64,000 nt of DNA from a virus. The stretch's first letter is position 1; each line of letters begins with the position of its first letter. The notes beneath the pieces are model-generated. The model ran no database searches. It had not been told where the DNA came from and worked only from the letters and a program-made list of their open reading frames with translations. A program made the position numbers and the translations under genes. The stretch spans positions 32,001 through 96,000 of IMG/VR virus record IMGVR_UViG_3300024262_000015; one strand, given 5' to 3'. Positions 1 through 64,000 of the stretch are shown here, piece after piece.

Positions 1-462
1 CGTAAAATATCTAAATACAAAAACTCATTTAATTTATTAAAATTCCTTCATTTATTTGGCTTAGATAAAGCTATTCCAGAAATAATAAAAACCAATAATG
101 TTTTTATTGTAGAGGGCCAGTTTGATGCCATGACCTGTATTAAAGAAGGCCTGACAAACACGGTTGCTTTAGGAGGGTCAAAAATAAGTATAATTCAATT
201 TTTTAAACTATTAAGATATACAAACAACCTTTCTTTTATTTTAGATAATGATAATGCGGGCCATGAGGCAACAAATAAAATCAGGGAGAAATTTGGGTCT
301 TCAGCTAACATTCGCTTCATTAATTTGCCTGCTGGATATAAAGATATTGATGAATGTTTAAGAAAATATAATAAAAAAGATAGCTTTATCGCCTTTCTTA
401 AGAGCTTGCAACAAGGAGAAAATGAAAAAGAATCGTTCAGATCGTTATCAAAATATGTTTAA
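1..462 (+). CDS. dnaG: DNA primase, DnaG-type TOPRIM domain (5'-truncated by window edge)
   Basis: Frame is open from base 1: KYKNS...LFGLDKA...VFIVEGQFDAM...VALGGS...LDNDNAG...YKDIDE, the canonical DnaG TOPRIM motifs. Confidence 0.9.
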   Translation, partial: RKISKYKNSFNLLKFLHLFGLDKAIPEIIKTNNVFIVEGQFDAMTCIKEGLTNTVALGGSKISIIQFFKLLRYTNNLSFILDNDNAGHEATNKIREKFGSSANIRFINLPAGYKDIDECLRKYNKKDSFIAFLKSLQQGENEKESFRSLSKYV

Positions 463-856
463 TGAAATCTCCTATAGCCAAGAAATGTTGGCTGACTTTG
501 CAATAGAAGCAGGCCTCACTGCTAAATTAAATTCTTATAATGAAGCATTGCTTGAATTAAAATCTCAATTACGGCGAGAACTTTGGCGGCTGGTAGATAC
601 AGCGTTGACTCCTCGACAACGGCAAGTAATTAGACTTTATGCCCAAGGCTATACTCAGACGGAGATAGCTAAAATGCTTAATGTAAATCAGTCTAGCATT
701 ACCAAATCTATCAATGGAAATTGTGATTACAGAAATGGAAAAAAGGTTTACGGTGGTGCTAGAAAAAAACTTAGGAAGTTAGCAGAAAAAGATCAAAAGA
801 TTCAAGGACTAATTAAAAAGATGGTAGAACTGTCTGATGACGATATTTACTCCTAA
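422..856 (+). CDS. Sigma-70 region 4-like HTH protein (putative phage sigma/transcription factor)
   Basis: LTPRQRQVIRLYAQGYTQTEIAKMLNVNQSSITK matches the sigma70_r4/LuxR-type HTH. Region 2 is not evident. Confidence 0.75.
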   Translation: MKKNRSDRYQNMFNEISYSQEMLADFAIEAGLTAKLNSYNEALLELKSQLRRELWRLVDTALTPRQRQVIRLYAQGYTQTEIAKMLNVNQSSITKSINGNCDYRNGKKVYGGARKKLRKLAEKDQKIQGLIKKMVELSDDDIYS

Positions 857-980
857 AAAGCTAATTATTGTAAGGCTACAGGAAGAGCTATATATACGTA
901 ATATAGATACATATAAATGCAGGGCTTAGGAATAACACAGCATAACAAATGATTCCGGCCTTTTACATGTTGAGGGACAA

Positions 981-1469
981 ATGACGCGAATTGTAGGAAG
1001 CGATTTCGAACTAAAAGATTTTGAACAGTTGAATAATAAGATCCACAAAAAAGCATACCGGCTAGAGGATGTTAAGGATAAGATTGAAAAAGTTGCTTTT
1101 GATGTCGTCCGATTTAAAGAGGACGATGATATCAACAACCTTTGGATAGTTCAGTCTACTGATGATGGGGATGTCATCGTGGGGTTATATGAAGACGCCA
1201 AGCTTCCTGAAAAAAAGGCTTCAGAACATGGGTGGTCTGCAGTCCCAGATAATAAAGGTAAAGAAATTAATATTTATTACCGAGGCGAGCCCATTCATAA
1301 AGTACTTCCTTCTAACTTAGGCGTTCCCTCTCATGAAGTTCATACTCTCTCAACTTCAATCAAAAGAAACTTGCAAAAAAGCGCCTCCTATCGAAAATCT
1401 CTTTTAGCAGCGCTTCCCCTACCCACTCAACAGCGTTTCGTTCGGAAGTACCCGGAACTAAAGGAATAG
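981..1469 (+). CDS. Hypothetical virion-associated protein
   Basis: 162 aa ORF at the start of the structural cluster; KKAY, KVAF, KKAS and KSAS motifs. Confidence 0.6.
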   Translation: MTRIVGSDFELKDFEQLNNKIHKKAYRLEDVKDKIEKVAFDVVRFKEDDDINNLWIVQSTDDGDVIVGLYEDAKLPEKKASEHGWSAVPDNKGKEINIYYRGEPIHKVLPSNLGVPSHEVHTLSTSIKRNLQKSASYRKSLLAALPLPTQQRFVRKYPELKE

Positions 1470-1471
1470 GA

Positions 1472-3082
1472 ATGAATTTTAATGAGTTAAAAGGTGCTCT
1501 TTCAAGCTTGGCTACTGCTTTAGACAGTTCTGAAAAATTCTTTGCTGGAGCATTAGCACAACGAGCCAAAACCGCTGCATTAAAAGACCCTACCGATAGT
1601 TCGGTTTGTACGGCAGCAAAAGTTCTAGGAGATTGGGCTCAGAAAAAGCCTCTTATTACTCGTGCAGAGCTTAACAAGATTTATGACTCTCTTTATTCAA
1701 ATGGAACTGAATTAGGAGAGATTTTTAAACAAGAGCTTAAGCGGCCCGAGCTTCCTGAACCTACCCGAGCAAAACATGCAGAAGAGGAAGTTTACCTTAC
1801 TCAAGCTAATGCTAATACGGGCGATCCTCTTTTAGTCAATGCCTTACAGTCTTTATTGGATAATGAAACGCCACGTTTTTATTCAAAAGATATGGAAAAG
1901 CAAGCTCAGCGCGCCTGCTTAAATAAGCTCAGCAAAATTGCGGTTTACCCAAAAGACATTTCAGTTTTTATTGGTAGCCCAGATTGTATAATTTGTTCTG
2001 CAGCTTTTGAAACCCCTAAAGGAGTGGCTCATGCTTTAGTTCCAGTTCAGTTTAAAGAGAGCATGGCAATTCCTCCCAACATGTTTTTTTCACCAGTAGG
2101 TTTTGTTGACCTAGATAAAAGAGCAATTGATAACCACGTAAGAGCTACAGGGGGAAAATCATATAAGGTAGATGGTAAGCACCTTCTTAAAGTAATTGCT
2201 ACCGCCTCTTCTCCACTTCAAAAGCCTTTAAATAAAGTTGCATTAGCAGCTTATCAAATGAAAACCCAACAAGGCCAACAGACCATGAGTGGAGATTTGG
2301 TTTATGCGTCCATAGATGAACCAGTCCAAGAGATCACTCCTGCTTTTGATTTAAATCAAGAAGAGCTTACGTTTCAAGAACGGCTTAATACGCCAATTGG
2401 AATTGCTCAACATCTTCATGGTAAGCAAATTGTTGAAGCCGCTTATAATTCAGTTTTAAATAAATTAGCTCTTTATAAGTACAGCAATCCTCAAATCTCT
2501 TTGCAAAATGTAAAAGAAGACTCACTAGAGTTTGCTGTTTCTTTGGATGGCAATCAGGGAGTTTTAGTTCCTGTTAAGGTTTCTAATGGACTAGTTGTTC
2601 CTCCAAAAATTGCCATAGCTTCGGGCAAAATTGCAGCCTTTACTCCTGGTGGGCTAAGGCAACTCACTGCTGGAAAAACTGACGGCAGAGTAATGGCAAA
2701 AGCCTCTGCTGCTTATGGATCAAAGCCTCAAGAAGTCTTTGGGCTTTTTGAGAAAGCACTCTTAGAAAATAAAATATCTGTGGCTGAAGAACTCATTAAT
2801 GTTCTATCTACTCAGGATATTGGACTTTACCGCCAAGCTGTAAAGAAGATAGGCAAACATTTTTCTGGAGAACTGGTTAAAGAAGCCTCCGAAGAATCCA
2901 TTACTAAATGCTCTTTTGTTATGAACCACGCTCATTCTACTGAATCTTTGTGTGGACACTTGAATTTGCCTTTAACCAAAGTATACCAAGATGATAATGG
3001 TGATTGCCGGCCTCTTTATCGAAAAGGCATGAAAGACGCAACTGACCCTGTAGCTTTCATTAATTATCGGATGTATCTTTAA
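1472..3082 (+). CDS. Hypothetical structural protein with internal duplication
   Basis: 536 aa; two similar segments (ALVPVQFKESMAIPP / VLVPVKVSNGLVVPP); C-terminal C/H cluster. Confidence 0.6.
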   Translation: MNFNELKGALSSLATALDSSEKFFAGALAQRAKTAALKDPTDSSVCTAAKVLGDWAQKKPLITRAELNKIYDSLYSNGTELGEIFKQELKRPELPEPTRAKHAEEEVYLTQANANTGDPLLVNALQSLLDNETPRFYSKDMEKQAQRACLNKLSKIAVYPKDISVFIGSPDCIICSAAFETPKGVAHALVPVQFKESMAIPPNMFFSPVGFVDLDKRAIDNHVRATGGKSYKVDGKHLLKVIATASSPLQKPLNKVALAAYQMKTQQGQQTMSGDLVYASIDEPVQEITPAFDLNQEELTFQERLNTPIGIAQHLHGKQIVEAAYNSVLNKLALYKYSNPQISLQNVKEDSLEFAVSLDGNQGVLVPVKVSNGLVVPPKIAIASGKIAAFTPGGLRQLTAGKTDGRVMAKASAAYGSKPQEVFGLFEKALLENKISVAEELINVLSTQDIGLYRQAVKKIGKHFSGELVKEASEESITKCSFVMNHAHSTESLCGHLNLPLTKVYQDDNGDCRPLYRKGMKDATDPVAFINYRMYL

Positions 3083-3089
3083 AGGAAAC

Positions 3090-4433
3090 ATGAACGAAGC
3101 ATCTCATAAATTGTTAGAACTCGCCCGTGCTGTAAGAACAGAGTCTTCCAAAATCTTAGCTGAAGCTGAAGGAAGTTCTGAATACCCAACTCTATTAGCC
3201 TCCTTGGCTTCTTCCGTAGACTTTTTGGAAGAGCAAGCTGCTAGTCTGGGCCCAAAAACTTCCGCTAAAGAGCGCCTAGATGCTCTGGTAGCATTGGCCA
3301 ATGTCTTTGATGAAAGCCGTGATACCGTCTTAATGAAGTATGCTGCTGTTTTAGATGATATAATTCTTGAAGAGGGTTTAAAAAAAAAAGAGGCGCAGTA
3401 TAGCAAATATAACTTCCCCGAAGGATTTAACCAACTTAAAGAACGATTAGAAAAAGAAAAGGTCCAAAAGCCGGCCGCTAATGACTGGGAGGCTATAGAT
3501 AAAATTCGCCACACCGATAGAACTCAAGAAAGAGAAAATAACTACGGTGGCGCTTATAAAAAGCAAGTTGATTTCGAACGTCATCCAGAAAAAGTTAAAA
3601 AGCAATATGAGGAGCAGGTCTTAAATTATCGACCCCTCCAAATGCCTTTAAGCACTCGCACCTGTCCTGATCATCCTGGTGCTCAAATGATGCGTGTAGC
3701 GGACAATACCTACCAGTGCTCTCTTGATCATCGTATCTATCCCTGGCAACAAGGATTTGTGACCTATAAGGGCAATGTCGTTCCTGGTGGTGATTTAGCT
3801 AACCAAATTAAAGATTGGGATTCAGGAGTGGGTCATTACCTCTTTCAAACCCGTGAATCTAAGTTAACGAGCGCTTCAGATATAAGTAGTCCTTTTACTA
3901 AAAAAGCTAACGAAGTCACACCAGAACAGGCATCTAAAGCTTGGGAAGATCTTAAGCCGGGCATTAAAGGAGTTGATAATGTCCAAACAAAAATTGATAT
4001 TGTACAAAAATTTTTGGACCAAAACAAAGGAGAAGGTCACAGGATTAATTTAGATATTGCTTCGGTAGATGATTCAGATAAAGAACTAGAAGAAGAATCC
4101 CTTTCTATGGAACAATATGTTTATCTAACTAATACAGGCAAAGAAGTTCTTAAAGAAGGTGAAACCGAAGAAAAGTTTCCTGATACACCTGCGATTAGGG
4201 CCATGGAGGATCATGGGTGGAAAATGAGTCTAGAAGGACTCATTGATATTTTAAATGATAATAAACCTAAAGACTATCCAGAATATAATGAGGCCAAAAT
4301 TACTGAAGAACTTAATGGACGCAGAGAAGACGATCCATTCTTCACTTTCGGGCCTAATCCAGATGAAGGGGAAAAAGAAAGCTCAGAAACAAGAGCCAAG
4401 AAAGACAGAGATGCCGAGGAGGGCGTTTGGTAG
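3090..4433 (+). CDS. Hypothetical head protein with Zn-ribbon-like motif
   Basis: 447 aa; STRTCPDHPG...YQCSLDH; SD AAGGA upstream. Confidence 0.6.
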   Translation: MNEASHKLLELARAVRTESSKILAEAEGSSEYPTLLASLASSVDFLEEQAASLGPKTSAKERLDALVALANVFDESRDTVLMKYAAVLDDIILEEGLKKKEAQYSKYNFPEGFNQLKERLEKEKVQKPAANDWEAIDKIRHTDRTQERENNYGGAYKKQVDFERHPEKVKKQYEEQVLNYRPLQMPLSTRTCPDHPGAQMMRVADNTYQCSLDHRIYPWQQGFVTYKGNVVPGGDLANQIKDWDSGVGHYLFQTRESKLTSASDISSPFTKKANEVTPEQASKAWEDLKPGIKGVDNVQTKIDIVQKFLDQNKGEGHRINLDIASVDDSDKELEEESLSMEQYVYLTNTGKEVLKEGETEEKFPDTPAIRAMEDHGWKMSLEGLIDILNDNKPKDYPEYNEAKITEELNGRREDDPFFTFGPNPDEGEKESSETRAKKDRDAEEGVW

Positions 4434-5176
4434 ATGTTGGAAAATTTACTAAAATTCTCAGGCACCCACAAAAAGATTATATACTAAGCGAGCTTCTGAG
4501 CGGTACTTCTCCAGAAAAAGTTAGCGAATTCTTAAGCGTTAAATATTCCGGAGATAAATCTAGAATTGTAGGCAAATCCCTTCTCAGAGAGTTTAGGGAT
4601 GACCACCTTGATCAATATAAATTTCTTAAAAAGGTTATTAAAGGTAGTGCCGAATACGACCGCAACTTAGCAGAATCACTACTCAAAAATGATGTCTGGA
4701 AAACGCGCTTAGCCAGCTTTGTTGATGATGAACTAGATATCAAAAAGAAGACTGTTGATCTAATTAAAATAGTCGAAAGCCGTGTAGAACAGGTCTTTGA
4801 TAAAATTCAACAAGACCCTGGAAATTACAAGGGCGACTATGTTTTAATTAAATGGTTTGAGCTATTATTTAATGCTTTAGAGAAATTAGATAAGTTTGTT
4901 AATGGAGCGGGTGATACTATCATACAAAATAACATAACGGTTCAGATGGTTGAGCAACATTCATTGGCCTTTCAAAAAGCTATTACTGAAGTTCTTACAG
5001 AGTTTGATCCTGTCATATCTACACAATTTTTAGATCTTTTAGCCACCAAGTTACAGACCCTGGCTCCTCCTCAAATAGAAGCACCTGTCCAGCATAATTT
5101 GACAATTGAAGAGAAACGTAAGGAATTAAATAAGGTTATAGCCACCTTTGAGGATGAAGAAAATGAGGAAGATTAA
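4427..5176 (+). CDS. Hypothetical helical protein, possible terminase small subunit
   Basis: N-terminal HTH-like segment (ILRHPQKDYILSELLSGTSPEKVSEFL) and coiled coil, upstream of terL. Function is inferred from position only. Confidence 0.35.
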   Translation: MVDVGKFTKILRHPQKDYILSELLSGTSPEKVSEFLSVKYSGDKSRIVGKSLLREFRDDHLDQYKFLKKVIKGSAEYDRNLAESLLKNDVWKTRLASFVDDELDIKKKTVDLIKIVESRVEQVFDKIQQDPGNYKGDYVLIKWFELLFNALEKLDKFVNGAGDTIIQNNITVQMVEQHSLAFQKAITEVLTEFDPVISTQFLDLLATKLQTLAPPQIEAPVQHNLTIEEKRKELNKVIATFEDEENEED

Positions 5177-7280
5177 TGATTATTTCAATAAGCAAATGGA
5201 AGCTCATGGGCCTTCCCTTCCTCGACATCTGTTAGAATCTTTTACGAGAGAGGCAGAAGTAATGTCTGAATTGGGAGTTAAGTGCCCAGAAGACCAGTCT
5301 CTTTATTTTGCTTTATCTCAACACGTTCCAGTTATTTTAAAAGAAATTGCAGCCGGGAACTTTGAAAAACAAGTAGCTAATTGTATTTGTGATGTTTTTC
5401 AAAAAAGAAAAGAACTTCCATTAAATAACTTAAGAGAATGGTTTTATTCCGTATCTAAAGTAGGAGACAAGCTAGGCATACCACTAAATTCAGGGGCAAA
5501 ACAGCTTCTTATAAGTGGGCCAACATTGCAAACAAAAAAGGAAATGATGGACAAAACAGCTTACCCTCAAGGCTCCATAGGAAAATATGTTCCTCCTCCC
5601 TATAATGTTTATAAGTGGGTTGAAGCCAGTCAGTCCTTACACATTCTAACCACCAAAATAGGCTTTAATGATGCGTTCGCCCAAGTTACTCAAGCTTGGA
5701 AAAATGATGAAATAGAAAGCTTTCAATACTGGCTAAGATTTTATGGCTCTGGCGAAGAAGTAAAGTACAAACTAGCTCAAGCCCAAATTCCTATAAACCA
5801 ATTGCGAAGTTCTCTACCACCCTCTACCATTTATCCTCCTCACATTCAGTCCCAGCAAGCAGCCCCGGCCCCCTCTTGTGTTATTGAACATACCCCTAAT
5901 GCTCGACCAATGTCTCCCGTACAGGTACAGTCTTTACGAGTTAAGATTGAAAACCAACGTCAGAAAATAATAAGTCGCTTAAATGCAGCCGAACGTTTGC
6001 TTACTACTCCTGAAGGCCAAATTTTTTGTGGAAACAGTTTAGGAGAGTGTTTAAAAATTCTCCATGAACTTAAACTTAAAATTCAAACGGCCCAAAAAAT
6101 AAGCGTGTCTTCAACTTTATTTGAAGATTTCATTTATCGAACAGCTAATTTATTAAAAGCCTCTGGACGCCCTAAGCTAGGTAACTTTTTTGTTAAAGTA
6201 GCACAAGCCCAAATTCCTGCCTCGCCTCCAGATGCAGCCCCTCCCTCAGACCCAGCAGCCACACCTGCTGGCCCTGGTATGGACGCCACCTTTCCTCCTA
6301 TGGAAGGAGACATGGGGCTAGAAGGAGAGGGTGCCTTTGCAGATGAGGAGCCAATGGATAAGGCACCTTCGGAATCTGAGGAAGAAAGCAAAAGCGATGT
6401 AGCCTCTAATACTAAAGGTGCTAATAAAGAGTTTTTTGCCAATCTTGAATCAGGTCCGGATATGTCTTTGCTTGATGACGAAGATACTCCCAGAAAACGC
6501 CATAAAAAAGCTGATATCGAAGTTACGGCTCAAGCTTTATTGCCCGGCCAAACCCAAAATGTTCCAACCCCTGTTCCTGCACGCGCCCCTCTTGCTGCAC
6601 CCGCTCCCCCACCGGACATTCAGGTTTCTGCACCGGCCGAAGAGGTTGTGGTTACTGAAACGGCTCCACTCCCCGGTGAAGAAGAAATAGTCGTAACAGA
6701 AACTCCTCCTGGTGAAGTAGATGAAGCTTTAGAGGCGGTTCTTTCTTCGGTTACTATTGAAGACGTACTTGAACGATTAGAAGAAGTCGAAGGAGAATTT
6801 AAACGTCGCGACACTGCAAGAAAACTTTCTATTATCGATCTTATGATGAATCGTCTTGGGATTGTTGGATTCTTCCCATCTTTAGGAGAATCAATGGGCA
6901 AGGCTTTAGAAGCAAACCAATACATCAGCACTCGCCTAGAAGACATCACCTCTCGTATCCGGGCTGCTGTAGAAGAAACTCAACAAACAGGACACCAGCC
7001 AAAGGTTCTTACTCCAGAAGCTAAAGCCTTGAGAAAAGAGTTCGATAGACAAGATGATATTGCTAACCTTCGACGTGAAAAGCGCCGAGCAAAAGAAGAT
7101 AAAAAGCTGTTGGGACCCGAAGCCGGACCCACAATGGAACAGCTTCAATCTGAACTTGCTCAACCCCTTAATGTAGAGGCCCCACCCGCTCCTCCAATTA
7201 ATCCCGGTGAACATGTGGCAACAGTTCCAATGACCGCTGCCCAAATAGCTCCACCGCCTGCACCAGTACCAGGAGCATAA
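5148..7280 (+). CDS. Pro/Glu-rich hypothetical head protein
   Basis: 710 aa; low-complexity linkers; KTAY, KLAQ, KVAQ and KKAD motifs. Confidence 0.6.
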   Translation: MRMKKMRKINDYFNKQMEAHGPSLPRHLLESFTREAEVMSELGVKCPEDQSLYFALSQHVPVILKEIAAGNFEKQVANCICDVFQKRKELPLNNLREWFYSVSKVGDKLGIPLNSGAKQLLISGPTLQTKKEMMDKTAYPQGSIGKYVPPPYNVYKWVEASQSLHILTTKIGFNDAFAQVTQAWKNDEIESFQYWLRFYGSGEEVKYKLAQAQIPINQLRSSLPPSTIYPPHIQSQQAAPAPSCVIEHTPNARPMSPVQVQSLRVKIENQRQKIISRLNAAERLLTTPEGQIFCGNSLGECLKILHELKLKIQTAQKISVSSTLFEDFIYRTANLLKASGRPKLGNFFVKVAQAQIPASPPDAAPPSDPAATPAGPGMDATFPPMEGDMGLEGEGAFADEEPMDKAPSESEEESKSDVASNTKGANKEFFANLESGPDMSLLDDEDTPRKRHKKADIEVTAQALLPGQTQNVPTPVPARAPLAAPAPPPDIQVSAPAEEVVVTETAPLPGEEEIVVTETPPGEVDEALEAVLSSVTIEDVLERLEEVEGEFKRRDTARKLSIIDLMMNRLGIVGFFPSLGESMGKALEANQYISTRLEDITSRIRAAVEETQQTGHQPKVLTPEAKALRKEFDRQDDIANLRREKRRAKEDKKLLGPEAGPTMEQLQSELAQPLNVEAPPAPPINPGEHVATVPMTAAQIAPPPAPVPGA

Positions 7281-8015
7281 ATGGATATCCGGTCTCTTCT
7301 ATCGACCATTGAAAGCACGGCACAAGAAGAGCAAACAGGAACTCCCTATATAGTAGGTGGGCTTCCTAGAGACCGTGTTTTAAACCGCTCAGAAGTTATT
7401 AAAGATATTGATATTACTACTGGAGATGCGTCGGTTCGAAGATTAGGCCGTGAAATATTTAGAGATCTAAGGCCTTTAGGAGCATCTTTTGAATCCTTTC
7501 CAGACACTCATTCTACAATTAAAGTTGGAGATATAAGCATTGATTTCTCCAGTAATTTAATTAACCCAGATGCAGGGTGGCTTCTTAGAGGGCGCGGAAT
7601 AAAAAACCCAACCTCTATGGAACTAGAACTTTACAGCAGAGACTTTACTTGCAACACCCTTCTCATGAGCCTAGATTTAAGAACCATTAAAGACGTAACT
7701 GAAGAAGCGATTCCAGATATTAATGCTCGTCTTTTAAAAACCTGCCTGCCTCCTCAATACACTCTGGGCTCTGATCCAAGACGTATCATAAGAGCAATTT
7801 ACTTATCATCTAAATTAGATTTCACTTTAGACCCGGTTATGGTTAGATGGATTCAGGCACATCCAGAAGAAATATCTAAAGATGTAAAGCCAGGTTTCGT
7901 TGATGGGGTTTTAGGAAGAGCACTTAGCTATAACCGCGCCAATACCGAAGCTCTTTTAGATGAGCTTGGAGTATGGAAATACATTCCCTCTTTAGAAGAT
8001 TTGGAGCTTCGATGA
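7281..8015 (+). CDS. Class II nucleotidyltransferase (CCA-adding/poly(A) polymerase head and neck only)
   Basis: YIVGGLPRD, DIDI, RDFTCN and DPRRIIRA motifs; only 244 aa, no HD or tail domain. Confidence 0.85.
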   Translation: MDIRSLLSTIESTAQEEQTGTPYIVGGLPRDRVLNRSEVIKDIDITTGDASVRRLGREIFRDLRPLGASFESFPDTHSTIKVGDISIDFSSNLINPDAGWLLRGRGIKNPTSMELELYSRDFTCNTLLMSLDLRTIKDVTEEAIPDINARLLKTCLPPQYTLGSDPRRIIRAIYLSSKLDFTLDPVMVRWIQAHPEEISKDVKPGFVDGVLGRALSYNRANTEALLDELGVWKYIPSLEDLELR

Positions 8016-8200
8016 GTCATCCAAAATCTAGACCACTTATGTTTTTTGATAACTATGATATGGCTCCAACTTCAACTGGACCAGGGGTGGGCCTATATTC
8101 GGGTAACATGGGAAAGTACAAAAGTGTTAAACAATTCTTAAAGCACAAAAAACTTTCTGAGCTTTCTCTTATCTTCATGAAGGCGGCTAATGGTTTGTAA
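8012..8200 (+). CDS. Small hypothetical protein
   Basis: ATG overlaps the upstream stop (ATGA): MSHPKSRPLMFFDNYDM...GPGVGLYSGNMGKYKSV. Confidence 0.5.
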   Translation: MSHPKSRPLMFFDNYDMAPTSTGPGVGLYSGNMGKYKSVKQFLKHKKLSELSLIFMKAANGL

Positions 8201-8708
8201 AAAAAAATTAGTAAAACTTGCAGTCATAAGAAAGAATCATGAAGACGGATGTCCTTTTGGTTTAGATATTCCTATGGGATGCGAGGCTGCTGGTCAATGG
8301 ATTGATAGACTGGCTCCATTAGATGCGCTTCCAGATCTCACTGAAGAAGAGAAAACACAAGTTAAAGATCAAAACTTAAGACTTGTGGTGTGGGGAATTA
8401 TGCAAAGTGGACCGGCTTCTTGTAGATATGCCGGACAGCTTCTACCTCAATTTAACGGTGTGCAATGTACCTATGGAAGCACTGTCCCTGGTGAAAAGGG
8501 CAATGTCCCACTTAGAGGCACGCCTTATTTTGCAAGAATTATGAGTGGGATCGGATTAGATTCCCTTTATAATGTCCCAATGGGGTTTTATTCTGATAAC
8601 ACAATGCGTAACGGATATTATGCGCAGTATTCCTTGCAAGGAAGTTGTAAGTTAGAGGATGATATACTAGTTAAAGAAGGAGAAGATGAAAAACTCAAGT
8701 CTAAATAA
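8190..8708 (+). CDS. Cys-containing hypothetical protein
   Basis: 172 aa; CPFGL...GC...CRYA...C. Confidence 0.55.
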   Translation: MVCKKKLVKLAVIRKNHEDGCPFGLDIPMGCEAAGQWIDRLAPLDALPDLTEEEKTQVKDQNLRLVVWGIMQSGPASCRYAGQLLPQFNGVQCTYGSTVPGEKGNVPLRGTPYFARIMSGIGLDSLYNVPMGFYSDNTMRNGYYAQYSLQGSCKLEDDILVKEGEDEKLKSK

Positions 8709-8988
8709 GTGGATAATTTATAAAGTTACATGTATCCCTTCTCAAAAAATATATGTAGGGCTTGGGGGTAAAGCAAAGAGTCCTGAATCTATTAAAAAAA
8801 TGGTTGAATCTTCAAAAAAAACAAGAGAAATTAATCGTTATAAACCTCGGAAAAAACCGGTTTATTTATCTATAGAATATAAACAGGATATAAAGACAGC
8901 TTTCCACCAAGGACAGTTTCAAACCATCTTAGCCAAAAAGTATAGAGTTACACAGGCTACTATAAGTAAAATTGTTTCCATTCCTTAG
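8686..8988 (+). pseudogene. Internally deleted GIY-YIG homing endonuclease remnant
   Basis: IIYKVT...KIYVG is joined directly to NUMOD3-like GKAKSPESIKKM and a C-terminal HTH (LAKKYRVTQATISKIV). The catalytic R/E/N region present in 33285..34406 is absent. Confidence 0.7.
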
Positions 8989-9026
8989 GAGCTACCAATA
9001 AAGCAGAATAACTTTAAGGAAAACTT

Positions 9027-9881
9027 ATGCCTAGTCACCCCGGAATCCCTGCTCGTCCCCCAAACACTGCGCCTCGTGCTCCTGCTGCACCCAGATTTCC
9101 AGGTGCCGATTTAAACAATCTTGTAGTTTTGGAAGGGCCTCCAGCGGCACCTGACAACAATAATCTTTTGGTTGTTCAAGAGTCCGCTACTCAACCCAAA
9201 TCTCTACCTGGAGAAAGGTCTGGAGAGCTTTCTGTTGATGAAGATTCCGAAATTGTTTTAGATGAAGATATTTGGAATTGGAAAGAAAATGGTTTAGGTG
9301 GGTTTTTGAAATGGGTAGCTAATCGTTTAGAGACTGTACCGGCTCATGATGGAAAAAAAACTACAGGTCTTGAAAGAGCCATTGCTTATTTTGAGAGAAT
9401 AAACAAAGAGATTACAGGAGCAATGCAGCAAGATTTTAGAAATCAAATCAATACTGCTGAAGCTGAAGTTTACAGAGACCAAGTGGAAGATGGTCTTGAG
9501 AGCCTACTTAAGCGTTTAAATCAAGTAAGAAAATCTAAATTTAAGCGGTACCGAAGAAATGATAATCAGCCTGAAGGCATTGTAAAGGAAGCAGCCGGGT
9601 CAACAGCTATTCATGGTATTATTGTAACGGTCCCTCTTATCATTTCTCGAATTGCTCGGGTATGTATTAACGGAACTGTAGCCTCTGGTCATAGCATTGA
9701 GGATAGTTTTTGGCGTCTTTCAGAAAAATATGAACTCACCAAAAGAGAACGTGCTGAGCTTGAACAGCTTCTAGCGGATATGGGCTATTGGATCCGAAGA
9801 GATAGAGGCTACCTTCTTGATGAAGATATCGTGCCCTCCTCTGTTGATAAATTCGACTGGCAGAGCAACGTAAACAGTTAG
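9027..9881 (+). CDS. Hypothetical head protein
   Basis: 284 aa; SD AAGGA; KEAA motif; candidate promoter at 8996. Confidence 0.6.
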   Translation: MPSHPGIPARPPNTAPRAPAAPRFPGADLNNLVVLEGPPAAPDNNNLLVVQESATQPKSLPGERSGELSVDEDSEIVLDEDIWNWKENGLGGFLKWVANRLETVPAHDGKKTTGLERAIAYFERINKEITGAMQQDFRNQINTAEAEVYRDQVEDGLESLLKRLNQVRKSKFKRYRRNDNQPEGIVKEAAGSTAIHGIIVTVPLIISRIARVCINGTVASGHSIEDSFWRLSEKYELTKRERAELEQLLADMGYWIRRDRGYLLDEDIVPSSVDKFDWQSNVNS

Positions 9882-9913
9882 AGTGATGGATAAGAATATT
9901 TAGGGAGGAACTA

Positions 9914-11056
9914 ATGGTTAGAGGTGGAGGAAAATTTTATCGGGCTCATGGTGGAGAACACGAGCGAGATCAGGAACAGGCTGATTGGCTTAAGTCTTTT
10001 GCTAATGAATGGGGCAAAACATCTACAGTTCCTAGAAATGCTGTTGAAGTAGCACGAAACCGCAACCAACCCTTACCTCTTACAACCCAAATTCAAAACA
10101 GTTTAAACCCCTCATCTCGTCCTAAGTTTAATAGTGTGGACGATGTTGTTTCTCATTATCGAGATGCTGTAGGAATGGATGATTTAGGAACCAAAACAGC
10201 AGAGTACCGTACCGATCATAACGAGAACCCATTAGTTCCCAATGAATTTCCTTATTTAGAGGACACATGGGATAAAATAATTGAAAACAACTGGGGACTT
10301 AGAAAATCAGACATATTAAACGATCCTTATCTTAAAGACCAAAACGAAGAAGAGCTTGACTCATGGTGGAAAAATTGGATGGAACCCTATTTTAATACTG
10401 ATGAAGATGATAATTTTGTTTACTTAAACCAATTGGGCAAAGAAAAGGTTCTTGATGCTTATCATAAGGCACAACAAAAGCCTTCAAGAAAACCAAAAGA
10501 AAAGGATGTTGAACCAGCAGAATCGTATTTGGGTGCGCCGTTTTTGGAAGAACAAGATCATCTATATCCCGAAGAACCATGGACAAACGAGGATGAGATG
10601 TCGCCGTATAAGAACGCCAGCGAAGACGAGCGAAGTAGATTGAAGATCTCTTCTGTTTTCACTCTTGCTAAAGCCAACAAAATCAAAAGGCTTGCTCAAG
10701 AGATCACTAGTAAAAAAAAAAATCTACTTGAACCAACAAACCTAGGGCCTCCAAAGCTTTTTATTGAGCTACCTGATGTTGAGAGATTTGTTATTAATAT
10801 AATTGAAACCAATCCCCGTATTCAAATTCCTGCCATTCTTCATTCTATTAAAGAAGTTTTTGGAATTGATGGGGTAGATGAGTCTCAATTAAACGATGAA
10901 CATCTAGCCAAAGTTTTAAACGCTCTTCTAATTTCTAACCATAAGCCAACTTTTAATAACTATACGCAACTAGGACGCGGAGTAGGACTGTCGGATCCTG
11001 ATAGCGGAAAAGTAGACAATCCCTTTGCTTCCCTTATGCCTGAACGTATTAGTTAG
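9914..11056 (+). CDS. Hypothetical head protein
   Basis: 380 aa; SD GGAGG; contains an A11 run at 10712-10722. Confidence 0.6.
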   Translation: MVRGGGKFYRAHGGEHERDQEQADWLKSFANEWGKTSTVPRNAVEVARNRNQPLPLTTQIQNSLNPSSRPKFNSVDDVVSHYRDAVGMDDLGTKTAEYRTDHNENPLVPNEFPYLEDTWDKIIENNWGLRKSDILNDPYLKDQNEEELDSWWKNWMEPYFNTDEDDNFVYLNQLGKEKVLDAYHKAQQKPSRKPKEKDVEPAESYLGAPFLEEQDHLYPEEPWTNEDEMSPYKNASEDERSRLKISSVFTLAKANKIKRLAQEITSKKKNLLEPTNLGPPKLFIELPDVERFVINIIETNPRIQIPAILHSIKEVFGIDGVDESQLNDEHLAKVLNALLISNHKPTFNNYTQLGRGVGLSDPDSGKVDNPFASLMPERIS

Positions 11057-11063
11057 AGATTAG

Positions 11064-12911
11064 ATGGCAAAAAATAATGGTCTTAATATATTTGAAGAGT
11101 TTAAAGATAAACTGCTCAATATAGATCCCGTTTCTTATGCTGAACGAAATCTAAAGCTAGACGGGGAAAAATTTAGGATCAGTGGTAACGGGTACAAGCC
11201 CTTTGCAGATATCTATAGATACATAGGAATTCAAGCTTTACGCCGAGATTCTAAACCCATTGTCTTAGTTAAAGGAAGACAGGTGGGAGCTACTACAATG
11301 GCGGTCAACCTTGAATGCTACTTTGCTACCTGTGGACTTTTTGGAACCGCAGACAATCCTCCTGTTCGTATTTTTCATTTATTTCCTAGCCTTCCTTTAG
11401 CTGCTGGGTTCTCTAAGCAGAAGTTAGATGCAACAATTAAATTTGCTGTTGATTCCGGCTTAAAAGATAAAAGAGGAAGAACGCTAAGTATCATTGAATC
11501 CAAATTAGATAAAAGCACCCCCGCCAATGATACTCAACACTTTAAACGCTTTCTTAATGGATCTGAAATTTGGCTCGACTCCACCGGTCTAGATGGAGAC
11601 AGAATTCGTGGTCGTACCGGAGATATAGCGCTCTTTGATGAAGTGCAGGATATGAGCGCCAAAGCTTTAGGTGCAGTAGGAAAGATTTTATCCCAGTCTC
11701 ATTACGGTCCTATTGGTCAAGGAATTCAGGTCTTTTTCGGAACACCTAAACAAAAAGGAACCGCATATTTTAATCTTTGGAGAGCCAGTAGCCAGCAATA
11801 TTATTATTTACGCTGTGGCAAATGCAAAGAGCTTTTCCCCCTTTATCGCCCTGATGTTAAGTGGGAAGATGTTTGGCTTTATGGATACATAGTTAAATGC
11901 GGAGAGTGCGGTCATGAACAAGATAAGAGACAAGCAGCAGAAGATGGATGTTGGGTCGCATTAAATCCTGACGCTGATGAATCTGACTATATTGGTTATC
12001 ATATTAATCAACTTTACATTCCTACCTTTACTAAAGAAGTAATTCTAAAACAGAAGCCCGAAAATCATCCCACTAATACTGAGATGACTTACCAAAATGA
12101 AGTACTAGGAGAGTTTTATGATGGTGAAAGCGGGCTCATTACAGCACAAGAATTAGAAGAAAAGTGTGCAGATAAAGATAGATATTTCAGAAAAGAAATA
12201 ACAATTCATGAAGGCCATAAGGTCTATGCAGGATTTGACTGGGGACAAAAAGGTGAATGGAGTCAACTATCCGGAACTCAAAAGGGCCAGTCATATAGTT
12301 GTGCCGTTATCTTAAGCTCCATAGGCCCACAGCTTTTTAATGTAGAATTTGCTACTCGGTTAAAGAAAACCGACCCCGCTTATAAAGAAGAAGTGGTAGA
12401 GGAACTATTCAAACGTTACTCAATTAGTCATGCTGTTGGAGATATCGGGGATGCTCATGACTTAACTCATACATTACAGAAAAAATTTGGGGAACAATTT
12501 ATCGCCTCTAGAGCAGTAGCAAAATTAAATGGGCACGTAAAGTTTGACGACAGCATTTTCCCAAAAGAAATAAGATTTGAAAAAGATTATTATATATCAG
12601 AACTTGTAGGTCTTCTCAGAAAAGGAGCAATTAGATTTCCTTACGGAGATTATGATAAAATTTTCTGGCTTATTACTCATTGTACTTCCATGGATATTAA
12701 AGTCACTAAAGACAGATCCGGAGACCCAGTACGTAGATTTGTTAAAGGAACCTCACCTAATGATGGTTTTATGGCCCTTTTAAACGCATACCTAGCATGG
12801 AAGTTTGATGTTACCCAAAGGTTCGCTATCGCTAATCCTCAAAACATGGATTTTACAGCGCCCACTAAAAGAGCTAGAATACCTGCAATAGTTGGTCACG
12901 TAAAATTCTAA
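11064..12911 (+). CDS. terL: Terminase large subunit (lambda GpA-like)
   Basis: Walker A KGRQVGATT, Walker B LFDEVQD, FGTP, CxxC...CxxC zinc motif, IGYHINQL, nuclease GFDWG and PNDGFMA. Confidence 0.92.
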   Translation: MAKNNGLNIFEEFKDKLLNIDPVSYAERNLKLDGEKFRISGNGYKPFADIYRYIGIQALRRDSKPIVLVKGRQVGATTMAVNLECYFATCGLFGTADNPPVRIFHLFPSLPLAAGFSKQKLDATIKFAVDSGLKDKRGRTLSIIESKLDKSTPANDTQHFKRFLNGSEIWLDSTGLDGDRIRGRTGDIALFDEVQDMSAKALGAVGKILSQSHYGPIGQGIQVFFGTPKQKGTAYFNLWRASSQQYYYLRCGKCKELFPLYRPDVKWEDVWLYGYIVKCGECGHEQDKRQAAEDGCWVALNPDADESDYIGYHINQLYIPTFTKEVILKQKPENHPTNTEMTYQNEVLGEFYDGESGLITAQELEEKCADKDRYFRKEITIHEGHKVYAGFDWGQKGEWSQLSGTQKGQSYSCAVILSSIGPQLFNVEFATRLKKTDPAYKEEVVEELFKRYSISHAVGDIGDAHDLTHTLQKKFGEQFIASRAVAKLNGHVKFDDSIFPKEIRFEKDYYISELVGLLRKGAIRFPYGDYDKIFWLITHCTSMDIKVTKDRSGDPVRRFVKGTSPNDGFMALLNAYLAWKFDVTQRFAIANPQNMDFTAPTKRARIPAIVGHVKF

Positions 12912-12970
12912 AATTAACATATATAGATAGCGAGATATATGTTTAATAAACCCTTCTCCCTAGGACGTAA

Positions 12971-15900
12971 GTGAATAAGAAATTTATCATCAAAAACACC
13001 AGCCGTGCAGAAGAGCTTTTAGAGAGCCGAAACACTACCCCTCCCTCTATCTCTCCTAAAATGGCTAAAGGAGTAAGCGACCACCGAAGAGAAGAGCTTC
13101 ATGACCAAGTTCTTAATGGTCAATATTCAGATGGAGGGGGTAGAGCTAAACCTATGTCCTCTATTTCCGACGAGCCAACTCTTGCTAGTGCCGTCAGGGG
13201 AAGCAGCGAAGGCCTACTGAAGCTCGCACAAGGATCAGGAGGAGGAGTAGTTGGAAAAGGTGGTCAGGGCTTTAGAGGAAGCGCTGGAGATACAGTCCGT
13301 CAAGGGCCTGAGGTTTATTCTCCTCTCTGGCTTAACAGTAACCTTAACCTTCCACGAGATAGAGCTACCCTTAATGCTTGGGCCCGATCTTTCTTCGCGC
13401 TTAACCCCATAGTACAAAACGCAATTAGTCTTCACTCCACTTATCCCATCTCTAAATTAAATATTAAATGTAAAAACCAAAAGGTAGAGGCCTTCTTCCA
13501 AGATATGGCAGAAGAAATGGATCTTCTTAATAAGTGTATCCAAATTGCTCAAGAATTCTGGGTTGTTGGTGAGGCCTTCCCCTATATGGAACTAGATGAG
13601 CGCCAAGGAAAATGGAGCCGCATCATTATTCAAAATCCAGATTATATTGTTGTCAAGCAGTCTGTCATTGCTGGAGAACCAATCATTAGCCTCCGTCCAG
13701 ATGAAAACTTGCGCCGAGTAGTATTTTCTAATAACCCCGTAGACCTTCAACAACGTAAACAATTAGATCCAACCATCATTGATCACGTTAAAAGAAGCGA
13801 AAACATCCCTCTTAATAACTTCTACATTTCTCATCTAGCTCGTAAAATCAGCCCGTATGAGGTCCGAGGAACAAGCATCATCGTTTCCTGCTTCCGTGAC
13901 TTAATGCTTTTTGACTTGCTTCGAGAGTCAAAATTTGCGCAAGCTTACAACATGATTAACCCTCTGACTCTTGTTAAAATTGGTGGAGCAGAATTCAAGC
14001 CCAACCCCACAGACCTTGAAGCTTGGCGAGAGGTCTTTGAATGTCATGATGAAGAAACCGAAGTCCTAACTGACCAAGGCTTCATGAAATTCGATGAAGT
14101 AATTGAATACCAAGAAGCTATGGATGGGACCACTGGAATGTCTCAAATCACCTGGAAACGACCAAAGCCCGGAATTAAGATTGCTTGCTTTAATCCAGAT
14201 ACTGAAGAACTAGAATATCACTTCCCAGATGCCGCCCATATTTATGATTATGACGGGGAGATGTATCATTTTGCTAATGACAAGATGGATATCAAGGTTA
14301 CCCCCAATCATAAAATGTGGGTACAAAGAAAAAGATTTAAAGGAACTACAGGTAAAGGAAAGAAACGAGAATCCTGGTGGGGAGAATGGGAAGCCATCGA
14401 GGCTAAGGATGTTAAGTTAGCGGACAGGCGTTTTCGTTCAAAAATTAACTGGAAGGGAAACGATGAGATTAAAGAGGTGGAAATTAAAGGAAATAAAGTT
14501 CCTATCGAGCTTTATTTAGAATTTTTAGGATACCTTTTAAGTGAAGGCTGTGTCTTTAATGATGACTCTCATTGTATGCTTACACTAGCTCAAACTACAA
14601 CAGTAAAGAATAAAGGGGCCAATCCTTTTTATCCAAAAATGAAAAAATGTTTAGAAAGTTTTGCTGAAATCTTTCAAGCTCGTGTAGGACATTCCTTTAG
14701 AAAAGAAGGAGAAACGACACAAGAATTATGGACGGGTCGTTTATCCCATCGCAATTTAGTATCTTTTTTTGAAGATGAAATCGGCACCGGACAAAGCGCG
14801 AAATCTTGGGAAAAATATATCCCGAGATGGATTTTAAATCTCAGCCCACGTCTTCTAAACATCCTTCTTTCAGCGTTATTAGCTGGAGATGGAAGCGCTT
14901 TTGAAAGACCAAAAAATAAAAGTTTAACAGGTTATTTTTACTATTCTACCTCTAAACAATTGGCTGATGATGTTTATGAAGTAGCGTATAAATGCGACTT
15001 TGTTCCAACCATGTTTAAACGAGATGATGAAAGATATCTCTATACTTATGGTTCTACAAAAGAAGAGCGCTCTACTCCAAGGAAAACTCCACGAAGAGTG
15101 TTGTATACGGTTCAATGGAGCAATTCTCATATAGGTGAGTTTCCTCTATTGAACAAAAACATTATAGACCCTCGCACAAAAATTCGCCGCCCACTTCTAA
15201 CTAATCCTCATTATTCAGGGAAGGTTTGGTGCTTTTCTACACCTACAGGGTTTATGATAACTCGTAGAAACAATAAGGTAACAGTCCAGCAACAGAGCGC
15301 CCAATATGACCGAGACTTCAAAATATTCACACATGACCAAGTGGCTGTAGAAAGAGTAGGATATGCATCAGGGATTTATGATACTTCTGCAGACATTACT
15401 CAAATCATAAAAGAAATTTACATTGGGCTAATGGTTCCCAGTGTAATCATGGATGGCAGTGACACAACCTATGCAACTGGCAGTGTGGCTCTTGATGTTT
15501 TGCGTCAGCGTTATTTGTCTTTTCGAGAGATGATGACGCTTTGGTTACGGCGTAAAGTGTTTGCTCCTATTTCTAAACTACAAAACTTTTATGAGTATAG
15601 GGAGGGAAAAAAAGAATTAATTATTCCTGACGTTGATTGGAACCACATGTCTCTATTTGACATGAATGATTACATCAGCAACCTTATCAATCTTTTGGGT
15701 ACGGAACCAGGAAAAGAAAAGGTTTCAATTCATACGGTTTATCGTTCTTTGGGTCTAAATTATGAAGATGAAGATCGTAAGCTAAGGTATGAAAGTGTAC
15801 AAAGAACAATCCGCAATAAGGAAACAGAAGCACTTGACAACTATTCATTAAATGAGCTTAGAGCGTTTGGTCCTGGGGATGAGGTAGACGATAGAAATAA

Positions 15901-15988
15901 GAAGGTGCCGGGCGAAACTTCTGAGGGAAATGACGAAGGAGAAGCAGGTGGAGGAGGGTTACCGTCTATGGATGACGCGCCAATGTAA
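12971..15988 (+). CDS. Portal protein containing an intein (about 587 aa after splicing)
   Basis: Directly after terL; NPIVQNAISLHSTYP, EFWVVGEAFPY, RGTSII portal-like motifs; intein at aa 358-775. Confidence 0.85.
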   Translation: MNKKFIIKNTSRAEELLESRNTTPPSISPKMAKGVSDHRREELHDQVLNGQYSDGGGRAKPMSSISDEPTLASAVRGSSEGLLKLAQGSGGGVVGKGGQGFRGSAGDTVRQGPEVYSPLWLNSNLNLPRDRATLNAWARSFFALNPIVQNAISLHSTYPISKLNIKCKNQKVEAFFQDMAEEMDLLNKCIQIAQEFWVVGEAFPYMELDERQGKWSRIIIQNPDYIVVKQSVIAGEPIISLRPDENLRRVVFSNNPVDLQQRKQLDPTIIDHVKRSENIPLNNFYISHLARKISPYEVRGTSIIVSCFRDLMLFDLLRESKFAQAYNMINPLTLVKIGGAEFKPNPTDLEAWREVFECHDEETEVLTDQGFMKFDEVIEYQEAMDGTTGMSQITWKRPKPGIKIACFNPDTEELEYHFPDAAHIYDYDGEMYHFANDKMDIKVTPNHKMWVQRKRFKGTTGKGKKRESWWGEWEAIEAKDVKLADRRFRSKINWKGNDEIKEVEIKGNKVPIELYLEFLGYLLSEGCVFNDDSHCMLTLAQTTTVKNKGANPFYPKMKKCLESFAEIFQARVGHSFRKEGETTQELWTGRLSHRNLVSFFEDEIGTGQSAKSWEKYIPRWILNLSPRLLNILLSALLAGDGSAFERPKNKSLTGYFYYSTSKQLADDVYEVAYKCDFVPTMFKRDDERYLYTYGSTKEERSTPRKTPRRVLYTVQWSNSHIGEFPLLNKNIIDPRTKIRRPLLTNPHYSGKVWCFSTPTGFMITRRNNKVTVQQQSAQYDRDFKIFTHDQVAVERVGYASGIYDTSADITQIIKEIYIGLMVPSVIMDGSDTTYATGSVALDVLRQRYLSFREMMTLWLRRKVFAPISKLQNFYEYREGKKELIIPDVDWNHMSLFDMNDYISNLINLLGTEPGKEKVSIHTVYRSLGLNYEDEDRKLRYESVQRTIRNKETEALDNYSLNELRAFGPGDEVDDRNKKVPGETSEGNDEGEAGGGGLPSMDDAPM
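14042..15295 (+). mobile_element. Intein with LAGLIDADG endonuclease in the portal (418 aa)
   Basis: Block A CHDEETEVLT, block B VTPNH, LAGLIDADG FLGYLLSEG / LLAGDGS, block F YSGKVWCFST, C-terminal TVQQQ|S. Confidence 0.9.
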
Positions 15989-16028
15989 TGAATATTTTGG
16001 TGTAAAAAGTATTAGGAGAAGTCTGCCA

Positions 16029-19000
16029 ATGAACCCTCAAGATCTACATAAACGCGCTGAAGTATTCTTAAAACTTGCTCAGACCCTAGAGCCTACCCAA
16101 ACGAATCTTCTGGGTCGTGGTTGGGAATCATTAACCGGAAAATCTCCTAGGTTAACAATGTTTCAGGCCATCCGAGATAAGATACCGCTTTTCTTTCCTG
16201 GTACTGAAAGGGCGCGGCTTTATAGAGAATTACAAACCGTAGATAATGCTATACGCAAAGGTCCATTAGAAGCGGGCAAAGCAGGATCAACTAAAGGAGC
16301 AACGGATTTAAGAGATTTGCTTCGTTCTGCTAAGGAATCTTTAAATGGTGGTTATTACTTAACTGAAGTTGGTGTTATTAAAAGAATTGGTGATATTATA
16401 GGCGCCATAGCTGAAAAAGCAACCGAGCTTCAAGGGTTGCGCGATGAAATTTTAGGTGACTTTTATGGAAGTCCGGGAGAGGCAGATCAAACTGAGGTTT
16501 TAGAAACTTTAGAAGAGATTCGTACTCCAGCACAAGTTAAGAAGAACAGAAGAAAGAAAAGTGATTTAGAGATAGAGGCTGAGCTTTTAAAAGAAGCTCA
16601 GTTATTTGATTATTTTTCCCAACGACAGAGGGATCGTAGAAGGCTTGATAAACTAGATAGGTCGCGCAGACTTCAGATGAAAGCTCTCTATGATGATGCG
16701 GCTCGGGCAGTAGATCAAACTATTGGTCTTCTTAAGGATCTTGGGTCTGATAGGGCAGGCGGTGAGATTACAGATTACTTAAACAAAGCTAGAAGATTTA
16801 ATAGCATTCATAACACTTTAGAAAACCAAATTTCTCAACGATATAATGCGGGTGCTGGTACGCCTGGAGGGTCAGTAAAAGAAATGGCTGATCGTCAAAG
16901 GGATGCTTTAGAACAAGAAATAAAGAGGGCCAAAGAAAAAGAAAAAGCAGATGAGGCACAGCGTAAAAAGGATGCAGAAGAATTTAATGAAAGTTCCCCA
17001 GAAGCCCAAGCGGCAGCAGTTAATCAAGCTGTAAACGAAGCCGAGTCGGATGTTGAGACAGATATTGATGACCTTGATGCCGAATTTCCTTATACTCAAT
17101 CTGATAAAGAATGGGCAAAAGATCTTAAAAAATATTTAAAAGAAAATGGTGTTGATAAGAAAGCGCGCAAAAATATCATAAGCGATATGATAACTCAGGT
17201 TCGCTCAACGGGTGACGCCATGGAGGCATTAGTAACAGAATATATAGAATTTAATGAAGAAAGAAAAGCCGAACAAGACGCTGCTATCATTGCTGAACTT
17301 CAAAAAAAGACTGATGAAGAAAATAAAGCACAAGAGGCGGCAGAAAAGGCAGCGGCCAAAGCTAAGCCTACTAACCCTCGTCCCAAGCCTAAAGATCAAG
17401 ATGAGTTAAAAGAACAAATAGAAAGTTTCTGGAAAGACATTGAAGCTATTGAAGAGACAGATCCAAAAAAGCACAGAGAGGCTTTCTTAGTTGCTGCTAA
17501 AAATTATGAACCTGTAGTTTGGCGCGAATGGGAACGAGTTCAAAACGCTCTTCCTGGATTCCAAACATCAACATCTATAGCTCCGTTTCCTGGCTGGGAT
17601 GCGGTTGAAAAAGGAGCCCAAGACCTTAAAGCAAAACAGGATGCTGCTGATAAAGCCGAGGCCGAGGCAGCAGCGGGAACTCTAGAGCCTACGGTAGAAA
17701 CTGTAGAAACCGCTGATGAGGATACGGCTACAGGAACAGGGGTTGCCGAAGAAAGTATCGTTGAAGAACCGCCCGTTCCTGCTCCCCTTTATCAACAGCT
17801 TGAACAAATGTGGAACCAAATTCGTGATGCTGAAATTGCTAATCCACAAGAAAAATTCTACGATTACTCTAAAAACAATTTCCAAGAAAACATTATTAAT
17901 CCTATTACCTCCGCATTTCCAAAAACCGTTGTAAATAAATTTGTAGAACTTGCGTCCAAAAATCGAGGACGTAATGGCACTCTTAACCCTTATCCTTTAA
18001 ATGCCGAAGGTGAGCCCAAAACTCCAGAAGAGATAGCGGCTGAGACTGTAGTTCCAGAAGTCGAACCGGAGACAGATGTAACAGAAGAAGACGTAACAGA
18101 AGAAGACGTAACAGAAGAAGATGTAACAGAAGAAGATGTAACAGAAGAAGATGTAACAGAAGAAGATGTAACGAGCGAGGTATCTCCCGTAGTCGATCCT
18201 ATTGTTCTTAACTCTGAGCTTTATAATACAATTATTTCTAACCCTGAGTACTTTAGTAATTTTACTGAAGAAAAAGGACAAGAAGCAGTTAGAGTTATGA
18301 ACGAGCTTGTAGAAAGTGCTGAAGGAGAAGATTCTTATTTAACCGACATTGAAGCTTTTCTAAACGAAACTTATGATAGAGATATTGATGAAGCTATTCG
18401 TACGTTAGAAATTGCTTTATCCAACGCCGGCCCCCAACCACAAATAGAAGCTCTGGAAGATGAAGGCGCTGAAAAAACAGGTCCCGAAGATAAGTTTATT
18501 CCGCTAGCTCAACATCAATTGGCAGGCCCTTTAGAAATGGGTATAAATGAAAATCATATTTGGATGAACAACGATATTGATTTTCTAGAACAAGGTTTTA
18601 CGGCTTCTGAAGAAGACATTCAGGCTTTAGCTTTAGACGCCATTACGGAAGCTAACATTGACCCGGAGGATCTTGATGATACCTCTTCGTTGACCTTAGA
18701 GTTTGAGGTTCCTGGACCTGACGGCAACCTTCTTTCTATGACCCTAGACCTAATTAAAACTCAAAATAGGGCTGGACAAGAAATTATTGCGATAACTAAT
18801 TTTACAGAAGAGGGAGTAGCAGAAGCAGAAACAATTATTGAGCCTTTTGATCCTGCTAAAAAAGAAATAACTCCTCTTTCTGAAGGAGTTAAAGAAGGCC
18901 ATTTATGGAAAGAGCCTAGTCTTTCAATTCCAGGCCGAACACCAGCAGCATCGATAAAAGCTTTCCCTGCTTTTGTGCGTGCAATTGCTTACGGACTTAA

Positions 19001-19886
19001 CGCTTTAGGCCCTCTAGAAATAGATAAACTAACATCTCTTGACATTGTATTGACTAGAGGGGACAAGAAGATCCCATTTGAAGTTTTAGTTACTCCTAAA
19101 ATCAAAGATGGAAAAGAAATAGTTGTTGTTGAGGCCATTGAAAGTCCAGTAGCCTCCACGCCATTGGAAGCAGCGGAACCAGAACCAGAACCAGAATCGG
19201 TTCAATCGGAAGAAGAAAAATTAAAAGATAAACCTACACCGGTCGCTACACCAAAAGCACAGCCCTTTACTGGATTTACTGTAGAGGACATTATTTGGCC
19301 TGAACCTGAAGCTACAATTGACCCAGTAATTATGCCAATGTACGAAGCTAATGCCCCTGCAATAATTAATGGTATTACTGCTTATATTATTGGGGACCGA
19401 TTTGTAACACCAACAGGACGCCAACCCAAACTTGGACAAAGAAAAATTAACGTCGAAGACAGGCTGAGAGTTACAGTAAATATTGTAGCTGATGAACAGG
19501 GAAATAGAAAAATTCAAATAGTTAATGTTTCTGGAACCCCTGTTAAACAAGTCAGAAAACCTAAAGAAACAGTTAACATTTTAGGGACCCCAGTGAAACG
19601 ACGCCAAAAGGAACATTCGGAAGAAGTTGAAAAAGCTTCCCCGGAAAAAACCCCTTCTCAGAAAGTCACCCCAGAGGCTCCACCAAAAGAAGAGCCTGCA
19701 AAGACCACACCAGAAGCTGTCTCAGAGGTGGCTGAAGTGGCTGAAGAATCAAGCGGAACCCAAACAGAGACAGAGGTCAAAACGGAGAAGGAGACGTACA
19801 ATCCTGATCCTGCTTCTCTTTTAATAGATGACCCCAATGTTCCTTCTTCTGAAGACGCAGGTCCCGCCCAAGGAAAGCTCTTTTAG
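16029..19886 (+). CDS. Very large acidic putative internal head protein
   Basis: Start moved to ATG 16029 after SD AGGAGA; KRAE, KLAQ and KEAQ motifs; acidic repeats. Confidence 0.6.
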   Translation: MNPQDLHKRAEVFLKLAQTLEPTQTNLLGRGWESLTGKSPRLTMFQAIRDKIPLFFPGTERARLYRELQTVDNAIRKGPLEAGKAGSTKGATDLRDLLRSAKESLNGGYYLTEVGVIKRIGDIIGAIAEKATELQGLRDEILGDFYGSPGEADQTEVLETLEEIRTPAQVKKNRRKKSDLEIEAELLKEAQLFDYFSQRQRDRRRLDKLDRSRRLQMKALYDDAARAVDQTIGLLKDLGSDRAGGEITDYLNKARRFNSIHNTLENQISQRYNAGAGTPGGSVKEMADRQRDALEQEIKRAKEKEKADEAQRKKDAEEFNESSPEAQAAAVNQAVNEAESDVETDIDDLDAEFPYTQSDKEWAKDLKKYLKENGVDKKARKNIISDMITQVRSTGDAMEALVTEYIEFNEERKAEQDAAIIAELQKKTDEENKAQEAAEKAAAKAKPTNPRPKPKDQDELKEQIESFWKDIEAIEETDPKKHREAFLVAAKNYEPVVWREWERVQNALPGFQTSTSIAPFPGWDAVEKGAQDLKAKQDAADKAEAEAAAGTLEPTVETVETADEDTATGTGVAEESIVEEPPVPAPLYQQLEQMWNQIRDAEIANPQEKFYDYSKNNFQENIINPITSAFPKTVVNKFVELASKNRGRNGTLNPYPLNAEGEPKTPEEIAAETVVPEVEPETDVTEEDVTEEDVTEEDVTEEDVTEEDVTEEDVTSEVSPVVDPIVLNSELYNTIISNPEYFSNFTEEKGQEAVRVMNELVESAEGEDSYLTDIEAFLNETYDRDIDEAIRTLEIALSNAGPQPQIEALEDEGAEKTGPEDKFIPLAQHQLAGPLEMGINENHIWMNNDIDFLEQGFTASEEDIQALALDAITEANIDPEDLDDTSSLTLEFEVPGPDGNLLSMTLDLIKTQNRAGQEIIAITNFTEEGVAEAETIIEPFDPAKKEITPLSEGVKEGHLWKEPSLSIPGRTPAASIKAFPAFVRAIAYGLNALGPLEIDKLTSLDIVLTRGDKKIPFEVLVTPKIKDGKEIVVVEAIESPVASTPLEAAEPEPEPESVQSEEEKLKDKPTPVATPKAQPFTGFTVEDIIWPEPEATIDPVIMPMYEANAPAIINGITAYIIGDRFVTPTGRQPKLGQRKINVEDRLRVTVNIVADEQGNRKIQIVNVSGTPVKQVRKPKETVNILGTPVKRRQKEHSEEVEKASPEKTPSQKVTPEAPPKEEPAKTTPEAVSEVAEVAEESSGTQTETEVKTEKETYNPDPASLLIDDPNVPSSEDAGPAQGKLF
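18075..18173 (+). repeat. 15-bp coding tandem repeat (DVTEE), 6 full copies plus a partial
   Basis: GAYGTAACAGAAGAA repeated in frame. Confidence 0.95.
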
Positions 19887-19893
19887 GAGATTT

Positions 19894-22188
19894 ATGAATG
19901 AAAAAGAGCAATGGATAAAGTGGGCAGCCGAAGATTTAAACAATACCTCCGATGATGATATTGTTAAAATGGCCGGAGTTATACGGCGCTTCAAAAACTG
20001 GTGGAGAGTTTTATTTAGTCCAGAATATCGAAGAGATCTAACGGACTTAGAACGAGAAAGCGCACAGTTTTTGGAAAGCATGGATGTCTTAGGGAAAAAC
20101 ATTATTCCTAAGCTTCAATCGGCTATTAAAGATAAAGACACAGAGGACTACCGGTTTTATATAACTGAACTTAGAAAATACGTTCCTGTTCTTCAAAAGC
20201 AATTAGCCAATCTTGGATCTTCCACCGAGTCAGCCATCGCAAATGTTCCTGTAGATATGGGCAACATTGAAAAGGGCAAAATAACAAAAGTTTATCGTGT
20301 ATCTAGAGACGATTTAGAAGACCCAGAGATATTAGAAAAACTCGAAATACAACGAGAAGAAGCTGGTTTTGATATCCCCCTTAATATTAAAATAAATAAG
20401 GACTTTAATTCCTTTGATTGGATTCAGGATTTAGGTAGAGATAGTATTAAAATTCAACCAAAAGCGTTAAATCAATTAATATCTGACATCATAATAAATC
20501 TACCTATGCCAAGCGAACGAAAAGCTGCGCAAAGCTTTCTTCAAAAATATAAAAATACAGAACTTACAGAAGATATTAAAGATGCTGTGTGGGATGGAAC
20601 GCTATTAAGTGTAGAACATGCAACAGGAGAAAAAGGCAAACGTTCTGCTAATGATCTTTTTTACTATATTGATGCTACTTTAAAAATTGATCTCCCAGAT
20701 ATTCAAGTTACTTTGCCGGTAACATTTAGAGTTGAAGATCCCAGCCTTACCTCTAAACCTACAGGATTAGATGTAGTAAATATATTTAAGCAAACTGGGG
20801 CAGATATCAAATTTACTAACCCCGTCGCTCTTGAGCTTATTGTTGAAGAGGAGTCAGAGCCCAAATCACGCAGCAAAGGTAAAAGCAAAAGCAAAAGCAA
20901 AAGCAAAAGCAAAAGCAAAAGTGTTGATCTTCCTCAGACTTCGGAAGAAGGGAAGGAAGGAGAGGCAGGGGAGCAAGAAGATGACAAGAAGGAAGATGAT
21001 AAGAAGGAAGATGGTGGTGGTGTTGAATTAGAATTTGATGATGTGGCAATAGATGAAGCTGCTTTAGCAGAAAAGGCTCGGGGACGTGCTGAAGCTGGAG
21101 GGACCATCTTTGATTCGTTTCTTACAAAGCTAGGTCAACAAAATTTTTTAAACTACTTAAACCAGCCTGCTCCAAGCAAATCTGTAAACCAGCCTGCTCC
21201 AAGCAAATCTGTAAACCAGAAAGCTCCTATCTCTGAAAAAGAGGTGGTGGTTAAAGATAAAGAAGGAGATGCAGCGATAGGAACATTTAAAGGAGAGCTT
21301 GCGGTTTTTCTTCCAGACCAAACTAGAGTTGGAGGCACAAAAGCCTGGAGAAACAATAACCCTGGAAACTTACGTTTGCCTACTGCATGGAAATTTTATG
21401 GCGCTGTAGGACGTGGCGGAAACATGGCCATCTTTCCAAATTTAGAAGCGGGTCGAGAAGCCTTAGAAAAATATATTCAGGTTCAAGGCATTAACAAAAA
21501 CTTTACTATTGCTAATTTTATAAAAATGTACGCCCCTGCTGAAGATTCCAATGACCCGAAGAGCTATGCAGCGTCAGTAGCTAGAGATCTGGGAGTGTCA
21601 GTTAACGCCCCTTTAAAGGGTCTTAGTATACCTGAGATTGCCGATGCCATTACTAGAGTGGAAGGATGGAGGGCTGGCCAGGTGCTTGGACCTACAGCAC
21701 CAGATGAGCCAGCTTCTACTCAAGAACGTTGGGCTCAATTTGATAATGCTAAACAAAATAAGCTTTTGATTAATGAACTTAATTCTCTACAGAATTTTTT
21801 TACCCAAGCCTCACCGGATGAAAAGCGCTTTCAAAAAGAGTTAATTCGCAGATCGTTGCCAGAAACCATTATCTCTATAAAGATAGGATCTCCTGATTAT
21901 CCACCTTACGCTTTAAAGGTAGCTGACGTAACTCGTTCAGCTTTAAGAGAGGAGCTTGGGGCAGAAGTTTCCATTAAAGGTGAGCCCAAAAGCTTTATCA
22001 TTGAGGCCGCTCTTCATGGCAGTCCTTCAATTGTTAAGAACGCTGTGAAAGAAGTTTGCTTAAGTATAAGTAAAAATTTTAATACTTTAAAACCAATAAC
22101 TTTCAATATAAACAATAGTACCGAGTCAGATTTACCGCTTATTAACTACGAGGATATGGAATGGCAACTGAACAAACTAAGAAGCTAA
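19894..22188 (+). CDS. Virion protein with lysozyme-like (NNPGN) muralytic domain
   Basis: ATG after AGGAGA; RNNNPGNLR...F...EAG...TIANFIKMYAPAEDSNDPKSY...ITRVEG at about 21340-21670. Confidence 0.7.
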   Translation: MNEKEQWIKWAAEDLNNTSDDDIVKMAGVIRRFKNWWRVLFSPEYRRDLTDLERESAQFLESMDVLGKNIIPKLQSAIKDKDTEDYRFYITELRKYVPVLQKQLANLGSSTESAIANVPVDMGNIEKGKITKVYRVSRDDLEDPEILEKLEIQREEAGFDIPLNIKINKDFNSFDWIQDLGRDSIKIQPKALNQLISDIIINLPMPSERKAAQSFLQKYKNTELTEDIKDAVWDGTLLSVEHATGEKGKRSANDLFYYIDATLKIDLPDIQVTLPVTFRVEDPSLTSKPTGLDVVNIFKQTGADIKFTNPVALELIVEEESEPKSRSKGKSKSKSKSKSKSKSVDLPQTSEEGKEGEAGEQEDDKKEDDKKEDGGGVELEFDDVAIDEAALAEKARGRAEAGGTIFDSFLTKLGQQNFLNYLNQPAPSKSVNQPAPSKSVNQKAPISEKEVVVKDKEGDAAIGTFKGELAVFLPDQTRVGGTKAWRNNNPGNLRLPTAWKFYGAVGRGGNMAIFPNLEAGREALEKYIQVQGINKNFTIANFIKMYAPAEDSNDPKSYAASVARDLGVSVNAPLKGLSIPEIADAITRVEGWRAGQVLGPTAPDEPASTQERWAQFDNAKQNKLLINELNSLQNFFTQASPDEKRFQKELIRRSLPETIISIKIGSPDYPPYALKVADVTRSALREELGAEVSIKGEPKSFIIEAALHGSPSIVKNAVKEVCLSISKNFNTLKPITFNINNSTESDLPLINYEDMEWQLNKLRS
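20872..20922 (+). repeat. AGCAAA microsatellite encoding (SK)n
   Basis: Direct reading of the sequence. Confidence 0.9.
21160..21219 (+). repeat. 27-bp tandem duplication (NQPAPSKSV)x2
   Basis: AACCAGCCTGCTCCAAGCAAATCTGTA occurs twice, followed by AACCAG. Confidence 0.9.
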
Positions 22189-22484
22189 CAAGCTTTGCGG
22201 AAGTAGCAGGCTCTAGATACAATGGCATAATGGTTCATGTTTATTTTTCCGAAAGTGCAGGTCGAACTAAGTGGGAACAGTTCGATATTGAAGAAAAGAA
22301 TGTAGTTACAGGAAAAATTATAGGAGCGGCAGGAGATTGCTTGTTCTTAGAGTGGAAAGGTAAAAGCGGCGTTTCTGTAGAGGTTTGTTTAAATGGTCTC
22401 TTAATCGTGGGAATTGCTCCTTACTCTAAGGACCTACCGGAAATTTTTGCAGAGGCTTGGAAGCTTGACAGAACAAGGTCTTAA
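22161..22484 (+). CDS. Small beta protein, possible Sm/LSm-like fold
   Basis: VVTGKIIGAAGDCLFLE...VCLNGLLIVGI resembles Sm1/Sm2 spacing. Confidence 0.35.
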   Translation: MATEQTKKLTSFAEVAGSRYNGIMVHVYFSESAGRTKWEQFDIEEKNVVTGKIIGAAGDCLFLEWKGKSGVSVEVCLNGLLIVGIAPYSKDLPEIFAEAWKLDRTRS

Positions 22485-22771
22485 TGTTGGAGAAACTGAG
22501 AAAATTAGCTCAATCTCTTCGGGAGGCTGGGGAAAACGAGCTTGCTGATGGGGTTTGTTGTGCTTTTGCAGCGCTTAGTGGCCAAAAACGTCCCCAAGTA
22601 GACTTAACTTTCTCATCAGTTTTAAGAGACTTAAGAAAAAAATCCCCTGAAAACGTTCGACCGTTCCAAAAGTTATTTAAAGAAAAGTTTGATGAAGCGT
22701 TAATAGCAGAAATTGATGATCCAGAAGAAGCCGCCCTAATGGAGTGTATTGGAAAGGGTAATTTTGTCTAA
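22484..22771 (+). CDS. Small hypothetical head protein
   Basis: N-terminal LRKLAQSLREAGENELAD hairpin module. Confidence 0.55.
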   Translation: MLEKLRKLAQSLREAGENELADGVCCAFAALSGQKRPQVDLTFSSVLRDLRKKSPENVRPFQKLFKEKFDEALIAEIDDPEEAALMECIGKGNFV

Positions 22772-23939
22772 ATTTCCTGTGCGCTTTTCTCAAGTGGACT
22801 CTAACCTTTTAAGGGGTGGCGAACCTAGTCCTAAGCATTTAGAGCTACTTAAGAAAATAGGAATTAAACGAATTGTGTCCTTAGATCAAGAAATTGGGGA
22901 GGAGATTGATCCATTTTGTAAAAAAAATAACATACAACATATTACATTACCACTACAAGATGGAGAAAGTTCTGCTGTTAAATTTTTGCCATTAGTTGCT
23001 AAAGCTCTAAATGATGTTCCAACCTATGTACATTGTCGCCTTGGTCGAGATCGTACTGGTATGGCTATAGCAATTTATAGAATGCTCGTTAATGGTTGGA
23101 GTCTTAAAGATGCTTTAACTGAGGCTAAAGGCTTTGGAATGGGCAATGGAATGTCCGATGAAGCGAGCAAAACCTTTTACGATGCAGTTAAAAGTTTTGG
23201 TCGAAGCGGAGAAGACATTAACAACGGCCTCTCTATTGTAGATATCCAAAGAGATGAATTTGCTTTTGATCAACGTCCTCCAGGCGTTGATGACCAATCT
23301 AAGGCTAATCCGCTGCTAAAATCACTGGCTCCTTACGGAAGCGCTGATAACTTTGGAGGAACAACCGAAATATATATAGACGAAGATCAAAGCAGCATGA
23401 CTTATCCGTATTGGAACAGTCCTCAAAAAGATAAATTATGGGATTTAACAAATAGAATTTATAAGTACTGCCAACCATCAGATGCATTAAGTAGAAATAA
23501 GCTTTGGTATGCCGATCCTGCTTCCGCTAAAGCTCATGCTGAAGGAAACTTAAAAAATGCTAAAATGTTTACAGCTTTAATTAGCCCCCTAGCTAAAGGA
23601 ATTACTCATCCTTCAAATGCCAATAAGCGTTTAGTTCATGATGCAATGTTCCAAGGTTATGATATTGTTTGTTTCGTTCCAATAATGGGAATAAAGGAGG
23701 CATTAGTAATTAACCCTACAGCCATAACTGATTTACAAAGCCCCCAAGAAAGAGAGGGAGAGGATGTAAATAACAACATGGGCATTCCTCTTCAGCCAGG
23801 GGTACAGAACTTTGCCCAATACAACGGGCTAGCTCAGTATAACTTTCCTGGAAGCTCTGCTGGAATGTCTGGGCTAATGGAGGGAGTCACTGGTGGGTTG
23901 GCTGGAGTAATGACTCTTCCATATGGTCTTAACTTTTAA
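22749..23939 (+). CDS. Tyrosine/dual-specificity phosphatase fused to an ART-like domain
   Basis: LLRGGEP, GIKRIVSL and the CX5R P-loop HCRLGRDRTG; C-terminal GYD...E.LVINP motif. Confidence 0.85.
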   Translation: MERVILSKFPVRFSQVDSNLLRGGEPSPKHLELLKKIGIKRIVSLDQEIGEEIDPFCKKNNIQHITLPLQDGESSAVKFLPLVAKALNDVPTYVHCRLGRDRTGMAIAIYRMLVNGWSLKDALTEAKGFGMGNGMSDEASKTFYDAVKSFGRSGEDINNGLSIVDIQRDEFAFDQRPPGVDDQSKANPLLKSLAPYGSADNFGGTTEIYIDEDQSSMTYPYWNSPQKDKLWDLTNRIYKYCQPSDALSRNKLWYADPASAKAHAEGNLKNAKMFTALISPLAKGITHPSNANKRLVHDAMFQGYDIVCFVPIMGIKEALVINPTAITDLQSPQEREGEDVNNNMGIPLQPGVQNFAQYNGLAQYNFPGSSAGMSGLMEGVTGGLAGVMTLPYGLNF

Positions 23940-23959
23940 GCAATAAGAAAACATTTTTA

Positions 23960-24583
23960 ATGATGATTAAACGCGCTTATTCTGTCCAAATGTCTTTTGA
24001 TATTCCTGATGAGCAAAAGAATATTGCCCTTCAAGCTAAAAGAGCCTTCGAAGAGGTCATAAGTCGTCTTCGAATTGCTAAGCGATATTTAAATAAAATC
24101 TACGAACCATTTTCAGACTTAAAAGAATCTGACCCGGATGAAATCTACCAACACCGTTTAGTTTTTAGACGATATAGAAATCAAGTAAAGGAATATTATC
24201 AAGAAGTTTTAGCTCAAATACAGAAGGCCACTCTTTTAATGACTTCATTTTCTAGTGATTTGGATGTAGTAGAAATGTTGGATTCGTTTGCAAATATTGT
24301 TCATTATTTAAAAGATGATGTAAATACTTTGCTTGGTGATTTCTCTCAATTACGTAATCCTAAATTCCCTGAACTTTTAACTAAAGACATAGATCAAATT
24401 AAAGAAGACACAGATGAGATAAAGGAAATATTAAATGATAGAGTTTTAGAATACTTAGACACTAATATTTTGGCAAAGAATTGGATTAGCGGTATAACAA
24501 ACGAAGAAAGTACTAAGTTGTTTGAAAACTCTCCACTAATCGTTGAGCTTTTCAAGGAACGACAAAAGGTGTTAGGAAAATAA
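23960..24583 (+). CDS. Helical hypothetical protein
   Basis: 207 aa; starts MMIKRAY; no SD, immediately after a candidate promoter. Confidence 0.6.
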   Translation: MMIKRAYSVQMSFDIPDEQKNIALQAKRAFEEVISRLRIAKRYLNKIYEPFSDLKESDPDEIYQHRLVFRRYRNQVKEYYQEVLAQIQKATLLMTSFSSDLDVVEMLDSFANIVHYLKDDVNTLLGDFSQLRNPKFPELLTKDIDQIKEDTDEIKEILNDRVLEYLDTNILAKNWISGITNEESTKLFENSPLIVELFKERQKVLGK

Positions 24584-24735
24584 TGGGTTTCATTAAACGC
24601 TCTGAAGGTCAAATAAAGAAAGTTGTAAAGCTTGATACGACTGAAGAGCAAGTTCAAGAAAAATTAGACCACCTAAAAGAGTCTTTAGGTATGGCGGAAG
24701 ACGAGCCTAAAGAAGAGGAGCAAGGTGCTAATTAA
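24583..24735 (+). CDS. Small protein missing from the ORF track (50 aa)
   Basis: TAATG-coupled start; MGFIKRSEGQIKKVVKLD...EEEQGAN*; fills the gap before the protease gene. Confidence 0.6.
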   Translation: MGFIKRSEGQIKKVVKLDTTEEQVQEKLDHLKESLGMAEDEPKEEEQGAN

Positions 24736-27700
24736 ACTTGGTGAAGCTCAAGAAATTAATCCGGCCTTTAAAAATGCTGATGAATTAGACCCTAATGCAG
24801 TTGAGGGCTCTACTGCCCAATATTTTAAGTCTTTTGGTGAAGGGAAAAGAATAGCCCCTAAAGCAAAAGATTTTCTTTATTTTACAGCCGTTATGATGCA
24901 TGCGGCCGAAGCTAGTTTGCTTGACGATCTTGGTACTTTTAAATGTGGTACAGACGGAAAGCCTTTAACTTCATATTGGGATAAAGGCGGGAACTCTTGG
25001 AAATGGGTTTGTTCTGATACTAACATCAAGCCTCTCAAAAATAATAATTGCTTCCCGCCTGGTACAAAAATATTGCTTGCTAATGGCTCTTCCAAAAATA
25101 TAGAAGATATTCAAGTAGGCGATGAGGTAATTACTCATAAAGGGCGCCCGCGAAAAGTACTAGAAACCTTTGTTACAGAGCATGATGGAGAGCTTTTAGA
25201 GTTAAAAATTAAAAACAATATATCTCTTTTTTGTACTTCAGAGCATCCATTTTATAATGTAGATTTTGATAATTTTAAAACCCAACGTCGTGGTTTAAAG
25301 CCCTTAACAGATAGGAAACGAAAAACCAACGGTGATTTTCAACCCACCTTTAAATTTACTCCTGCATCAAACTTGCAAGAAGGCGATCTATTAACATCTC
25401 CCCGTATTCATTTACACAAAGAAGCAAAAGATTTAAATCCTAATAGAGCTTTATTGTTAGGATATTTTGCTGCAGAAGGTTCTTTTTCTAAAAAATACGG
25501 TAAACGCCAATCGGCTGTCTTTACTTTAGGTATTACTGAAGAGGCAATTGCTGATACAATTAAAAATATTTTTGCCGAAGAGTTTCCAGAATGTTCAGTA
25601 CTTGTTACTCCCGAACCTTCTAGATCTGTAATTAGAATAACCGCTACAGGTCAAAATATAGCTGAGTATTTTTATCACTATGTAGGAGAATATTCAGATA
25701 GAAAGGTTCTCCATGAAAACCTTTGTTTCTCCTCTGATGAAAATAAAAAAGCTTTTCTCACTGGCTGGCTAGATGGAGATGGTTGTCTTTCTGATAATAA
25801 CAAGCTGGTAGGGATCACCACATCACCAGATCTTGCTTTTCAAGTACGTACCATTCTTCATTCATTAGGTATAAATAACTCCTTACGCCGCAATCTATCT
25901 CCCGGTAAAGTAACAATAAATAAACTTTATGGAGAATATGATGCAAAAGACCATTACAGAATTGAAATTTATGGAAATGGTTGGAAAGAAATTGGACTAG
26001 AAAAAACTAGTTCAAAATATGATTTTAGTTCTACAAAACTTTGTCAAGAAAGAAACTCCTTTACTCCCGATTATGGCCTTCATTATTTAAGAAAAATAAA
26101 TCGGATTCCATTTTCTGGGAAAGTTTATAATTTTGAGGTAGAAGAAGATCATTCATATTTGGCTGATAGCATCGCCGTACATAACTGTGATATATTTCCT
26201 GAAGAAGAATTGCTTCGAGCCCATAAAAAGTGGGTAGGAAAACCTTTGTGTTTAGACCACAAAAGCTCTTCGGTAGAAATGGTCCGAGGTATTATTGTAG
26301 ATACTTATTATGACCAAAAACATAAAAGAGTAGTTGGTCTTTGTGCTTTAGATAAAAAAAATTATCCTGATTTAGCTCGTCAAGTAGAGGCCGGATATTG
26401 CAATTCCGTCTCCATGGGCACCGCAGTAGGAAGAGCAATCTGTACTGATTGTGGGCGGGTAGCAAAGAGTGAACAAGAGCTTTGCGGCCACATGAAATCC
26501 AAAAGCTGTTACGGCGAAATCAATGTGGACCTAAATCCAATTGAGCTTTCTATAGTAGTTAATGGTGCAGATCCAAAAGCAAAAATTAAGCATATTATTG
26601 CAAGTCAATTAAGACAAGCCGAAAATCTGGACGCTGCACTAGCCGAAAAGATTTCTCAGGGCAAAGAAATTGATGATACAGAGCTAAAGGAGTTAAGGGA
26701 AGGATTACAGAGTTTGACCGATAAAGTTTCATCATTATTAGGAGATGAGCCTACTGATGAACAAAAACTTTATAATACAACAATCGGACCAACCAGATCT
26801 GTATCTTATATGACATCTCCTCAGGTAGAGCCAGCAGGCACCCTCGGAACAGTCATGAAATTTCCCGAACCTTTCCCAACGTATGCATCTCAAGTTACCA
26901 AGCATGAACTTACAGGACTTAAAAAGAAAATGGCTAAACTCCAAGGGAACTACCAAAAGCTAACAAACCAAGTTAAGGAATCAGAAATGTCGCAGCACAA
27001 AAAGGCTTACTTTCAGGGTGGGGGAGGCGTAAATGAGCCAGAACCCAATAAACAAGGACTACGGTATCCCAATACGGTAGATGCAAACTACATTCGGGAT
27101 CACGAAGATAAACAAATGGTGGGCCGTCCCCCGTTTCCCGGAGTAGGGCCTATTGATGGTCTTTATGGTGGAGGCCAGGAGCTAGAGCTTAAAAATCATC
27201 TCCAGCGTTTAGCGTCAGAAATTGAAGATCGAAAACTGCGCCGTGAAGCAGCCGCCAAACAAGCTGACAACAAACAGGCCTATTATCAAGGCGGCGGTGG
27301 TGTAAACGAGCCCGAGCCTAATAAGCCCGGCCTGCGTTATCCAAATACCGTGGACTACGAGTATATTCGAGACCATGAAGATAAACAAATGGTTGGGGCT
27401 CCTCCCTTTCCTGGAGTTGGCAACATTGATGGTCTTTACCCAGGCGATTTGCAACTAAAAGAAAAACTTCTTCGAGCAGAACTTAGTGCGCGTTTCATTA
27501 AAGCCTCTCTTCCTGATGGTAGTGCAGATCAAGGCGGCTCTCGATGGGATGTATACGCAAAGAGTGATGACAAGGATCATCTTATCCTAAGTGCTACGGT
27601 TAACGAGATCACAAAGGGAAATGCGACTTCTCTTTTTGAAACCGTTGCTACCCGCGACTTTGGTAAAAATCTAATCACTCAAATTCGTCGAGACGGCTTT

Positions 27701-29482
27701 GAGACAACGGCCGCGCGAATTAAACAAGCTCAGCCTGCTCCGGTTCAAGCTCCCGCTTTGGGACCATTGCCGGGACAAGCAGCCGGTCAGTTCCAGCCTC
27801 CTCCTGCGCCCCCTGCACCTGCTGGGCCGCCGGTAGGAGCTATGCCTGGAATGGATCCTGGTGCCATGGTCGGAATGGAAGGTCTAGAGGTTATTGAAGA
27901 GCCTCTAGCGGCTGGAGTTCCGGAAGAAACTATTGATCAATTAGCTTCAGAGGTTCGTGGGCTTGCTGAACAAACCGCACGTCGAGCATCAGATCTTGAA
28001 GAAGGAGTCATGGCTCTTACTGGTGAGGCTCCTGCTCTAGAAGAGGTGCCCCGTGCTGGTGAAGAGGAATTCCTGGAGGCAGAGGTTGGTCTGGAGCAGC
28101 CCACTGTGGCCTCGCTTCAAAGCATGCGCAAATCTCTTCATCATTGGATCCGTGAAGGAATGGAAGATGGAATTTCCCGGCTTAACAATCATACAAAAGA
28201 ACTGGAGATTGCATACAAAGTAGCTCGTAATAATTCTTCAGACTTTACCCCTCAAACCGGTCGTCATTTTGTTGGCCTAGTAAAAGAGGCTCTGGAGTCT
28301 GCTCATCGTTCTTTGGAGAGCACTGCTGATATCCAAGATGCGTTTAAAAAATATGCACATGGAACGGCTGGCCTTTTAAAGAGAGTAAAACAAGCTGCAG
28401 ACGTAGCCGAGGAGGAGATTCAAACCATGGACAAATATTCCGATGAACGGGATGCGCTTCTAATCGCTATCGCCGCAAAAAAGAAAAAGACCACAAAAAA
28501 GAAAGCGCCGTCTAAAAAGGGTAAATTGCCCCCTTGGCTTCAAAAGGATAAAAAAGATCTTGATGCCCAGGAACACGATGAAGATGGTGGCGAAGATGAT
28601 GCCGCTGATGGGCGATGTGGAGATAAAAACAGCGCTGCAATGAAACTAGAACTAGGACCTGATGCTCTAAAGGGTGCCAAGGTTACTACAGCCGCTCAGC
28701 TTGCTGCTCGTTATGACCTACAAACCAAAGAAGGTCGTGCCGCTTTCCGCTCTAAGTGTGCTCAAACTGGCATCAAATGGGCTCCGATTCTAGACGCCGC
28801 TCATCCCGATGGCTCTGCAGAACTTGAGTTCAAATTCCCTCATTCAACCATGAAAGGGGTAATGAACGATATCCGTGAGACTCATAAGAGAATGATGGAT
28901 GTTGTTGAAACCGAACCTAAATATGATCGTGACTCAGCACATGACGAAGGTGGAGATCGTAATACGGTATACGCCGCCAGTGATGCCCGAGATATTCATA
29001 AGATGGTTTCAGAAGGACGCCTTGATGCTTCAGAGGTAGATGGGTTGGCCGCTTTTGGTGTCGATCAAGAGGCCATTAATTACTATAAGAATTACTGGGC
29101 AGAAGCTGGGGATTCCGAAGCTACTGAGTTTGCTAAGCAACTAGTAGAAAATTATACGTCAGATAAGACCGCTCAAGATAACCAGGCAACGGAAGCTCGC
29201 CTAAAGAGAGCGTATGATTTGGCTTATGAAATGCGTGATAAAAGCATTATCGATAAAGAACAAATCCCAAATCAAGTTAAAGAAATCTTGTCTTGGAATG
29301 ATGAAGGTTACGAAAGTGTCAAGAAGATTGTTGCCAAACAATCAACCGGACAAACAAAAAATGCCATGCCTCAAGTGGGCTTTATGGACTCAGAAAAACT
29401 TATGCTTCCAACCCAAGAGGCTCCGCAAACCAGCGATCTAAAAGATTTGCTTAGCCAGTGTTTCGCCAATCGTCGCTACTAA
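24725..29482 (+). CDS. Prohead maturation protease-scaffold fusion containing an intein (about 1206 aa after splicing)
   Basis: N.N.DIFPEEEL, WVGKPLCLDH, RGIIVD, SVSMG, CTDCG...C.H and ELSIV..GADP (herpes/HK97-fold protease pattern), then a long coiled-coil scaffold. Confidence 0.8.
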   Translation: MLIKLGEAQEINPAFKNADELDPNAVEGSTAQYFKSFGEGKRIAPKAKDFLYFTAVMMHAAEASLLDDLGTFKCGTDGKPLTSYWDKGGNSWKWVCSDTNIKPLKNNNCFPPGTKILLANGSSKNIEDIQVGDEVITHKGRPRKVLETFVTEHDGELLELKIKNNISLFCTSEHPFYNVDFDNFKTQRRGLKPLTDRKRKTNGDFQPTFKFTPASNLQEGDLLTSPRIHLHKEAKDLNPNRALLLGYFAAEGSFSKKYGKRQSAVFTLGITEEAIADTIKNIFAEEFPECSVLVTPEPSRSVIRITATGQNIAEYFYHYVGEYSDRKVLHENLCFSSDENKKAFLTGWLDGDGCLSDNNKLVGITTSPDLAFQVRTILHSLGINNSLRRNLSPGKVTINKLYGEYDAKDHYRIEIYGNGWKEIGLEKTSSKYDFSSTKLCQERNSFTPDYGLHYLRKINRIPFSGKVYNFEVEEDHSYLADSIAVHNCDIFPEEELLRAHKKWVGKPLCLDHKSSSVEMVRGIIVDTYYDQKHKRVVGLCALDKKNYPDLARQVEAGYCNSVSMGTAVGRAICTDCGRVAKSEQELCGHMKSKSCYGEINVDLNPIELSIVVNGADPKAKIKHIIASQLRQAENLDAALAEKISQGKEIDDTELKELREGLQSLTDKVSSLLGDEPTDEQKLYNTTIGPTRSVSYMTSPQVEPAGTLGTVMKFPEPFPTYASQVTKHELTGLKKKMAKLQGNYQKLTNQVKESEMSQHKKAYFQGGGGVNEPEPNKQGLRYPNTVDANYIRDHEDKQMVGRPPFPGVGPIDGLYGGGQELELKNHLQRLASEIEDRKLRREAAAKQADNKQAYYQGGGGVNEPEPNKPGLRYPNTVDYEYIRDHEDKQMVGAPPFPGVGNIDGLYPGDLQLKEKLLRAELSARFIKASLPDGSADQGGSRWDVYAKSDDKDHLILSATVNEITKGNATSLFETVATRDFGKNLITQIRRDGFETTAARIKQAQPAPVQAPALGPLPGQAAGQFQPPPAPPAPAGPPVGAMPGMDPGAMVGMEGLEVIEEPLAAGVPEETIDQLASEVRGLAEQTARRASDLEEGVMALTGEAPALEEVPRAGEEEFLEAEVGLEQPTVASLQSMRKSLHHWIREGMEDGISRLNNHTKELEIAYKVARNNSSDFTPQTGRHFVGLVKEALESAHRSLESTADIQDAFKKYAHGTAGLLKRVKQAADVAEEEIQTMDKYSDERDALLIAIAAKKKKTTKKKAPSKKGKLPPWLQKDKKDLDAQEHDEDGGEDDAADGRCGDKNSAAMKLELGPDALKGAKVTTAAQLAARYDLQTKEGRAAFRSKCAQTGIKWAPILDAAHPDGSAELEFKFPHSTMKGVMNDIRETHKRMMDVVETEPKYDRDSAHDEGGDRNTVYAASDARDIHKMVSEGRLDASEVDGLAAFGVDQEAINYYKNYWAEAGDSEATEFAKQLVENYTSDKTAQDNQATEARLKRAYDLAYEMRDKSIIDKEQIPNQVKEILSWNDEGYESVKKIVAKQSTGQTKNAMPQVGFMDSEKLMLPTQEAPQTSDLKDLLSQCFANRRY
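25049..26185 (+). mobile_element. Intein with LAGLIDADG endonuclease in the prohead protease (379 aa)
   Basis: CFPPGTKILL, CTSEHPF, LLGYFAAEG / GWLDGDG, VYNFEVEEDHSY...VHN|C. Confidence 0.93.
27000..27445 (+). repeat. Two copies of a ~57-aa repeat in the scaffold region
   Basis: K(K/Q)AY(F/Y)QGGGGVNEPEPNK.GLRYPNTVD..YIRDHEDKQMVG.PPFPGVG.IDGLY occurs twice. Confidence 0.9.
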
Positions 29483-29502
29483 AAGAAGAAAAGGTCTCAA
29501 AA

Positions 29503-31710
29503 ATGTTCAGTGATAACGGTGATCAATACGCCGCCGAAATGGCCAAACTACTAGCCGCTCCCGAAACCCAAGCTCTGTTTGCTGCAGCACGTCGAAAAAC
29601 TGCCTCAGATACAGGACTAGGGAGGCTAAGTTTCGATAAAGTACTAAGCCACTTTATCACTGTAGCTGATTGGTGTGCTGACAATAAGCATGTGAGTCTT
29701 GCAAAGCGTCTTCTAACTCTAGGTATGAGCTTAGATAAAGAACACAGCGGAGCAAAAGACAGACATAAAGAAGCAGCCAGCTTTTTATCAGTAGCCAATG
29801 AACTAGACCGCCCTCTTAAGATTAGCTCTCTAAATGAAGCCGTTTACTGCATAGAAAAGTGTGCAGAATGGCTAGACGAATATACTCCAAATAAACTTGG
29901 AGCATATTCTGAAGAACTAGGCAAAATAGTTTCACTCGCTAAAATCGCCCAAGAAGTAGCAGAAGAAGAGATTTCCCTAACTCCCGATTCAGTCTTAATT
30001 GAAGAGGAGGTTATCACTGGCGACCCCGAAAAGGGCAGCGCTGACGCTCTCTATGGGGTTTTGTATCAAATGGCCCAGTACGCACACAAAAGGGGTCATA
30101 GCAATATTGGTGATAAAATAATTGATATTGCTAATGATTATGCAGACACTCAAGAAATGGATGATACTCAAAAGAAAATGATCCAGAAAGACTCGGCAAC
30201 AGTAGATAATGAAGAGGAATTTATGTCTGCTGCAGCAAAAGTTACTACAAAGATGCCTCTTGAAAGCGCTCATTTGCTTGATCACCATGATATGACCACT
30301 GGTAAAACAACTAACTCTTTAGCTACTTGGACCAAAGAAATGACTGGTAAAGACCTTTCAAACTCTGATGATCAAAACTGGCTTATGGCCTTTGAAGAAC
30401 TAGATGAAGAGGAAGAAGGTATGGATGACGATGGTGAAGAAGAGATGAGCTTTAGCGAAGAAGAGATGAGCTTTGGAGATGAGGATGAGGATGAGGACGA
30501 TGAAGATACCCTCAAGATTGAAGTCGAAGAAATCTCTGATGACCGCGCAAATATTGTTTTTGTAGGTGGCGGACGCTCTCTTCCTTATGAGTTAGATAAA
30601 GACGATGCTATGGGTCTTGCTGCTGCTCTTTGTGAAACCTTTGGAATGGACACAGGTCTTTTTGAGGGCGATGGTGAAGGCGATGAGACAGTAGACTATG
30701 ATCAAGAAGACTATGAAGGCGATAATGTCGTATCTATTAGTCTTATGGAAGAAGACGAAGATGACGAAGATGACGAAGTAGTAGAGCTAGACATGGAAGA
30801 GGCTGGAGGAGAAGGTGTTGCCGGAGCCCTCTCAGCTATCCTAAAAGAAGTTGGCGCTTCCGATAGGCTTCGAGAAAACCTCTATTCTTACGGTGCTAAA
30901 GAGAAAGAGAAAAAGAAGAAGAAGCCTAAAGCTAAAGATCGAGGGTATGTAGTTTTCAAAGCTACCGACAATGATGTAAATGATAACAAAAACCATTTCC
31001 CTCTTAACTCTGCTGGCCAAGCTCGCTCTGCCTTAAGCTATGCTAACGTTTATAAGAAATCTCCCCCTTGGTATGATGGTAGTCTTAAAAGCCTCCTAAA
31101 GAAGGTCGCAGATGCCGTAAAACGCCGCTCTAAGGAAAAAGGCTGGGGTATCGAGGTTAGCCCAGCGTCCTATAAACCTGGGGCTGCTAAAAAAAAAGGT
31201 AGCTTAAGCAATTATGGGCTAAGAAAAAGAGCAGAAGATGAAGATGATGAGCGTGATTCTATCCAAAAAGCTAAAGATAAAGAAGAAAGCTTAACTTTTG
31301 ATGAACGAAGAGAGAGGATGTGGAACGAAAGAGTTAGTGCTGGTAAATACCACCAATTATTCCAAGATTTAGATGCTGAAATTGTTACTCTTGCAAATCT
31401 TGGAGACGTTTTCGAAGGCAGGAGTGATAAATTTGTAACAAAAAAAAATATAAATCAAATAAGGGCGGCTGTAGACAAATCTAATGGGCGACTTTGGGAC
31501 TACTTTTATACAATTCTTCCTGGCCATCATAAAACTATCGGAACTCCAACGTGGCTTTTCTATAATTTAATGCCCAAAGAATTGAATCTTACTTACGATC
31601 ACGACAAACGTATGAAAGGCTTTTTAGAAAAAGCCATAGCAGTTATACAAAAAAACATTAATGAAAATGTTGAACTCTTAGAGAAAGAAGAAATAGCTTC
31701 TCTCTCTTAG
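29503..31710 (+). CDS. Highly acidic putative internal head protein
   Basis: D/E-rich core; HFPLNSAGQARSALSY (DUF6582-like by recall); KTAS, KEAA, KIAQ and KRAE motifs. Confidence 0.6.
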   Translation: MFSDNGDQYAAEMAKLLAAPETQALFAAARRKTASDTGLGRLSFDKVLSHFITVADWCADNKHVSLAKRLLTLGMSLDKEHSGAKDRHKEAASFLSVANELDRPLKISSLNEAVYCIEKCAEWLDEYTPNKLGAYSEELGKIVSLAKIAQEVAEEEISLTPDSVLIEEEVITGDPEKGSADALYGVLYQMAQYAHKRGHSNIGDKIIDIANDYADTQEMDDTQKKMIQKDSATVDNEEEFMSAAAKVTTKMPLESAHLLDHHDMTTGKTTNSLATWTKEMTGKDLSNSDDQNWLMAFEELDEEEEGMDDDGEEEMSFSEEEMSFGDEDEDEDDEDTLKIEVEEISDDRANIVFVGGGRSLPYELDKDDAMGLAAALCETFGMDTGLFEGDGEGDETVDYDQEDYEGDNVVSISLMEEDEDDEDDEVVELDMEEAGGEGVAGALSAILKEVGASDRLRENLYSYGAKEKEKKKKKPKAKDRGYVVFKATDNDVNDNKNHFPLNSAGQARSALSYANVYKKSPPWYDGSLKSLLKKVADAVKRRSKEKGWGIEVSPASYKPGAAKKKGSLSNYGLRKRAEDEDDERDSIQKAKDKEESLTFDERRERMWNERVSAGKYHQLFQDLDAEIVTLANLGDVFEGRSDKFVTKKNINQIRAAVDKSNGRLWDYFYTILPGHHKTIGTPTWLFYNLMPKELNLTYDHDKRMKGFLEKAIAVIQKNINENVELLEKEEIASLS

Positions 31711-31744
31711 TTCCTAAAGGGGCGATTGAAGGACCAAAAGTCAA

Positions 31745-32128
31745 ATGATAAAACGCGCTGCCAACATTTCCCCTTTTGAAAAGCTTTGGCTCACCAAGAT
31801 GGGCGATGAAGCGGTAACTCAAATTGACGAAGGAGGGGGATCCGAAGCAGTGACCCAAATTGATGAAGGGACTTTTCCATCAGTTTTGGAAGAGTATAAA
31901 TGGCAAGAAACCGCTACCCATAATCCTGAGCTTCCTGAGCACACACAAGGCCAGCGTATAGCAAAAAAGTTTCGTACCCTCCTTCGCGATACAATGACCC
32001 ATCACGAACGAGAAAAATTGTTTGCAGAATTTTTAGTACAAGAAAACCTTTTAACTAAAGAAGAAGCAAAACAAATCTCTCTAGCAGCCAGACCCCCTCC
32101 GTTTGCTCCTAAAAGCCAAAGAAGATAA
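31745..32128 (+). CDS. Hypothetical protein with EAVTQIDEG duplication
   Basis: Starts MIKRAA; tandem repeat with 39-bp period at about 31808-31870. Confidence 0.55.
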   Translation: MIKRAANISPFEKLWLTKMGDEAVTQIDEGGGSEAVTQIDEGTFPSVLEEYKWQETATHNPELPEHTQGQRIAKKFRTLLRDTMTHHEREKLFAEFLVQENLLTKEEAKQISLAARPPPFAPKSQRR

Positions 32129-32131
32129 ATG

Positions 32132-32388
32132 TTATTTTAACCTAGCCAATTTCTTTCGCTCTGTCCAAGACATTCTTTCCCCCGTTTCATATCCCAACGC
32201 TTTAAGCTCTAAATATTTTTCATGCTTCCGGGTTAAATAAACATTAGCATCCTTGTAGATCCAATGAAGAAATTTATAGGCTTGATGATTGCTTGTTTTC
32301 TATGAACATTAACTATCGTCCCTATCTTAGAAATAGAAGTTCCCTTGTTATATTCCTATATGATGATGTGCTTGGTATTTTCTGACAT
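32132..32388 (-). pseudogene. LAGLIDADG homing endonuclease remnant
   Basis: Minus strand reads MSENTKHIII*EYNKGTSISKIGTIVNVHRK (HTH), then a frameshift, then KFLHWIYKDANVYLTRKHEKY, a typical LAGLIDADG C-terminus. Confidence 0.65.
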
Positions 32389-32491
32389 TCATAGGAAATC
32401 TTAGCATGTTTTTGAATGCTTACAAAATCTTATACAGGACTTAAATGAAAAATCGAAAACCTCAACAATATCAAGGAGTTATATCCTAAAA

Positions 32492-33172
32492 TTGGTACAA
32501 ACAGGTTACGGGTTACCCATGAGTTGGCCTGTAGACCCTAATTCAACCTTTCAACCAGGCCAAATAGCACAACTGGGAGCGCTAGGTAATAACATCGTCT
32601 GTGGTGTTTCTGATGGTACGGCTCCTATTGGTATTATAGATGATATCAAAACAAAGGCCTTCACCGCTCCCTCAATTAATGAGGTTGTCATTGCTCCCGC
32701 TATTGGTGAACGTAGAGACGGCCAAATCGTTTCTATCCATGACGTTAATGCTCTATTAAAGAACTCTAATATCACAGCATCAAGCTTCATTAGCGACCCC
32801 GTAAGTGTAGAATTGGTCCCTAAAAATGGAGTCATCATCTTTCCTGCTGGTACCCCTCTAAACTTTTCTCTAGAAGGAACCGGTAACTTCGACTCTATTC
32901 GAACCGTTGTTAACTACACCTATCAAGTCCCCAACGTGCCTGGTGATGATACAACCCAAGCGTCTGGCCATGTAACAGTCTGGTTTCAACGTATGATCTT
33001 TCAAACCGATCAGTATGAAACCAATCAACGTTATGCTCTAGGAGATAACGTGTTTGTTAATGAATCCGGACTCCTAACTAGCAGACAGGTAAGCGCTATT
33101 AATCCTGGAGTTGGGCTTATTACTGGCCCTCCCACGAGTCCTTTTAGTATGATAGAGTGCTTGTGGTTGTGA
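32492..33172 (+). CDS. Head decoration/cement-like protein (paralog 1)
   Basis: FQPGQI, SDGTAPIGIIDD, SGHVTVW, FQTDQYE, VFVNESGLLT. The in-frame ATC at 32483 may be the true start. Confidence 0.65.
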   Translation: MVQTGYGLPMSWPVDPNSTFQPGQIAQLGALGNNIVCGVSDGTAPIGIIDDIKTKAFTAPSINEVVIAPAIGERRDGQIVSIHDVNALLKNSNITASSFISDPVSVELVPKNGVIIFPAGTPLNFSLEGTGNFDSIRTVVNYTYQVPNVPGDDTTQASGHVTVWFQRMIFQTDQYETNQRYALGDNVFVNESGLLTSRQVSAINPGVGLITGPPTSPFSMIECLWL

Positions 33173-33284
33173 TTACTCCACTCCCTACAAGGCCATTTTG
33201 GAACTTAGAGGTAGCTGCCTGCTGGTCATACAAATAAAAGCTTTTAAAATTTGCTAAACGCTGCTCTGGTGTTATAGTAAAGAT

Positions 33285-34406
33285 ATGTTCATTTATAAAG
33301 TTACACATAAGGTAAGTAAAAGAGTTTATGTTGGCCAAGCTATTGATGTGAAAAAGCGTTGGGGTGAACATAAAACCAAGGCTCGTGCTGTTTTGCGAGG
33401 GGATAAGACTATTGAAAATAAAGATATTCAAAAATTTCATGTTGCCTTAGCTAAAGAGGGTTTAGAGAATTTTGTATTTGAAATTATCGAGCCTGTTAAG
33501 AGTCGTAACTTAGCAAATGAACGAGAGGCTTATTGGATGGGGTTTTATAGAGCCTCAACCGAAGGATATAATGGAAGTCCCCGAGTTTGTGGGTTAGAAA
33601 AACATTCGGAAAAAACACTTCAGCTACTAAAAAGCAATTGGGCCAAAGATCATCCTCCAGAATCCATAGAAAAAACGGCCGAAGCAAATCGCGGGAGGAT
33701 AATGACCGATGAGCAAAAACGAAAAATCTCAGAAGCCAACAAAGGCAATCAAAATTGTTTAGGAACCAAGCAATCTCAAGAAACAATTAATAAACGCCGA
33801 ATTGTACAAGCCAAAAATTATGGTCCTAAGCTATGTTCTGCTCCGGACTGTGAGAGAACGGATGGTTTCAAGGTCAAAAGCGAAACCTTTTACTGTCAAA
33901 TGCATGCGGCCCGATTGAGGCTGCATGGGTCTTTGGAAGAACCTATTCGTCCGTCTCCTCCAAACAAAGGGGTGCCGATGTCTGAGGAGACTAAGAGAAA
34001 GGTTTCAGAAGGTCGTAAAGGAAAATGTATGGGTGAAGCAAATCCTTTTTATGGAAAGAAGCATGACCCTGAAACAATGGAAAGAATTCGGCAGCATAGT
34101 TTAGGAAAAGAGCCGCCCAATAAAATTAAGTTTACCCCGGAGCAAGAAAAAGAAATTGCTCATGACAAACGAAGCATGCATGTAGTAGCCAAGGAATGGG
34201 GAGTAAGTCATCGTGTAATATCTCGTTTAAGGAAGGAGCATGGTATCTCTGGGCGTTTGGATAGAAGAATATTTAGCAAGGAAGAGCGAGAGAAAATAGC
34301 TTTAGATCCTCGGATACTTAGAGAGGTAGCTAAGGATTGGGGAGTGAGTCGGGATACAATTAGATCAGTTAAAAAAGAGCATAAACAGCTACTTAATCAT
34401 GTGTAA
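33285..34406 (+). mobile_element. Free-standing GIY-YIG homing endonuclease with NUMOD3 and HTH repeats
   Basis: FIYKVT...VYVGQA, RWGEH, EREAYW, GYN; NUMOD3 motifs (SEETKRKVS, NPFYGKKH); two C-terminal HTHs. Confidence 0.9.
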
Positions 34407-34445
34407 GAAGGTGTTCCAAAATTAAGCATATTTTCGAGTTAAAAT

Positions 34446-34995
34446 ATGGATTCAGTAATAAAATATGCTGCTGTTTATAAAACTGCTGTTGAAGAAGAGT
34501 TTAGCTTTGAAGAGGTCAAAGAAGAGGAACCTGAAGGGCTTGACGAAGAATCTTCTAAAGTTATAAGTGCATTAGAACACTTTTCTCCTCGTCAATTAGC
34601 TCTTCATTCAAGTCATGAAAGCCCTTTAGTTAGGGCGGCGGTTATTCCCTACTTAACTCTTGAAGGAGTTTTTAGTGTTAAGAGATGAAGAAGATCCAAT
34701 AGTATTTGAAGCTATAGCTGCGCGTCCAGAAAAAGAAGTTGTAAGGTCTTTAATACATCCTCGTCTTAAAAGGTTGTTTTTCCCTGAGATAATGGACACG
34801 CTCATTGAGGTTCATGGCCCAGAGTTAAAAAAAATAGAGATTTCACATATTCTTAGAAACCTTAAGCAGTATCCGGAAACACAATTAAAAGCTCTTCAAT
34901 ATATCCCGAAAGAACTGTATAAGGATATGGCTAAAGATAAAAGAACATTTTCTTATGAGATGAGGAAAGCTCTCCGAGAAATGGGTAGAAGCTAA
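34446..34995 (+). CDS. HEAT-repeat-like protein split by a +1 frameshift (34446..34688 and 34660..34995)
   Basis: HESPLVRAAV and DEEDPIVFEAIA repeats become continuous if one T is removed from the T5 run at 34669-34673. Confidence 0.5.
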
Positions 34996-35582
34996 TCTTG
35001 CCACACCCGTTCTTTTTTAGGAGTAGAATCTAGCATTATTACTTTGCCCTTAGATCTTGGGGACGGGAGAAAATGAAACCATGCATATTCACAAGCATCC
35101 GTTCCTCCGTCTGTAAAGGACGGTCTATTAGGAAGAACATACATATCTGGCATATGATTTTTTAAAAAGTCATGACGCTTTTGAGACCCAAGAAAATTAA
35201 TTCTTAGTAGCATGATTGTATGAGGGGCTTGGGTTATGGCTTCTTTAATAAATTCTAGAGCATATCTATATGGGGGATTGGTAAAAATCACATCTGCCTT
35301 TGGTTTAGATGATACTTTTAGATAATCGGCTATTTGGTATTCATCAATGGAGCTTTCGAGTGAGTTGATATATTTATTTTGTATCTCTATTCCGGCTGTT
35401 GTGGCTTGAGGAGAGAACTTTTTAATGACAGATAGGAGATGACCACTACCCGCACAAGGGTCCAGGTAAGAGCCAGATGAGGGAAGGAACGGCATCTTTT
35501 CTAAAGCTCTACGGATGGCCCATGAAGGTGTGGGGTAATCGTCTAAGAACATACGGGGAGCGCCTCTTTGGGTTGCTGACAT
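34992..35582 (-). CDS. DNA amino (N6-adenine/N4-cytosine) methyltransferase
   Basis: DDYPTP, SAM motif LDPCAGSG, catalytic NPPY. Confidence 0.85.
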   Translation of the reverse strand: MSATQRGAPRMFLDDYPTPSWAIRRALEKMPFLPSSGSYLDPCAGSGHLLSVIKKFSPQATTAGIEIQNKYINSLESSIDEYQIADYLKVSSKPKADVIFTNPPYRYALEFIKEAITQAPHTIMLLRINFLGSQKRHDFLKNHMPDMYVLPNRPSFTDGGTDACEYAWFHFLPSPRSKGKVIMLDSTPKKERVWQD

Positions 35583-35609
35583 AGGGGAGAGCTTAGCAGG
35601 GAGTTAATA

Positions 35610-35996
35610 GTGTTTCAAGTAAGAGAAGCGACCGGAAAGCCATCACGTTATTTCCCTCACCCAGATTATGATTTTAAGGCGGGGTCTCCAGTTTCTATAG
35701 ATGATAATGGGTTAGTGGTACCTTGCTTATCTAATTCTCCTATAGGAATAATAGGAGGCGATTGTGATAGTGGTATGTATTCAATATCGCCTGAAAATTT
35801 TGTATATGTTTGGACTTGTAGGATCTTATTTGATACGGACAATATAGAGGATGGGGCTTATTTTAGTGGAGATTTGTTATATATAAAAGATGGTAAATTT
35901 ACTAGGATAATTCAGGGACCGGAGCTTTTAGCGGTAGGAAGAGTGGTTGTTGCTAATGAGGCTAAGTACCCTTGTATTACGGCGTTGGTGTTTTAA
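35610..35996 (+). CDS. Head decoration-like protein (short paralog 2)
   Basis: FKAGS, SPIGIIG, VYVW, FDTDNIE and LYIKDGKFT align with 32492..33172. Confidence 0.6.
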   Translation: MFQVREATGKPSRYFPHPDYDFKAGSPVSIDDNGLVVPCLSNSPIGIIGGDCDSGMYSISPENFVYVWTCRILFDTDNIEDGAYFSGDLLYIKDGKFTRIIQGPELLAVGRVVVANEAKYPCITALVF

Positions 35997-36064
35997 TTGG
36001 TTCTCTGTTACTAGAATAATATGTAAGGGAGGGATGATTACATCAATTTAAAGGATTTGTTCTT

Positions 36065-36379
36065 ATGGACATGGACAATCGTGCATTAATGGACTCAGAG
36101 ATTTTTCGAGCATTCGCAGCACACGAAGCCCAGAAAAAACGAGAAGAAGAGGAAGCCAAGGATCCATTTAAAGATCGAGTAGCTTCCGTGTGTGAAAAGG
36201 TAAAGGTAGTTGAGGCTTGGGTAGAGTTTGAGAAGAAGGTAAATTCTACTCCCTACTTGCTGTCATACTTTAAGAAAGCCAGGGCTACATTAGATGAGCA
36301 TCCCGAGCTTAGAGAAAAGGTTAATAAGAAATTTCTCATGGCTTTAGATTCATTAAATTTGGAGCAAGAAGATGAATAA
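36065..36379 (+). CDS. Hypothetical protein
   Basis: 104 aa; DSEIFRAF resembles the N-terminus of the 40672 protein (KSKIFDEY). Confidence 0.55.
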   Translation: MDMDNRALMDSEIFRAFAAHEAQKKREEEEAKDPFKDRVASVCEKVKVVEAWVEFEKKVNSTPYLLSYFKKARATLDEHPELREKVNKKFLMALDSLNLEQEDE

Positions 36380-39300
36380 ACGAGTAGAGGCAGCGGCACA
36401 AGAGCTAGTTCAAAAGAATAACGCTCGATTAAGCAATAAGCTTTATACTTTGGTATCTGGACTTAAAAAGAAAGGATATGTAAAAGAGGCTGCTGAATTA
36501 GAGCAAGCGGTTTTTAATTATAAGACATCTGAGATCCATCTTTACAATGTATTTGATCGGACCGGTGAAGATTTTTTGGAAGAAGCGTATCCTGATGGTG
36601 GGTATGATGTAGATCCAGAAAGTGAATACGGAAAATTTTATACTCCATTAGAACAGGCTCGAATAATGCGAGAGCTTGTTAGCAAGAGGCCTACTGGTAA
36701 TTTAAATCTTGTTGTTAAAAAAAAAGCTAGCTACATAAAAAAAGCTAGTAAAGAAGCTGAGTATGAAGCATGGGTAGAGGCAACAAGGGCGGCTCATAAG
36801 AACACCTCTTCTGATCCTTTTCCTGAGGAATTTTATCAAAATAATGTATTTAATAAAAAACGCCAATCTATGGGACTTTCTCCAATAAGCTTTGAAAAAG
36901 AAACGGAAGTAACTTCTCAGCCATCTAGTGAATCTAGTGATAGAGAAGTTACTTCTGAACAATTAACGAATATGCTAGCTGAAAATGCCAGAAAACTGTA
37001 TTCGGTTATCACTAAAGAAGGAGTTGAAACAGTAGACGATATCATCAAAGTTAAAAATTTTCTTACTCTATATTATGGTCTTGAAAAGGACGAGTGGACC
37101 GATACTCCAGTCGAATTGGCGGAACCGATTTTGGATGCGGCTATAGCAATAGAACATATAGGTATTCCCAACACCAGTACTGGTCTTAAAGAAATGAAAT
37201 CTGAAGTCAATCAGTGGTTTATGACCGATACTGACATGGATGATAATAAAATCAAAATCTGGGCAAGAAGTGTTAAAGAATGGTTAAGTGATAAAAACTT
37301 ATCTGCTGCACAGATTGAAAAGCTTGAAGAGGATATGGCGAAGATTGATGAGCAATCACGCTCGCTTAAATCTCTAACAGGCAACCCCACAAACAGTCCT
37401 GAATGGTGGCACAACGTCTCAGTAATGGTTAACAACTTAATAAAACAAATCAAAGATGTGGGCTCAATCTTTGATTCAAAAATTGATAACCCGCTAAAAA
37501 TCCTTAAAAATATGCAGACGGAACTTGCTAAGCAGACTACCAAAACCAAAATTCGTTCTATCCTCCCTTCTTCACAAACAACGCCTCTAAATACTGATTT
37601 TGTTGGAATTCCTTTGGCAGTTTATACAGAGCTTACGGGACTCGCAGATACATTAATAGATAACTGGGAGGCCGTTCGCGAACAAATTCAAAGTAATCAG
37701 GATTTGGCTCCAGCGCTTCGCGGAAGAAAAGCTCAAGCAGCGGCGGATAACAAAGCCTTGTGGACTATGTTTAAAGAGGCTTTTTCTCCATTTAATCAGG
37801 GCCAAAAATTCTTGGATTTTCGCTCGGCTGTAGCAGACCACGATAGGCTTCGTCCCTATGGGGACACTCATCTTTCATCTCCTACAGCAATTAGAACTTT
37901 AAGCGCTCTTTCTACAAACCTACTTGAACAAATGCGTAAAGATTACGGCGGGGGAAACCGTAAGCCCCTTCCAAAACCCGGACTTCAAGGATCAGCAAAA
38001 GATCCCGCTCAAGAGCCGGCGGACGAGAGCGTTTCTTTTTTTAATGAGGAAATGGGCTTTAATACTCCCGCTAACTGGGAACCTGGAGGTATAAAAAAAA
38101 AGGCTTTCCTAGAAACCGGCGATCCTCCCACTAGAGGCGCCTCCCCCTCTTCCTCTCAAAGAAGAGGTCCAAGGCGGGGTCCGGGAGTTATTTTACCTGA
38201 GGTAGAAGCTCTTCAACAAACCCTTGTATCATTAGCAAATTTCCTTGCTACAGAAGACGGGCTTAAAAGAGCAACCACATCTCGTGAATTAGGTGGTTTG
38301 GGAGTAGAGCCGAATGAAATAAACAGGGTTATAGCTCAACTTAAACTAGTAGGAAATGCTGACAAAAAATGGGGACCTAATACTAACAAGGGTGTAACAG
38401 GGCTTAAAGATCTTTATAATTTGGCGACTGGGAAAACCGCCGATATCCCTTCTAACATCCATTTTAGATCTACTACCAAACCAGAACTTTTAGAGCAGGT
38501 AAGTAAAGCTTTAGGTTACATAAAAGAAATAAGCAATGAACTTGGAGTAGGTAATATTGCCCAACGTCGTCAAACAGCTACTACCAGTTCTATAATAGAT
38601 AAAATTAATCCAGCCTACCAAACAGCTAACTTGGTTGATTGGGATGTGGCTGTTGGGGAGCCAAGAATAAATGTAATGAGAAAAGACATTTCTTCTTTAT
38701 CTAATTTTGTTAATTTCCTAAGAAATAATAAATGGATTAAGGGAGCGTCTTCTCCTGTAGAATTGGCTTTACTAAAAATGGGACAAGCCCCGATGCCTAG
38801 TGCTGATTATCCAGCAGTTCCAGAAATGGGAGGAGAAGCCTCTAAACCTAACCGCACACCTCAGGTTACTGTACTTCCCCCTGGGTCTCAACAGGCTTCT
38901 CAACAAAGAACTCAAACCAAAATAAAAGAGCAGGAACAGGCCAGACGAAACCAAACGCACACAGGATTTACATTTGGAGACATGACCAGAGCGCTTAAAC
39001 TATTCGTGGCTCGTGGTAGACAAAAAGGATATGGGCGGGAAATGCTTGCGCTCCAGAACCAATGGCTTACGGGTCTTAATAATCACTTTCCAAAATATGC
39101 GCTAGCTCGGCCACTGTTTATAGAAGACATTGCTTTGGTATCAACAGGTCCTCTCCCCGGTCAAGGAAGTCGCCAACAAATCCAACAAGGTCAACCAGTG
39201 GCGGCTCAACCAGGGGCTCCTCAAACAGGCCAGTTACCAGGGAGTCCAGATATCTTTGGTCCAATTTTAAACTTAGGGATGAACGTTGGAGGGGTTGATG

Positions 39301-39677
39301 TACCCTTTGCACATCCAGGTTTTGAAACATTAGTTAAATTTACTCAATTAAGAAATTGGACCAGTGGGCAAGACGCACCCACTATCCTATTCAACGCTTT
39401 AGCCCCGACGCAGATTAAACAACAGCTTCAACGGCCAAAGGTACCTATCGAGAGAAGACGACCTAATGAAATTTATACACCAATGGATTGGGTACGTAGG
39501 CTTACACAATACATGAGTCTTTATTTGCCAGAGCTATGGAAGGCCTGGTCTGAAGGGAAAACTCATGAGGAAATAATAAAAGAATCTTCAAAATATCGCA
39601 AATGGGCGATGGCGGTTCAATATATGCCCGGATATATTGATGACATTGTACAGTTCTACAAAGGTCGAACGTATTAG
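36372..39677 (+). CDS. Large putative inner-core/ejection protein with peptidoglycan-binding-like motif
   Basis: 1101 aa; VEALQQTL...ADKKWGPNTNKGV resembles PG_binding_1; AYPDGG module; KKAS (twice), KKAF and KMGQ motifs. Confidence 0.6.
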   Translation: MNKRVEAAAQELVQKNNARLSNKLYTLVSGLKKKGYVKEAAELEQAVFNYKTSEIHLYNVFDRTGEDFLEEAYPDGGYDVDPESEYGKFYTPLEQARIMRELVSKRPTGNLNLVVKKKASYIKKASKEAEYEAWVEATRAAHKNTSSDPFPEEFYQNNVFNKKRQSMGLSPISFEKETEVTSQPSSESSDREVTSEQLTNMLAENARKLYSVITKEGVETVDDIIKVKNFLTLYYGLEKDEWTDTPVELAEPILDAAIAIEHIGIPNTSTGLKEMKSEVNQWFMTDTDMDDNKIKIWARSVKEWLSDKNLSAAQIEKLEEDMAKIDEQSRSLKSLTGNPTNSPEWWHNVSVMVNNLIKQIKDVGSIFDSKIDNPLKILKNMQTELAKQTTKTKIRSILPSSQTTPLNTDFVGIPLAVYTELTGLADTLIDNWEAVREQIQSNQDLAPALRGRKAQAAADNKALWTMFKEAFSPFNQGQKFLDFRSAVADHDRLRPYGDTHLSSPTAIRTLSALSTNLLEQMRKDYGGGNRKPLPKPGLQGSAKDPAQEPADESVSFFNEEMGFNTPANWEPGGIKKKAFLETGDPPTRGASPSSSQRRGPRRGPGVILPEVEALQQTLVSLANFLATEDGLKRATTSRELGGLGVEPNEINRVIAQLKLVGNADKKWGPNTNKGVTGLKDLYNLATGKTADIPSNIHFRSTTKPELLEQVSKALGYIKEISNELGVGNIAQRRQTATTSSIIDKINPAYQTANLVDWDVAVGEPRINVMRKDISSLSNFVNFLRNNKWIKGASSPVELALLKMGQAPMPSADYPAVPEMGGEASKPNRTPQVTVLPPGSQQASQQRTQTKIKEQEQARRNQTHTGFTFGDMTRALKLFVARGRQKGYGREMLALQNQWLTGLNNHFPKYALARPLFIEDIALVSTGPLPGQGSRQQIQQGQPVAAQPGAPQTGQLPGSPDIFGPILNLGMNVGGVDVPFAHPGFETLVKFTQLRNWTSGQDAPTILFNALAPTQIKQQLQRPKVPIERRRPNEIYTPMDWVRRLTQYMSLYLPELWKAWSEGKTHEEIIKESSKYRKWAMAVQYMPGYIDDIVQFYKGRTY

Positions 39678-39683
39678 GGGCCA

Positions 39684-40682
39684 ATGGAGTATCTTTTAAA
39701 GTTTGCTGGATATGAGGCTATTCAATCTTCTGTAGAGTCTGCTGCTAAAGCCGCTGTAACAAGCGAAAGTCCGGCCGGTAGGGTTAATGAGACGATTAAC
39801 TTTTTGACCCCTGCCAACCTTTTTTCTAACGATTTAGTAAGCGGACTTGTATCTGCTCTTGATAAATCTGGAGTTCCCGTTTTATCCACAACCAATGCTG
39901 TTTTAGATAAAGTTCATAAAGGTTTAAAGGATAAAGGAACTATTTCAGACCAAGAATTAAAGAGCATGATTTATGGAGTAACAGGAGAGCCGCCTCAAAT
40001 AACCGAAGCCTTTTATCGTTCTGAGGCTTTTGAAAAGTTCGCTAAAAAACAACCCAAAGCTCCAAGCACTTCTGTTTTAGGAAGGGCTTTAAATTTTATC
40101 AACCCATTTAGTCGAAGTGGATTTCTCGGTGGACTTTTATTTGGTCTTATTAAATGGACGCTTATAGGTGCGGGGCTTTTGGCTGGTGGAGTTGTAGTTA
40201 AAAAGCTATGGGATATTCATAAAGATAAAGATAAAGATAAAGATAAAACCCCCTCTAATCCGCAAACTCCAACTTCTTCTTCTTCTTCTTCTTCTCAAAT
40301 TGGAGCGGTTGAGATTGATCTGCCTTTAGAAAAGAAACTACGTATTAAAGGAAACTGGCCAGGATCAAGCAACCCAACCTTTCCAGTAGAAAGCAGTTGG
40401 GGGACTGAGTATTTTGATAATGATGATAACGAGCTTTGGGTAGTAGCGCTCGACAAGCCGCTTCCACAACAGCTTTTAAGTTGGGCAAATCAAATTTATC
40501 CTCATACTCAATCGTTAAATAGCAAATTAAAGAATAGTCCAGCATTTAATAAAGTGGTTTCTATTATGAGAAAGGGCGTAAACCCTCATAATCCTAATAG
40601 GGTAATTGTTCCTATGGGTGCTCACTCTATTAAAGAAATTGTAGACATGTTTGTAGGAGAGGTTGAACACGATGAAGAGTAA
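39684..40682 (+). CDS. Putative membrane-inserting virion protein
   Basis: Hydrophobic GFLGGLLFGLIKWTLIGAGLLAGGVVV segment; (DK)n and poly-S linker. Confidence 0.55.
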   Translation: MEYLLKFAGYEAIQSSVESAAKAAVTSESPAGRVNETINFLTPANLFSNDLVSGLVSALDKSGVPVLSTTNAVLDKVHKGLKDKGTISDQELKSMIYGVTGEPPQITEAFYRSEAFEKFAKKQPKAPSTSVLGRALNFINPFSRSGFLGGLLFGLIKWTLIGAGLLAGGVVVKKLWDIHKDKDKDKDKTPSNPQTPTSSSSSSSQIGAVEIDLPLEKKLRIKGNWPGSSNPTFPVESSWGTEYFDNDDNELWVVALDKPLPQQLLSWANQIYPHTQSLNSKLKNSPAFNKVVSIMRKGVNPHNPNRVIVPMGAHSIKEIVDMFVGEVEHDEE

Positions 40683-42012
40683 AATCTTTGATGAGTACGC
40701 AAAACTAGCAAGCGAGTTAGGATGGATTGCGGAGGCCAAAGATTCCCCAGAGGAAATTGAAGACCTTTATAATGTAAGGCCTAATGGGGATGAGGATGAC
40801 CGAACATTAATGGAAAAGGCTCATCCTAATGGAGGCTTGGTTGTATCTCCCGCGTATGATGCAGTTAATGGAATTGCAATGACCAATCCTGAGCAATCTA
40901 GCTTAATGGCTCAAATTGCTACCAACCCTCCTAACGGAAACTATACTCAGGTTCCTTGGATTCAACGTGGAGATGAGCTTAAAAGACTTCTTGTACGTAT
41001 GGCTTTCAAATTAGATTCTGAAAATGAAACCGAGCTAATGGCATTGGCCGATGAATGTTTAGGCGGTGTGGTTGTTAAAACCTCATCGTTTCAAAAAGAA
41101 GCTTCATGGATTGGAATGGGAGCAAGACTTCTCGGAGCAATTGTCCTCCCTGGAATCGCGAGCAAATTATTTGAAGCGCATGAAGAAGGACAAGTAGCTA
41201 AAGGAATTAAGTCTGATAGTAGAGCATCCGGAAGAGGGATGCGAGGAATGGACCGAAAAAACTACAGTGCTGCTAAAGGTGCCCAACGAGCGGCCATGAG
41301 CAGTGCAATGGGACGAGGGGCGGCGCTAGGGGGAACTATTCTTCTTCTCTATGGACTAGTTAATAACATCAATCCCGTATCTCAAGGAATTCTTAACGAC
41401 CTTGAGTTTGCTAAAGAAGAGCTTAAGGATGCTACTGATGATGTCCATACGCCTGCTATCTTAATAAAGATAATGGCCCGTATTACCAAGTACATGTCTT
41501 CAGTTAATAAATGGCTTTCAAAGAAACGAAAAATCCTAACTTTAACTATGAACATGAAAAATACTGTTCAGGAAAATAAGGATTCAGAAGCTAATGAGCT
41601 AAAAATAGAGGCGGCCGAATTTCAAAAAGAAACAGAGCTTTTCGTTGGCTTTATAGATCGAGCGTTGGAAATATTGAGCACTCTCGATAGAAAAGAATCG
41701 GATTGGATTAAAGAGTTCCGTCCCCTTAAAACTGTAGTTCGTTGGATTGAGCCCCACGATTTAGATGAAGCCATTGGAGCTTTACAAACCGCAAAAAAAT
41801 CTGCTGAAGAAATGGTAAAAGAGTTTAATGAGGTAAAAAAAGAAGTAGATACTGCGGTAGATACTGAAGCCGCTAAGGCATTAGAGTATCTAGACGATCC
41901 CATAGAAGCAGCAAATGATAACGCTACCCAACAAGCTAAAGCTGCTTCGGTTGAAAGGGATTGGAAAATGATGATCAAACAACAAATTTCTGGAAAGGTT
42001 TGGGAGATTTAG
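40672..42012 (+). CDS. Putative inner-core/ejection protein
   Basis: AHPNGG module, hairpin module, KEAS followed by two hydrophobic segments and a coiled coil. Confidence 0.55.
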   Translation: MKSKIFDEYAKLASELGWIAEAKDSPEEIEDLYNVRPNGDEDDRTLMEKAHPNGGLVVSPAYDAVNGIAMTNPEQSSLMAQIATNPPNGNYTQVPWIQRGDELKRLLVRMAFKLDSENETELMALADECLGGVVVKTSSFQKEASWIGMGARLLGAIVLPGIASKLFEAHEEGQVAKGIKSDSRASGRGMRGMDRKNYSAAKGAQRAAMSSAMGRGAALGGTILLLYGLVNNINPVSQGILNDLEFAKEELKDATDDVHTPAILIKIMARITKYMSSVNKWLSKKRKILTLTMNMKNTVQENKDSEANELKIEAAEFQKETELFVGFIDRALEILSTLDRKESDWIKEFRPLKTVVRWIEPHDLDEAIGALQTAKKSAEEMVKEFNEVKKEVDTAVDTEAAKALEYLDDPIEAANDNATQQAKAASVERDWKMMIKQQISGKVWEI

Positions 42013-42013
42013 A

Positions 42014-42274
42014 GTGAAAAAGAAAGCCCAGCCTAAGATTGATGCCTTTTCCTGGGATGATTTTCAAACTGATCCGCCATTCTTTTCTAGATTTCTAATC
42101 ACCTCAGAGCAGTCAAAAATTCAGACTGGCAGACAAGAAAACTCTCAGGCTATAGGGGTTACTCATCAAGCACAACCAAAGTTTTCTGGTCAAGATTTAG
42201 ATGTAATGCTTAAAATTTTTTTGAAGCTTTTAAGCTCGGACCAAAAGCCACCTCTTAAAGACGAATTTAATTAG
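42014..42274 (+). CDS. Small hypothetical protein
   Basis: GTG start, MKKKAQ. Confidence 0.45.
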   Translation: MKKKAQPKIDAFSWDDFQTDPPFFSRFLITSEQSKIQTGRQENSQAIGVTHQAQPKFSGQDLDVMLKIFLKLLSSDQKPPLKDEFN

Positions 42275-42371
42275 CAATTTAATCCCTCTGCTTCTATGCC
42301 TAAATCAATATAAAGTGTTGAAGGTGTAAGTCTGCTGTAGCACTTTTTACGCTACAGAGAGGAAATTTCAA

Positions 42372-43073
42372 ATGGCTTTAAGATTAGAACAGCCTGGCAT
42401 TCAACCGCTAGGACAATTTGATGGATACGACGACCAAATTGCTACCATTCTTGGTGGTGAAGTTGGAGCGATTGTTGGTATTCTAGTGAGCAATCCGGAC
42501 CTTGCTGCATCTGATGCGGACGGTTCAGATGGTTATATTGGTGCTCCTCCACTACAACGACGTACGATTATTACGCGAAACCTTGTTGCTTCCAACATCA
42601 ATAGGCCTCTAGGGCTTTTGGATGATGGTACGTCTACTGGCTTCTCGTCAACTGGTTACGGAACCCTTTTGGGTGTTGTGGTTGGTGGAACTGCTGGTCG
42701 CCAGTCCGTTGGAGGGGTCGTACTCGGTCCGCCCACCGCACTTGGTTCCGGTAAAATTACTTTCTGGGATAAGCCCGGTTTGTATGCCACCACGCTAGAT
42801 GCGGTTGATAGAGATCCGGTTGACGGACTTCTACCTTCCAACCTAAGTCTCACCGTTGGTTCGCCGCTCTTTGCTACGGATACGGGTCTTTTGACTCCTG
42901 ATGCTGCTGAGAGCTTCGAGGTAGGACTTGTTCTTGCTCGTTTCCTTGAATTCATGACTGATGGTTCATTGGTCAACACGCCGGTTAGCTTGGTAGCCCC
43001 AGTAACTGGCCCCGGATCGCGCCCGCAAACGTTCACCCGAGCGGTTTACGAGTTCTATCCGCCACGCACGTAA
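42372..43073 (+). CDS. Head decoration/cement-like protein (paralog 3), immediately upstream of the MCP
   Basis: PLGLLDDG, GSGKITFW, LFATDTGLLT; SD GAGGA. Confidence 0.7.
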   Translation: MALRLEQPGIQPLGQFDGYDDQIATILGGEVGAIVGILVSNPDLAASDADGSDGYIGAPPLQRRTIITRNLVASNINRPLGLLDDGTSTGFSSTGYGTLLGVVVGGTAGRQSVGGVVLGPPTALGSGKITFWDKPGLYATTLDAVDRDPVDGLLPSNLSLTVGSPLFATDTGLLTPDAAESFEVGLVLARFLEFMTDGSLVNTPVSLVAPVTGPGSRPQTFTRAVYEFYPPRT

Positions 43074-43079
43074 GGTGTC

Positions 43080-43124
43080 TTAGCCCCTTTGGGAATTAAC
43101 CTGGAGGGGCTAAACCCTTTTTTT
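43080..43124 (+). terminator. Terminator-like hairpin between the decoration gene and the MCP
   Basis: TTAGCCCCT...AGGGGCTAA followed by ACCCTTTTTTT. Confidence 0.55.
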
Positions 43125-43168
43125 GGCTGTTAACGAAAGTAGGCAGCTACTAACCAGGAGAAAAAAAT

Positions 43169-46100
43169 ATGAATATGTTTGATAACAAAGGGCAAATCAA
43201 CGCTGGGTCGTTGCAGGAAGCTCTTGGAACGATTGCGAAGTACGCATCGATTCTTGAAGAAAATCAGCCGTCCAATATGGCAATGGCTGGTACGCCGGGC
43301 TTTGATGAGCAGACCCGGAATGACCTTATCTCACGAGCTATGTTTACCCAAGACGGTAAGTATGCGCTTGCGCAGGTAATGGCCAATCCCAATTATTAGT
43401 AATAACGATTACGCAAATGGGATATAAAATCTGACTATATGCGGGAATTTCCGAAAGTTTTACCTACCCTGATATAAGATATAAAACGGCTAACCATAGA
43501 AGGTGGTCGTCTAGAGTCTGGGTAAGAATGGTAAAAATGAATGACGGGCAATCCGCAGGAAAGACAGACGTTAAAAAGATAGACTTAATAATTCAGCAAT
43601 ATGAAGCTGGATTGAAACCTAATAAGATTGTTGAAAACACTAATTATAATTTGGAAGATGTAATTCAAATTATAAAAACCAATCTTAAATGGGGGAAAAA
43701 TAAGTATCTTTCTAATTTAACTCAAGCTGAAGTTCAAGAGGTAATAAAATTATTTGATAATGGATGGCGTTTGAAATGCAAATTTCTTTAAAGTGAGTTG
43801 TAATTCAGTTACCCAACTTCTAAGATCAAATAATCGTAACCCTAGCTTTGAGTTATAAAATAATGCCTGAATCCTCAACGACTAATACGTCAGACATCCG
43901 GGAAAAAGATAGAACCAAGGGGTTTTTATCTAACCCGGTAATGATAGAGTCTGGTCCTTACAAAAATGTAAGGAGCTAAGCAGAAATGACTTAGCCAGTT
44001 CCCCTGAACTGTAACAAAAATGTTCGCCGTAACTTAGACTATCAGGGAGTGTTCCGTAGAGCACTAGTAGTCGATCCGTTAAATTAGGCAGCGGATCTAA
44101 AAATTGGCTGTATGCTGGAAAACCTAAAAGCTTCAATACTTTAACCTTAAAGCCCTTGCACTAAAGCAGGGTTAAATAAACTAAAGTAAAAATTTGAAGA
44201 TGATATAGACAATCAGCAGGAAAAAGATGAAAAACCCTAGCCTGGACAAAAAGCTTTTGAGAACCTTGTATGTAGAAAAGAAAAAAACTGCATATGAAAT
44301 TTCAGAGCTTTTACAAATAAAACAAGAAGTAGTTATCAACTCTTTAAAAGAGAATAATATTGATCACTCTCCTAAACTAAGAAAATATCGTTTAGTAAGA
44401 AAAGCCCCTTTAACTAGGGAACAAAAAGAAGCGATTATTGGGATGGTTTTGGGTGGAGGAAGAATTGTTTCTCATGGGAGTCGAAAAAAAACTTATCATT
44501 TAGAAACTTCTAATCTTGAAAAGGACAAAGATCTAATCCTTTATAAAAAAGGAACCCTCGGGAATCTTTGTAATTTGATAAGAGAAGAAGAAAAAAAAGA
44601 TAAGAAATTTTTAAAATTGATAACAGCTAATCACCAAGAGTTGAAATGGTACTCAGATTTATTTTATAACAACCATAAAAAAGTTATAAAAGAAAATTTA
44701 TTATACCATGTGTCACCTCGTTCGGTGGCTTTTTGGGCTATGGACAAAAGTTATATGCGAACTGAAGATAATCAATTTTGGATGCGCTTCAGTACGTATG
44801 AATTTTCAAAAGAAGAACATAAGTTGCTTCAAGCTATGTTAAAAATAAACTTCAATATAAGAAGTAAGGTTTGTGAATATAAGTGGAAGGGTAAAGTTTG
44901 TAATTACCTTTCTTTAAATAAACGCAACACTTTATTAATGGCCGAATTAACCGAGCCATTTTATAAAGAAGCTAACAGATACATAGTTCATCTTGATCCT
45001 CAACGACTAGAATGCCAATCTTCAGAAAATAAAAACTCTGAATGATGATACAGTCTGACCTTTACTGAGAAGTAAAGAGCCAAGCAGAAATGACTTGGCC
45101 TTGTAACAACCCCTGTGCCTCAGGGTGCTATTCCTCGCTATGACCGGGACATTGATGTCGCTGCGGTTGTCGTATCCAGCAATGGTGCGCCTCCGGAAAG
45201 CCGCGTATTCGGTGACTCGGTTATTGTTCCTGAATTCGAGATCGTTTCTAACCCGACCATCCGTACCTCTGAGGTTCGGCGTCGGCGCTTTAACGTAATC
45301 GACCGTGCTGTTCAAAAGGCACGTCAGGAAATCATGGCGCAGGAGGATGCGAATGGTTTTGCTTCACTCGATGCGGCAGCCGAAGTCGAAAATATCCCTC
45401 AGGATATTGCCGATAGCGGTCTTCTAAAGCGAGATCTTGCTGCGATTAAGCGGCAGGTTGACCATTGGGACCTAGTGACGACCAAGTTCTTCATGAACAT
45501 CAATGAGTTCACGGACATCCTTAACTGGGGTTCCGGTGGTGGTCAGGGCGCAACTGGTGGCGACGTTGATCCTGTTGGAAATCACTATAATTAGTGATAG
45601 TGGCAGCCTTAAGAATGTGAATTCTTTTGGAAAAATTTGGCTATATGCTGGAACCTCCGAATACCTAACAACTTTAAAGATATAGATTAGTCATTGAAGA
45701 CAATCTTTAAAAGATAAAGCAAAAGGTTAGGATGAAACGGACAATCAGCAGGAAAGTTAATGAAAATTTACCAACTAGCGAAGTTAAAAAACTTTTCTTT
45801 GAGGAAAATAAAAGCCGCTTAGAAATTGCCGAGATTTTTAATACTAATAGTTCTTCTATTTCAAAAATTTTGGGTCGGCCTCCCTACCCAAAAAACAAAA
45901 TAGAAGAAATAAAATCTTTGCATATTTCTCAGCTACAAAAGGAATTTATAATTGGCTCTACTCTGGGAGACGCTTCTTTACTTAAAAGAATTAATTTCAA
46001 AAATTGTTCTTTTAAAGTTAGCCATTGTGAAGCGCAAAAAGAGTACTTGTTATGGAAAGCTGATTTTTTAAATCCTTTTGTAAATAGTGTGGCGAGAAGT

Positions 46101-46901
46101 AAAGACAAAAGAGGAAACTCTATAATGTATGGTTTTACTTCATTAAGTCATCAGGACTTTTATCCCTTAAGAGAAATGTTTTATAAAGATAAAATAAAAG
46201 TTGTTAAAAAAGATATTCAAGCTTATTTAACTCCTTTTGCTTTAGCTATTTGGTTTATGGACGACGGTACGGTTTTGAGAAGTGATTGTAGGTTATCTAC
46301 CGACAGTTTTACTTATCAAGAAAACCAACTTTTATCTCAAATGTTAAAAGAAAATTTTGGGTTTAATGTTAAGGTTAGAAAATATATTAGAAATAATAAA
46401 CGTTTTAACTTCCTTTCTTTTACCCAACCTGACCGTCCTAAGCTTAGAGATCTCATAAAGCCTTTTTTGGTAGAATGTATGAGCTATAAGCTTCCTTAGC
46501 CTCCTCAACGACTATATGCCAAACATCTCGTTAAAGAGATGATGATATAGTCTGACCTTTACTGAAAAGTAAAGAGCCAAGCAGAAATGACTTGGCAGGG
46601 ATTTATCCCTTAACAAAAGTGTACGCAACGTGAAATTCTTCAGACTGGGCTTTATGCTCATCTCTGGGGTGCTGATATCATTGTTTCCAAGGTTGTTCCT
46701 CCGGGTACTGTCTTTGGTTGTGCTGACCCTGAGTTCGTAGGGGTTATGCCGATTCGTCAGGACATTGAAGTAATGCCTGCCGATGAGCCGAAACAACTCA
46801 AGCTAGGTTGGATCGTTTCTGAAGAAATTGGTATCGCAATCGTCAACCCGCGTGGTTGTTCCAAGGGTCTAAAGAGCTTGGTTATTAACCCCGCTCCCTA
46901 A
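43169..46901 (+). CDS. Major capsid protein (HK97-fold), join(43169..43391,44023..44079,45116..45575,46622..46901), 339 aa
   Basis: The exons join in frame: ...LAQVMANP-I-RRNLDYQGVFRRALVVDP-L-PQGAIPRYDRD...PEFEI...AQED...DP-V-TQREILQTGLYAHLWGADIIVS...GWIVSEEIGIAIVNPRG*. Total 1020 nt. Confidence 0.88.
43392..44022 (+). ncRNA. Group I intron 1 in the MCP (631 nt)
   Basis: Core elements CTGACTATATGCGGGAA, CAATCCGCAG, CCTCAACGACTA..CGTCAG and GATAGAGTCTG; terminal G at 44022. The 5' junction is inferred. Confidence 0.85.
43528..43857 (+). pseudogene. Degenerate intron-encoded endonuclease (HTH repeats only, frameshifted)
   Basis: QYEAGLKPNKI...; second HTH continues in another frame (KVSCNSVTQLLRSNN); no LAGLIDADG motif. 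Confidence 0.55.
44080..45115 (+). ncRNA. Group I intron 2 in the MCP (1036 nt)
   Basis: P1 GATCCGT/GCGGATC with a U-G pair at 44079; P10 AGGCA/TGCCT; TGCTGGAAA, CAATCAGCAG, CCTCAACGACTA, GATACAGTCTG; terminal G 45115. Confidence 0.92.
44227..45045 (+). CDS. Intron-encoded LAGLIDADG homing endonuclease (motifs degenerate)
   Basis: HTH plus IIGMVLGGG and VAFWAMDKS; the usual acidic residues of GDG/MDDG are partly lost. Confidence 0.8.
   Translation: MKNPSLDKKLLRTLYVEKKKTAYEISELLQIKQEVVINSLKENNIDHSPKLRKYRLVRKAPLTREQKEAIIGMVLGGGRIVSHGSRKKTYHLETSNLEKDKDLILYKKGTLGNLCNLIREEEKKDKKFLKLITANHQELKWYSDLFYNNHKKVIKENLLYHVSPRSVAFWAMDKSYMRTEDNQFWMRFSTYEFSKEEHKLLQAMLKINFNIRSKVCEYKWKGKVCNYLSLNKRNTLLMAELTEPFYKEANRYIVHLDPQRLECQSSENKNSE
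45576..46621 (+). ncRNA. Group I intron 3 in the MCP (1046 nt)
   Basis: P1 CTGT/GCAG with a U-G pair at 45575; TGCTGGAA, CAATCAGCAG, CCTCAACGACTA, GATATAGTCTG; terminal G 46621. Confidence 0.92.
45732..46499 (+). CDS. Intron-encoded LAGLIDADG homing endonuclease
   Basis: IIGSTLGDASL and LAIWFMDDG; LSTDSFT; MSYKL C-terminus. Confidence 0.9.
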   Translation: MKRTISRKVNENLPTSEVKKLFFEENKSRLEIAEIFNTNSSSISKILGRPPYPKNKIEEIKSLHISQLQKEFIIGSTLGDASLLKRINFKNCSFKVSHCEAQKEYLLWKADFLNPFVNSVARSKDKRGNSIMYGFTSLSHQDFYPLREMFYKDKIKVVKKDIQAYLTPFALAIWFMDDGTVLRSDCRLSTDSFTYQENQLLSQMLKENFGFNVKVRKYIRNNKRFNFLSFTQPDRPKLRDLIKPFLVECMSYKLP

Positions 46902-46925
46902 GATCAATAGGTAAGAACGAAAGAT

Positions 46926-46960
46926 GAAAAGGCCTGGGTGTTCCCAGGCCTTTTCTTTTG
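46926..46960 (+). terminator. Intrinsic terminator after the MCP
   Basis: GAAAAGGCCTGGG-TGTT-CCCAGGCCTTTTC followed by a T-rich tail. Confidence 0.9.
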
Positions 46961-46980
46961 TTTTCTGCAAACACCCAGGT

Positions 46981-46994
46981 CAATATAAAGGTAT
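46981..46994 (+). promoter_or_regulatory. Representative copy of a candidate late promoter, AATA-N5-RNRT
   Basis: CAATA TAAAG GTAT; similar elements precede many genes (see findings). Confidence 0.5.
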
Positions 46995-47003
46995 AAAAAG
47001 GAA

Positions 47004-47774
47004 ATGGGAATTAAATTATCCTTGCCTGAAAAAGCCAAGCTGGCAAAATTAGCCGCTTCCGATTTTAAACAGTATGTTGATTGGGGACGAAAAGACTGTC
47101 CTTCACAACAAAGCTATGAACTCTCTTGCTCTCCTAATCCAGATTTTTCTGATTTAAGAATCGAGGCTTTTAATAAATTAGCTACCCCACAAACGCCCAT
47201 TACCAAACTAGCTTTTGATACTCGTCGTATTGACCCTAAAGCTCGTAACCCTAGAGGTAACCTACAAAATTGGAAACGCAGTGCACCGTTTGTTACCAAT
47301 GATGATAAGGAAAAACTAGGCAAGTTTGGAAAAGTCTTTATAGCTACCAAAGAGTTAAAGACAGAGCTTGAAGGACAACAGGGGTGGTTTGATAGCTTTG
47401 CGCGGCTTCTTTACGATACATTACATAGAACTTTACGTAAAAAACAAGGAACAGTAGAGATTTCTCAACCTCAATTTTCTTATCTTGAACAGCTTCTTTT
47501 TAATAGATATCGAATAAGCATGGAAGATGTGGAAAGTTTATCTAATTCCGAACTTCAAAAACGCATTCTATCTAAAGATGAAGAACTTTTGGAACAAGCT
47601 CAGAGCCTTAGAAAGGATGGCAAAATCCCTTCTGATTTGCAAACTTTCTCTAAGGAGATTAAAGAGGAATCTGCGTCAGCAAAAGAAATCGTAAACAACC
47701 TTTTTAAGAAAATAACCTCAGGAAATGGAACGAGAACAATAACAATAACCATTTCCAATCAAGAGGTTAAATAA
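47004..47774 (+). CDS. Hypothetical protein
   Basis: 256 aa; KLAA, KLAT and KLAF motifs. Confidence 0.6.
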   Translation: MGIKLSLPEKAKLAKLAASDFKQYVDWGRKDCPSQQSYELSCSPNPDFSDLRIEAFNKLATPQTPITKLAFDTRRIDPKARNPRGNLQNWKRSAPFVTNDDKEKLGKFGKVFIATKELKTELEGQQGWFDSFARLLYDTLHRTLRKKQGTVEISQPQFSYLEQLLFNRYRISMEDVESLSNSELQKRILSKDEELLEQAQSLRKDGKIPSDLQTFSKEIKEESASAKEIVNNLFKKITSGNGTRTITITISNQEVK

Positions 47775-47775
47775 A

Positions 47776-48387
47776 ATGAGTGTTGGGTTTATTATATCTC
47801 GCGAGCCAGCGATTCTCTTTCCCGTTTGCCCAACTGTATTTATTGTTAGAAATATATCTAGGAAAACCTTATCTATTTTTACCTATCCTGTAAGCATTCA
47901 GCAAACCAGAGATCTAATGGCTATTCCATTTGTATCTGAAGCAGACATCAGAAACTCTCTTTTAAAAGGAGAGCTTTTTGTAAAGGCTAAAGCGGGAGAA
48001 ATAATTGTAGTCAACAGCAACATTGATCTTCTTCAGTTTGATGATTGTCAAAGAGATTTTCTTGAAAGCATTGGAATCACTAAAGGCATTTCAGTTACTG
48101 ACGGAGATCTTCCTTTTGCTTTTAAACAAAACATAAATTTAATTGGACCAACTGATGGGGTCAATAGAACTTTTTTTACTCCTGATGTATTTATCAATGG
48201 TCCTGAGCCTGTAGACAACTCCTTTAAATTACAGCTTGACCATAATGGGCGGCACTTAATTGAAGGCATTGATTACGTTGTAGGAGAGTCTGGAGGTCCC
48301 GGAACAGGTTTTGATACTGTAAATCTAATTTCTTTGACTCCGACTAGCACCAGTAAATTAACTTGCAATTATACCATCCGAATCTAA
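47776..48387 (+). CDS. Putative outer virion beta protein
   Basis: GPTDGVNRTF, HNGRHLIEGIDYVV motifs. Confidence 0.55.
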   Translation: MSVGFIISREPAILFPVCPTVFIVRNISRKTLSIFTYPVSIQQTRDLMAIPFVSEADIRNSLLKGELFVKAKAGEIIVVNSNIDLLQFDDCQRDFLESIGITKGISVTDGDLPFAFKQNINLIGPTDGVNRTFFTPDVFINGPEPVDNSFKLQLDHNGRHLIEGIDYVVGESGGPGTGFDTVNLISLTPTSTSKLTCNYTIRI

Positions 48388-48526
48388 TTAAACGTAAAAT
48401 TAAATACAAATCTTAGAATAAATACATATACAGTGAGACCGATAGTTTACTCAAAGGCCGGCCGAACCATTCAATAAAGCGCCGGATGACGTAAGTCAAT
48501 CCACCCTCACAAATTTAAAGGAAAAA

Positions 48527-50026
48527 ATGGGTTTTTCACGTACTAATGCGCTTAATCAAGCGCTCGATGTAGCCGGCTCTTTTACAGTTAATTCGGCTAA
48601 AGTTCTTACCGACGAATCTGCAGGCTTAGGCCAATCGCAGCAAACCGGAGTTGATGGTTACCTAACTGGTTCCTCACCGACTATTACTCTAACTGCAGCT
48701 TCTGCTACATTCACTGCAGCCAGTGTTGGTAACTTTGTTACTATTACTGGCTCAGGAACGGGTGCAAATAACAGCACTCACTTAATCGTAGCGTTTAGCA
48801 GCCCTACTGTTGTCGATCTTAGTATCGTTGGCGGCGCGGCTGATGCTTTACCGCTACCTTGGACCGAACGCGCTCCATATAACATTGAAGATGACCTCAA
48901 CTTTGAACGTACTGACCGTGCCGCAATTAAGGGTGTTGCCTATGATACGGCTGTAACTCCCTACAGCCGTCCTTCTACCTCTACCACTCTTACGCCGATG
49001 AACCTTGAGCAAATCTCGGGCAAAACCCTTGATGCTAAAGCACTAATCGTTAACCGTACGGAAGAAAACGCTCCAGTTGAAGATGGTTATACCGTACTTG
49101 TTCTTTCTGGTGCCTTCCAATATGCCGATGCTGTAGATCAAACTGGTTATCCGATTAATGATGGATTTGATGCGGGCAACCTTTCGGCTACCTATTGTGA
49201 AATCATCGACCCAAGTACCGAAGCTGGGGTAGTTATTCCGGATGGTTATGCAAATGCTGGTCAACGAATTTATGGTATCGCTCAACAGGGGTCTCAAACT
49301 GAAGGCTTAGGCATTGAAATTGCTTTTTATCGAGTTGCTCTTGGCGACCCGATTACTACGGCAAATCCCTACACTTGGAATGCTGGTCCAGAAATGCCTA
49401 CACAGCTTGACCTTTTCCTCGGTTATCGTACCCAAATGGATGACATGGGGGAAGCAGACCTTCGTGTTACCATGGTTAATGGTCTTATCGGTGATTCTGG
49501 CGCACAGCTTGAGATTAATGATATTCGTCAAACCATTGGTACGGTTCAGGGCGATACGGATCTCGGCACCTATCTTACCAACCAAACGCCGTTTTATATC
49601 TTTGACGACCTAAGCCTTACGCCCACTGTTGTTGAAGCTCTAAACGTTCTTAACCTAGAGATTGGTAACCGAGATTATACAGGTGCTATTCTTACCGATG
49701 GTTATACAATCACCGCGTCTCTTCAACAGCTATCAGATGCTATTGCTGAGAATGCAGATGTTCTTCGTACGATTGAACGTTTGACTGTAAATGCTGCCGC
49801 TGGAGTAGCGCACACTGTTCCTGATTCTCTAACGTATGATATAGATGTCTCAAACAATGGTCGCGGCATGTGGCTTTACTGGCGAGGTGTTCTTAGAGAT
49901 CCGGGCCCTGTTGTTGATGGAAATGACTATGAGGAAACAAGCACATCTTCATTCACTCCTTATGCTACTATTAATAGTGGCGATCACATCAACTACTTTA
50001 TCATAACCGAGACTAACTCTCCGTAG
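48527..50026 (+). CDS. Putative abundant outer virion structural protein
   Basis: 499 aa, T/G/D-rich; four DGY motifs; C-terminal YWRGV...GNDYEE; structured leader. Confidence 0.6.
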   Translation: MGFSRTNALNQALDVAGSFTVNSAKVLTDESAGLGQSQQTGVDGYLTGSSPTITLTAASATFTAASVGNFVTITGSGTGANNSTHLIVAFSSPTVVDLSIVGGAADALPLPWTERAPYNIEDDLNFERTDRAAIKGVAYDTAVTPYSRPSTSTTLTPMNLEQISGKTLDAKALIVNRTEENAPVEDGYTVLVLSGAFQYADAVDQTGYPINDGFDAGNLSATYCEIIDPSTEAGVVIPDGYANAGQRIYGIAQQGSQTEGLGIEIAFYRVALGDPITTANPYTWNAGPEMPTQLDLFLGYRTQMDDMGEADLRVTMVNGLIGDSGAQLEINDIRQTIGTVQGDTDLGTYLTNQTPFYIFDDLSLTPTVVEALNVLNLEIGNRDYTGAILTDGYTITASLQQLSDAIAENADVLRTIERLTVNAAAGVAHTVPDSLTYDIDVSNNGRGMWLYWRGVLRDPGPVVDGNDYEETSTSSFTPYATINSGDHINYFIITETNSP

Positions 50027-50049
50027 GTCTAAATTGATATATATTAGCT

Positions 50050-50361
50050 ATGTTAAAGGCTGATATAATTCAAAGACAAGTAACTGCTCCACCTGGAGGC
50101 CATTGTGATTCTGGCCATCGGGTGGAGTTTTTATTTAAAGGCCGTAAAGAAGAGCCGGGCGAGGTAAGATTTTATCACGTAAGTGGAAAAGGTATTAATA
50201 ATCCTGGAATATATTGTGAGCCTTGTGTTATTTTAATGAATGCTATGGCTGCGGAAAAAAGAAAAGGTACAATTCCTACATCTAAAGGAAATTTTCTTAA
50301 AGTTCCGGATATAAAAAATATTATAGAAGATCGGGTTAAGAAAGGAAAGAAGAATAAATGA
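50050..50361 (+). CDS. Small Cys/His protein
   Basis: HCDSGH...YCEPC. Confidence 0.5.
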   Translation: MLKADIIQRQVTAPPGGHCDSGHRVEFLFKGRKEEPGEVRFYHVSGKGINNPGIYCEPCVILMNAMAAEKRKGTIPTSKGNFLKVPDIKNIIEDRVKKGKKNK

Positions 50362-50828
50362 GCGACCAAAAAGAAACAGCTTCTGCTTACAAAGAATCTT
50401 TACGAGGACTAAGAGCTATTGTTCAAGAAGCTTTAATAAATAATGTTATTGACGAAGACAACAAACCTATCTATGAAGCAACTTTAATTCAGCTTCTTAA
50501 TGAAACCGAAAAAAGGCGTCAGAAGCTAATATCCATTGCTGAAGATCATAAACGACGAGCCCTTCAAGCAGACTCTCAAGCTGAAGGTTTTGCTACCATG
50601 GGAGCTATTTTAGAAAATGTTGTTAGAGGATTTGTATTCCAAGCCCAAAAAGTAGCAGCCGAAGATAAAGAACGAGAACAAGAAAACTTAGAAAAATCTG
50701 AGCGTATCCAACAAGCAGAACTACTTCATGAACCTAGCGTAGTAATTCCACCGAAGGACGAAGAAGAAGAGCAGCATACAGGTGAAGAAGAGAAGAAGTC
50801 TGCTCGTAGGAGTCGATCTAAAAGCTAG
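50358..50828 (+). CDS. Coiled-coil hypothetical protein
   Basis: 156 aa, ATGA-coupled to the upstream gene. Confidence 0.55.
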   Translation: MSDQKETASAYKESLRGLRAIVQEALINNVIDEDNKPIYEATLIQLLNETEKRRQKLISIAEDHKRRALQADSQAEGFATMGAILENVVRGFVFQAQKVAAEDKEREQENLEKSERIQQAELLHEPSVVIPPKDEEEEQHTGEEEKKSARRSRSKS

Positions 50829-50873
50829 CGATATTTATGCGTAACAGTAGGGCCAAACTTTACTGGGACACAT

Positions 50874-51572
50874 ATGGTTGAAATTGACAGGTTTGACTTA
50901 GCTGATGTAGGAGTATCCGATCAAGTTGAGCTTCAGTCTGATTATACAGGATTTTATAAATCTGTAACTTTAGCTGATACAACCTCAGGTACCGCCACTA
51001 TAGTTGTATCAACAGTCAGCGATAACCTTCTTCATGCAGATAATCCTGTGGAGTCAGGTGATACTGTAGTTATTGCGGGTAATGCAGCAGCCGGAACATA
51101 CACGATTGATGTCATGATAAGTGATACTCAATTTACTGTAGTAGAATCTCTGCCCGACTCTACTGGTGGTACTTCTAGTTTTAGATATCCTCCTGGGGCC
51201 CAAAAGGTTGGATTTTATGTTGCTCCATTAAGCTTTACATCTGATGCTCCTAATGTTCAAAAAGTTATGGAGGCCATGGACGGCTACAAGCTTGCTGAAG
51301 AGTCTTTATCTTTAGCCATTAATTATGTCCAAAACGGATTTGAGGAAATAACTTATTCGGGAACCAAAGCTACAAATATAACACTTTGGGAAACGGCATC
51401 AAAACTAATTAAAGTACGAGAATCTCAACTAACCTATGATGGAAATAATGTATCTCAAGTTATCGATATTCAATACGATGCACTTGGAATAGAAAAGTAC
51501 CGCTTAACTCAAACCTATGTCTATACTGGAAACATGATCACATCTTCTACCCAAACCCGCACTGATGTATAA
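50874..51572 (+). CDS. Putative virion structural protein
   Basis: VESGDTVVIAG..AAGTYTI beta motif; DGY; TY-rich C-terminus. Confidence 0.55.
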   Translation: MVEIDRFDLADVGVSDQVELQSDYTGFYKSVTLADTTSGTATIVVSTVSDNLLHADNPVESGDTVVIAGNAAAGTYTIDVMISDTQFTVVESLPDSTGGTSSFRYPPGAQKVGFYVAPLSFTSDAPNVQKVMEAMDGYKLAEESLSLAINYVQNGFEEITYSGTKATNITLWETASKLIKVRESQLTYDGNNVSQVIDIQYDALGIEKYRLTQTYVYTGNMITSSTQTRTDV

Positions 51573-51618
51573 TAACGTTATATAATAAATAGCCCTGTTT
51601 AAGTTTTAAGGAAGAACC

Positions 51619-51933
51619 ATGCCCATAGTCGTACCCAAAAATACTGAAGGTTACAAGTACAACCAATTTGAATTACTTACTGTAGCTGATACGGTATTTC
51701 CTGAATTTGCACAATTTGGCATCAATATTCCTTTTCAAAGAGGACTGCTTTTGATCAATTATGGTCCTGGCATTGCCGAATATTCTTTTGATGGAATTTC
51801 TGTTCATGGGGATATGCGGCCCGGCACTCCTAGTGAGAAGTTAAACTTTTCAGTTGTAAGGGTTTTCAGCGGTATTTGGTTTCAATCAGCAGGCAGTCCA
51901 GAAATTCGGATAGAAGCATGGTCAGGAACGTAA
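51619..51933 (+). CDS. Small beta structural protein
   Basis: EYSFDG.SVHG...IWF...IRIEAW. Confidence 0.5.
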   Translation: MPIVVPKNTEGYKYNQFELLTVADTVFPEFAQFGINIPFQRGLLLINYGPGIAEYSFDGISVHGDMRPGTPSEKLNFSVVRVFSGIWFQSAGSPEIRIEAWSGT

Positions 51934-51970
51934 CACAATTAATAGTTAGTAAAACTTGGAAAGATGTTAA

Positions 51971-52906
51971 GTGAGAGCATTGATCCTCTCAGGTGGAGCC
52001 GGTAGAGGTTCGTTTCAAGTCGGAGTATTAAGAGGGTTACTAAAAAAAAATAAAGATTTAGATTATGACATATATGTTGGAAGCAGTGTCGGAGCTTTCA
52101 ATGCTGGGATTTTAGCTGGTGGACCTTTAAAAGAAACCGTACCAATTTTAGAAGATATTTGGCTTAAGAAAATCACTGGCAGACATTCTATTTGGCACCA
52201 CCTTTTAGCTAAAAGATTATTAATATTTGTAGCTATATTTGCTGGATTTATAAACCTAGCTTTTTTTTCTTTCCTAGCAGACAACCCTAAATGGTTAACT
52301 ACACTTCTTGCTTTAATTGCTTGGATTTGTATTTATTTGCCCTATAGGATGGTTAAACAAACACGCTCTGTTTATACAGCCACACCCTTAAAGCGAGAAC
52401 TTAGCAAGTACATTTTACAAGAACGAATTTTGCATGGTGGAAAGTCTTTAGTGGTAGCAGCTACTTGTCTTAGGACGGGAGAGCTTTTTTACTTTACGGA
52501 AAGCGATGTAGATCTAATTGAAGGAATTCATGCCTCGATGGCTTTTCCGGTTTTCTTTCCTCCAGTTTTTGTAAGAAACGAATGGTGTACTGATGGAGGA
52601 TTAAAAACTTATGCAGATATAAGTTCGGCTATAGATTTGGGAGCTACCGAAGTGGATGTAATTCTTACTGTTCCATTAGAAGAGTATAAAGATTTTAAGC
52701 CTACTATTTTTTCTCAAGTTATTCAGGTTATAGACGTTGTAACCATGGGAATTATCCAAAACGATATAAAGAAACACCGCTTCTCCGATGTTAAAATTAA
52801 TATTTACATGCCACCTAAAGGATTTTCTCATAAAAACCCTTTAAAGTTTGAACCAGCCTCTCTTAAAAAATCTTATAATGTTGGAGTTAAAGTAGGAGAA
52901 AAATGA
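51971..52906 (+). CDS. Patatin-like phospholipase with an inserted transmembrane hairpin
   Basis: LSGGAGRG, GSSVG and DGG motifs; two hydrophobic helices at about aa 83-125. Confidence 0.88.
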   Translation: MRALILSGGAGRGSFQVGVLRGLLKKNKDLDYDIYVGSSVGAFNAGILAGGPLKETVPILEDIWLKKITGRHSIWHHLLAKRLLIFVAIFAGFINLAFFSFLADNPKWLTTLLALIAWICIYLPYRMVKQTRSVYTATPLKRELSKYILQERILHGGKSLVVAATCLRTGELFYFTESDVDLIEGIHASMAFPVFFPPVFVRNEWCTDGGLKTYADISSAIDLGATEVDVILTVPLEEYKDFKPTIFSQVIQVIDVVTMGIIQNDIKKHRFSDVKINIYMPPKGFSHKNPLKFEPASLKKSYNVGVKVGEK

Positions 52907-53976
52907 GCAAGCTTATTTATCTAGATGCAAATGCCCACGTCCCCATGAATAAGCAGGCCATCAAAGCTTATTGTGAATATCATGAGTCTATGGACGGTCA
53001 TGGTCATCCACTTTCAATGACTACTCCTGGTATTGGGGCCTCAATTAAACTGGAAGAAGCTCGTGAAAATATAGCTAACTGTATTGGTAGCGAAGAGGCA
53101 GGAAACGTTGTATTTACTTTTAACTGCACTCAAGCATGTGAATGGGCTATCAAAATCTTAGCTGATAATTGTCCTGTAACCTTTATTTCTGAGGGTGAAC
53201 ATTCTGCTGTTACTATGGCCTATAGAAAGTGGATAGGAGAGCCAAAATTTATAACTGAATATGTAGAAAACCATGATGGCTATAAAGACGCTGGCCTTGG
53301 GTGCATAAGAGTTCAAAACGAAACGGGATTAATTTATCCTGATTTAATCCACATGCCTTCCAAGTTATTATTTTGTGATATGAGTCAAGCTTTGGGCAAA
53401 ATAAATGTAGATGTTACAGGATTAGATATTGCCGCTTTCGGAGGTCATAAATTTGGTGGAACTAACTTAGGTTTCCTTTATTTTAAGGATCCTTCTTTAT
53501 GTGAAGAACTTAATTCTGGGTCTAGATATTTCCTTGATGCTCCTGGTACACCTAATGTGGCGGCTGCTGTAGCTACTTCTGTTGCTCTTATGGATGCGAT
53601 TCGAACTTTAGATGAACGCACCGAAAAAATGCGACAATTCCAAACTACTATTGAAGATTATTTTCAAAATAAAAACATTACAGTGGTTCATAAAGACAAG
53701 CCTCGTTCCCCCAATACTACTTTTATACACCTTCCTCACGCAATAAACCTTATCCATTCATTGTCTCAAAAGGGAATATTTGTAGGACTTGGCTCAGCAT
53801 GCGGTGCTCTACATGAAGGGTTAAGTCCTTTTATGAAATACTCTGGATATAATAATTCTTCTTCTCAAGACTTTATGAGGATAAGTCAATTTGGAGAATA
53901 TGGTATTGAGGAAGCCAAGCTGTTTATAGACCAATTTGATAAAAGCTTTGAAGAAGTTTTTCATAAGCCAGCATGA
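52903..53976 (+). CDS. Cysteine desulfurase (NifS/IscS family, PLP-dependent)
   Basis: IYLDANA, QNETG, D.SQA.GK, GHKFGG (PLP lysine), GTPN, GSAC (catalytic Cys). Confidence 0.9.
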   Translation: MSKLIYLDANAHVPMNKQAIKAYCEYHESMDGHGHPLSMTTPGIGASIKLEEARENIANCIGSEEAGNVVFTFNCTQACEWAIKILADNCPVTFISEGEHSAVTMAYRKWIGEPKFITEYVENHDGYKDAGLGCIRVQNETGLIYPDLIHMPSKLLFCDMSQALGKINVDVTGLDIAAFGGHKFGGTNLGFLYFKDPSLCEELNSGSRYFLDAPGTPNVAAAVATSVALMDAIRTLDERTEKMRQFQTTIEDYFQNKNITVVHKDKPRSPNTTFIHLPHAINLIHSLSQKGIFVGLGSACGALHEGLSPFMKYSGYNNSSSQDFMRISQFGEYGIEEAKLFIDQFDKSFEEVFHKPA

Positions 53977-54293
53977 AAAAGCCGAAGAAAATAAAATGTG
54001 AAATTTGTGGTTTAAAACAGCCTAAAGCCTTGCACTTGCATCATCTGACAGAACGGGTTGAGGCTAACTGTACCAACCACCCTTTAAACCTTCTGGTAGC
54101 CTGTGGTTCTTGTCACAGCTTAATTCATCAAAAAATTATCGAGGTTATAGGTATATGGCCTAGCTCTAACCCCACAAACGGGCGTACTGTCGTTTTCAAG
54201 AAGGAGGGGAGGTGTAACATACCAGAACTTGAAAACGTCTCACCACCTCATATATCCCAAGCACCAAGGATGAAAATTTATGGGAAAACGTAA
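53973..54293 (+). CDS. HNH endonuclease
   Basis: CEICG...LHLHH...N..LNL...CGSCHSLIH. Confidence 0.8.
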   Translation: MKKPKKIKCEICGLKQPKALHLHHLTERVEANCTNHPLNLLVACGSCHSLIHQKIIEVIGIWPSSNPTNGRTVVFKKEGRCNIPELENVSPPHISQAPRMKIYGKT

Positions 54294-54600
54294 TCCTAAG
54301 AAGTTAAATAAAAACAGAGTTCAATCAGAACCAGAAACTCGTGCTCAGCTTTATGAGATGATTCGGCTTTGGGGTGGAGATCCTAAAGAGGCAGAAATCA
54401 TTATCACAAAATATGAAAAAGCAATGCAAAAATCCAGAGACCCTGTAGAACAAAAACAAATAGCCTATATGGGGCTTTTGGAGCTTCACAAACACTATGG
54501 AATCCGTAGCGCTTTGGTAGGGGACGGCATTGTTTTAGCTGAAGCTCGTGAAGGCTGGACTGATCCTTTTGAAAATGAACGTAAAATTAAGCCTGTATAA
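54280..54600 (+). CDS. Hypothetical protein
   Basis: 106 aa ORF within the operon. Confidence 0.5.
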   Translation: MGKRNPKKLNKNRVQSEPETRAQLYEMIRLWGGDPKEAEIIITKYEKAMQKSRDPVEQKQIAYMGLLELHKHYGIRSALVGDGIVLAEAREGWTDPFENERKIKPV

Positions 54601-54637
54601 TCTCTCCGACTAAAGAGCAATATCACAGCATTTATGC

Positions 54638-54880
54638 GTGAAACAAAAATTCATTGGCACAGTAGTCTGGTTTGATAAAGGACCAAACTACGGATTTATA
54701 GACGGCCCAGGAGGTGAAGCGGGCCAGGATGTATTCGTACACTGGAGTGATATTCAGATGGAAGGCTTTAAGATTCTCAAAAAGGGTCAAAGGGTTGAGT
54801 ATTTTATTGGAGAAAATAACCAGGGTAAACCTAAAGCAATAGAGGTAGAAGTTGTGGAAGAAGCCGATAAAGAGACCTGA
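54638..54880 (+). CDS. Cold-shock domain protein
   Basis: GTVVWFD...YGFI (RNP1), DVFVHWSDI (RNP2), GFKILKKGQRVEY. Confidence 0.92.
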   Translation: MKQKFIGTVVWFDKGPNYGFIDGPGGEAGQDVFVHWSDIQMEGFKILKKGQRVEYFIGENNQGKPKAIEVEVVEEADKET

Positions 54881-55295
54881 GTTTTGGATAACTAACATTT
54901 CTCAGAGACTCAATGTATCTATAGATGACCTAGGAATTCGTTTGAATCCCTTACAGAGCATAGATTTATTCTCAGGTCGATACCCTTTAATAACTGGTGA
55001 AGATATTAAAAATTCTGCTATAGCCGGCTCAATATATAAAAAGAGTAAATATATAAAAATTAGAGTAGAGCAGCCGCCAAAACTTATTCCTCCAGGCATT
55101 TATGTTTCAGATAAGCCCCGACAATATGATCTCAAAAACCTTACCCCCAATGCTCCTAAAAAAGAGTATGAGGAACTTGATGGCTTAGATAATTCTACAG
55201 ATACACAATGGGCGGCAGATGAAGCAGAAATGGCCGAAGCTGACCGGACCGCTGGATTATCTCCTAAAGCAACTAGTGAAAAAGAAAAAGAATAA
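54852..55295 (+). CDS. Hypothetical protein
   Basis: FWITNIS...S...GSIY resembles the N-domain of the 47776 protein (FIVRNIS...SLLKGELF). Confidence 0.5.
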   Translation: MWKKPIKRPEFWITNISQRLNVSIDDLGIRLNPLQSIDLFSGRYPLITGEDIKNSAIAGSIYKKSKYIKIRVEQPPKLIPPGIYVSDKPRQYDLKNLTPNAPKKEYEELDGLDNSTDTQWAADEAEMAEADRTAGLSPKATSEKEKE

Positions 55296-55338
55296 TCACC
55301 ACCCTTATTCTCCAGGCATTTAAAATCATTTAAATAGT

Positions 55339-55674
55339 ATGACTACTTCTATGTTTGCCAACCCAGGCCAAACGGTTACATTAACTGTTCAAACTGTTGA
55401 TGGTTATGGAGAAAGAGCTAATGTCGCTGCCCTTCCTAGAATAATGAGCGTTTTGTATCCTAGTCTCTCCCCGGTCTTAGGGTATCCACAAAACATGTCC
55501 AATGTTCAAACAGGGCTCTATGCTCATCAACTCACTCTTCCTACAGGGCCAGTTTCTTTAGGAACCTTTGTTGTTAGCACACGCTATGTAGCTTTGAATG
55601 GCAGTATTGTTTGGGACACTTTTCTTATTCAAGTAGCTCTCCCATTTGGAAATAGTTCGCTTTCCCCTTGCTAG
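55339..55674 (+). CDS. Ig-like structural protein
   Basis: PGQTVTL...TGLY...LGTF resembles the N-domain of the 56185 protein (PGDAIVL...TGKY...LGVW); DGY. Confidence 0.5.
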   Translation: MTTSMFANPGQTVTLTVQTVDGYGERANVAALPRIMSVLYPSLSPVLGYPQNMSNVQTGLYAHQLTLPTGPVSLGTFVVSTRYVALNGSIVWDTFLIQVALPFGNSSLSPC

Positions 55675-55680
55675 GACCCC

Positions 55681-56151
55681 ATGAAACACGATCTTAAAGC
55701 TCAAATTGATTTGGTTTGGAAAAAGGTGGCCGCAGAACCTAAGCCTGTTGTTCCCAACCTTCCTACCCGAAGCCCAGATGACCCAAACCCTAAAGTAAGA
55801 CAAAAACTAATAGAATACAAAAAAATACTCGGCCTAGCTCACGAAAATGTAGATGTGCTAGAAAAACTTTTGCCACTAATTAAAGACGATAGGGAGCGTA
55901 AATACCGAGAAGACAATTCTTTAAGATCCGCTAAAGATAGAGTTAAGCTTTATAAACAATTTGTAGACCTGCTTCCTCAATTTAAACTATTTGAGGATAA
56001 ATCTATTGAAACAGAACTGGATGATATCAATCCTAATTTAGCAGAATTATACACTACTGCTAATCCTACAACTCTAAGAACCAATTTACGAGTTGAAATA
56101 CAAATGAATAAACAAAGAATTGTAGATATTACATTAGGCCGAAGCGATTAA
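55681..56151 (+). CDS. Hypothetical protein
   Basis: 156 aa; KVAA near the N-terminus. Confidence 0.5.
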   Translation: MKHDLKAQIDLVWKKVAAEPKPVVPNLPTRSPDDPNPKVRQKLIEYKKILGLAHENVDVLEKLLPLIKDDRERKYREDNSLRSAKDRVKLYKQFVDLLPQFKLFEDKSIETELDDINPNLAELYTTANPTTLRTNLRVEIQMNKQRIVDITLGRSD

Positions 56152-56184
56152 ACTTCTCTTCGCATACATTCATATATTAGTGTT

Positions 56185-57132
56185 ATGGCTATTGTCTGCC
56201 CCCCAATCATACCTCCTCAACCAGAAATAGTAATCCCGACCCGAATTGTTCCAAGAAGTGAAATAGCTCAGCCGGGAGATGCTATCGTTCTTTGCATGGA
56301 GTTTCGTGGACCCAATGGAGAACTAACCAATCTAGACGAGGTTCCTTCTATTGATATTGTTGAGCCTAATGGAAGAGTACGCACAAGCCAAAGCAAAGGC
56401 ATTTACCAACAGGGTACAGGAAAATATGCTTTTAATTTTGAAGTTGGGATAGCTCCAGATCTGGGTGTGTGGACCGATATTTGGAAAGGTATTATTAATG
56501 GGTTTGAGGTCTTTGGGTCTGGAAACTTTGTAGTAGCCACCTCTCAAATGCCCGCTCTTAACACAGATGGGTATAAACATTTAGGCGATGATCCGGGTTT
56601 TGACTACTCTCAAAATGCTATCTGTAATATAAATAGCTTAATTCAAATGCTTAGGGCTCGTTTAAGAAGCTCTGGAAAACGCCCTACTCACGATGAATAT
56701 GGCAACACTATCTTTGAAAATTGTGACATTTTTACTGTAGAAGAAATGGTAACCTTCCTGTGTACGTCTCTTGAACACTTTAATGCAGAGCCAACCTTCA
56801 CGTTTTTTAGCTTTGAAGATACCCCAATTGTTCAAAACTTTGGCTCAGTCTTAGTTCAGGGCGCTACTGTTTTTGCTTTAGGCGCTCAAGCTCTAGTAGA
56901 AAAAGGCAGAGAGCTAAACATTACTGATAACGGAATTAGCTTTACTCCACCTCAAGTATCTGATTTATTAAATACTCAATACTCCACCGAAATGACGCAG
57001 TGGATTGAAATGGTGCAGCGCGTCAAGAGAAATATGAAACCGAATCCTCTGGGGCTTGGTACATTCAGACCTCTTTCCGCTGCACCTCAAGTATTACGTT
57101 TACGCTGGCTTCGAGCTAGGCGGATCTTTTAA
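56185..57132 (+). CDS. Putative head-tail adaptor/neck protein with an Ig-like N-domain
   Basis: LRARL...FT.EE....L..SL..FNA.P...ITDNGISF pattern typical of myophage adaptors (inference). Confidence 0.55.
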   Translation: MAIVCPPIIPPQPEIVIPTRIVPRSEIAQPGDAIVLCMEFRGPNGELTNLDEVPSIDIVEPNGRVRTSQSKGIYQQGTGKYAFNFEVGIAPDLGVWTDIWKGIINGFEVFGSGNFVVATSQMPALNTDGYKHLGDDPGFDYSQNAICNINSLIQMLRARLRSSGKRPTHDEYGNTIFENCDIFTVEEMVTFLCTSLEHFNAEPTFTFFSFEDTPIVQNFGSVLVQGATVFALGAQALVEKGRELNITDNGISFTPPQVSDLLNTQYSTEMTQWIEMVQRVKRNMKPNPLGLGTFRPLSAAPQVLRLRWLRARRIF

Positions 57133-57143
57133 GGCTTGGAAAA

Positions 57144-57290
57144 ATGACAGACCAAGAAATCGAAGAATTAATTTAAGAGCATAAGAGGTTAGATAGGCGG
57201 GATGAAAAACGAACCTTCATCTTATATATGATTGCCATGGGTATCATCCTTACATCCTGTGTCATTTCGTTTGTTTGTATCTTATTATAG
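57144..57290 (+). pseudogene. Small membrane protein with an in-frame TAA
   Basis: MTDQEIEELI*EHKRLDRRDEKRTFILYMIAMGIILTSCVISFVCILL*. Confidence 0.35.
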
Positions 57291-57310
57291 GGCTCTTTTC
57301 ATATAGTTTT

Positions 57311-57826
57311 ATGTCACTGCAAAAAGAGTACTCAAAACTTCTTAGCAAGATAGCTAAATTAGAAGCACAAGCCCAAAGAATAAAATTAGCTTCCGATTTT
57401 AGAACTGAAGAAGACCGCAAAAGTTACGAGCGATTTAAAGCCAAAGAGGACTATATTAATTCTAAAGTAAAGAAAGAGGATTTTTCTGAAGTCGAGGAAT
57501 GGCTTTCAAGCTCGGACTCAGACTTGAGAGCAGCGGCCTTTTACAATGTGCCTAAAGAAATAGTTCTAGATCTAGTGGACTTAAAAGATCTCGTCACCGA
57601 TCCCAACCCTGATATTAGGCGGGCTGCAGCAGAAAATTTCTTTAAAGAAATTGGAGCAGACTCTGAACTTATGGAGATTGTTTTAGATGAAGAAGGTTAT
57701 GGAATGCTTAGAGCACTAGGGTCAAAAGACTTTGCGTTTGATATTCTTGGCCCTTATAAAGACCACCCTGAAGTAAGAAAAGAATTAGAGTCATTTAGAA
57801 ATCCGCCTGAAGGTTTTTGGGACTAA
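57311..57826 (+). CDS. HEAT-repeat-like protein
   Basis: SSDSDLRAAA and DPNPDIRRAAA; KLAS motif; likely start at MSLQ. Confidence 0.55.
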   Translation: MSLQKEYSKLLSKIAKLEAQAQRIKLASDFRTEEDRKSYERFKAKEDYINSKVKKEDFSEVEEWLSSSDSDLRAAAFYNVPKEIVLDLVDLKDLVTDPNPDIRRAAAENFFKEIGADSELMEIVLDEEGYGMLRALGSKDFAFDILGPYKDHPEVRKELESFRNPPEGFWD

Positions 57827-57946
57827 GACTCTCTTTGCAAGAACAGCCAAGCATCCCCGACAATATAGTTCTCCCTTTTCCAAGAATACTGTATTCGCAT
57901 GACGTTTACATTGGGAGCATTGGGGGCGCAGGAGAACGGGATCCAT
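57791..57946 (-). CDS. Small zinc-finger protein (51 aa, not in the ORF track)
   Basis: MDPVLLRPQCSQCKRHANTVFLEKGELYCRGC... Confidence 0.45.
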   Translation of the reverse strand: MDPVLLRPQCSQCKRHANTVFLEKGELYCRGCLAVLAKRVLVPKTFRRISK

Positions 57947-57993
57947 AAAAGAGCAGGATAGCACCGGTCAGCTTATATTCTCATATAAGATTC

Positions 57994-58173
57994 ATGGACC
58001 TTAAAAAAATTGGCGATGCGGTAATGTTATGTTGTGGAAGGAAGCGTTGTCCTATCCTCACCAAATCTAAAGACGGTAGTTATGATCTTACTGATGATTT
58101 TGGTGGGAAGGTAAAGCTAAGCAGGGAACAGCTTTTATTAATTAGTGATGCTATAATTCAGTTAGATGATTGA
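57994..58173 (+). CDS. Small Cys protein (59 aa, not in the ORF track)
   Basis: MDLKKIGDAVMLCCGRKRCPIL...LTDDFGGKVKL; overlaps the next start codon. Confidence 0.6.
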   Translation: MDLKKIGDAVMLCCGRKRCPILTKSKDGSYDLTDDFGGKVKLSREQLLLISDAIIQLDD

Positions 58174-58456
58174 ACTGCTTGCTTGCCTTGGTTTAATGTG
58201 GATTCTTAAATACGGAACCATTTTAGACACTCCCAGAAATATTATTAAATCCAAAAGCAAATTTTTAACTGAACTTTTGAATTGCAGTTTATGTTTAGGG
58301 TTTTGGTGTGGGGTTCTAATCACCCTTCCCCTTTGCCTTTATTCATTTACCATACAATATCTTTTGTTGCCATTAGCTTCGTCAGCAGTTTGTTGGTCAC
58401 TGGATTCGGTAGTTGAGCTTATTCATGTAGCTACTAATAAAATTGAAAAATTATAA
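58166..58456 (+). CDS. DUF1360-like membrane protein
   Basis: R.......LTELLNCSLCLGFW motif with TM helices. Confidence 0.65.
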   Translation: MIELLACLGLMWILKYGTILDTPRNIIKSKSKFLTELLNCSLCLGFWCGVLITLPLCLYSFTIQYLLLPLASSAVCWSLDSVVELIHVATNKIEKL

Positions 58457-58498
58457 CTCAGCCAAAAATAAAAGATATTCATAAACCCATATGATAGT

Positions 58499-58930
58499 GT
58501 GGGCTTTCTTGACCAAACATTAAAAGTTTTTTCAGCTAAACTTAGAGTTCCCCAATTATTTATTGAAGGAACAGAAAAATTTAGTATTACCAATTCCTCC
58601 GTTTATCAGCGTGTAGGATTTGTACAACCTTATAAATATAACCAAATTATAATTAGAACACCTGGGCTTTATTTAGTCGAGGTATGCTTTGCTTTTGCAC
58701 CAACCGACTTTCCTCCTGAATTTCCCGGCTACTCTATCTTTGCACAAATGCCTGGACAAAAGGCTATTGTTGTAAGCTCTGGATCAGTGTCTACCAATAC
58801 TTCTCCCGATACAATTACCGTGTCTAAAAGCTTACAAATCCGAAAATCTACTGTTCTTTCTTTTCAATTCACTACCCAATTTGCTGGACGCTTGACTGAG
58901 GGTTCGGGATTCACCTTAATTTTAACTTAG
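58499..58930 (+). CDS. C1q/TNF-like jelly-roll protein (putative fibre tip)
   Basis: IIIRTPGLYLVEV beta motif. Confidence 0.4.
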   Translation: MGFLDQTLKVFSAKLRVPQLFIEGTEKFSITNSSVYQRVGFVQPYKYNQIIIRTPGLYLVEVCFAFAPTDFPPEFPGYSIFAQMPGQKAIVVSSGSVSTNTSPDTITVSKSLQIRKSTVLSFQFTTQFAGRLTEGSGFTLILT

Positions 58931-58936
58931 GATCAA

Positions 58937-61345
58937 ATGGCTATTCAGGTAAAATTAACTAACCTAACAAATGAAGGCGTAGAAGTAGATGGCTATGGAA
59001 TTAATCCTCCTGCTGGAACTACGTTAACTCTAGATTTTAGTGATACAGATTATGAAAACATTAAGCCCGCCCTAGAGACTGCTGCGGGGATGGGAGAGAT
59101 TTCTGTAGGGATCAGATTTGTTCCAGGCTCCCCTCCTTTAATAACAAAAGAGGATGGTGTAATTATTGTTCCAGCTACCTCTGCAATGAATTTAAGTGGA
59201 GGAGTAGATGTAGATCTTTCTTCTGATGGCTATACTGCTGATGTTTTTATTCCTGGGGTTAGGGCTACGGTTTTAAATTCCCCTTCTGGAGCAGATGAAG
59301 TTTTAAAAAGCCTGGATGCTAACACTGCTTCTTGGCAAGAAGAGGCAATAATAACCGAAGAATATTTAGTTGGACTTCCTGGAAGTGGTGCTCCATATTC
59401 CTCTATACAAGCAGCTAATGACCAACGAATTTTAGATGGCCATGTAACAGTAAATAACTCTGCTCTAGTTAAAGTTTTGCCCGGTCGTTATGTAGAAGAT
59501 GTTTCTATAAGAACCCCTGGAATTGTAGTTACCGCCGGATACACGGGCGATCCTAAGGGAGGGATAACAAACAACGCTAATTTCTCTACCTTGGTTGGAA
59601 CACTAACTATAGATCTTTCAATTAATCCCGGCACAACTATTTCTGAAAACACCATCCGATGGGAACAGGTAGGATTAGAAAACCAAACAGGATATTGTGT
59701 TGAGTTTTCAGGGTCTATAGCCCAAAAAGTTATCTTTGTTAACGTCAGTGCTGATGGAAACGGGATTCTACGAATGACCAATGGAGGCTTTGGCGGCTCC
59801 TTATCCAGTCCTTATTCTGACGACATTGAGGCACCTACTGCGTCTGCTTGGTATTCAAGTGTATGGTGGTATGGGGGATGGCTGCGCACTGTGTCAGGGT
59901 CTACTAATCCAGTTCTTAAACACGAAGCAGGACAGTTTATAGGTACAGAAACCGCTCTATGGAGAGATGATCGTAGTTTAACTTCAATAGAGTGCTCTTC
60001 TACTCGCGCATGCCTTCTTACTGATGGTTCTGCCTTGGGCACCGTTCTTATGGCAGGCACTAATGCTTTTATTTTAACTCGAAGTTCAATAACTGCTTTT
60101 GATGCAATAGCTATTGATTTCCAAACCGGAAGCTTAACCTTAAGTGATTGTAGTTTATCTGCTTATAATGTCGTTAATAGTATTGCTGGTCCTTCTTCAG
60201 GACGCTTACGTTTTTTTAACCTAAGACAGTTAGATACCGCTCCTTTTACATTAGGAACAGCATGGGATGTTCCTAATGCAGATGTCCAAAGCCTTTATAA
60301 TTCGGTTGGTGCGATACTAAATTTTAGTGATAGCTCCGCCCCTTATAAAGAACAAGATCCTAGCGCTCTTGTCCAGTTACAAAGCAAAGAACGAGGTTTT
60401 CTCCCTCCCGTAATGTCATCTTTTGATCGACTAAACATTGCTACTCCGGCTAGAGGATTAGAGGTTTATGACTCAGATATTAATTACCCCTTTCATTTTA
60501 ACGGAATCCAGTGGTCTGGAGACGGTTACTATTCGCCCCTCGTTCCAAATAATTGGGCACCCCCTATTCCAAATAGCACATCTGAGGCTTTAGATGATCT
60601 AGCAGGAATACCATTTCCTAACCGGGTAAATATATCTGTTAACAAATCTACAATAGATAACTATCAACGAGTAATACCTACCCTGCGTTCACAAACTGGA
60701 CCCAATTTAACTGGAGCTTACAATGGCGGGGGAATCGGGAATAAGCCTATCTTAGGGCTTAGAGGATTTTCGGGCCTTCCTTTAGGAGATATAGATTCCA
60801 TTGAATTTACATGGGAAGATCTTTTACCTGAAACAACTACTTTACTATTATCCTCAGGGCCTGTAGTAGGAGATCATGGAGAGCCTTTGGGATCTTCAGC
60901 CATTGCTTTACTTCCATTTATAAATTTAATTGTTGACCTTAATGGAGATGGCAGTCTAATAAAAATCTTTAACATGTCCCAAACCCTACCGCCCACCAGT
61001 GATACAAACTTTACTGTTACCGCTCTTGGTCCTGATAAATACAACTATCTTTTTGACCCATTGGTAAATACCTTCGAGATAGTACTAGGCCTTCCTCCGG
61101 TTCCCTTTGTCGCGCCTTTTATTAATAATGGCCCGTCTTGGTTTGCCCAGGCCTTCCGAATGGAAGACATTATTGCTCTGGGTGCTTATCCAAACGCAAC
61201 GCTCATAGATATAGCCAGTGGAGATGGTGGGATGCCTAAAGATGTTGTTACGCCTTCTATTGTATTAGCTATGGGCGGATCTAGCAATGTAGATGCAGGG
61301 CTTAAGATAATAGAAGAAATAAAATTTAATGGAGTAAGGCAATGA
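58937..61345 (+). CDS. Tail fibre/spike-like protein
   Basis: YSSIQAA...VKVLPGRYVEDV beta-helix start; SALVQLQSKERGFLPP.M...GLEVYD fibre repeat; three DGY motifs. Confidence 0.65.
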   Translation: MAIQVKLTNLTNEGVEVDGYGINPPAGTTLTLDFSDTDYENIKPALETAAGMGEISVGIRFVPGSPPLITKEDGVIIVPATSAMNLSGGVDVDLSSDGYTADVFIPGVRATVLNSPSGADEVLKSLDANTASWQEEAIITEEYLVGLPGSGAPYSSIQAANDQRILDGHVTVNNSALVKVLPGRYVEDVSIRTPGIVVTAGYTGDPKGGITNNANFSTLVGTLTIDLSINPGTTISENTIRWEQVGLENQTGYCVEFSGSIAQKVIFVNVSADGNGILRMTNGGFGGSLSSPYSDDIEAPTASAWYSSVWWYGGWLRTVSGSTNPVLKHEAGQFIGTETALWRDDRSLTSIECSSTRACLLTDGSALGTVLMAGTNAFILTRSSITAFDAIAIDFQTGSLTLSDCSLSAYNVVNSIAGPSSGRLRFFNLRQLDTAPFTLGTAWDVPNADVQSLYNSVGAILNFSDSSAPYKEQDPSALVQLQSKERGFLPPVMSSFDRLNIATPARGLEVYDSDINYPFHFNGIQWSGDGYYSPLVPNNWAPPIPNSTSEALDDLAGIPFPNRVNISVNKSTIDNYQRVIPTLRSQTGPNLTGAYNGGGIGNKPILGLRGFSGLPLGDIDSIEFTWEDLLPETTTLLLSSGPVVGDHGEPLGSSAIALLPFINLIVDLNGDGSLIKIFNMSQTLPPTSDTNFTVTALGPDKYNYLFDPLVNTFEIVLGLPPVPFVAPFINNGPSWFAQAFRMEDIIALGAYPNATLIDIASGDGGMPKDVVTPSIVLAMGGSSNVDAGLKIIEEIKFNGVRQ

Positions 61346-62325
61346 AGATACAGCGAGTTGGAAGTAAAGCATTTATTGAAGAAGACGTTTACCGTTTTTT
61401 AAAGAAAGCACAAGAGGCTGAAGAAATAGAAGCAGAGTTCTCAACCGTTCTGGAGCCGGGAGAAGATTTAACTGAAGCACAAAAAGAACATTATAAAAAA
61501 CATCCATGGCCGTCTTCCTCAGATAAAATGCGCTTAGAAAGACGAGATAAAACACCTCTTAATCGGGATCAGCCCCCTTCTCATGATGCCCCTATTGGTA
61601 AAGGACTACAGCCATTTGAAGAAGCAGAAGGGGATTTATTAAGCACAGAAAGAAAAAAAGAAATTTTTGATGCTCTTGATAATTTAGATTCTGGAGTAGG
61701 AAGCAATGAGGAAGCTTATAAGGTTATTATAAATTACATAAAGAGCATCTGGCAACAGCTTTCTCCTAAAGAACAAACCAATCAACTTTCTTCATCTAAC
61801 CTTGAAAATATTTTAGAATCAGTAGCAATTTTACATGGTAGCTCAGGTCTTAAAGAAAAGGGAAATGAAAAAAGCAATGTTAAAGAGTTTATCTCTTCAG
61901 TTCTTAATAGTACTGAACTAGCTGGTCCATTTTCTTCAGAATCAAAAAAAATGTATGTAGATCTGCTTAGACAATTAGCCGATCCTTCAGCTTGGGAAGG
62001 AAAACAAAATAAACGTTTAGAGCAAGGAACACTTTTAGTTAAAGGGCTTGGATCCTTTATTCCTAAAATGTTAGACCGATTAATTAGTAAAGACCCAGAA
62101 AGTGCTCAAGCTTTTTGGCCAGAAATGCGCAAAACATTAGAACAAGCAAAGTCCTTAACCACTAATGAGCTTTCTCCTACAGAAAGAAAAAATGTTGCTA
62201 ATTTAATTACTTCCTATTTAAGCGATGTCTATTCGGCTCTACAAAAGGCCTATACAAAGGAAGAGATTATTAGACTAACTAAAAATAGGTACCTAAACCA
62301 ATTCAAAAAACCTCGTGCGTTTTAA
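61342..62325 (+). CDS. Helical hypothetical protein
   Basis: 327 aa; KKAQ near the N-terminus. Confidence 0.55.
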   Translation: MKIQRVGSKAFIEEDVYRFLKKAQEAEEIEAEFSTVLEPGEDLTEAQKEHYKKHPWPSSSDKMRLERRDKTPLNRDQPPSHDAPIGKGLQPFEEAEGDLLSTERKKEIFDALDNLDSGVGSNEEAYKVIINYIKSIWQQLSPKEQTNQLSSSNLENILESVAILHGSSGLKEKGNEKSNVKEFISSVLNSTELAGPFSSESKKMYVDLLRQLADPSAWEGKQNKRLEQGTLLVKGLGSFIPKMLDRLISKDPESAQAFWPEMRKTLEQAKSLTTNELSPTERKNVANLITSYLSDVYSALQKAYTKEEIIRLTKNRYLNQFKKPRAF

Positions 62326-62733
62326 AAACATGTAAAATCTTTCTTTAATCTCATTAATAGATTTCGAACTATCTGTTTGACTTCTAACCAACACAACTGA
62401 ATGGTGGTCCATAAGTTTATAAAAAGATTTTCTATATCTAATATTTAGATTATCATTACATCTAAAAATAGAAGCAATGCCAGACTCATACAATAAGCGA
62501 AAACTATAGATCTTTTCTAAGGACGATGTGGGCTCCTCTAGAGGACATTTCACACTAAGCTCTTTTTTTAAAAATGACTCTAAAAGAGATTCCTGTACTA
62601 CCTTGTCAGAAAACGGTATTAAAGGTCGAATAAATTTATCCCTTTCTTCTTCAGTAAGATCTTCGGCCCAGGAGCTTACTAAAAAATATAATGTTGATTC
62701 AGGACATAACATAGACTTGCAATAGGTATTCAC
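62293..62733 (-). CDS. Hypothetical protein
   Basis: Longest ORF filling the gap; GTG start. Confidence 0.4.
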   Translation of the reverse strand: MNTYCKSMLCPESTLYFLVSSWAEDLTEEERDKFIRPLIPFSDKVVQESLLESFLKKELSVKCPLEEPTSSLEKIYSFRLLYESGIASIFRCNDNLNIRYRKSFYKLMDHHSVVLVRSQTDSSKSINEIKERFYMFLKRTRFFELV

Positions 62734-62813
62734 GAAAAAAGAATGTCAAAAAACAATATGAAAGTCAAGATCTTTTATTCTCTCCATTGATATAATATTC
62801 GAGTATAGATACG

Positions 62814-63089
62814 ATGATCCCTGATGACCTCAAAAAGGCTGCTCTTTCTATCGGCGCTCGTCCCGTTACAGTTTCTTCAGAAAATTCACGGGCGTTTATG
62901 CTGTGGTTTGCCATCCTTATAGGAGTTGGAACCTTGTTTAACGCAGCATTCGTTTGGCTGGTTTCCATTTTTCTACCCGTCTTAGCACTCCCTCTTATGA
63001 TGGGTCCCAGTGCTTGGATGATGTGGTGGGTAATTACACAAAGATCAAAAGGGCATCTTAAACTTGAAGATAAAGAAGGAGATTTCTAA
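62814..63089 (+). CDS. Two-TM membrane protein
   Basis: Two hydrophobic helices. Confidence 0.55.
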   Translation: MIPDDLKKAALSIGARPVTVSSENSRAFMLWFAILIGVGTLFNAAFVWLVSIFLPVLALPLMMGPSAWMMWWVITQRSKGHLKLEDKEGDF

Positions 63090-63090
63090 C

Positions 63091-63486
63091 ATGTACAAAT
63101 ACTCACAAACCAATGTTACTTCTACAAGTGACCTGGATCCCCCCTCCACCCAACTATTTTTAGACAAGAATGAAGATAAAATCCGTAGAGCCGCTCAAGG
63201 AAAATCGGGCCAAGAGAATGTAATTGCTTTTCTTGATTGGGCAGATCATCTTCTGAATCCTAAAGAGGGTTTTGGGGCAGTTACTAGTGGACAACAAGCT
63301 GCAATTTCTGGTGGCGAAATGGTTAAGAAAATGTTTAAAGAAGACGAAATCTCTTTGCCTACTTCTGCACAGTCCCGAAGCGCAATAAGAATTGTAGATC
63401 ACATTATTGACGCTATTAGAAATACTAAAACTGCCTCACTCCCTAAGTATGTTTACGACATGCTCAAGGTTGCTAGCCGATTCTAA
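63091..63486 (+). CDS. Hypothetical protein
   Basis: ATG after AAGGAG; MYKYSQ, KTAS and KVAS motifs. Confidence 0.55.
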   Translation: MYKYSQTNVTSTSDLDPPSTQLFLDKNEDKIRRAAQGKSGQENVIAFLDWADHLLNPKEGFGAVTSGQQAAISGGEMVKKMFKEDEISLPTSAQSRSAIRIVDHIIDAIRNTKTASLPKYVYDMLKVASRF

Positions 63487-63507
63487 TTAGAAAATTTTCA
63501 AACTTAT

Positions 63508-63545
63508 ATTCCTAGCTATTTTAAATAGTTAGGAATGTTTGTTTA
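63508..63545 (+). terminator. Terminator-like hairpin
   Basis: ATTCCTAGCTATT-TTA-AATAGTTAGGAAT followed by GTTTGTTT. Confidence 0.5.
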
Positions 63546-63586
63546 TAAGTCATTAAAAGTGAACCTAATTTTGGTGCATTTTATAT

Positions 63587-63865
63587 ATGACTGAAGAGTT
63601 TATTGAACTACTAGAAGCTTTAATTGTTAGTTACATTGCCGATGAGGGAGAAAAATTACAAGAGGTGTATAAAGCTATAGCCTACAGTCTAGGAAAAATC
63701 GAAACATTAGCGAAACAAAAAGATGTAGATATAGAAATTTTGGAACGCATTTTTAAAGCTCACTATCAAATTGGAAAAGATGATGCTTTAGATTATGTAA
63801 ACAAAGATGAAAATATAAAAATAAAAGATGAAAAAATAAAAGATCCAAATAAGTTAATGAATTAA
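63587..63865 (+). CDS. Hypothetical protein
   Basis: 92 aa ORF after a candidate promoter. Confidence 0.5.
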   Translation: MTEEFIELLEALIVSYIADEGEKLQEVYKAIAYSLGKIETLAKQKDVDIEILERIFKAHYQIGKDDALDYVNKDENIKIKDEKIKDPNKLMN

Positions 63866-64000
63866 ACTACCTTGGGTTTTGAAAAAGATATCAGGTTGTT
63901 TCTCCAAAACCAATGAAGGCTCGAATATAGGACTCTAAGTTTAGCCGTACCCCTAAACAGCGCTATACTAGGGGTACGTTCTACCATCTCTGTAAAAAGA

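Follow-up and report, generated by a model that had tools for sequence, protein, structure and literature searches.

An Asp-Gly-Tyr tripeptide in excess on outward-facing virion proteins of huge uncultured phages: a putative surface tag

Glycosylation enzymes commonly act at short sequons such as N-X-S/T, D/E-X-N-X-S/T in Campylobacter and D-(S/T)-(A/I/L/V/M/T) in Bacteroidetes. In the 'glycan shield' of HIV Env and influenza HA, N-glycan sequons shift within surface loops and their number and density are kept. Tyrosine O-glycosylation occurs in the S-layer proteins of Paenibacillus and Thermoanaerobacter, for which we know of no DGY consensus, and to our knowledge there is no tyrosine-directed sequon of DGY form in any system. 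Literature searches for a tyrosine glycosylation motif of S-layer proteins, and for a DGY or Asp-Gly-Tyr motif in phage virions (subscription journals and bioRxiv supplements lay outside these searches), returned nothing relevant. Glycosyltransferases encoded by the phages themselves glycosylate mycobacteriophage virions (Freeman et al. 2023, Cell Host Microbe, as cited in PMC12619734), and the accessible text of PMC12619734 places these glycans at the C-termini of capsid and tail-tube subunits.

The window analysed here is a stretch of 64,000 nt, part of a 139.5-kb contig (~33% complete) from a huge myovirus; a complete relative of 458,729 bp (G002) was used for comparison. No cultured relatives were found. 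The sole match of the sheath among cultured phages was Eggerthella phage LE2-3 (25.5% identity over 35% of the sheath length), the terminase reached at most 25.5% identity, and tblastn of the 499-aa protein described below against INPHARED gave no match, as did a pattern search of IMG/VR with the same protein. Trigger factor and DnaJ homologues are encoded in the early region of the contig, and no tRNA genes were found in its parts outside the window.

A six-frame scan of the window found 14 DGY, of which 13 are in the frame of long + strand ORFs and 0 on the minus strand; the fourteenth, at 14284, lies out of frame within the portal gene. The original prediction had placed 12 copies in six proteins (233, 499, 232, 111, 315 and 802 aa) and one in a 357-aa cysteine-desulfurase-like protein, and all 13 positions proved exact (Table 1). 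It had also described the first 42 kb as holding dozens of DG-x and no DGY, and indeed the 35 ORFs before 42.3 kb (13,790 aa) contain 49 DG-x and 0 DGY; with 1.67 expected and 0 also obtained in 17% of shuffles, this absence alone is not significant. The enrichment downstream is of another order: the 34 ORFs after 42.3 kb (6,573 aa) contain 13 DGY versus 0.83 expected from the composition of each protein and 1.96 from dipeptide counts (DG x GY / G). The Poisson P is 7e-12, the next most enriched tripeptide of all having P 6e-4, and 5000 within-protein shuffles gave a mean of 0.82 and a maximum of 6, with none reaching 13. A composition artefact is ruled out by the per-protein expectation, the dipeptide-based expectation and the shuffles. 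Over the whole contig, late genes hold 45 DGY versus 2.8 expected (P 8e-38), and early genes 2 versus 2.8. The pattern first noted is thereby confirmed, and it is stronger than first described.

The codons of DGY vary, and the proposal that selection is at the protein level was borne out by counts of GAYGGNTAY in the late + strand genes of the contig: 45 in frame, 4 out of frame and 0 antisense. Since nearly all occurrences are in frame and none is antisense, selection acts on the protein. A DNA-level motif (restriction, methylation or recombination site) was rejected because occurrence depends on frame and strand. Codon use within DGY is near background apart from a deficit of GGA and a surplus of GGT. 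In late proteins the enrichment is limited to the exact tripeptide: NGY, EGY, DAY, DSY, DGF, DGW and other single-residue neighbours are at expectation, and DGT is not enriched. Tandem forms (DGYDGY, DGYADGY, DGYDGYADGY) are seen, with spacings anywhere from 3 to 10 residues, which fits a linear recognition unit. The residues preceding DGY are often hydrophobic.

Table 1. Carriers of DGY and DGY-free features in the window
Feature	Coordinates	Strand	DGY content and remarks
DGY-free contrast set	11064..31710	+	0 DGY in each protein
233-aa Gly-rich protein	42372..43073	+	Residues 17, 53 (nt 42420, 42528); directly upstream of major capsid gene
Major capsid protein gene	43169..46886	+	0 DGY; coding pieces 43169-43390, 44022-44081, 45100-45576, 46620-46886
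499-aa multi-domain fibre/spike-like protein	48527..50026	+	Residues 43, 186, 239, 391 (nt 48653, 49082, 49241, 49697)
232-aa protein, family unassigned	50874..51572	+	Residue 136 (nt 51279)
Cysteine-desulfurase-like PLP enzyme (Aminotran_5), 357 aa	52903..53976	+	Residue 125 (nt 53275)
111-aa protein, family unassigned	55339..55674	+	Residue 21 (nt 55399)
315-aa protein (putative 'adaptor')	56185..57132	+	Residue 128 (nt 56566)
802-aa protein (putative 'fibre')	58937..61345	+	Residues 18, 97, 529 (nt 58988, 59225, 60521)

Among the carriers in the window, the 233-aa protein looks like a capsid cement or decoration protein; its ESM Atlas neighbours carry phage cement families on 13-16% of members, which is a lead only. 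Both of its DGY are at aligned positions in G002, and ORFs upstream of the capsid gene likewise have 2 DGY in two of three relatives. The 499-aa protein has a count of 4 that was reached by 0 of 20,000 shuffles, and its AF2 model (pLDDT 79) places three sites in loops and one in a strand. Two small beta domains of the model resemble tailspike or tail-fibre domains at borderline VIA-align Z scores (7-8.8), and a Foldseek search of the PDB had no match with E of 0.001 or lower. Its family holds 144 DGY versus 15.5 expected among 150 of 183 homologues, with shifting positions, and within one loop DGY moves by a few residues; 87 of these 150 have no DGY and 63 have 1-6, with xGx turns at the same places. 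The 3 DGY of the 802-aa protein were reached by 5 of 20,000 shuffles. BLASTP found no homologue of this protein in G002 at 1e-5; an 802-aa ORF with 4 DGY is present in the same neighbourhood of that genome. DGY of the 315-aa protein is retained at the aligned position in a 48% identical G002 homologue, and in the G002 homologue of the 111-aa protein (116 aa, 37% identical) both of the 2 DGY lie away from the aligned position. The 232-aa protein has no G002 homologue at E 1e-5 and its lone DGY could be a chance site. None of the 233-, 232-, 315- and 802-aa proteins matched Pfam, PHROG or NCBIfam. The desulfurase-like protein, with a Pfam match at 4e-25 and NCBIfam NifS-like matches below curated cut-offs, is encoded in all three relatives that cover the region; due to the fact that G002 reads SGI at the aligned position, its DGY is best read as a chance site.

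Further carriers on the contig are the sheath (3 DGY), a baseplate J-like protein (1), a 2214-aa LamG fibre (10) and a 970-aa dockerin fibre (9). The sheath sites lie in the N-terminal part of the protein, which we take, from general sheath architecture, to be its outer insertion, and are kept in 102 of 120 homologues, in a segment of strong conservation where many residues near them are invariant too. That the carriers are mostly unrelated, as had been claimed, agrees with an all-against-all BLASTP of 17 carriers, in which no regions bearing DGY were similar in sequence; the only matches, two weak ones, involve a single pair of proteins and lie outside the DGY sites. No internal repeats were found in these 17 proteins, and a shared repeat or paralogous domain was rejected because the carriers have neither similarity around the motif nor internal repeats. 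In line with the loop location named beforehand as a check, 6 of 7 modelled DGY sites lie outside helix or strand in confidently modelled parts (placement taken from the secondary structure in DSSP strings). A prohead protease cleavage motif was also rejected: the carriers include sheath, baseplate and fibres, and the portal, the protease-bearing protein and the adjoining large proteins have no DGY.

Proteins without DGY form the other side of this distribution. The contrast set comprises the large terminase, the portal (with an intein-type LAGLIDADG domain), 1318-aa and 786-aa proteins, a tyrosine-phosphatase-family protein and a 1585-aa protein with an intein and a head-protease-like region. 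The major capsid gene, identified by a PHROG major head protein match on 45115-45594, consists of four coding pieces separated by three intervening sequences, as mapped by tblastn of intact 279-359-aa open frames from three relatives; LAGLIDADG ORFs lie at 44227-45045 and 45732-46499 within its span, and no Rfam intron family reached the gathering score in 42-64 kb. The major capsid protein has 0 DGY here and in three relatives. In the tail interior, DGY is missing from 66 sequences of the tube family, from 39 of the tape-measure family (8.3 expected) and from 53 of the tube-initiator family (3.1 expected); only 12 of 1753 tripeptides with similar expectation are also missing from the inner set, and sequence counts thus point to an apparent avoidance of DGY in the tape-measure and tube families.

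The excess is not peculiar to this contig. Non-sheath ORFs of 80 related IMG/VR loci contain 399 DGY versus 55.6 expected, and G002 has 75 versus 10.0 in its structural region (240-400 kb) and 9 versus 12.0 elsewhere. Recurrence at non-homologous positions was also observed: site number is kept between relatives and positions move. A comparison of 31 homologous late-gene pairs between the contig and G002 gives 22 DGY columns in common, 19 found only in our contig and 16 only in G002 (whole-protein expectations, 2.3 and 3.3), i.e. 22 of our 41 sites are shared. Sites specific to one lineage, taken alone, exceed expectation by a factor of 6-8 in both genomes. In the family of a 1819-aa protein, 198 DGY are distributed over 49 alignment columns, of which four are common and the others rare. 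About half of the sites differ between relatives at 36-55% identity, and from the non-homologous sites and their turnover DGY would seem to work regardless of fold and exact position.

These data have the marks of a tag, because the carriers are unrelated, sites move, only the exact tripeptide is enriched, sites are mostly in loops and internal proteins have no DGY. Seen on head-cement, neck, sheath, baseplate and fibre proteins that face outward, the DGY excess looks like a surface tag not described before, and an exact tripeptide at 16 times expectation, limited to the virion exterior and maintained by turnover in hundreds of uncultured large phages, suggests that something reads DGY. The original prediction of a recognition tag on virion-surface proteins therefore holds in part: a context-free tag on outward-facing virion proteins stands, whereas the major capsid protein, the main outer protein, and the desulfurase site do not conform. 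In the proposed mechanism, DGY would be a short surface tag that needs no particular context and sits mainly in loops and at the tips of hairpins; it would be borne by the cement-like protein, neck or fibre-like proteins, the N-terminal part of the sheath, the baseplate periphery and two giant fibres. Because tag number per protein is kept and exact places are not, a trans-acting factor would read the tripeptide wherever it is exposed. The likeliest reader would be the clade's own glycan-building machinery, a cluster with GT2, GT4, GT11 and amino-sugar genes which in relatives directly follows the DGY-richest fibre genes, and a sugar attached to the tyrosine hydroxyl would result in a glycan coat on tail and fibres. 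Attachment of anything, tyrosine as the acceptor and the cluster as the writer are all inferred from sequence.

We favour, at somewhat less than even confidence, the reading of DGY as a putative surface sequon, most plausibly for tyrosine glycosylation. The fuller version, in which DGY would be the acceptor sequon of a novel phage-encoded cytoplasmic tyrosine O-glycosylation system coating sheath, baseplate, fibres and cement across the clade, is possible and rather doubtful. Several points count against glycosylation. Non-virion proteins do not avoid DGY (2 versus 2.8 on the contig and 9 versus 12.0 in G002), and a promiscuous cytoplasmic enzyme might impose such avoidance. Conservation within well-folded domains is seen for about half of the sites, and a structural role would account for this too. 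Finally, phage virion glycosylation is established only for capsid and tail-tube targets, and neither of these has DGY here.

Evidence on an enzyme comes from relatives. The search for glycosyltransferases or kinases suggested by the original prediction found none in the contig, of which 124 of 135 ORFs were compared with Pfam, and a six-frame scan with PF00535 was negative. Since the contig is only about one-third complete and stops 29.5 kb after the sheath, just short of the place of the glycosyltransferase cluster in relatives, this absence is uninformative rather than supportive. In 25 of 28 records that extend at least 35 kb beyond the sheath, PF00535 matches occur 30-44 kb downstream of it. 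The other three have no PF00535 match within 38-40 kb downstream, and two of them (L032 and L037) still have 13 DGY versus 1.2 expected. In one relative (G001), two DGY-rich fibre genes are followed by GT4, four GT2, GT11, Glyco_trans_1_2, methyltransferase, acetyltransferase, WbqC and DegT genes, all with 0 DGY. The cluster is near-constant in the clade, so that it offers no presence/absence contrast. DGY-free relatives were sought as a control for the glycosyltransferase link, and single-protein searches returned nothing or one contig (L090; 7.5 kb, high-GC), whose three longest open frames (783, 523 and 405 aa) have 0 DGY; the 783-aa frame resembles a sheath, and a search with it returned only contigs of at most 10.6 kb. 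Glycosyltransferase clusters of this kind could instead hypermodify DNA or serve another purpose, a rival use named in the accessible text of PMC12619734.

Explanations without glycosylation differ in how they deal with exactness and turnover. DGY might be a small binding element, in which an Asp/Tyr pair at a turn contacts host-surface polysaccharide, a metal ion or particulate matter, and many copies give tail and fibres a weak multivalent stickiness that needs no enzyme. Asp, Gly and Tyr commonly make the contacts in binding sites, and tandem copies, loop sites, restriction to outward-facing proteins and the highest density in distal fibre proteins, which also have LamG and dockerin domains, would all suit this idea. 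However, generic stickiness should tolerate DGF, DGW, NGY and EGY, all of which are at expectation; binding sites normally need three-dimensional context, whereas DGY flanks are unrelated and positions drift; and the apparent avoidance in tape-measure and tube families is not predicted. We regard a binding element as unlikely.

The same turnover bears on the idea that another phage protein, perhaps a decoration or fibre protein attaching in many places or else a folding helper, recognises DGY as a tag for docking or assembly. The motif is confined to proteins that assemble into the virion exterior, and the trigger factor and DnaJ homologues could be such helpers, yet interfaces are usually fixed and about half of the DGY sites differ between relatives. 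It is difficult to see how immediate tandems (DGYDGYADGY) could act as distinct docking sites. Large internal proteins such as the tape measure and the 1318-aa protein, for which help with folding is needed as well, have no DGY, and no partner was identified; little credence can be given to this alternative.

DGY could be only a preferred structural turn, in which an aromatic residue comes after a tight Asp-Gly turn, inherited within families of beta-rich tail folds and with no reader. Such a turn would account for the conserved sheath segment with its many invariant neighbours, for the 22 sites common to G002 and for the hydrophobic residues often found before the motif. It is no less improbable, given that the equivalent turn formers NGY, DGF, DGT and DGW are not enriched, that lineage-specific sites alone exceed expectation several-fold in both genomes, that 87 of the 150 homologues listed (of 183) in the 499-aa family have no DGY though xGx turns occur at the same places, and that beta-rich tube proteins have none. 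Intrinsic chemistry without sugar, hardening or ageing the virion surface by Asp-Gly isomerisation or tyrosine cross-linking, is purely speculative and very improbable: Asp-Gly is the sequence most prone to succinimide formation, tyrosines can cross-link oxidatively and a chemical requirement would fit the exactness of all three residues, but no oxidase or cross-linking enzyme was found among the 124 ORFs scanned and nothing in the data points to partner residues.

If the reader is a glycosylation system, DGY would be a new sequon with a tyrosine acceptor. It would be the first sequon directed at tyrosine, and the coat would be the first 'glycan shield' of a phage tail to be guided by a sequon. 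Glycans would then cover the tails and fibres of huge phages, with relevance to host recognition, protease resistance and evasion of defence. In this clade, where most exposed virion proteins are unannotated, such proteins can also be picked out simply by DGY in their sequence.

Compared with known sequon glycosylation, the proposed system would share a linear motif of three to five residues read where exposed, surface-loop sites that are gained and lost, and an acidic residue at position -2 from the acceptor, like the D of D-G-Y. It would differ in its tyrosine acceptor, in its fixed middle glycine and in a cytoplasmic, phage-encoded process whose link to an enzyme is putative. As in the S-layer case, tyrosine is the proposed glycan acceptor on a surface protein, there a bacterial one; unlike here, S-layer glycosylation takes place outside the membrane, by an oligosaccharyltransferase and at few fixed sites. 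The retention of DGY site numbers while positions move resembles the glycan shield of eukaryotic viruses, which depends on host N-glycosylation, whereas here the virus is a tailed phage and the DGY reader is proposed. In mycobacteriophages, for which the accessible text of PMC12619734 describes no tripeptide sequon, glycans are on capsid and tube; here these two have no DGY, and sheath, baseplate, fibres and a cement-like protein are the carriers. The arrangement of genes is alike, with glycosyltransferases near structural genes proposed to coat the mycobacteriophage virion and, in relatives of our phage, a large glycosyltransferase cluster that follows the fibre genes.

Fourteen exact Asp-Gly-Tyr (DGY) tripeptides were found in the window by a six-frame scan, none of them on the minus strand. 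All 13 positions listed in the original prediction were exact, and each lies in the frame of a long + strand ORF; the fourteenth copy, at 14284, is inside the portal gene and out of frame. Of a set of 69 non-overlapping ORFs, 34 lie after 42.3 kb (6,573 aa) and hold 13 DGY, against 0.83 expected from per-protein composition and 1.96 expected from DG and GY dipeptide counts. DGY is the sole outlier of all tripeptides in these late ORFs (Poisson P 7e-12; the next has 6e-4), and the enrichment held against shuffled sequences: none of 5000 within-protein shuffles gave 13 (mean 0.82, maximum 6), and the four copies in the 499-aa fibre/spike-like protein were matched in none of 20,000. The reported lack of DGY in the first 42 kb was reproduced in the 35 ORFs that precede 42.3 kb (13,790 aa, 49 DG-x, 0 DGY, 1.67 expected), an absence that is not significant alone, as 17% of shuffles also gave 0.

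The window covers bases 32,001–96,000 of a single virus contig of 139,564 bp (completeness ∼33% by CheckV), which is a myovirus fragment, and the majority of its DGY lie beyond the window. Over the whole contig, the late ORFs after position 74,300 (20,624 aa) hold 45 DGY versus 2.8 expected (P 8e-38), and the ORFs before it (23,815 aa) hold 2 versus 2.8 expected. These two early sites are best read as chance; one aligns to KQY in the homologue of the complete relative G002 (458,729 bp), and the protein with the other has no homologue in G002. Of the GAYGGNTAY occurrences in late genes, 45 are in frame, 4 are out of frame and none is antisense, and the codons vary, as had been pointed out from the first; thus, the signal is at the protein level. 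Moreover, single-residue variants of DGY are all at expectation in late proteins, and the 17 carriers showed no BLASTP similarity between DGY-bearing regions and no internal repeats.

Among the carriers in the window, the 233-aa protein, whose gene immediately precedes that of the major capsid protein, is similar in the ESM Atlas to cement proteins of phages (a lead only), and the 499-aa protein is multi-domain, with two small beta domains like those of tailspikes or fibres at borderline Z. The 232-, 111-, 315- and 802-aa carriers have no family match in Pfam, PHROGs or NCBIfam; the 315- and 802-aa proteins do carry DGY, and the names 'adaptor' and 'fibre' once attached to them are guesses. 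The single DGY of the desulfurase-like enzyme is absent from a relative's homologue and is best read as chance. The major capsid protein has 0 DGY, both here and in three relatives.

Features of the contig (L001, L003, L004 and L005 are stretches outside the window; empty cells, no value given)
Feature	Location	DGY
Large terminase	first part of window	0
1318-aa and 786-aa proteins	first part of window	0
Portal with intein-type endonuclease domain (LAGLIDADG_3, aa 632-691)	window 12971-15988	0
Tyrosine-phosphatase-family protein, 396 aa, N-terminal tyrosine/dual-specificity phosphatase domain	window 22749-23939	0
1585-aa protein: Hint, intein-splicing and LAGLIDADG domains (intein, aa 104-487), then head-protease-like segment	window 24725-29482	0
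GIY-YIG/NUMOD3 endonuclease gene	window 33285-34406	
Major capsid gene, four coding pieces (43169-43390, 44022-44081, 45100-45576, 46620-46886)	window 43169-46886	0
87-aa ORF in one capsid intervening sequence	window 43528-43791	
LAGLIDADG endonuclease ORFs in the other two	window 44227-45045, 45732-46499	
Patatin-like phospholipase and cysteine-desulfurase-like PLP enzyme genes, 4-nt overlap	window 51971-53976	
HNH endonuclease gene	window 53973-54293	
531-aa protein	outside window	4
1819-aa protein	outside window	3
Sheath (fold confirmed by Foldseek)	downstream of window	3
Tube-like proteins	downstream of window	
1738-aa protein in tape-measure position	downstream of window	
Baseplate proteins	downstream of window	
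2214-aa protein with LamG domain	downstream of window	10
970-aa protein with dockerin domain	downstream of window, L003 11185-14097	9
Ribosomal protein S21, peptide deformylase with SEC-C motif, thioredoxin, trigger factor homologue, DnaJ homologue	outside window, L004 4832-5194, 10735-11617; L005 5402-6655, 15255-16190	
Two TnpB/Cas12f-like TNB-domain ORFs	L001 485-1186, L003 14131-14541 (minus strand)	

The capsid gene is split by three intervening sequences of ∼0.6–1.0 kb each, which matched no Rfam intron family at gathering score, and its reading frame is uninterrupted in three relatives (279–359 aa open frames). Inteins are probably present in two head genes, those of the portal and the 1585-aa protein. 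The 396-aa phosphatase-family gene lies among the portal-to-capsid genes and is kept in all three relatives covering the region; its product might act as a packaged effector or have some link with tyrosine chemistry. Also kept in three of three relatives is the gene of the desulfurase-like enzyme, which has a GGHKFGG motif and, like the phospholipase gene, stands among unannotated late neighbours. The dockerin type I-like calcium-binding repeat pair of the 970-aa fibre protein (aa 582–647; Pfam E 1e-4, just below cut-off) hints that this protein may bind a cohesin-bearing host surface. The S21, deformylase, thioredoxin, trigger factor and DnaJ genes make up a group of helpers for translation and folding, and one of the two TnpB/Cas12f-like ORFs is the final ORF before the contig end.

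Searches with the 499-aa protein, sheath and terminase found no cultured relatives. The sheath has at least 120 metagenomic homologues (54–84% identity), and in the 120 counted exactly three DGY occur in 102, two in 14, and four or five in 4. Around sheath homologues, 80 IMG/VR loci were collected with two search patterns, one of them including DGY, a bias that is confined to the sheath; the non-sheath ORFs of these loci gave 399 DGY versus 55.6 expected. In G002, the structural region at 240–400 kb holds 75 versus 10.0 expected, and the other 300 kb hold 9 versus 12.0. Orthologue families drawn from the 80 loci differ: the 1819-aa family has 198 DGY versus 14.9 expected, spread over 49 alignment columns of which four are common and the others rare, and none was found in the tube (66 sequences), tube-initiator-like (3.1 expected, 53 sequences) or tape-measure family (8.3 expected, 39 sequences). 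Because the member sequences are related, an empirical control was made for this pooled inner set: among 1753 tripeptides with a similar expected count, only 12 are missing from it too, a mild sign that DGY is avoided in inner proteins.

Among cluster representatives, 183 homologues of the 499-aa protein were found, and the 150 listed hold 144 DGY versus 15.5 expected, with a bimodal distribution (0 in 87, 1–6 in 63). Lineages that have this family and are free of DGY may exist: in L090, a short (7.5 kb), high-GC IMG/VR contig of a different phage lineage, the homologue adjoins a 783-aa sheath-like ORF, and no DGY occurs in the contig's three longest open frames (783, 523 and 405 aa). An alignment of 23 family members shows sites at which DGY has taken the place of an ordinary xGx or xTx turn, and another at which it moves by a few residues inside one loop. 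Recurrence at non-homologous positions was likewise borne out by 31 late-gene pairs between our contig and G002, with 22 shared columns, 19 sites in our contig only and 16 in G002 only (whole-protein expectations 2.3 and 3.3), the lineage-specific counts perhaps being somewhat inflated by alignment error. The number per protein is similar in the two genomes (for example, 4 and 3, 1 and 2, 9 and 10).

In AlphaFold2 models of the 499-aa protein (pLDDT 79) and the sheath (mean pLDDT 67, ∼75–92 over most of residues 40–510), six of seven DGY sites lie outside helix or strand and one lies in a long strand. The sheath sites are in the N-terminal part, residues 40–510, which from general sheath architecture we take to be the outer part. 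The data fit a tag on exposed turns that is read by a trans-acting factor. A recognition tag for a modifying enzyme had been proposed; the tag-like pattern on outward-facing virion proteins is supported, and the writer and the attachment we only infer. That DGY is instead a direct binding element in itself seems unlikely to us, and we give even less credit, in equal measure, to a docking or chaperone tag and to a plain structural turn. DGY pairs occur at all spacings of 3–10 residues, including DGYDGY and DGYDGYADGY, which argues against one fixed structural unit. An intrinsic chemistry of the tripeptide is very improbable.

For the tag on exposed turns, the most plausible reader would be the clade's glycan machinery, with tyrosine as the likely acceptor, as judged from sequence. 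Pfam searches of 124 of the 135 ORFs of our contig revealed no glycosyltransferase or protein kinase, and a six-frame scan with the GT2 profile PF00535 was negative; since the contig stops 29.5 kb past the sheath, 467 nt after the 970-aa gene, absence of a glycosyltransferase there says nothing. In the relative G001, two DGY-rich fibre genes are directly followed by a cluster (278–296 kb) with GT4, four GT2, GT11 and Glyco_trans_1_2 genes together with methyltransferase, hexapeptide acyltransferase, PhyH dioxygenase, WbqC and DegT genes, and a 700-aa ORF that is GT-B-like in the ESM Atlas (a lead only); all its proteins have 0 DGY. Among 41 records examined, 28 extend at least 35 kb downstream of the sheath, and 25 of these have PF00535 matches 30–44 kb downstream of it. 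Three have no match at that place; in two of them, L032 and L037, the DGY excess is still strong in the fetched locus, and L037 has GT2 genes ∼60 kb upstream instead. The cluster is near-constant in the clade and so offers no phyletic contrast. It could instead serve DNA hypermodification, which PMC12619734 names as a use of such clusters. No description of a DGY motif in phages was found in the openly accessible literature searched. In mycobacteriophage virion glycosylation, according to PMC12619734, the targets are capsid and tube, whereas capsid and tube of the present virus are DGY-free.

Follow-up and report, generated by a model that had tools for sequence, protein, structure and literature searches.

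How does a phage make its major capsid protein when gene callers see the gene as fragments alone? The question is raised by a locus in a 64,000-nt stretch of viral DNA (the window), for which the initial annotation had proposed four exons, separated by three group I introns, that rejoin into a 339-aa protein. Joining the exons by script (Table 1) reproduced their lengths and coordinates exactly and gave a 1020-nt, 339-aa ORF with no internal stops and a terminal stop. Exons 2 and 4 had been described as invisible in the ORF track. This was correct for exon 2, which lacks any plus-strand ORF of at least 30 aa, but a 51-aa ORF (46746-46901) does cover the final 156 nt of exon 4.

Table 1. Features of the interrupted capsid gene, in window coordinates
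Feature	Position	Strand	Details
Terminator-like hairpin after the upstream gene (42372-43073)	43080-43113	+	marks start of capsid transcription unit
AGGAG ribosome-binding site	43156-43160	+	8 nt 5' of ATG 43169; read from the sequence
Exon 1	43169-43391	+	223 nt; 3' end ...GCC AAT CCC A
Intron 1	43392-44022	+	631 nt; GC 0.338; last base G44022; in-frame stop 43397-43399
Intron 1 elements		+	guide UGGGAU 43418-43423; P3 5' strand 43430-43435; P4 5' strand 43440-43444; 3' core from 43873
87-aa ORF in P6 of intron 1	43528-43791	+	not LAGLIDADG; possibly a small helix-turn-helix protein (lead)
Exon 2	44023-44079	+	57 nt, 19 codons; encodes (I)RRNLDYQGVFRRALVVDP(L)
Intron 2	44080-45115	+	1036 nt; GC 0.320; in-frame stop 44085-44087; 3' core from 44998; terminal base G45115
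Intron 2 guide GCGGAUC	44091-44097	+	pairs with GAUCCGU, with U44079.G
LAGLIDADG_2 ORF in P6 of intron 2	44227-45045	+	272 aa; 84.3 bits
Exon 3	45116-45575	+	460 nt
Intron 3	45576-46621	+	1046 nt; GC 0.318; in-frame stop 45592-45594; 3' core from 46503; terminal base G46621
Intron 3 guide GCAG	45603-45606	+	followed by an extra P2 hairpin
LAGLIDADG_2 ORF in P6 of intron 3	45732-46499	+	255 aa; 131 bits
Exon 4	46622-46901	+	280 nt, stop included
Terminator-like hairpin	46926-46955	+	13 pairs followed by a run of T; lies 25 nt 3' of the capsid stop codon

Alignment of the spliced protein to intronless homologs had been named as a check on these joins. The product matched one such homolog (P0001, 337 aa) with 82.8% identity and no gaps over 337 aa, seven other homologs with 75.7-77.3% identity, and gp27 of Bacillus phage G with 53% identity over 281 aa. 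A tblastn search with phage G gp27 recovered the gene in four pieces, in order (residues 7-33, 34-53, 48-200 and 197-278). The joins read LAQVMANP[I]RRNLDYQG, RRALVVDP[L]PQGAIPRY and ATGGDVDP[V]TQREILQT, and the split codons restore I75, L94 and V247, three residues that all 15 aligned homologs share. Once the introns are removed, the reading frame is colinear with intronless alleles, as established by the P0001 alignment and, at site 1, by a pair of related loci described below (L117 and L118). The exons have a GC content of 0.506 compared to 0.318-0.338 for the introns. Inteins are ruled out by the frame changes and stop codons at every join, and frameshifting and split-gene readings were rejected on these same features together with the ribozyme cores.

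The identification of the gene as a major capsid gene was borne out by homology. A profile of the intronless homologs matched PDB entry 6wkk_A, "Gp27 major capsid protein", with an E-value of 4e-104 over positions 44-328; the capsid structure of phage G gp27 has been solved (PDB 6wkk), and the homology to this family is full-length. The matching protein is annotated as major head protein in the records of phage G and Tunturi_5. Pfam-A placed neither the exon translations nor P0001 in a capsid family. Collectively, these data support the assignment of the locus as an HK97-fold major capsid gene. The 233-aa ORF upstream of it had no similarity to the phage G decoration gene gp26 in a check of synteny, and blastn in distant mode found no match to positions 43100-47000 among 50,697 phage records. 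The source record (139.6 kb, by estimate about one third complete) is a metagenome-assembled fragment and could come from a defective genome.

We next consider the evidence that the three inserts are group I introns, as originally proposed. A covariance-model comparison, suggested at the time as a check, came out in part. In a search of 4.1 kb, the Rfam group I intron model RF00028 matched intron 3 (47.6 bits, E 3.4e-10) and intron 2 (32.7 bits, E 1e-5), but intron 1 had no Rfam match at E-values up to 10. All three copies fell below the curated gathering cut-off of 50 bits, and the whole window gave no matches at gathering thresholds. This shortfall is apparently due to the 300-800-nt ORF inserts in P6. 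ORF-less members of the same family score above the cut-off: two in the capsid gene of a related locus (L110; 74.9 and 72.1 bits) and one in L098, whose host gene is unassigned (56.5 bits). Because the alignment to P0001 is free of gaps and the two RF00028 E-values are so low, we regard the exon/intron arrangement as confirmed, far beyond chance.

Family searches and covariation extended this evidence to all three inserts. Using nhmmer profiles built from the three copies, we recovered 29 5' domains and 52 3' domains from the window and 191 loci. RNAalifold applied to 31 of the 3' domains predicted P7, P8, P9 and P9.1, with both-sided changes in 14 of 22 pairs. In this alignment 95.0% of cells were paired, compared to 28.4-38.9% when the partners were slid, and none of 500 shuffles matched the observed covariation values on any measure. 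Across 28 introns P3, P5, P8, P9 and P9.1 covary while P4 and P7 are nearly invariant; P3 and P5 span the ORF. These observations establish the ribozyme core and its covariation. Intron 1 itself carries compensatory changes in P3 (TCTGAC/GTCAGA), P4 (TGCGG/CCGCA), P9 and P9.1. The initial annotation had also argued for common ancestry from shared core elements, and this is supported, because all three introns contain the 5' core (P3/P4/P4') as well as the 3' core (J6/7-P7-P9.1). A string reported as common to introns 2 and 3 does occur in both, at 45053-45100 and at 46550-46597, with one base different. Collectively, the Rfam matches, the nhmmer searches and the covariation support the view that all three inserts are group I introns, homologous to one another and of one family.

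Except at the 5' site of intron 1, the predicted splice sites are consistent with this assignment. Each intron ends in a G that directly precedes the exon bases restoring the homolog sequence. Introns 2 and 3 are preceded by U, and in each intron a guide complementary to the exon end occupies a position homologous to that in 14 of 28 family introns. The pairing includes a U.G wobble in intron 2 (GAUCCGU/GCGGAUC) and intron 3 (CUGU/GCAG), and an A-U pair in intron 1 (AUCCCA/UGGGAU). Against the assignment stand a fifth P7 pair that is non-standard in introns 1 and 2 and, by eye, a P1 of just 4 clear pairs in intron 3.

Related contigs show members of the same family in other capsid genes. The intron 3' motif lies inside the capsid gene in 13 of the 29 loci that hold it, and the IMG/VR capsid loci covered were the best 80 of 255. 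L117 is interrupted by introns at the three codons interrupted in the window, and its near-identical twin L118 lacks exactly the 288-nt intron at site 1, establishing the two as intron-plus and intron-minus alleles. Insertions occur in conserved blocks at at least 5 points (around residues 71, 74-76, 94, 163 and 247), close relatives carry different introns at one and the same site, and another related contig has a 12-nt micro-exon. Related LAGLIDADG genes are also found free-standing in other contigs, just downstream of uninterrupted capsid genes.

It is therefore very probable, in our judgement, that the late HK97-fold capsid gene of a phage-G-like jumbo phage was invaded by three introns from a single mobile group I family, at the highly conserved codons for Ile75, Leu94 and Val247. 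We infer from the sequence that the gene is spliced, and likewise the order of splicing, endonuclease activity and homing, as follows. A single transcript of ~3.8 kb would run between the two terminator-like hairpins, and ribosomes passing any 5' splice site would reach a stop within 2-6 codons. Every intron would fold into a P1-P9 ribozyme whose guide pairs with the last 4-7 exon bases; free guanosine would attack the 5' splice site; next, the freed exon end would attack after the intron's terminal G. Ligation of the four exons would yield the 1020-nt mRNA for the capsid protein. The LAGLIDADG ORFs of introns 2 and 3 are looped out of P6, and their products would cut intronless capsid alleles of co-infecting relatives, with repair spreading the intron.

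An anomaly in this model is the 5' splice site of intron 1. Cleavage in group I introns nearly always follows a U, and the U.G wobble is near-universal. The predicted pair in intron 1 is A43391-U43418, the sole such case in the family set examined. Exact junction patterns of intron 1 and of intron 3 had no matches in IMG/VR, and a pattern of the intron 1 guide plus P3 had none in JGI metagenome contigs; no independent copy was therefore found against which the A-U site could be checked. All three inserts could be introns with intron 1 cut after U43394, 3 nt downstream of A43391, to give a 340-aa protein reading ANPNFRRNLDY instead of ANPIRRNLDY. This join is also in frame and stop-free and would respect the preference for U. 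By eye, U43393 and U43394 could pair with two A's just 5' of the guide, and there is an alternative 4-bp helix (AAUU/GAUU) with a U.G at 43415-43418. However, all 15 homologs have Ile at residue 75 and the length is constant there, the guide UGGGAU lies in the exact register of the wobble G in 14 family members, which places the cut opposite A43391, and the same two A's are the predicted P10 partners of the exon 2 UU. We thus consider cleavage after U43394 unlikely.

Less likely still is that intron 1 is decaying and splices poorly or not at all, the genome being defective or dependent on a helper such as a LAGLIDADG maturase. Its missing endonuclease, A-U splice site and weakened P7 would fit such decay, as would the lack of an Rfam match, an 87-aa ORF unrelated to the other two and the failure to find a second copy of the junction in IMG/VR or JGI metagenome contigs. 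But the double-sided compensatory changes in P3, P4, P9 and P9.1 argue for continuing selection on the fold, every exon is intact and free of frameshifts, at 83% identity to intronless homologs, and an unspliceable capsid gene would be lethal to the phage. That the inserts are not introns at all, but free-standing endonuclease genes splitting the gene into separately translated pieces, inteins or an assembly artefact, is highly improbable: free-standing LAGLIDADG genes do lie near uninterrupted capsid genes, but the 19 codons of exon 2 have no start codon or ribosome-binding site, covarying conserved ribozyme cores flank every ORF, and independent contigs repeat the arrangement, among them cases of ORF-less introns that score above the Rfam cut-off.

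Returning to three spliced introns with cleavage after A43391, we advance one linked proposal, and only tentatively: that the A-U splice site of intron 1 is functional and that the capsid gene is a battleground of homing elements in the phage-G-like clade. In intron 1, nature may have produced a working group I intron with a Watson-Crick A-U pair at its 5' splice site, a rare natural exception to the U.G rule; if so, the register of the helix would fix its cut position, 7 nt upstream of the UAAAAU joiner. The insertion points in conserved blocks, the differing introns per site and the micro-exons down to 12 nt suggest that capsid-targeting endonucleases may play a role in the competition of co-infecting phages instead of being purely selfish.

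The intron-encoded ORFs differ in what they are likely to contribute. Those of introns 2 and 3 pass the 25-bit cut-off of Pfam PF03161 (LAGLIDADG_2), with 85.2 and 132.1 bits, respectively, in a scan of the whole record, and are 27% identical to each other (E 1e-20). In LAGLIDADG homing endonucleases, a catalytic acidic residue closes each of two motifs. In a pairwise alignment read by eye, the intron 3 ORF appears to retain these residues (LGDASL, FMDDGT), and in the intron 2 ORF (LGGGRI, AMDKSY) both appear to be replaced; its predicted nuclease activity is accordingly doubtful. The 87-aa ORF of intron 1 had no similarity to either LAGLIDADG ORF by BLASTP, and its Pfam and PHROG matches were all sub-threshold. 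Protein-atlas features pointed to helix-turn-helix families at 0.88, under the 0.9 bar, which we treat as a lead. Intron 1 is probably without an endonuclease of its own.

The locus had been presented as surprising on the grounds that phage group I introns were classically found in DNA-metabolism genes. This overstates the case, because introns that interrupt capsid and other structural genes of phages have been published before, including several per gene and a 23-nt exon. Multi-intron structural genes are known from orf142 of Staphylococcus phage Twort, which has three group I introns (PMC10136302, PMC11878797), and from crAss-like capsid genes. Orf142 encodes a tail tube protein (PMC11878797) rather than a capsid protein, its exon skipping was shown by RT-PCR, and the LAGLIDADG ORFs of the window introns are a further difference. 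In crAss-like phages of the Delta and Zeta groups, LAGLIDADG proteins are among those encoded by introns, and one Zeta capsid gene lies in five fragments with intron-type domains encoded in 3 of 4 spacers (PMC7886860). Those phages belong to a different order, have an unrelated capsid sequence, and had their introns recognised through protein domains (PMC7886860); for the window we worked out ribozyme cores, guides and exact junctions.

Mycobacteriophage LittleE provides a close likeness: its HK97-type capsid gene is interrupted by an intron that follows a U and ends in G (PMC3706429). However, the interruption there is a lone intron, accompanied by an HNH gene that runs in the opposite direction, and its splicing was proven by RT-PCR and N-terminal protein sequencing (PMC3706429). 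The same source cites a capsid-gene intron in lactococcal phage Tuc2009 (PMC3706429). Jug jumbo gut phages (360-402 kb) carry many group I introns in essential genes, and metatranscriptome reads support splicing for 37 of 76 predicted introns; the genes named there include terL, nrdD and DNA polymerase genes (PMC12880540), compared to a capsid gene here. The PhiPA3 intron endonuclease gp210 (PMC11620839) is a different endonuclease from those of the window and belongs to a different host gene, and a role in competition comparable to that of gp210 is purely hypothetical for the window locus.

Under the model of three spliced introns, the most abundant virion protein would need three ribozyme reactions around a 19-codon exon, and skipping of exon 2 would keep the frame. 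The locus thus offers a natural system for splice-site fidelity between near-identical tandem group I introns, and could serve to test capsid-targeting homing endonucleases in phage-phage competition. Such genomes will be overlooked or wrongly scored when phages are classified, or their completeness estimated, from the capsid gene. Many database "proteins" of 87-279 aa in this capsid family look like fragments of interrupted genes: 12 of the 120 fragment proteins listed terminate at site 3, and the majority of the remainder begin close to sites 1-2.

A 76-aa ORF preceded by an AGGAG site begins at position 43169, and a tblastn query with gp27, the 282-aa major head protein of Bacillus phage G, returned four colinear pieces in the window. 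At E ≤ 0.001 the exon 3 translation matched 1307 longer proteins. Nearly all of the 120 matches listed are 321-357 aa in length, with 78-86% identity to exon 3, and contigs of up to 480 kb are among their sources. The record holding the window is itself ~33% complete by CheckV estimate. Exon joins fitted against 8 homologs and a 15-sequence alignment gave exactly the exon lengths proposed in the initial annotation, and joining the four exons by script reproduced its 339-aa protein as an ORF with no internal stops. The comparison with intronless homologs suggested there also held: the spliced product is colinear with an intronless 337-aa homolog, P0001 (82.8% identity, 0 gaps over 337 aa), and is 75.7-77.3% identical to 7 other homologs and 53% identical to gp27. 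The split codons rebuild I75, L94 and V247, each invariant in 15 of 15 homologs. Judged by homology, the interrupted gene is the major capsid gene, because the homolog profile matches PDB 6wkk_A, "Gp27 major capsid protein", at E 4e-104. Translation carried on in the upstream exon's frame would reach a stop 2 codons into introns 1 and 2 and 6 codons into intron 3; a stop shortly past the 5′ splice site is a design familiar from T4 introns.

Features of the interrupted capsid gene (window positions; a dot marks a base pair at the splice site)
Feature	Position	Strand	Detail
Exon 1	43169-43391	+	223 nt, homolog-fitted join
Exon 2	44023-44079	+	57 nt, exactly 19 codons
Exon 3	45116-45575	+	460 nt, homolog-fitted join
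Exon 4	46622-46901	+	280 nt, homolog-fitted join
gp27 residues 7-33	43310-43390	+	tblastn
gp27 residues 34-53	44022-44081	+	tblastn
gp27 residues 48-200	45100-45585	+	tblastn
gp27 residues 197-278	46620-46865	+	tblastn
Intron 2	44080-45115	+	exon end GAUCCGU, U44079·G; guide GCGGAUC 44091-44097; P10 UGCCU/AGGCA; last base G45115
Intron 3	45576-46621	+	exon end CUGU, U45575·G; guide GCAG 45603-45606, then extra P2 hairpin; P10 3 pairs; last base G46621
Intron 2 ORF	44227-45045		LAGLIDADG_2
Intron 2 P6 stem	44215-44233 + 44978-44996		AAGAUGA/UCAUCUU, predicted, by eye
P9.1 hairpins	43974-43996, 45078-45100, 46576-46596	−	terminator-like

The inserts had been described as related group I introns with shared core elements, and two conserved blocks are indeed common to all three. 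The 5′ block comprises the guide sequence, an A-rich joiner, P3, P4, P5 and P4′; the 3′ block comprises CCUCAACGACUA, P3′, P8, P7′, P9 and P9.1. P6 opens with two GG/CC pairs, between which the intron ORF sits. The suggested check against group I intron models used Rfam. At gathering thresholds there were no matches in the whole window; at relaxed thresholds the group I model RF00028 (cut-off 50 bits) matched introns 2 and 3 in their 3′ parts (32.7 bits, E 1e-5, and 47.6 bits, E 3.4e-10, respectively) and left intron 1 unmatched. nhmmer profiles built from the window's three copies, searched against the window and 191 fetched loci, found 29 5′ domains and 52 3′ domains, which pair into 28 introns, 4 of them without an ORF. 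Three ORF-less copies exceed the Rfam cut-off (74.9 and 72.1 bits in locus L110, 56.5 bits in L098), and so the window copies most likely score below it for one reason only, an ORF that the model fails to span. The 3′-block motif is present in 29 IMG/VR loci; within the 139.6-kb record the family consists of the three capsid introns.

Across the 28 introns, P3, P5, P8, P9 and P9.1 covary and P4 is nearly invariant. Unaided, RNAalifold predicted P7, P8, P9 and P9.1 from 31 3′ domains; in this fold 14 of 22 pairs have changes on both sides, 95.0% of cells are paired compared to 28.4-38.9% with partners slid 1-3 columns, and 0 of 500 shuffles reached the observed values. This covariation supports a group I fold for the three inserts. 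Intron 1 is the most divergent of them. It carries double-sided compensatory changes in P3 (TCTGAC/GTCAGA vs TTTGGC/GCCAAA), P4 (TGCGG/CCGCA vs TGCTG/CAGCA), P9 and P9.1, an argument that selection still acts on its fold. The P9.1 hairpins read as terminator-like on the minus strand; we rejected terminators at these positions as a by-product of intron RNA structure.

Half of the 28 family introns (14) have a G 7 nt before the UAAAAU joiner, facing a U preceded by a perfect 6-base exon complement. The homologous guide position in intron 1 is U43418, within the helix AUCCCA/UGGGAU, and the opposite base is A43391. Joining after A43391 yields the invariant ANP-I-RRNLDY. Thus, protein conservation and helix register independently point to a probable cut after an A paired with U, the sole A-U 5′ splice site in the family set. 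Searches of IMG/VR and JGI metagenome contigs turned up no further example of this junction; it may therefore be an assembly error, or intron 1 may be crippled. A cut after U43394 would keep the frame and give ANPNFRR in a 340-aa protein; we consider it improbable. The putative non-canonical A-U site deserves specialist attention, as does skipping of exon 2: joining 43391 to 45116 would be in frame, place an AUG codon at the join and shorten the protein by 19 aa. Staphylococcus phage Twort orf142 provides a likeness, with two highly similar introns, of three group I introns in all, around a skippable 23-nt exon (PMC10136302, PMC11878797), and exon skipping between its similar tandem introns is documented (PMC10136302). 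For the capsid introns, we infer splicing, its efficiency and order, and any exon skipping from sequence.

The ORFs of introns 2 and 3 both match LAGLIDADG_2 (84.3 and 131 bits, cut-off 25), and share 27% identity (E 1e-20); no further LAGLIDADG_2 gene occurs in the 139.6-kb record. LAGLIDADG motifs each end in an acidic residue. Read by eye from their alignment, LGGGRI and AMDKSY of the intron 2 protein lie opposite LGDASL and FMDDGT of the intron 3 protein; since the acidic end residue of both motifs is apparently gone, the intron 2 protein may be nuclease-dead or maturase-like. The start codon of its ORF lies inside the predicted P6 stem, which could couple translation to intron unfolding. 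Intron 1 has only an 87-aa ORF, which lacks similarity to the intron 2 and 3 ORFs and has no family match above threshold; its helix-turn-helix look-alikes score under the tool's bar. In L112, L113, L151, L161, L162, L170, L176, L177, L184-L187 and L191, the capsid gene is uninterrupted and a relative of the intron 3 gene follows it after ~150-330 nt. The nhmmer profiles found no intron core at these relatives, and they may be free-standing endonucleases adjoining their target gene.

A capsid match is present in 30 of the 109 loci L083-L191, and in 13 of the 29 motif loci an intron lies inside the capsid homolog.

Intron insertion sites in capsid genes of the window and related loci (a dot marks the junction)
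Codon	Junction	Where found
M71	AT·G	L100, L110
P74/I75	CCU·AUU	L111
I75	A·UU	window only
I75	AU·U	L110, L117, L085 (3′ junction only; 5′ side cut off)
R76	CGU·	L103, L114
L94	as window site 2	L083, L088, L093, L096 and L101 (3′ part only), L100, L107, L110, L111, L115, L117, L118
Residue 163/164	approximate, not to base	L115
V247	GU·U	L117, L118, 12 of 120 listed fragment proteins

The three codons interrupted in the window also carry introns in L117. L117 is near-identical to L118 (99.5% over 4.5 kb, including downstream), which lacks exactly the 288-nt ORF-less site-1 intron of L117 (2027-2314) at CCCAT·T; the two are a natural plus/minus allele pair. From such alleles and from family membership, we infer endonuclease activity and homing. 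P0121, one of the 12 V247 fragment proteins, is 98% identical to window exon 3 and has a different intron there. Three group I introns interrupt the first 94 codons of the L110 capsid gene (minus strand, ~4640-1800). In order, the gene runs through a 265-nt ORF-less intron, a 12-nt micro-exon (GGCAAATCCCAT), an intron of 1181 nt, a 56-nt exon and an ORF-less intron of 306 nt, and the conceptual product, 336 aa long, aligns to P0001 with 0 gaps. In L115 (3395-7844) the gene is in four exons (residues 1-71, 72-94, 94-163 and 164-335), and the intron at residue 163/164 occupies a site unused in the window. The insertion sites lie in blocks invariant in the 15-sequence protein alignment, as would be expected for homing-endonuclease targets. 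Collectively, these comparisons show a capsid gene heavily colonised across the jumbo-phage clade, at no fewer than five insertion sites, with same-site intron replacement among close relatives and micro-exons as short as 12 nt (57 nt in the window); this too merits a specialist's attention.

As a premise, the classical placing of phage group I introns in DNA-metabolism genes is historically fair, but multi-intron capsid and structural genes are already published. Capsid gene introns are described as typical of Delta-group crAss-like phages, and one Zeta-group capsid gene is in five fragments (PMC7886860). The capsid gene intron of mycobacteriophage LittleE is reported with proven splicing in PMC3706429, where a further capsid-gene intron, that of lactococcal phage Tuc2009, is cited. 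For Jug jumbo phages the mean number of group I introns per genome is given as 18.5, with partial metatranscriptome validation (PMC12880540). In the literature searched (one library's coverage), no description of introns in phage-G-like capsid genes was found. The three-intron capsid gene is real, its earlier interpretation is correct, and the arrangement has published precedents. In the passage of PMC7824862 on phage G, the one intron mentioned is self-splicing and lies in the DNA polymerase gene. At phage G genes 22/23 (L001, 1-1090), the endolysin CDS is annotated as two joined pieces; accordingly, phage G too has an interrupted gene near its intronless capsid gene.
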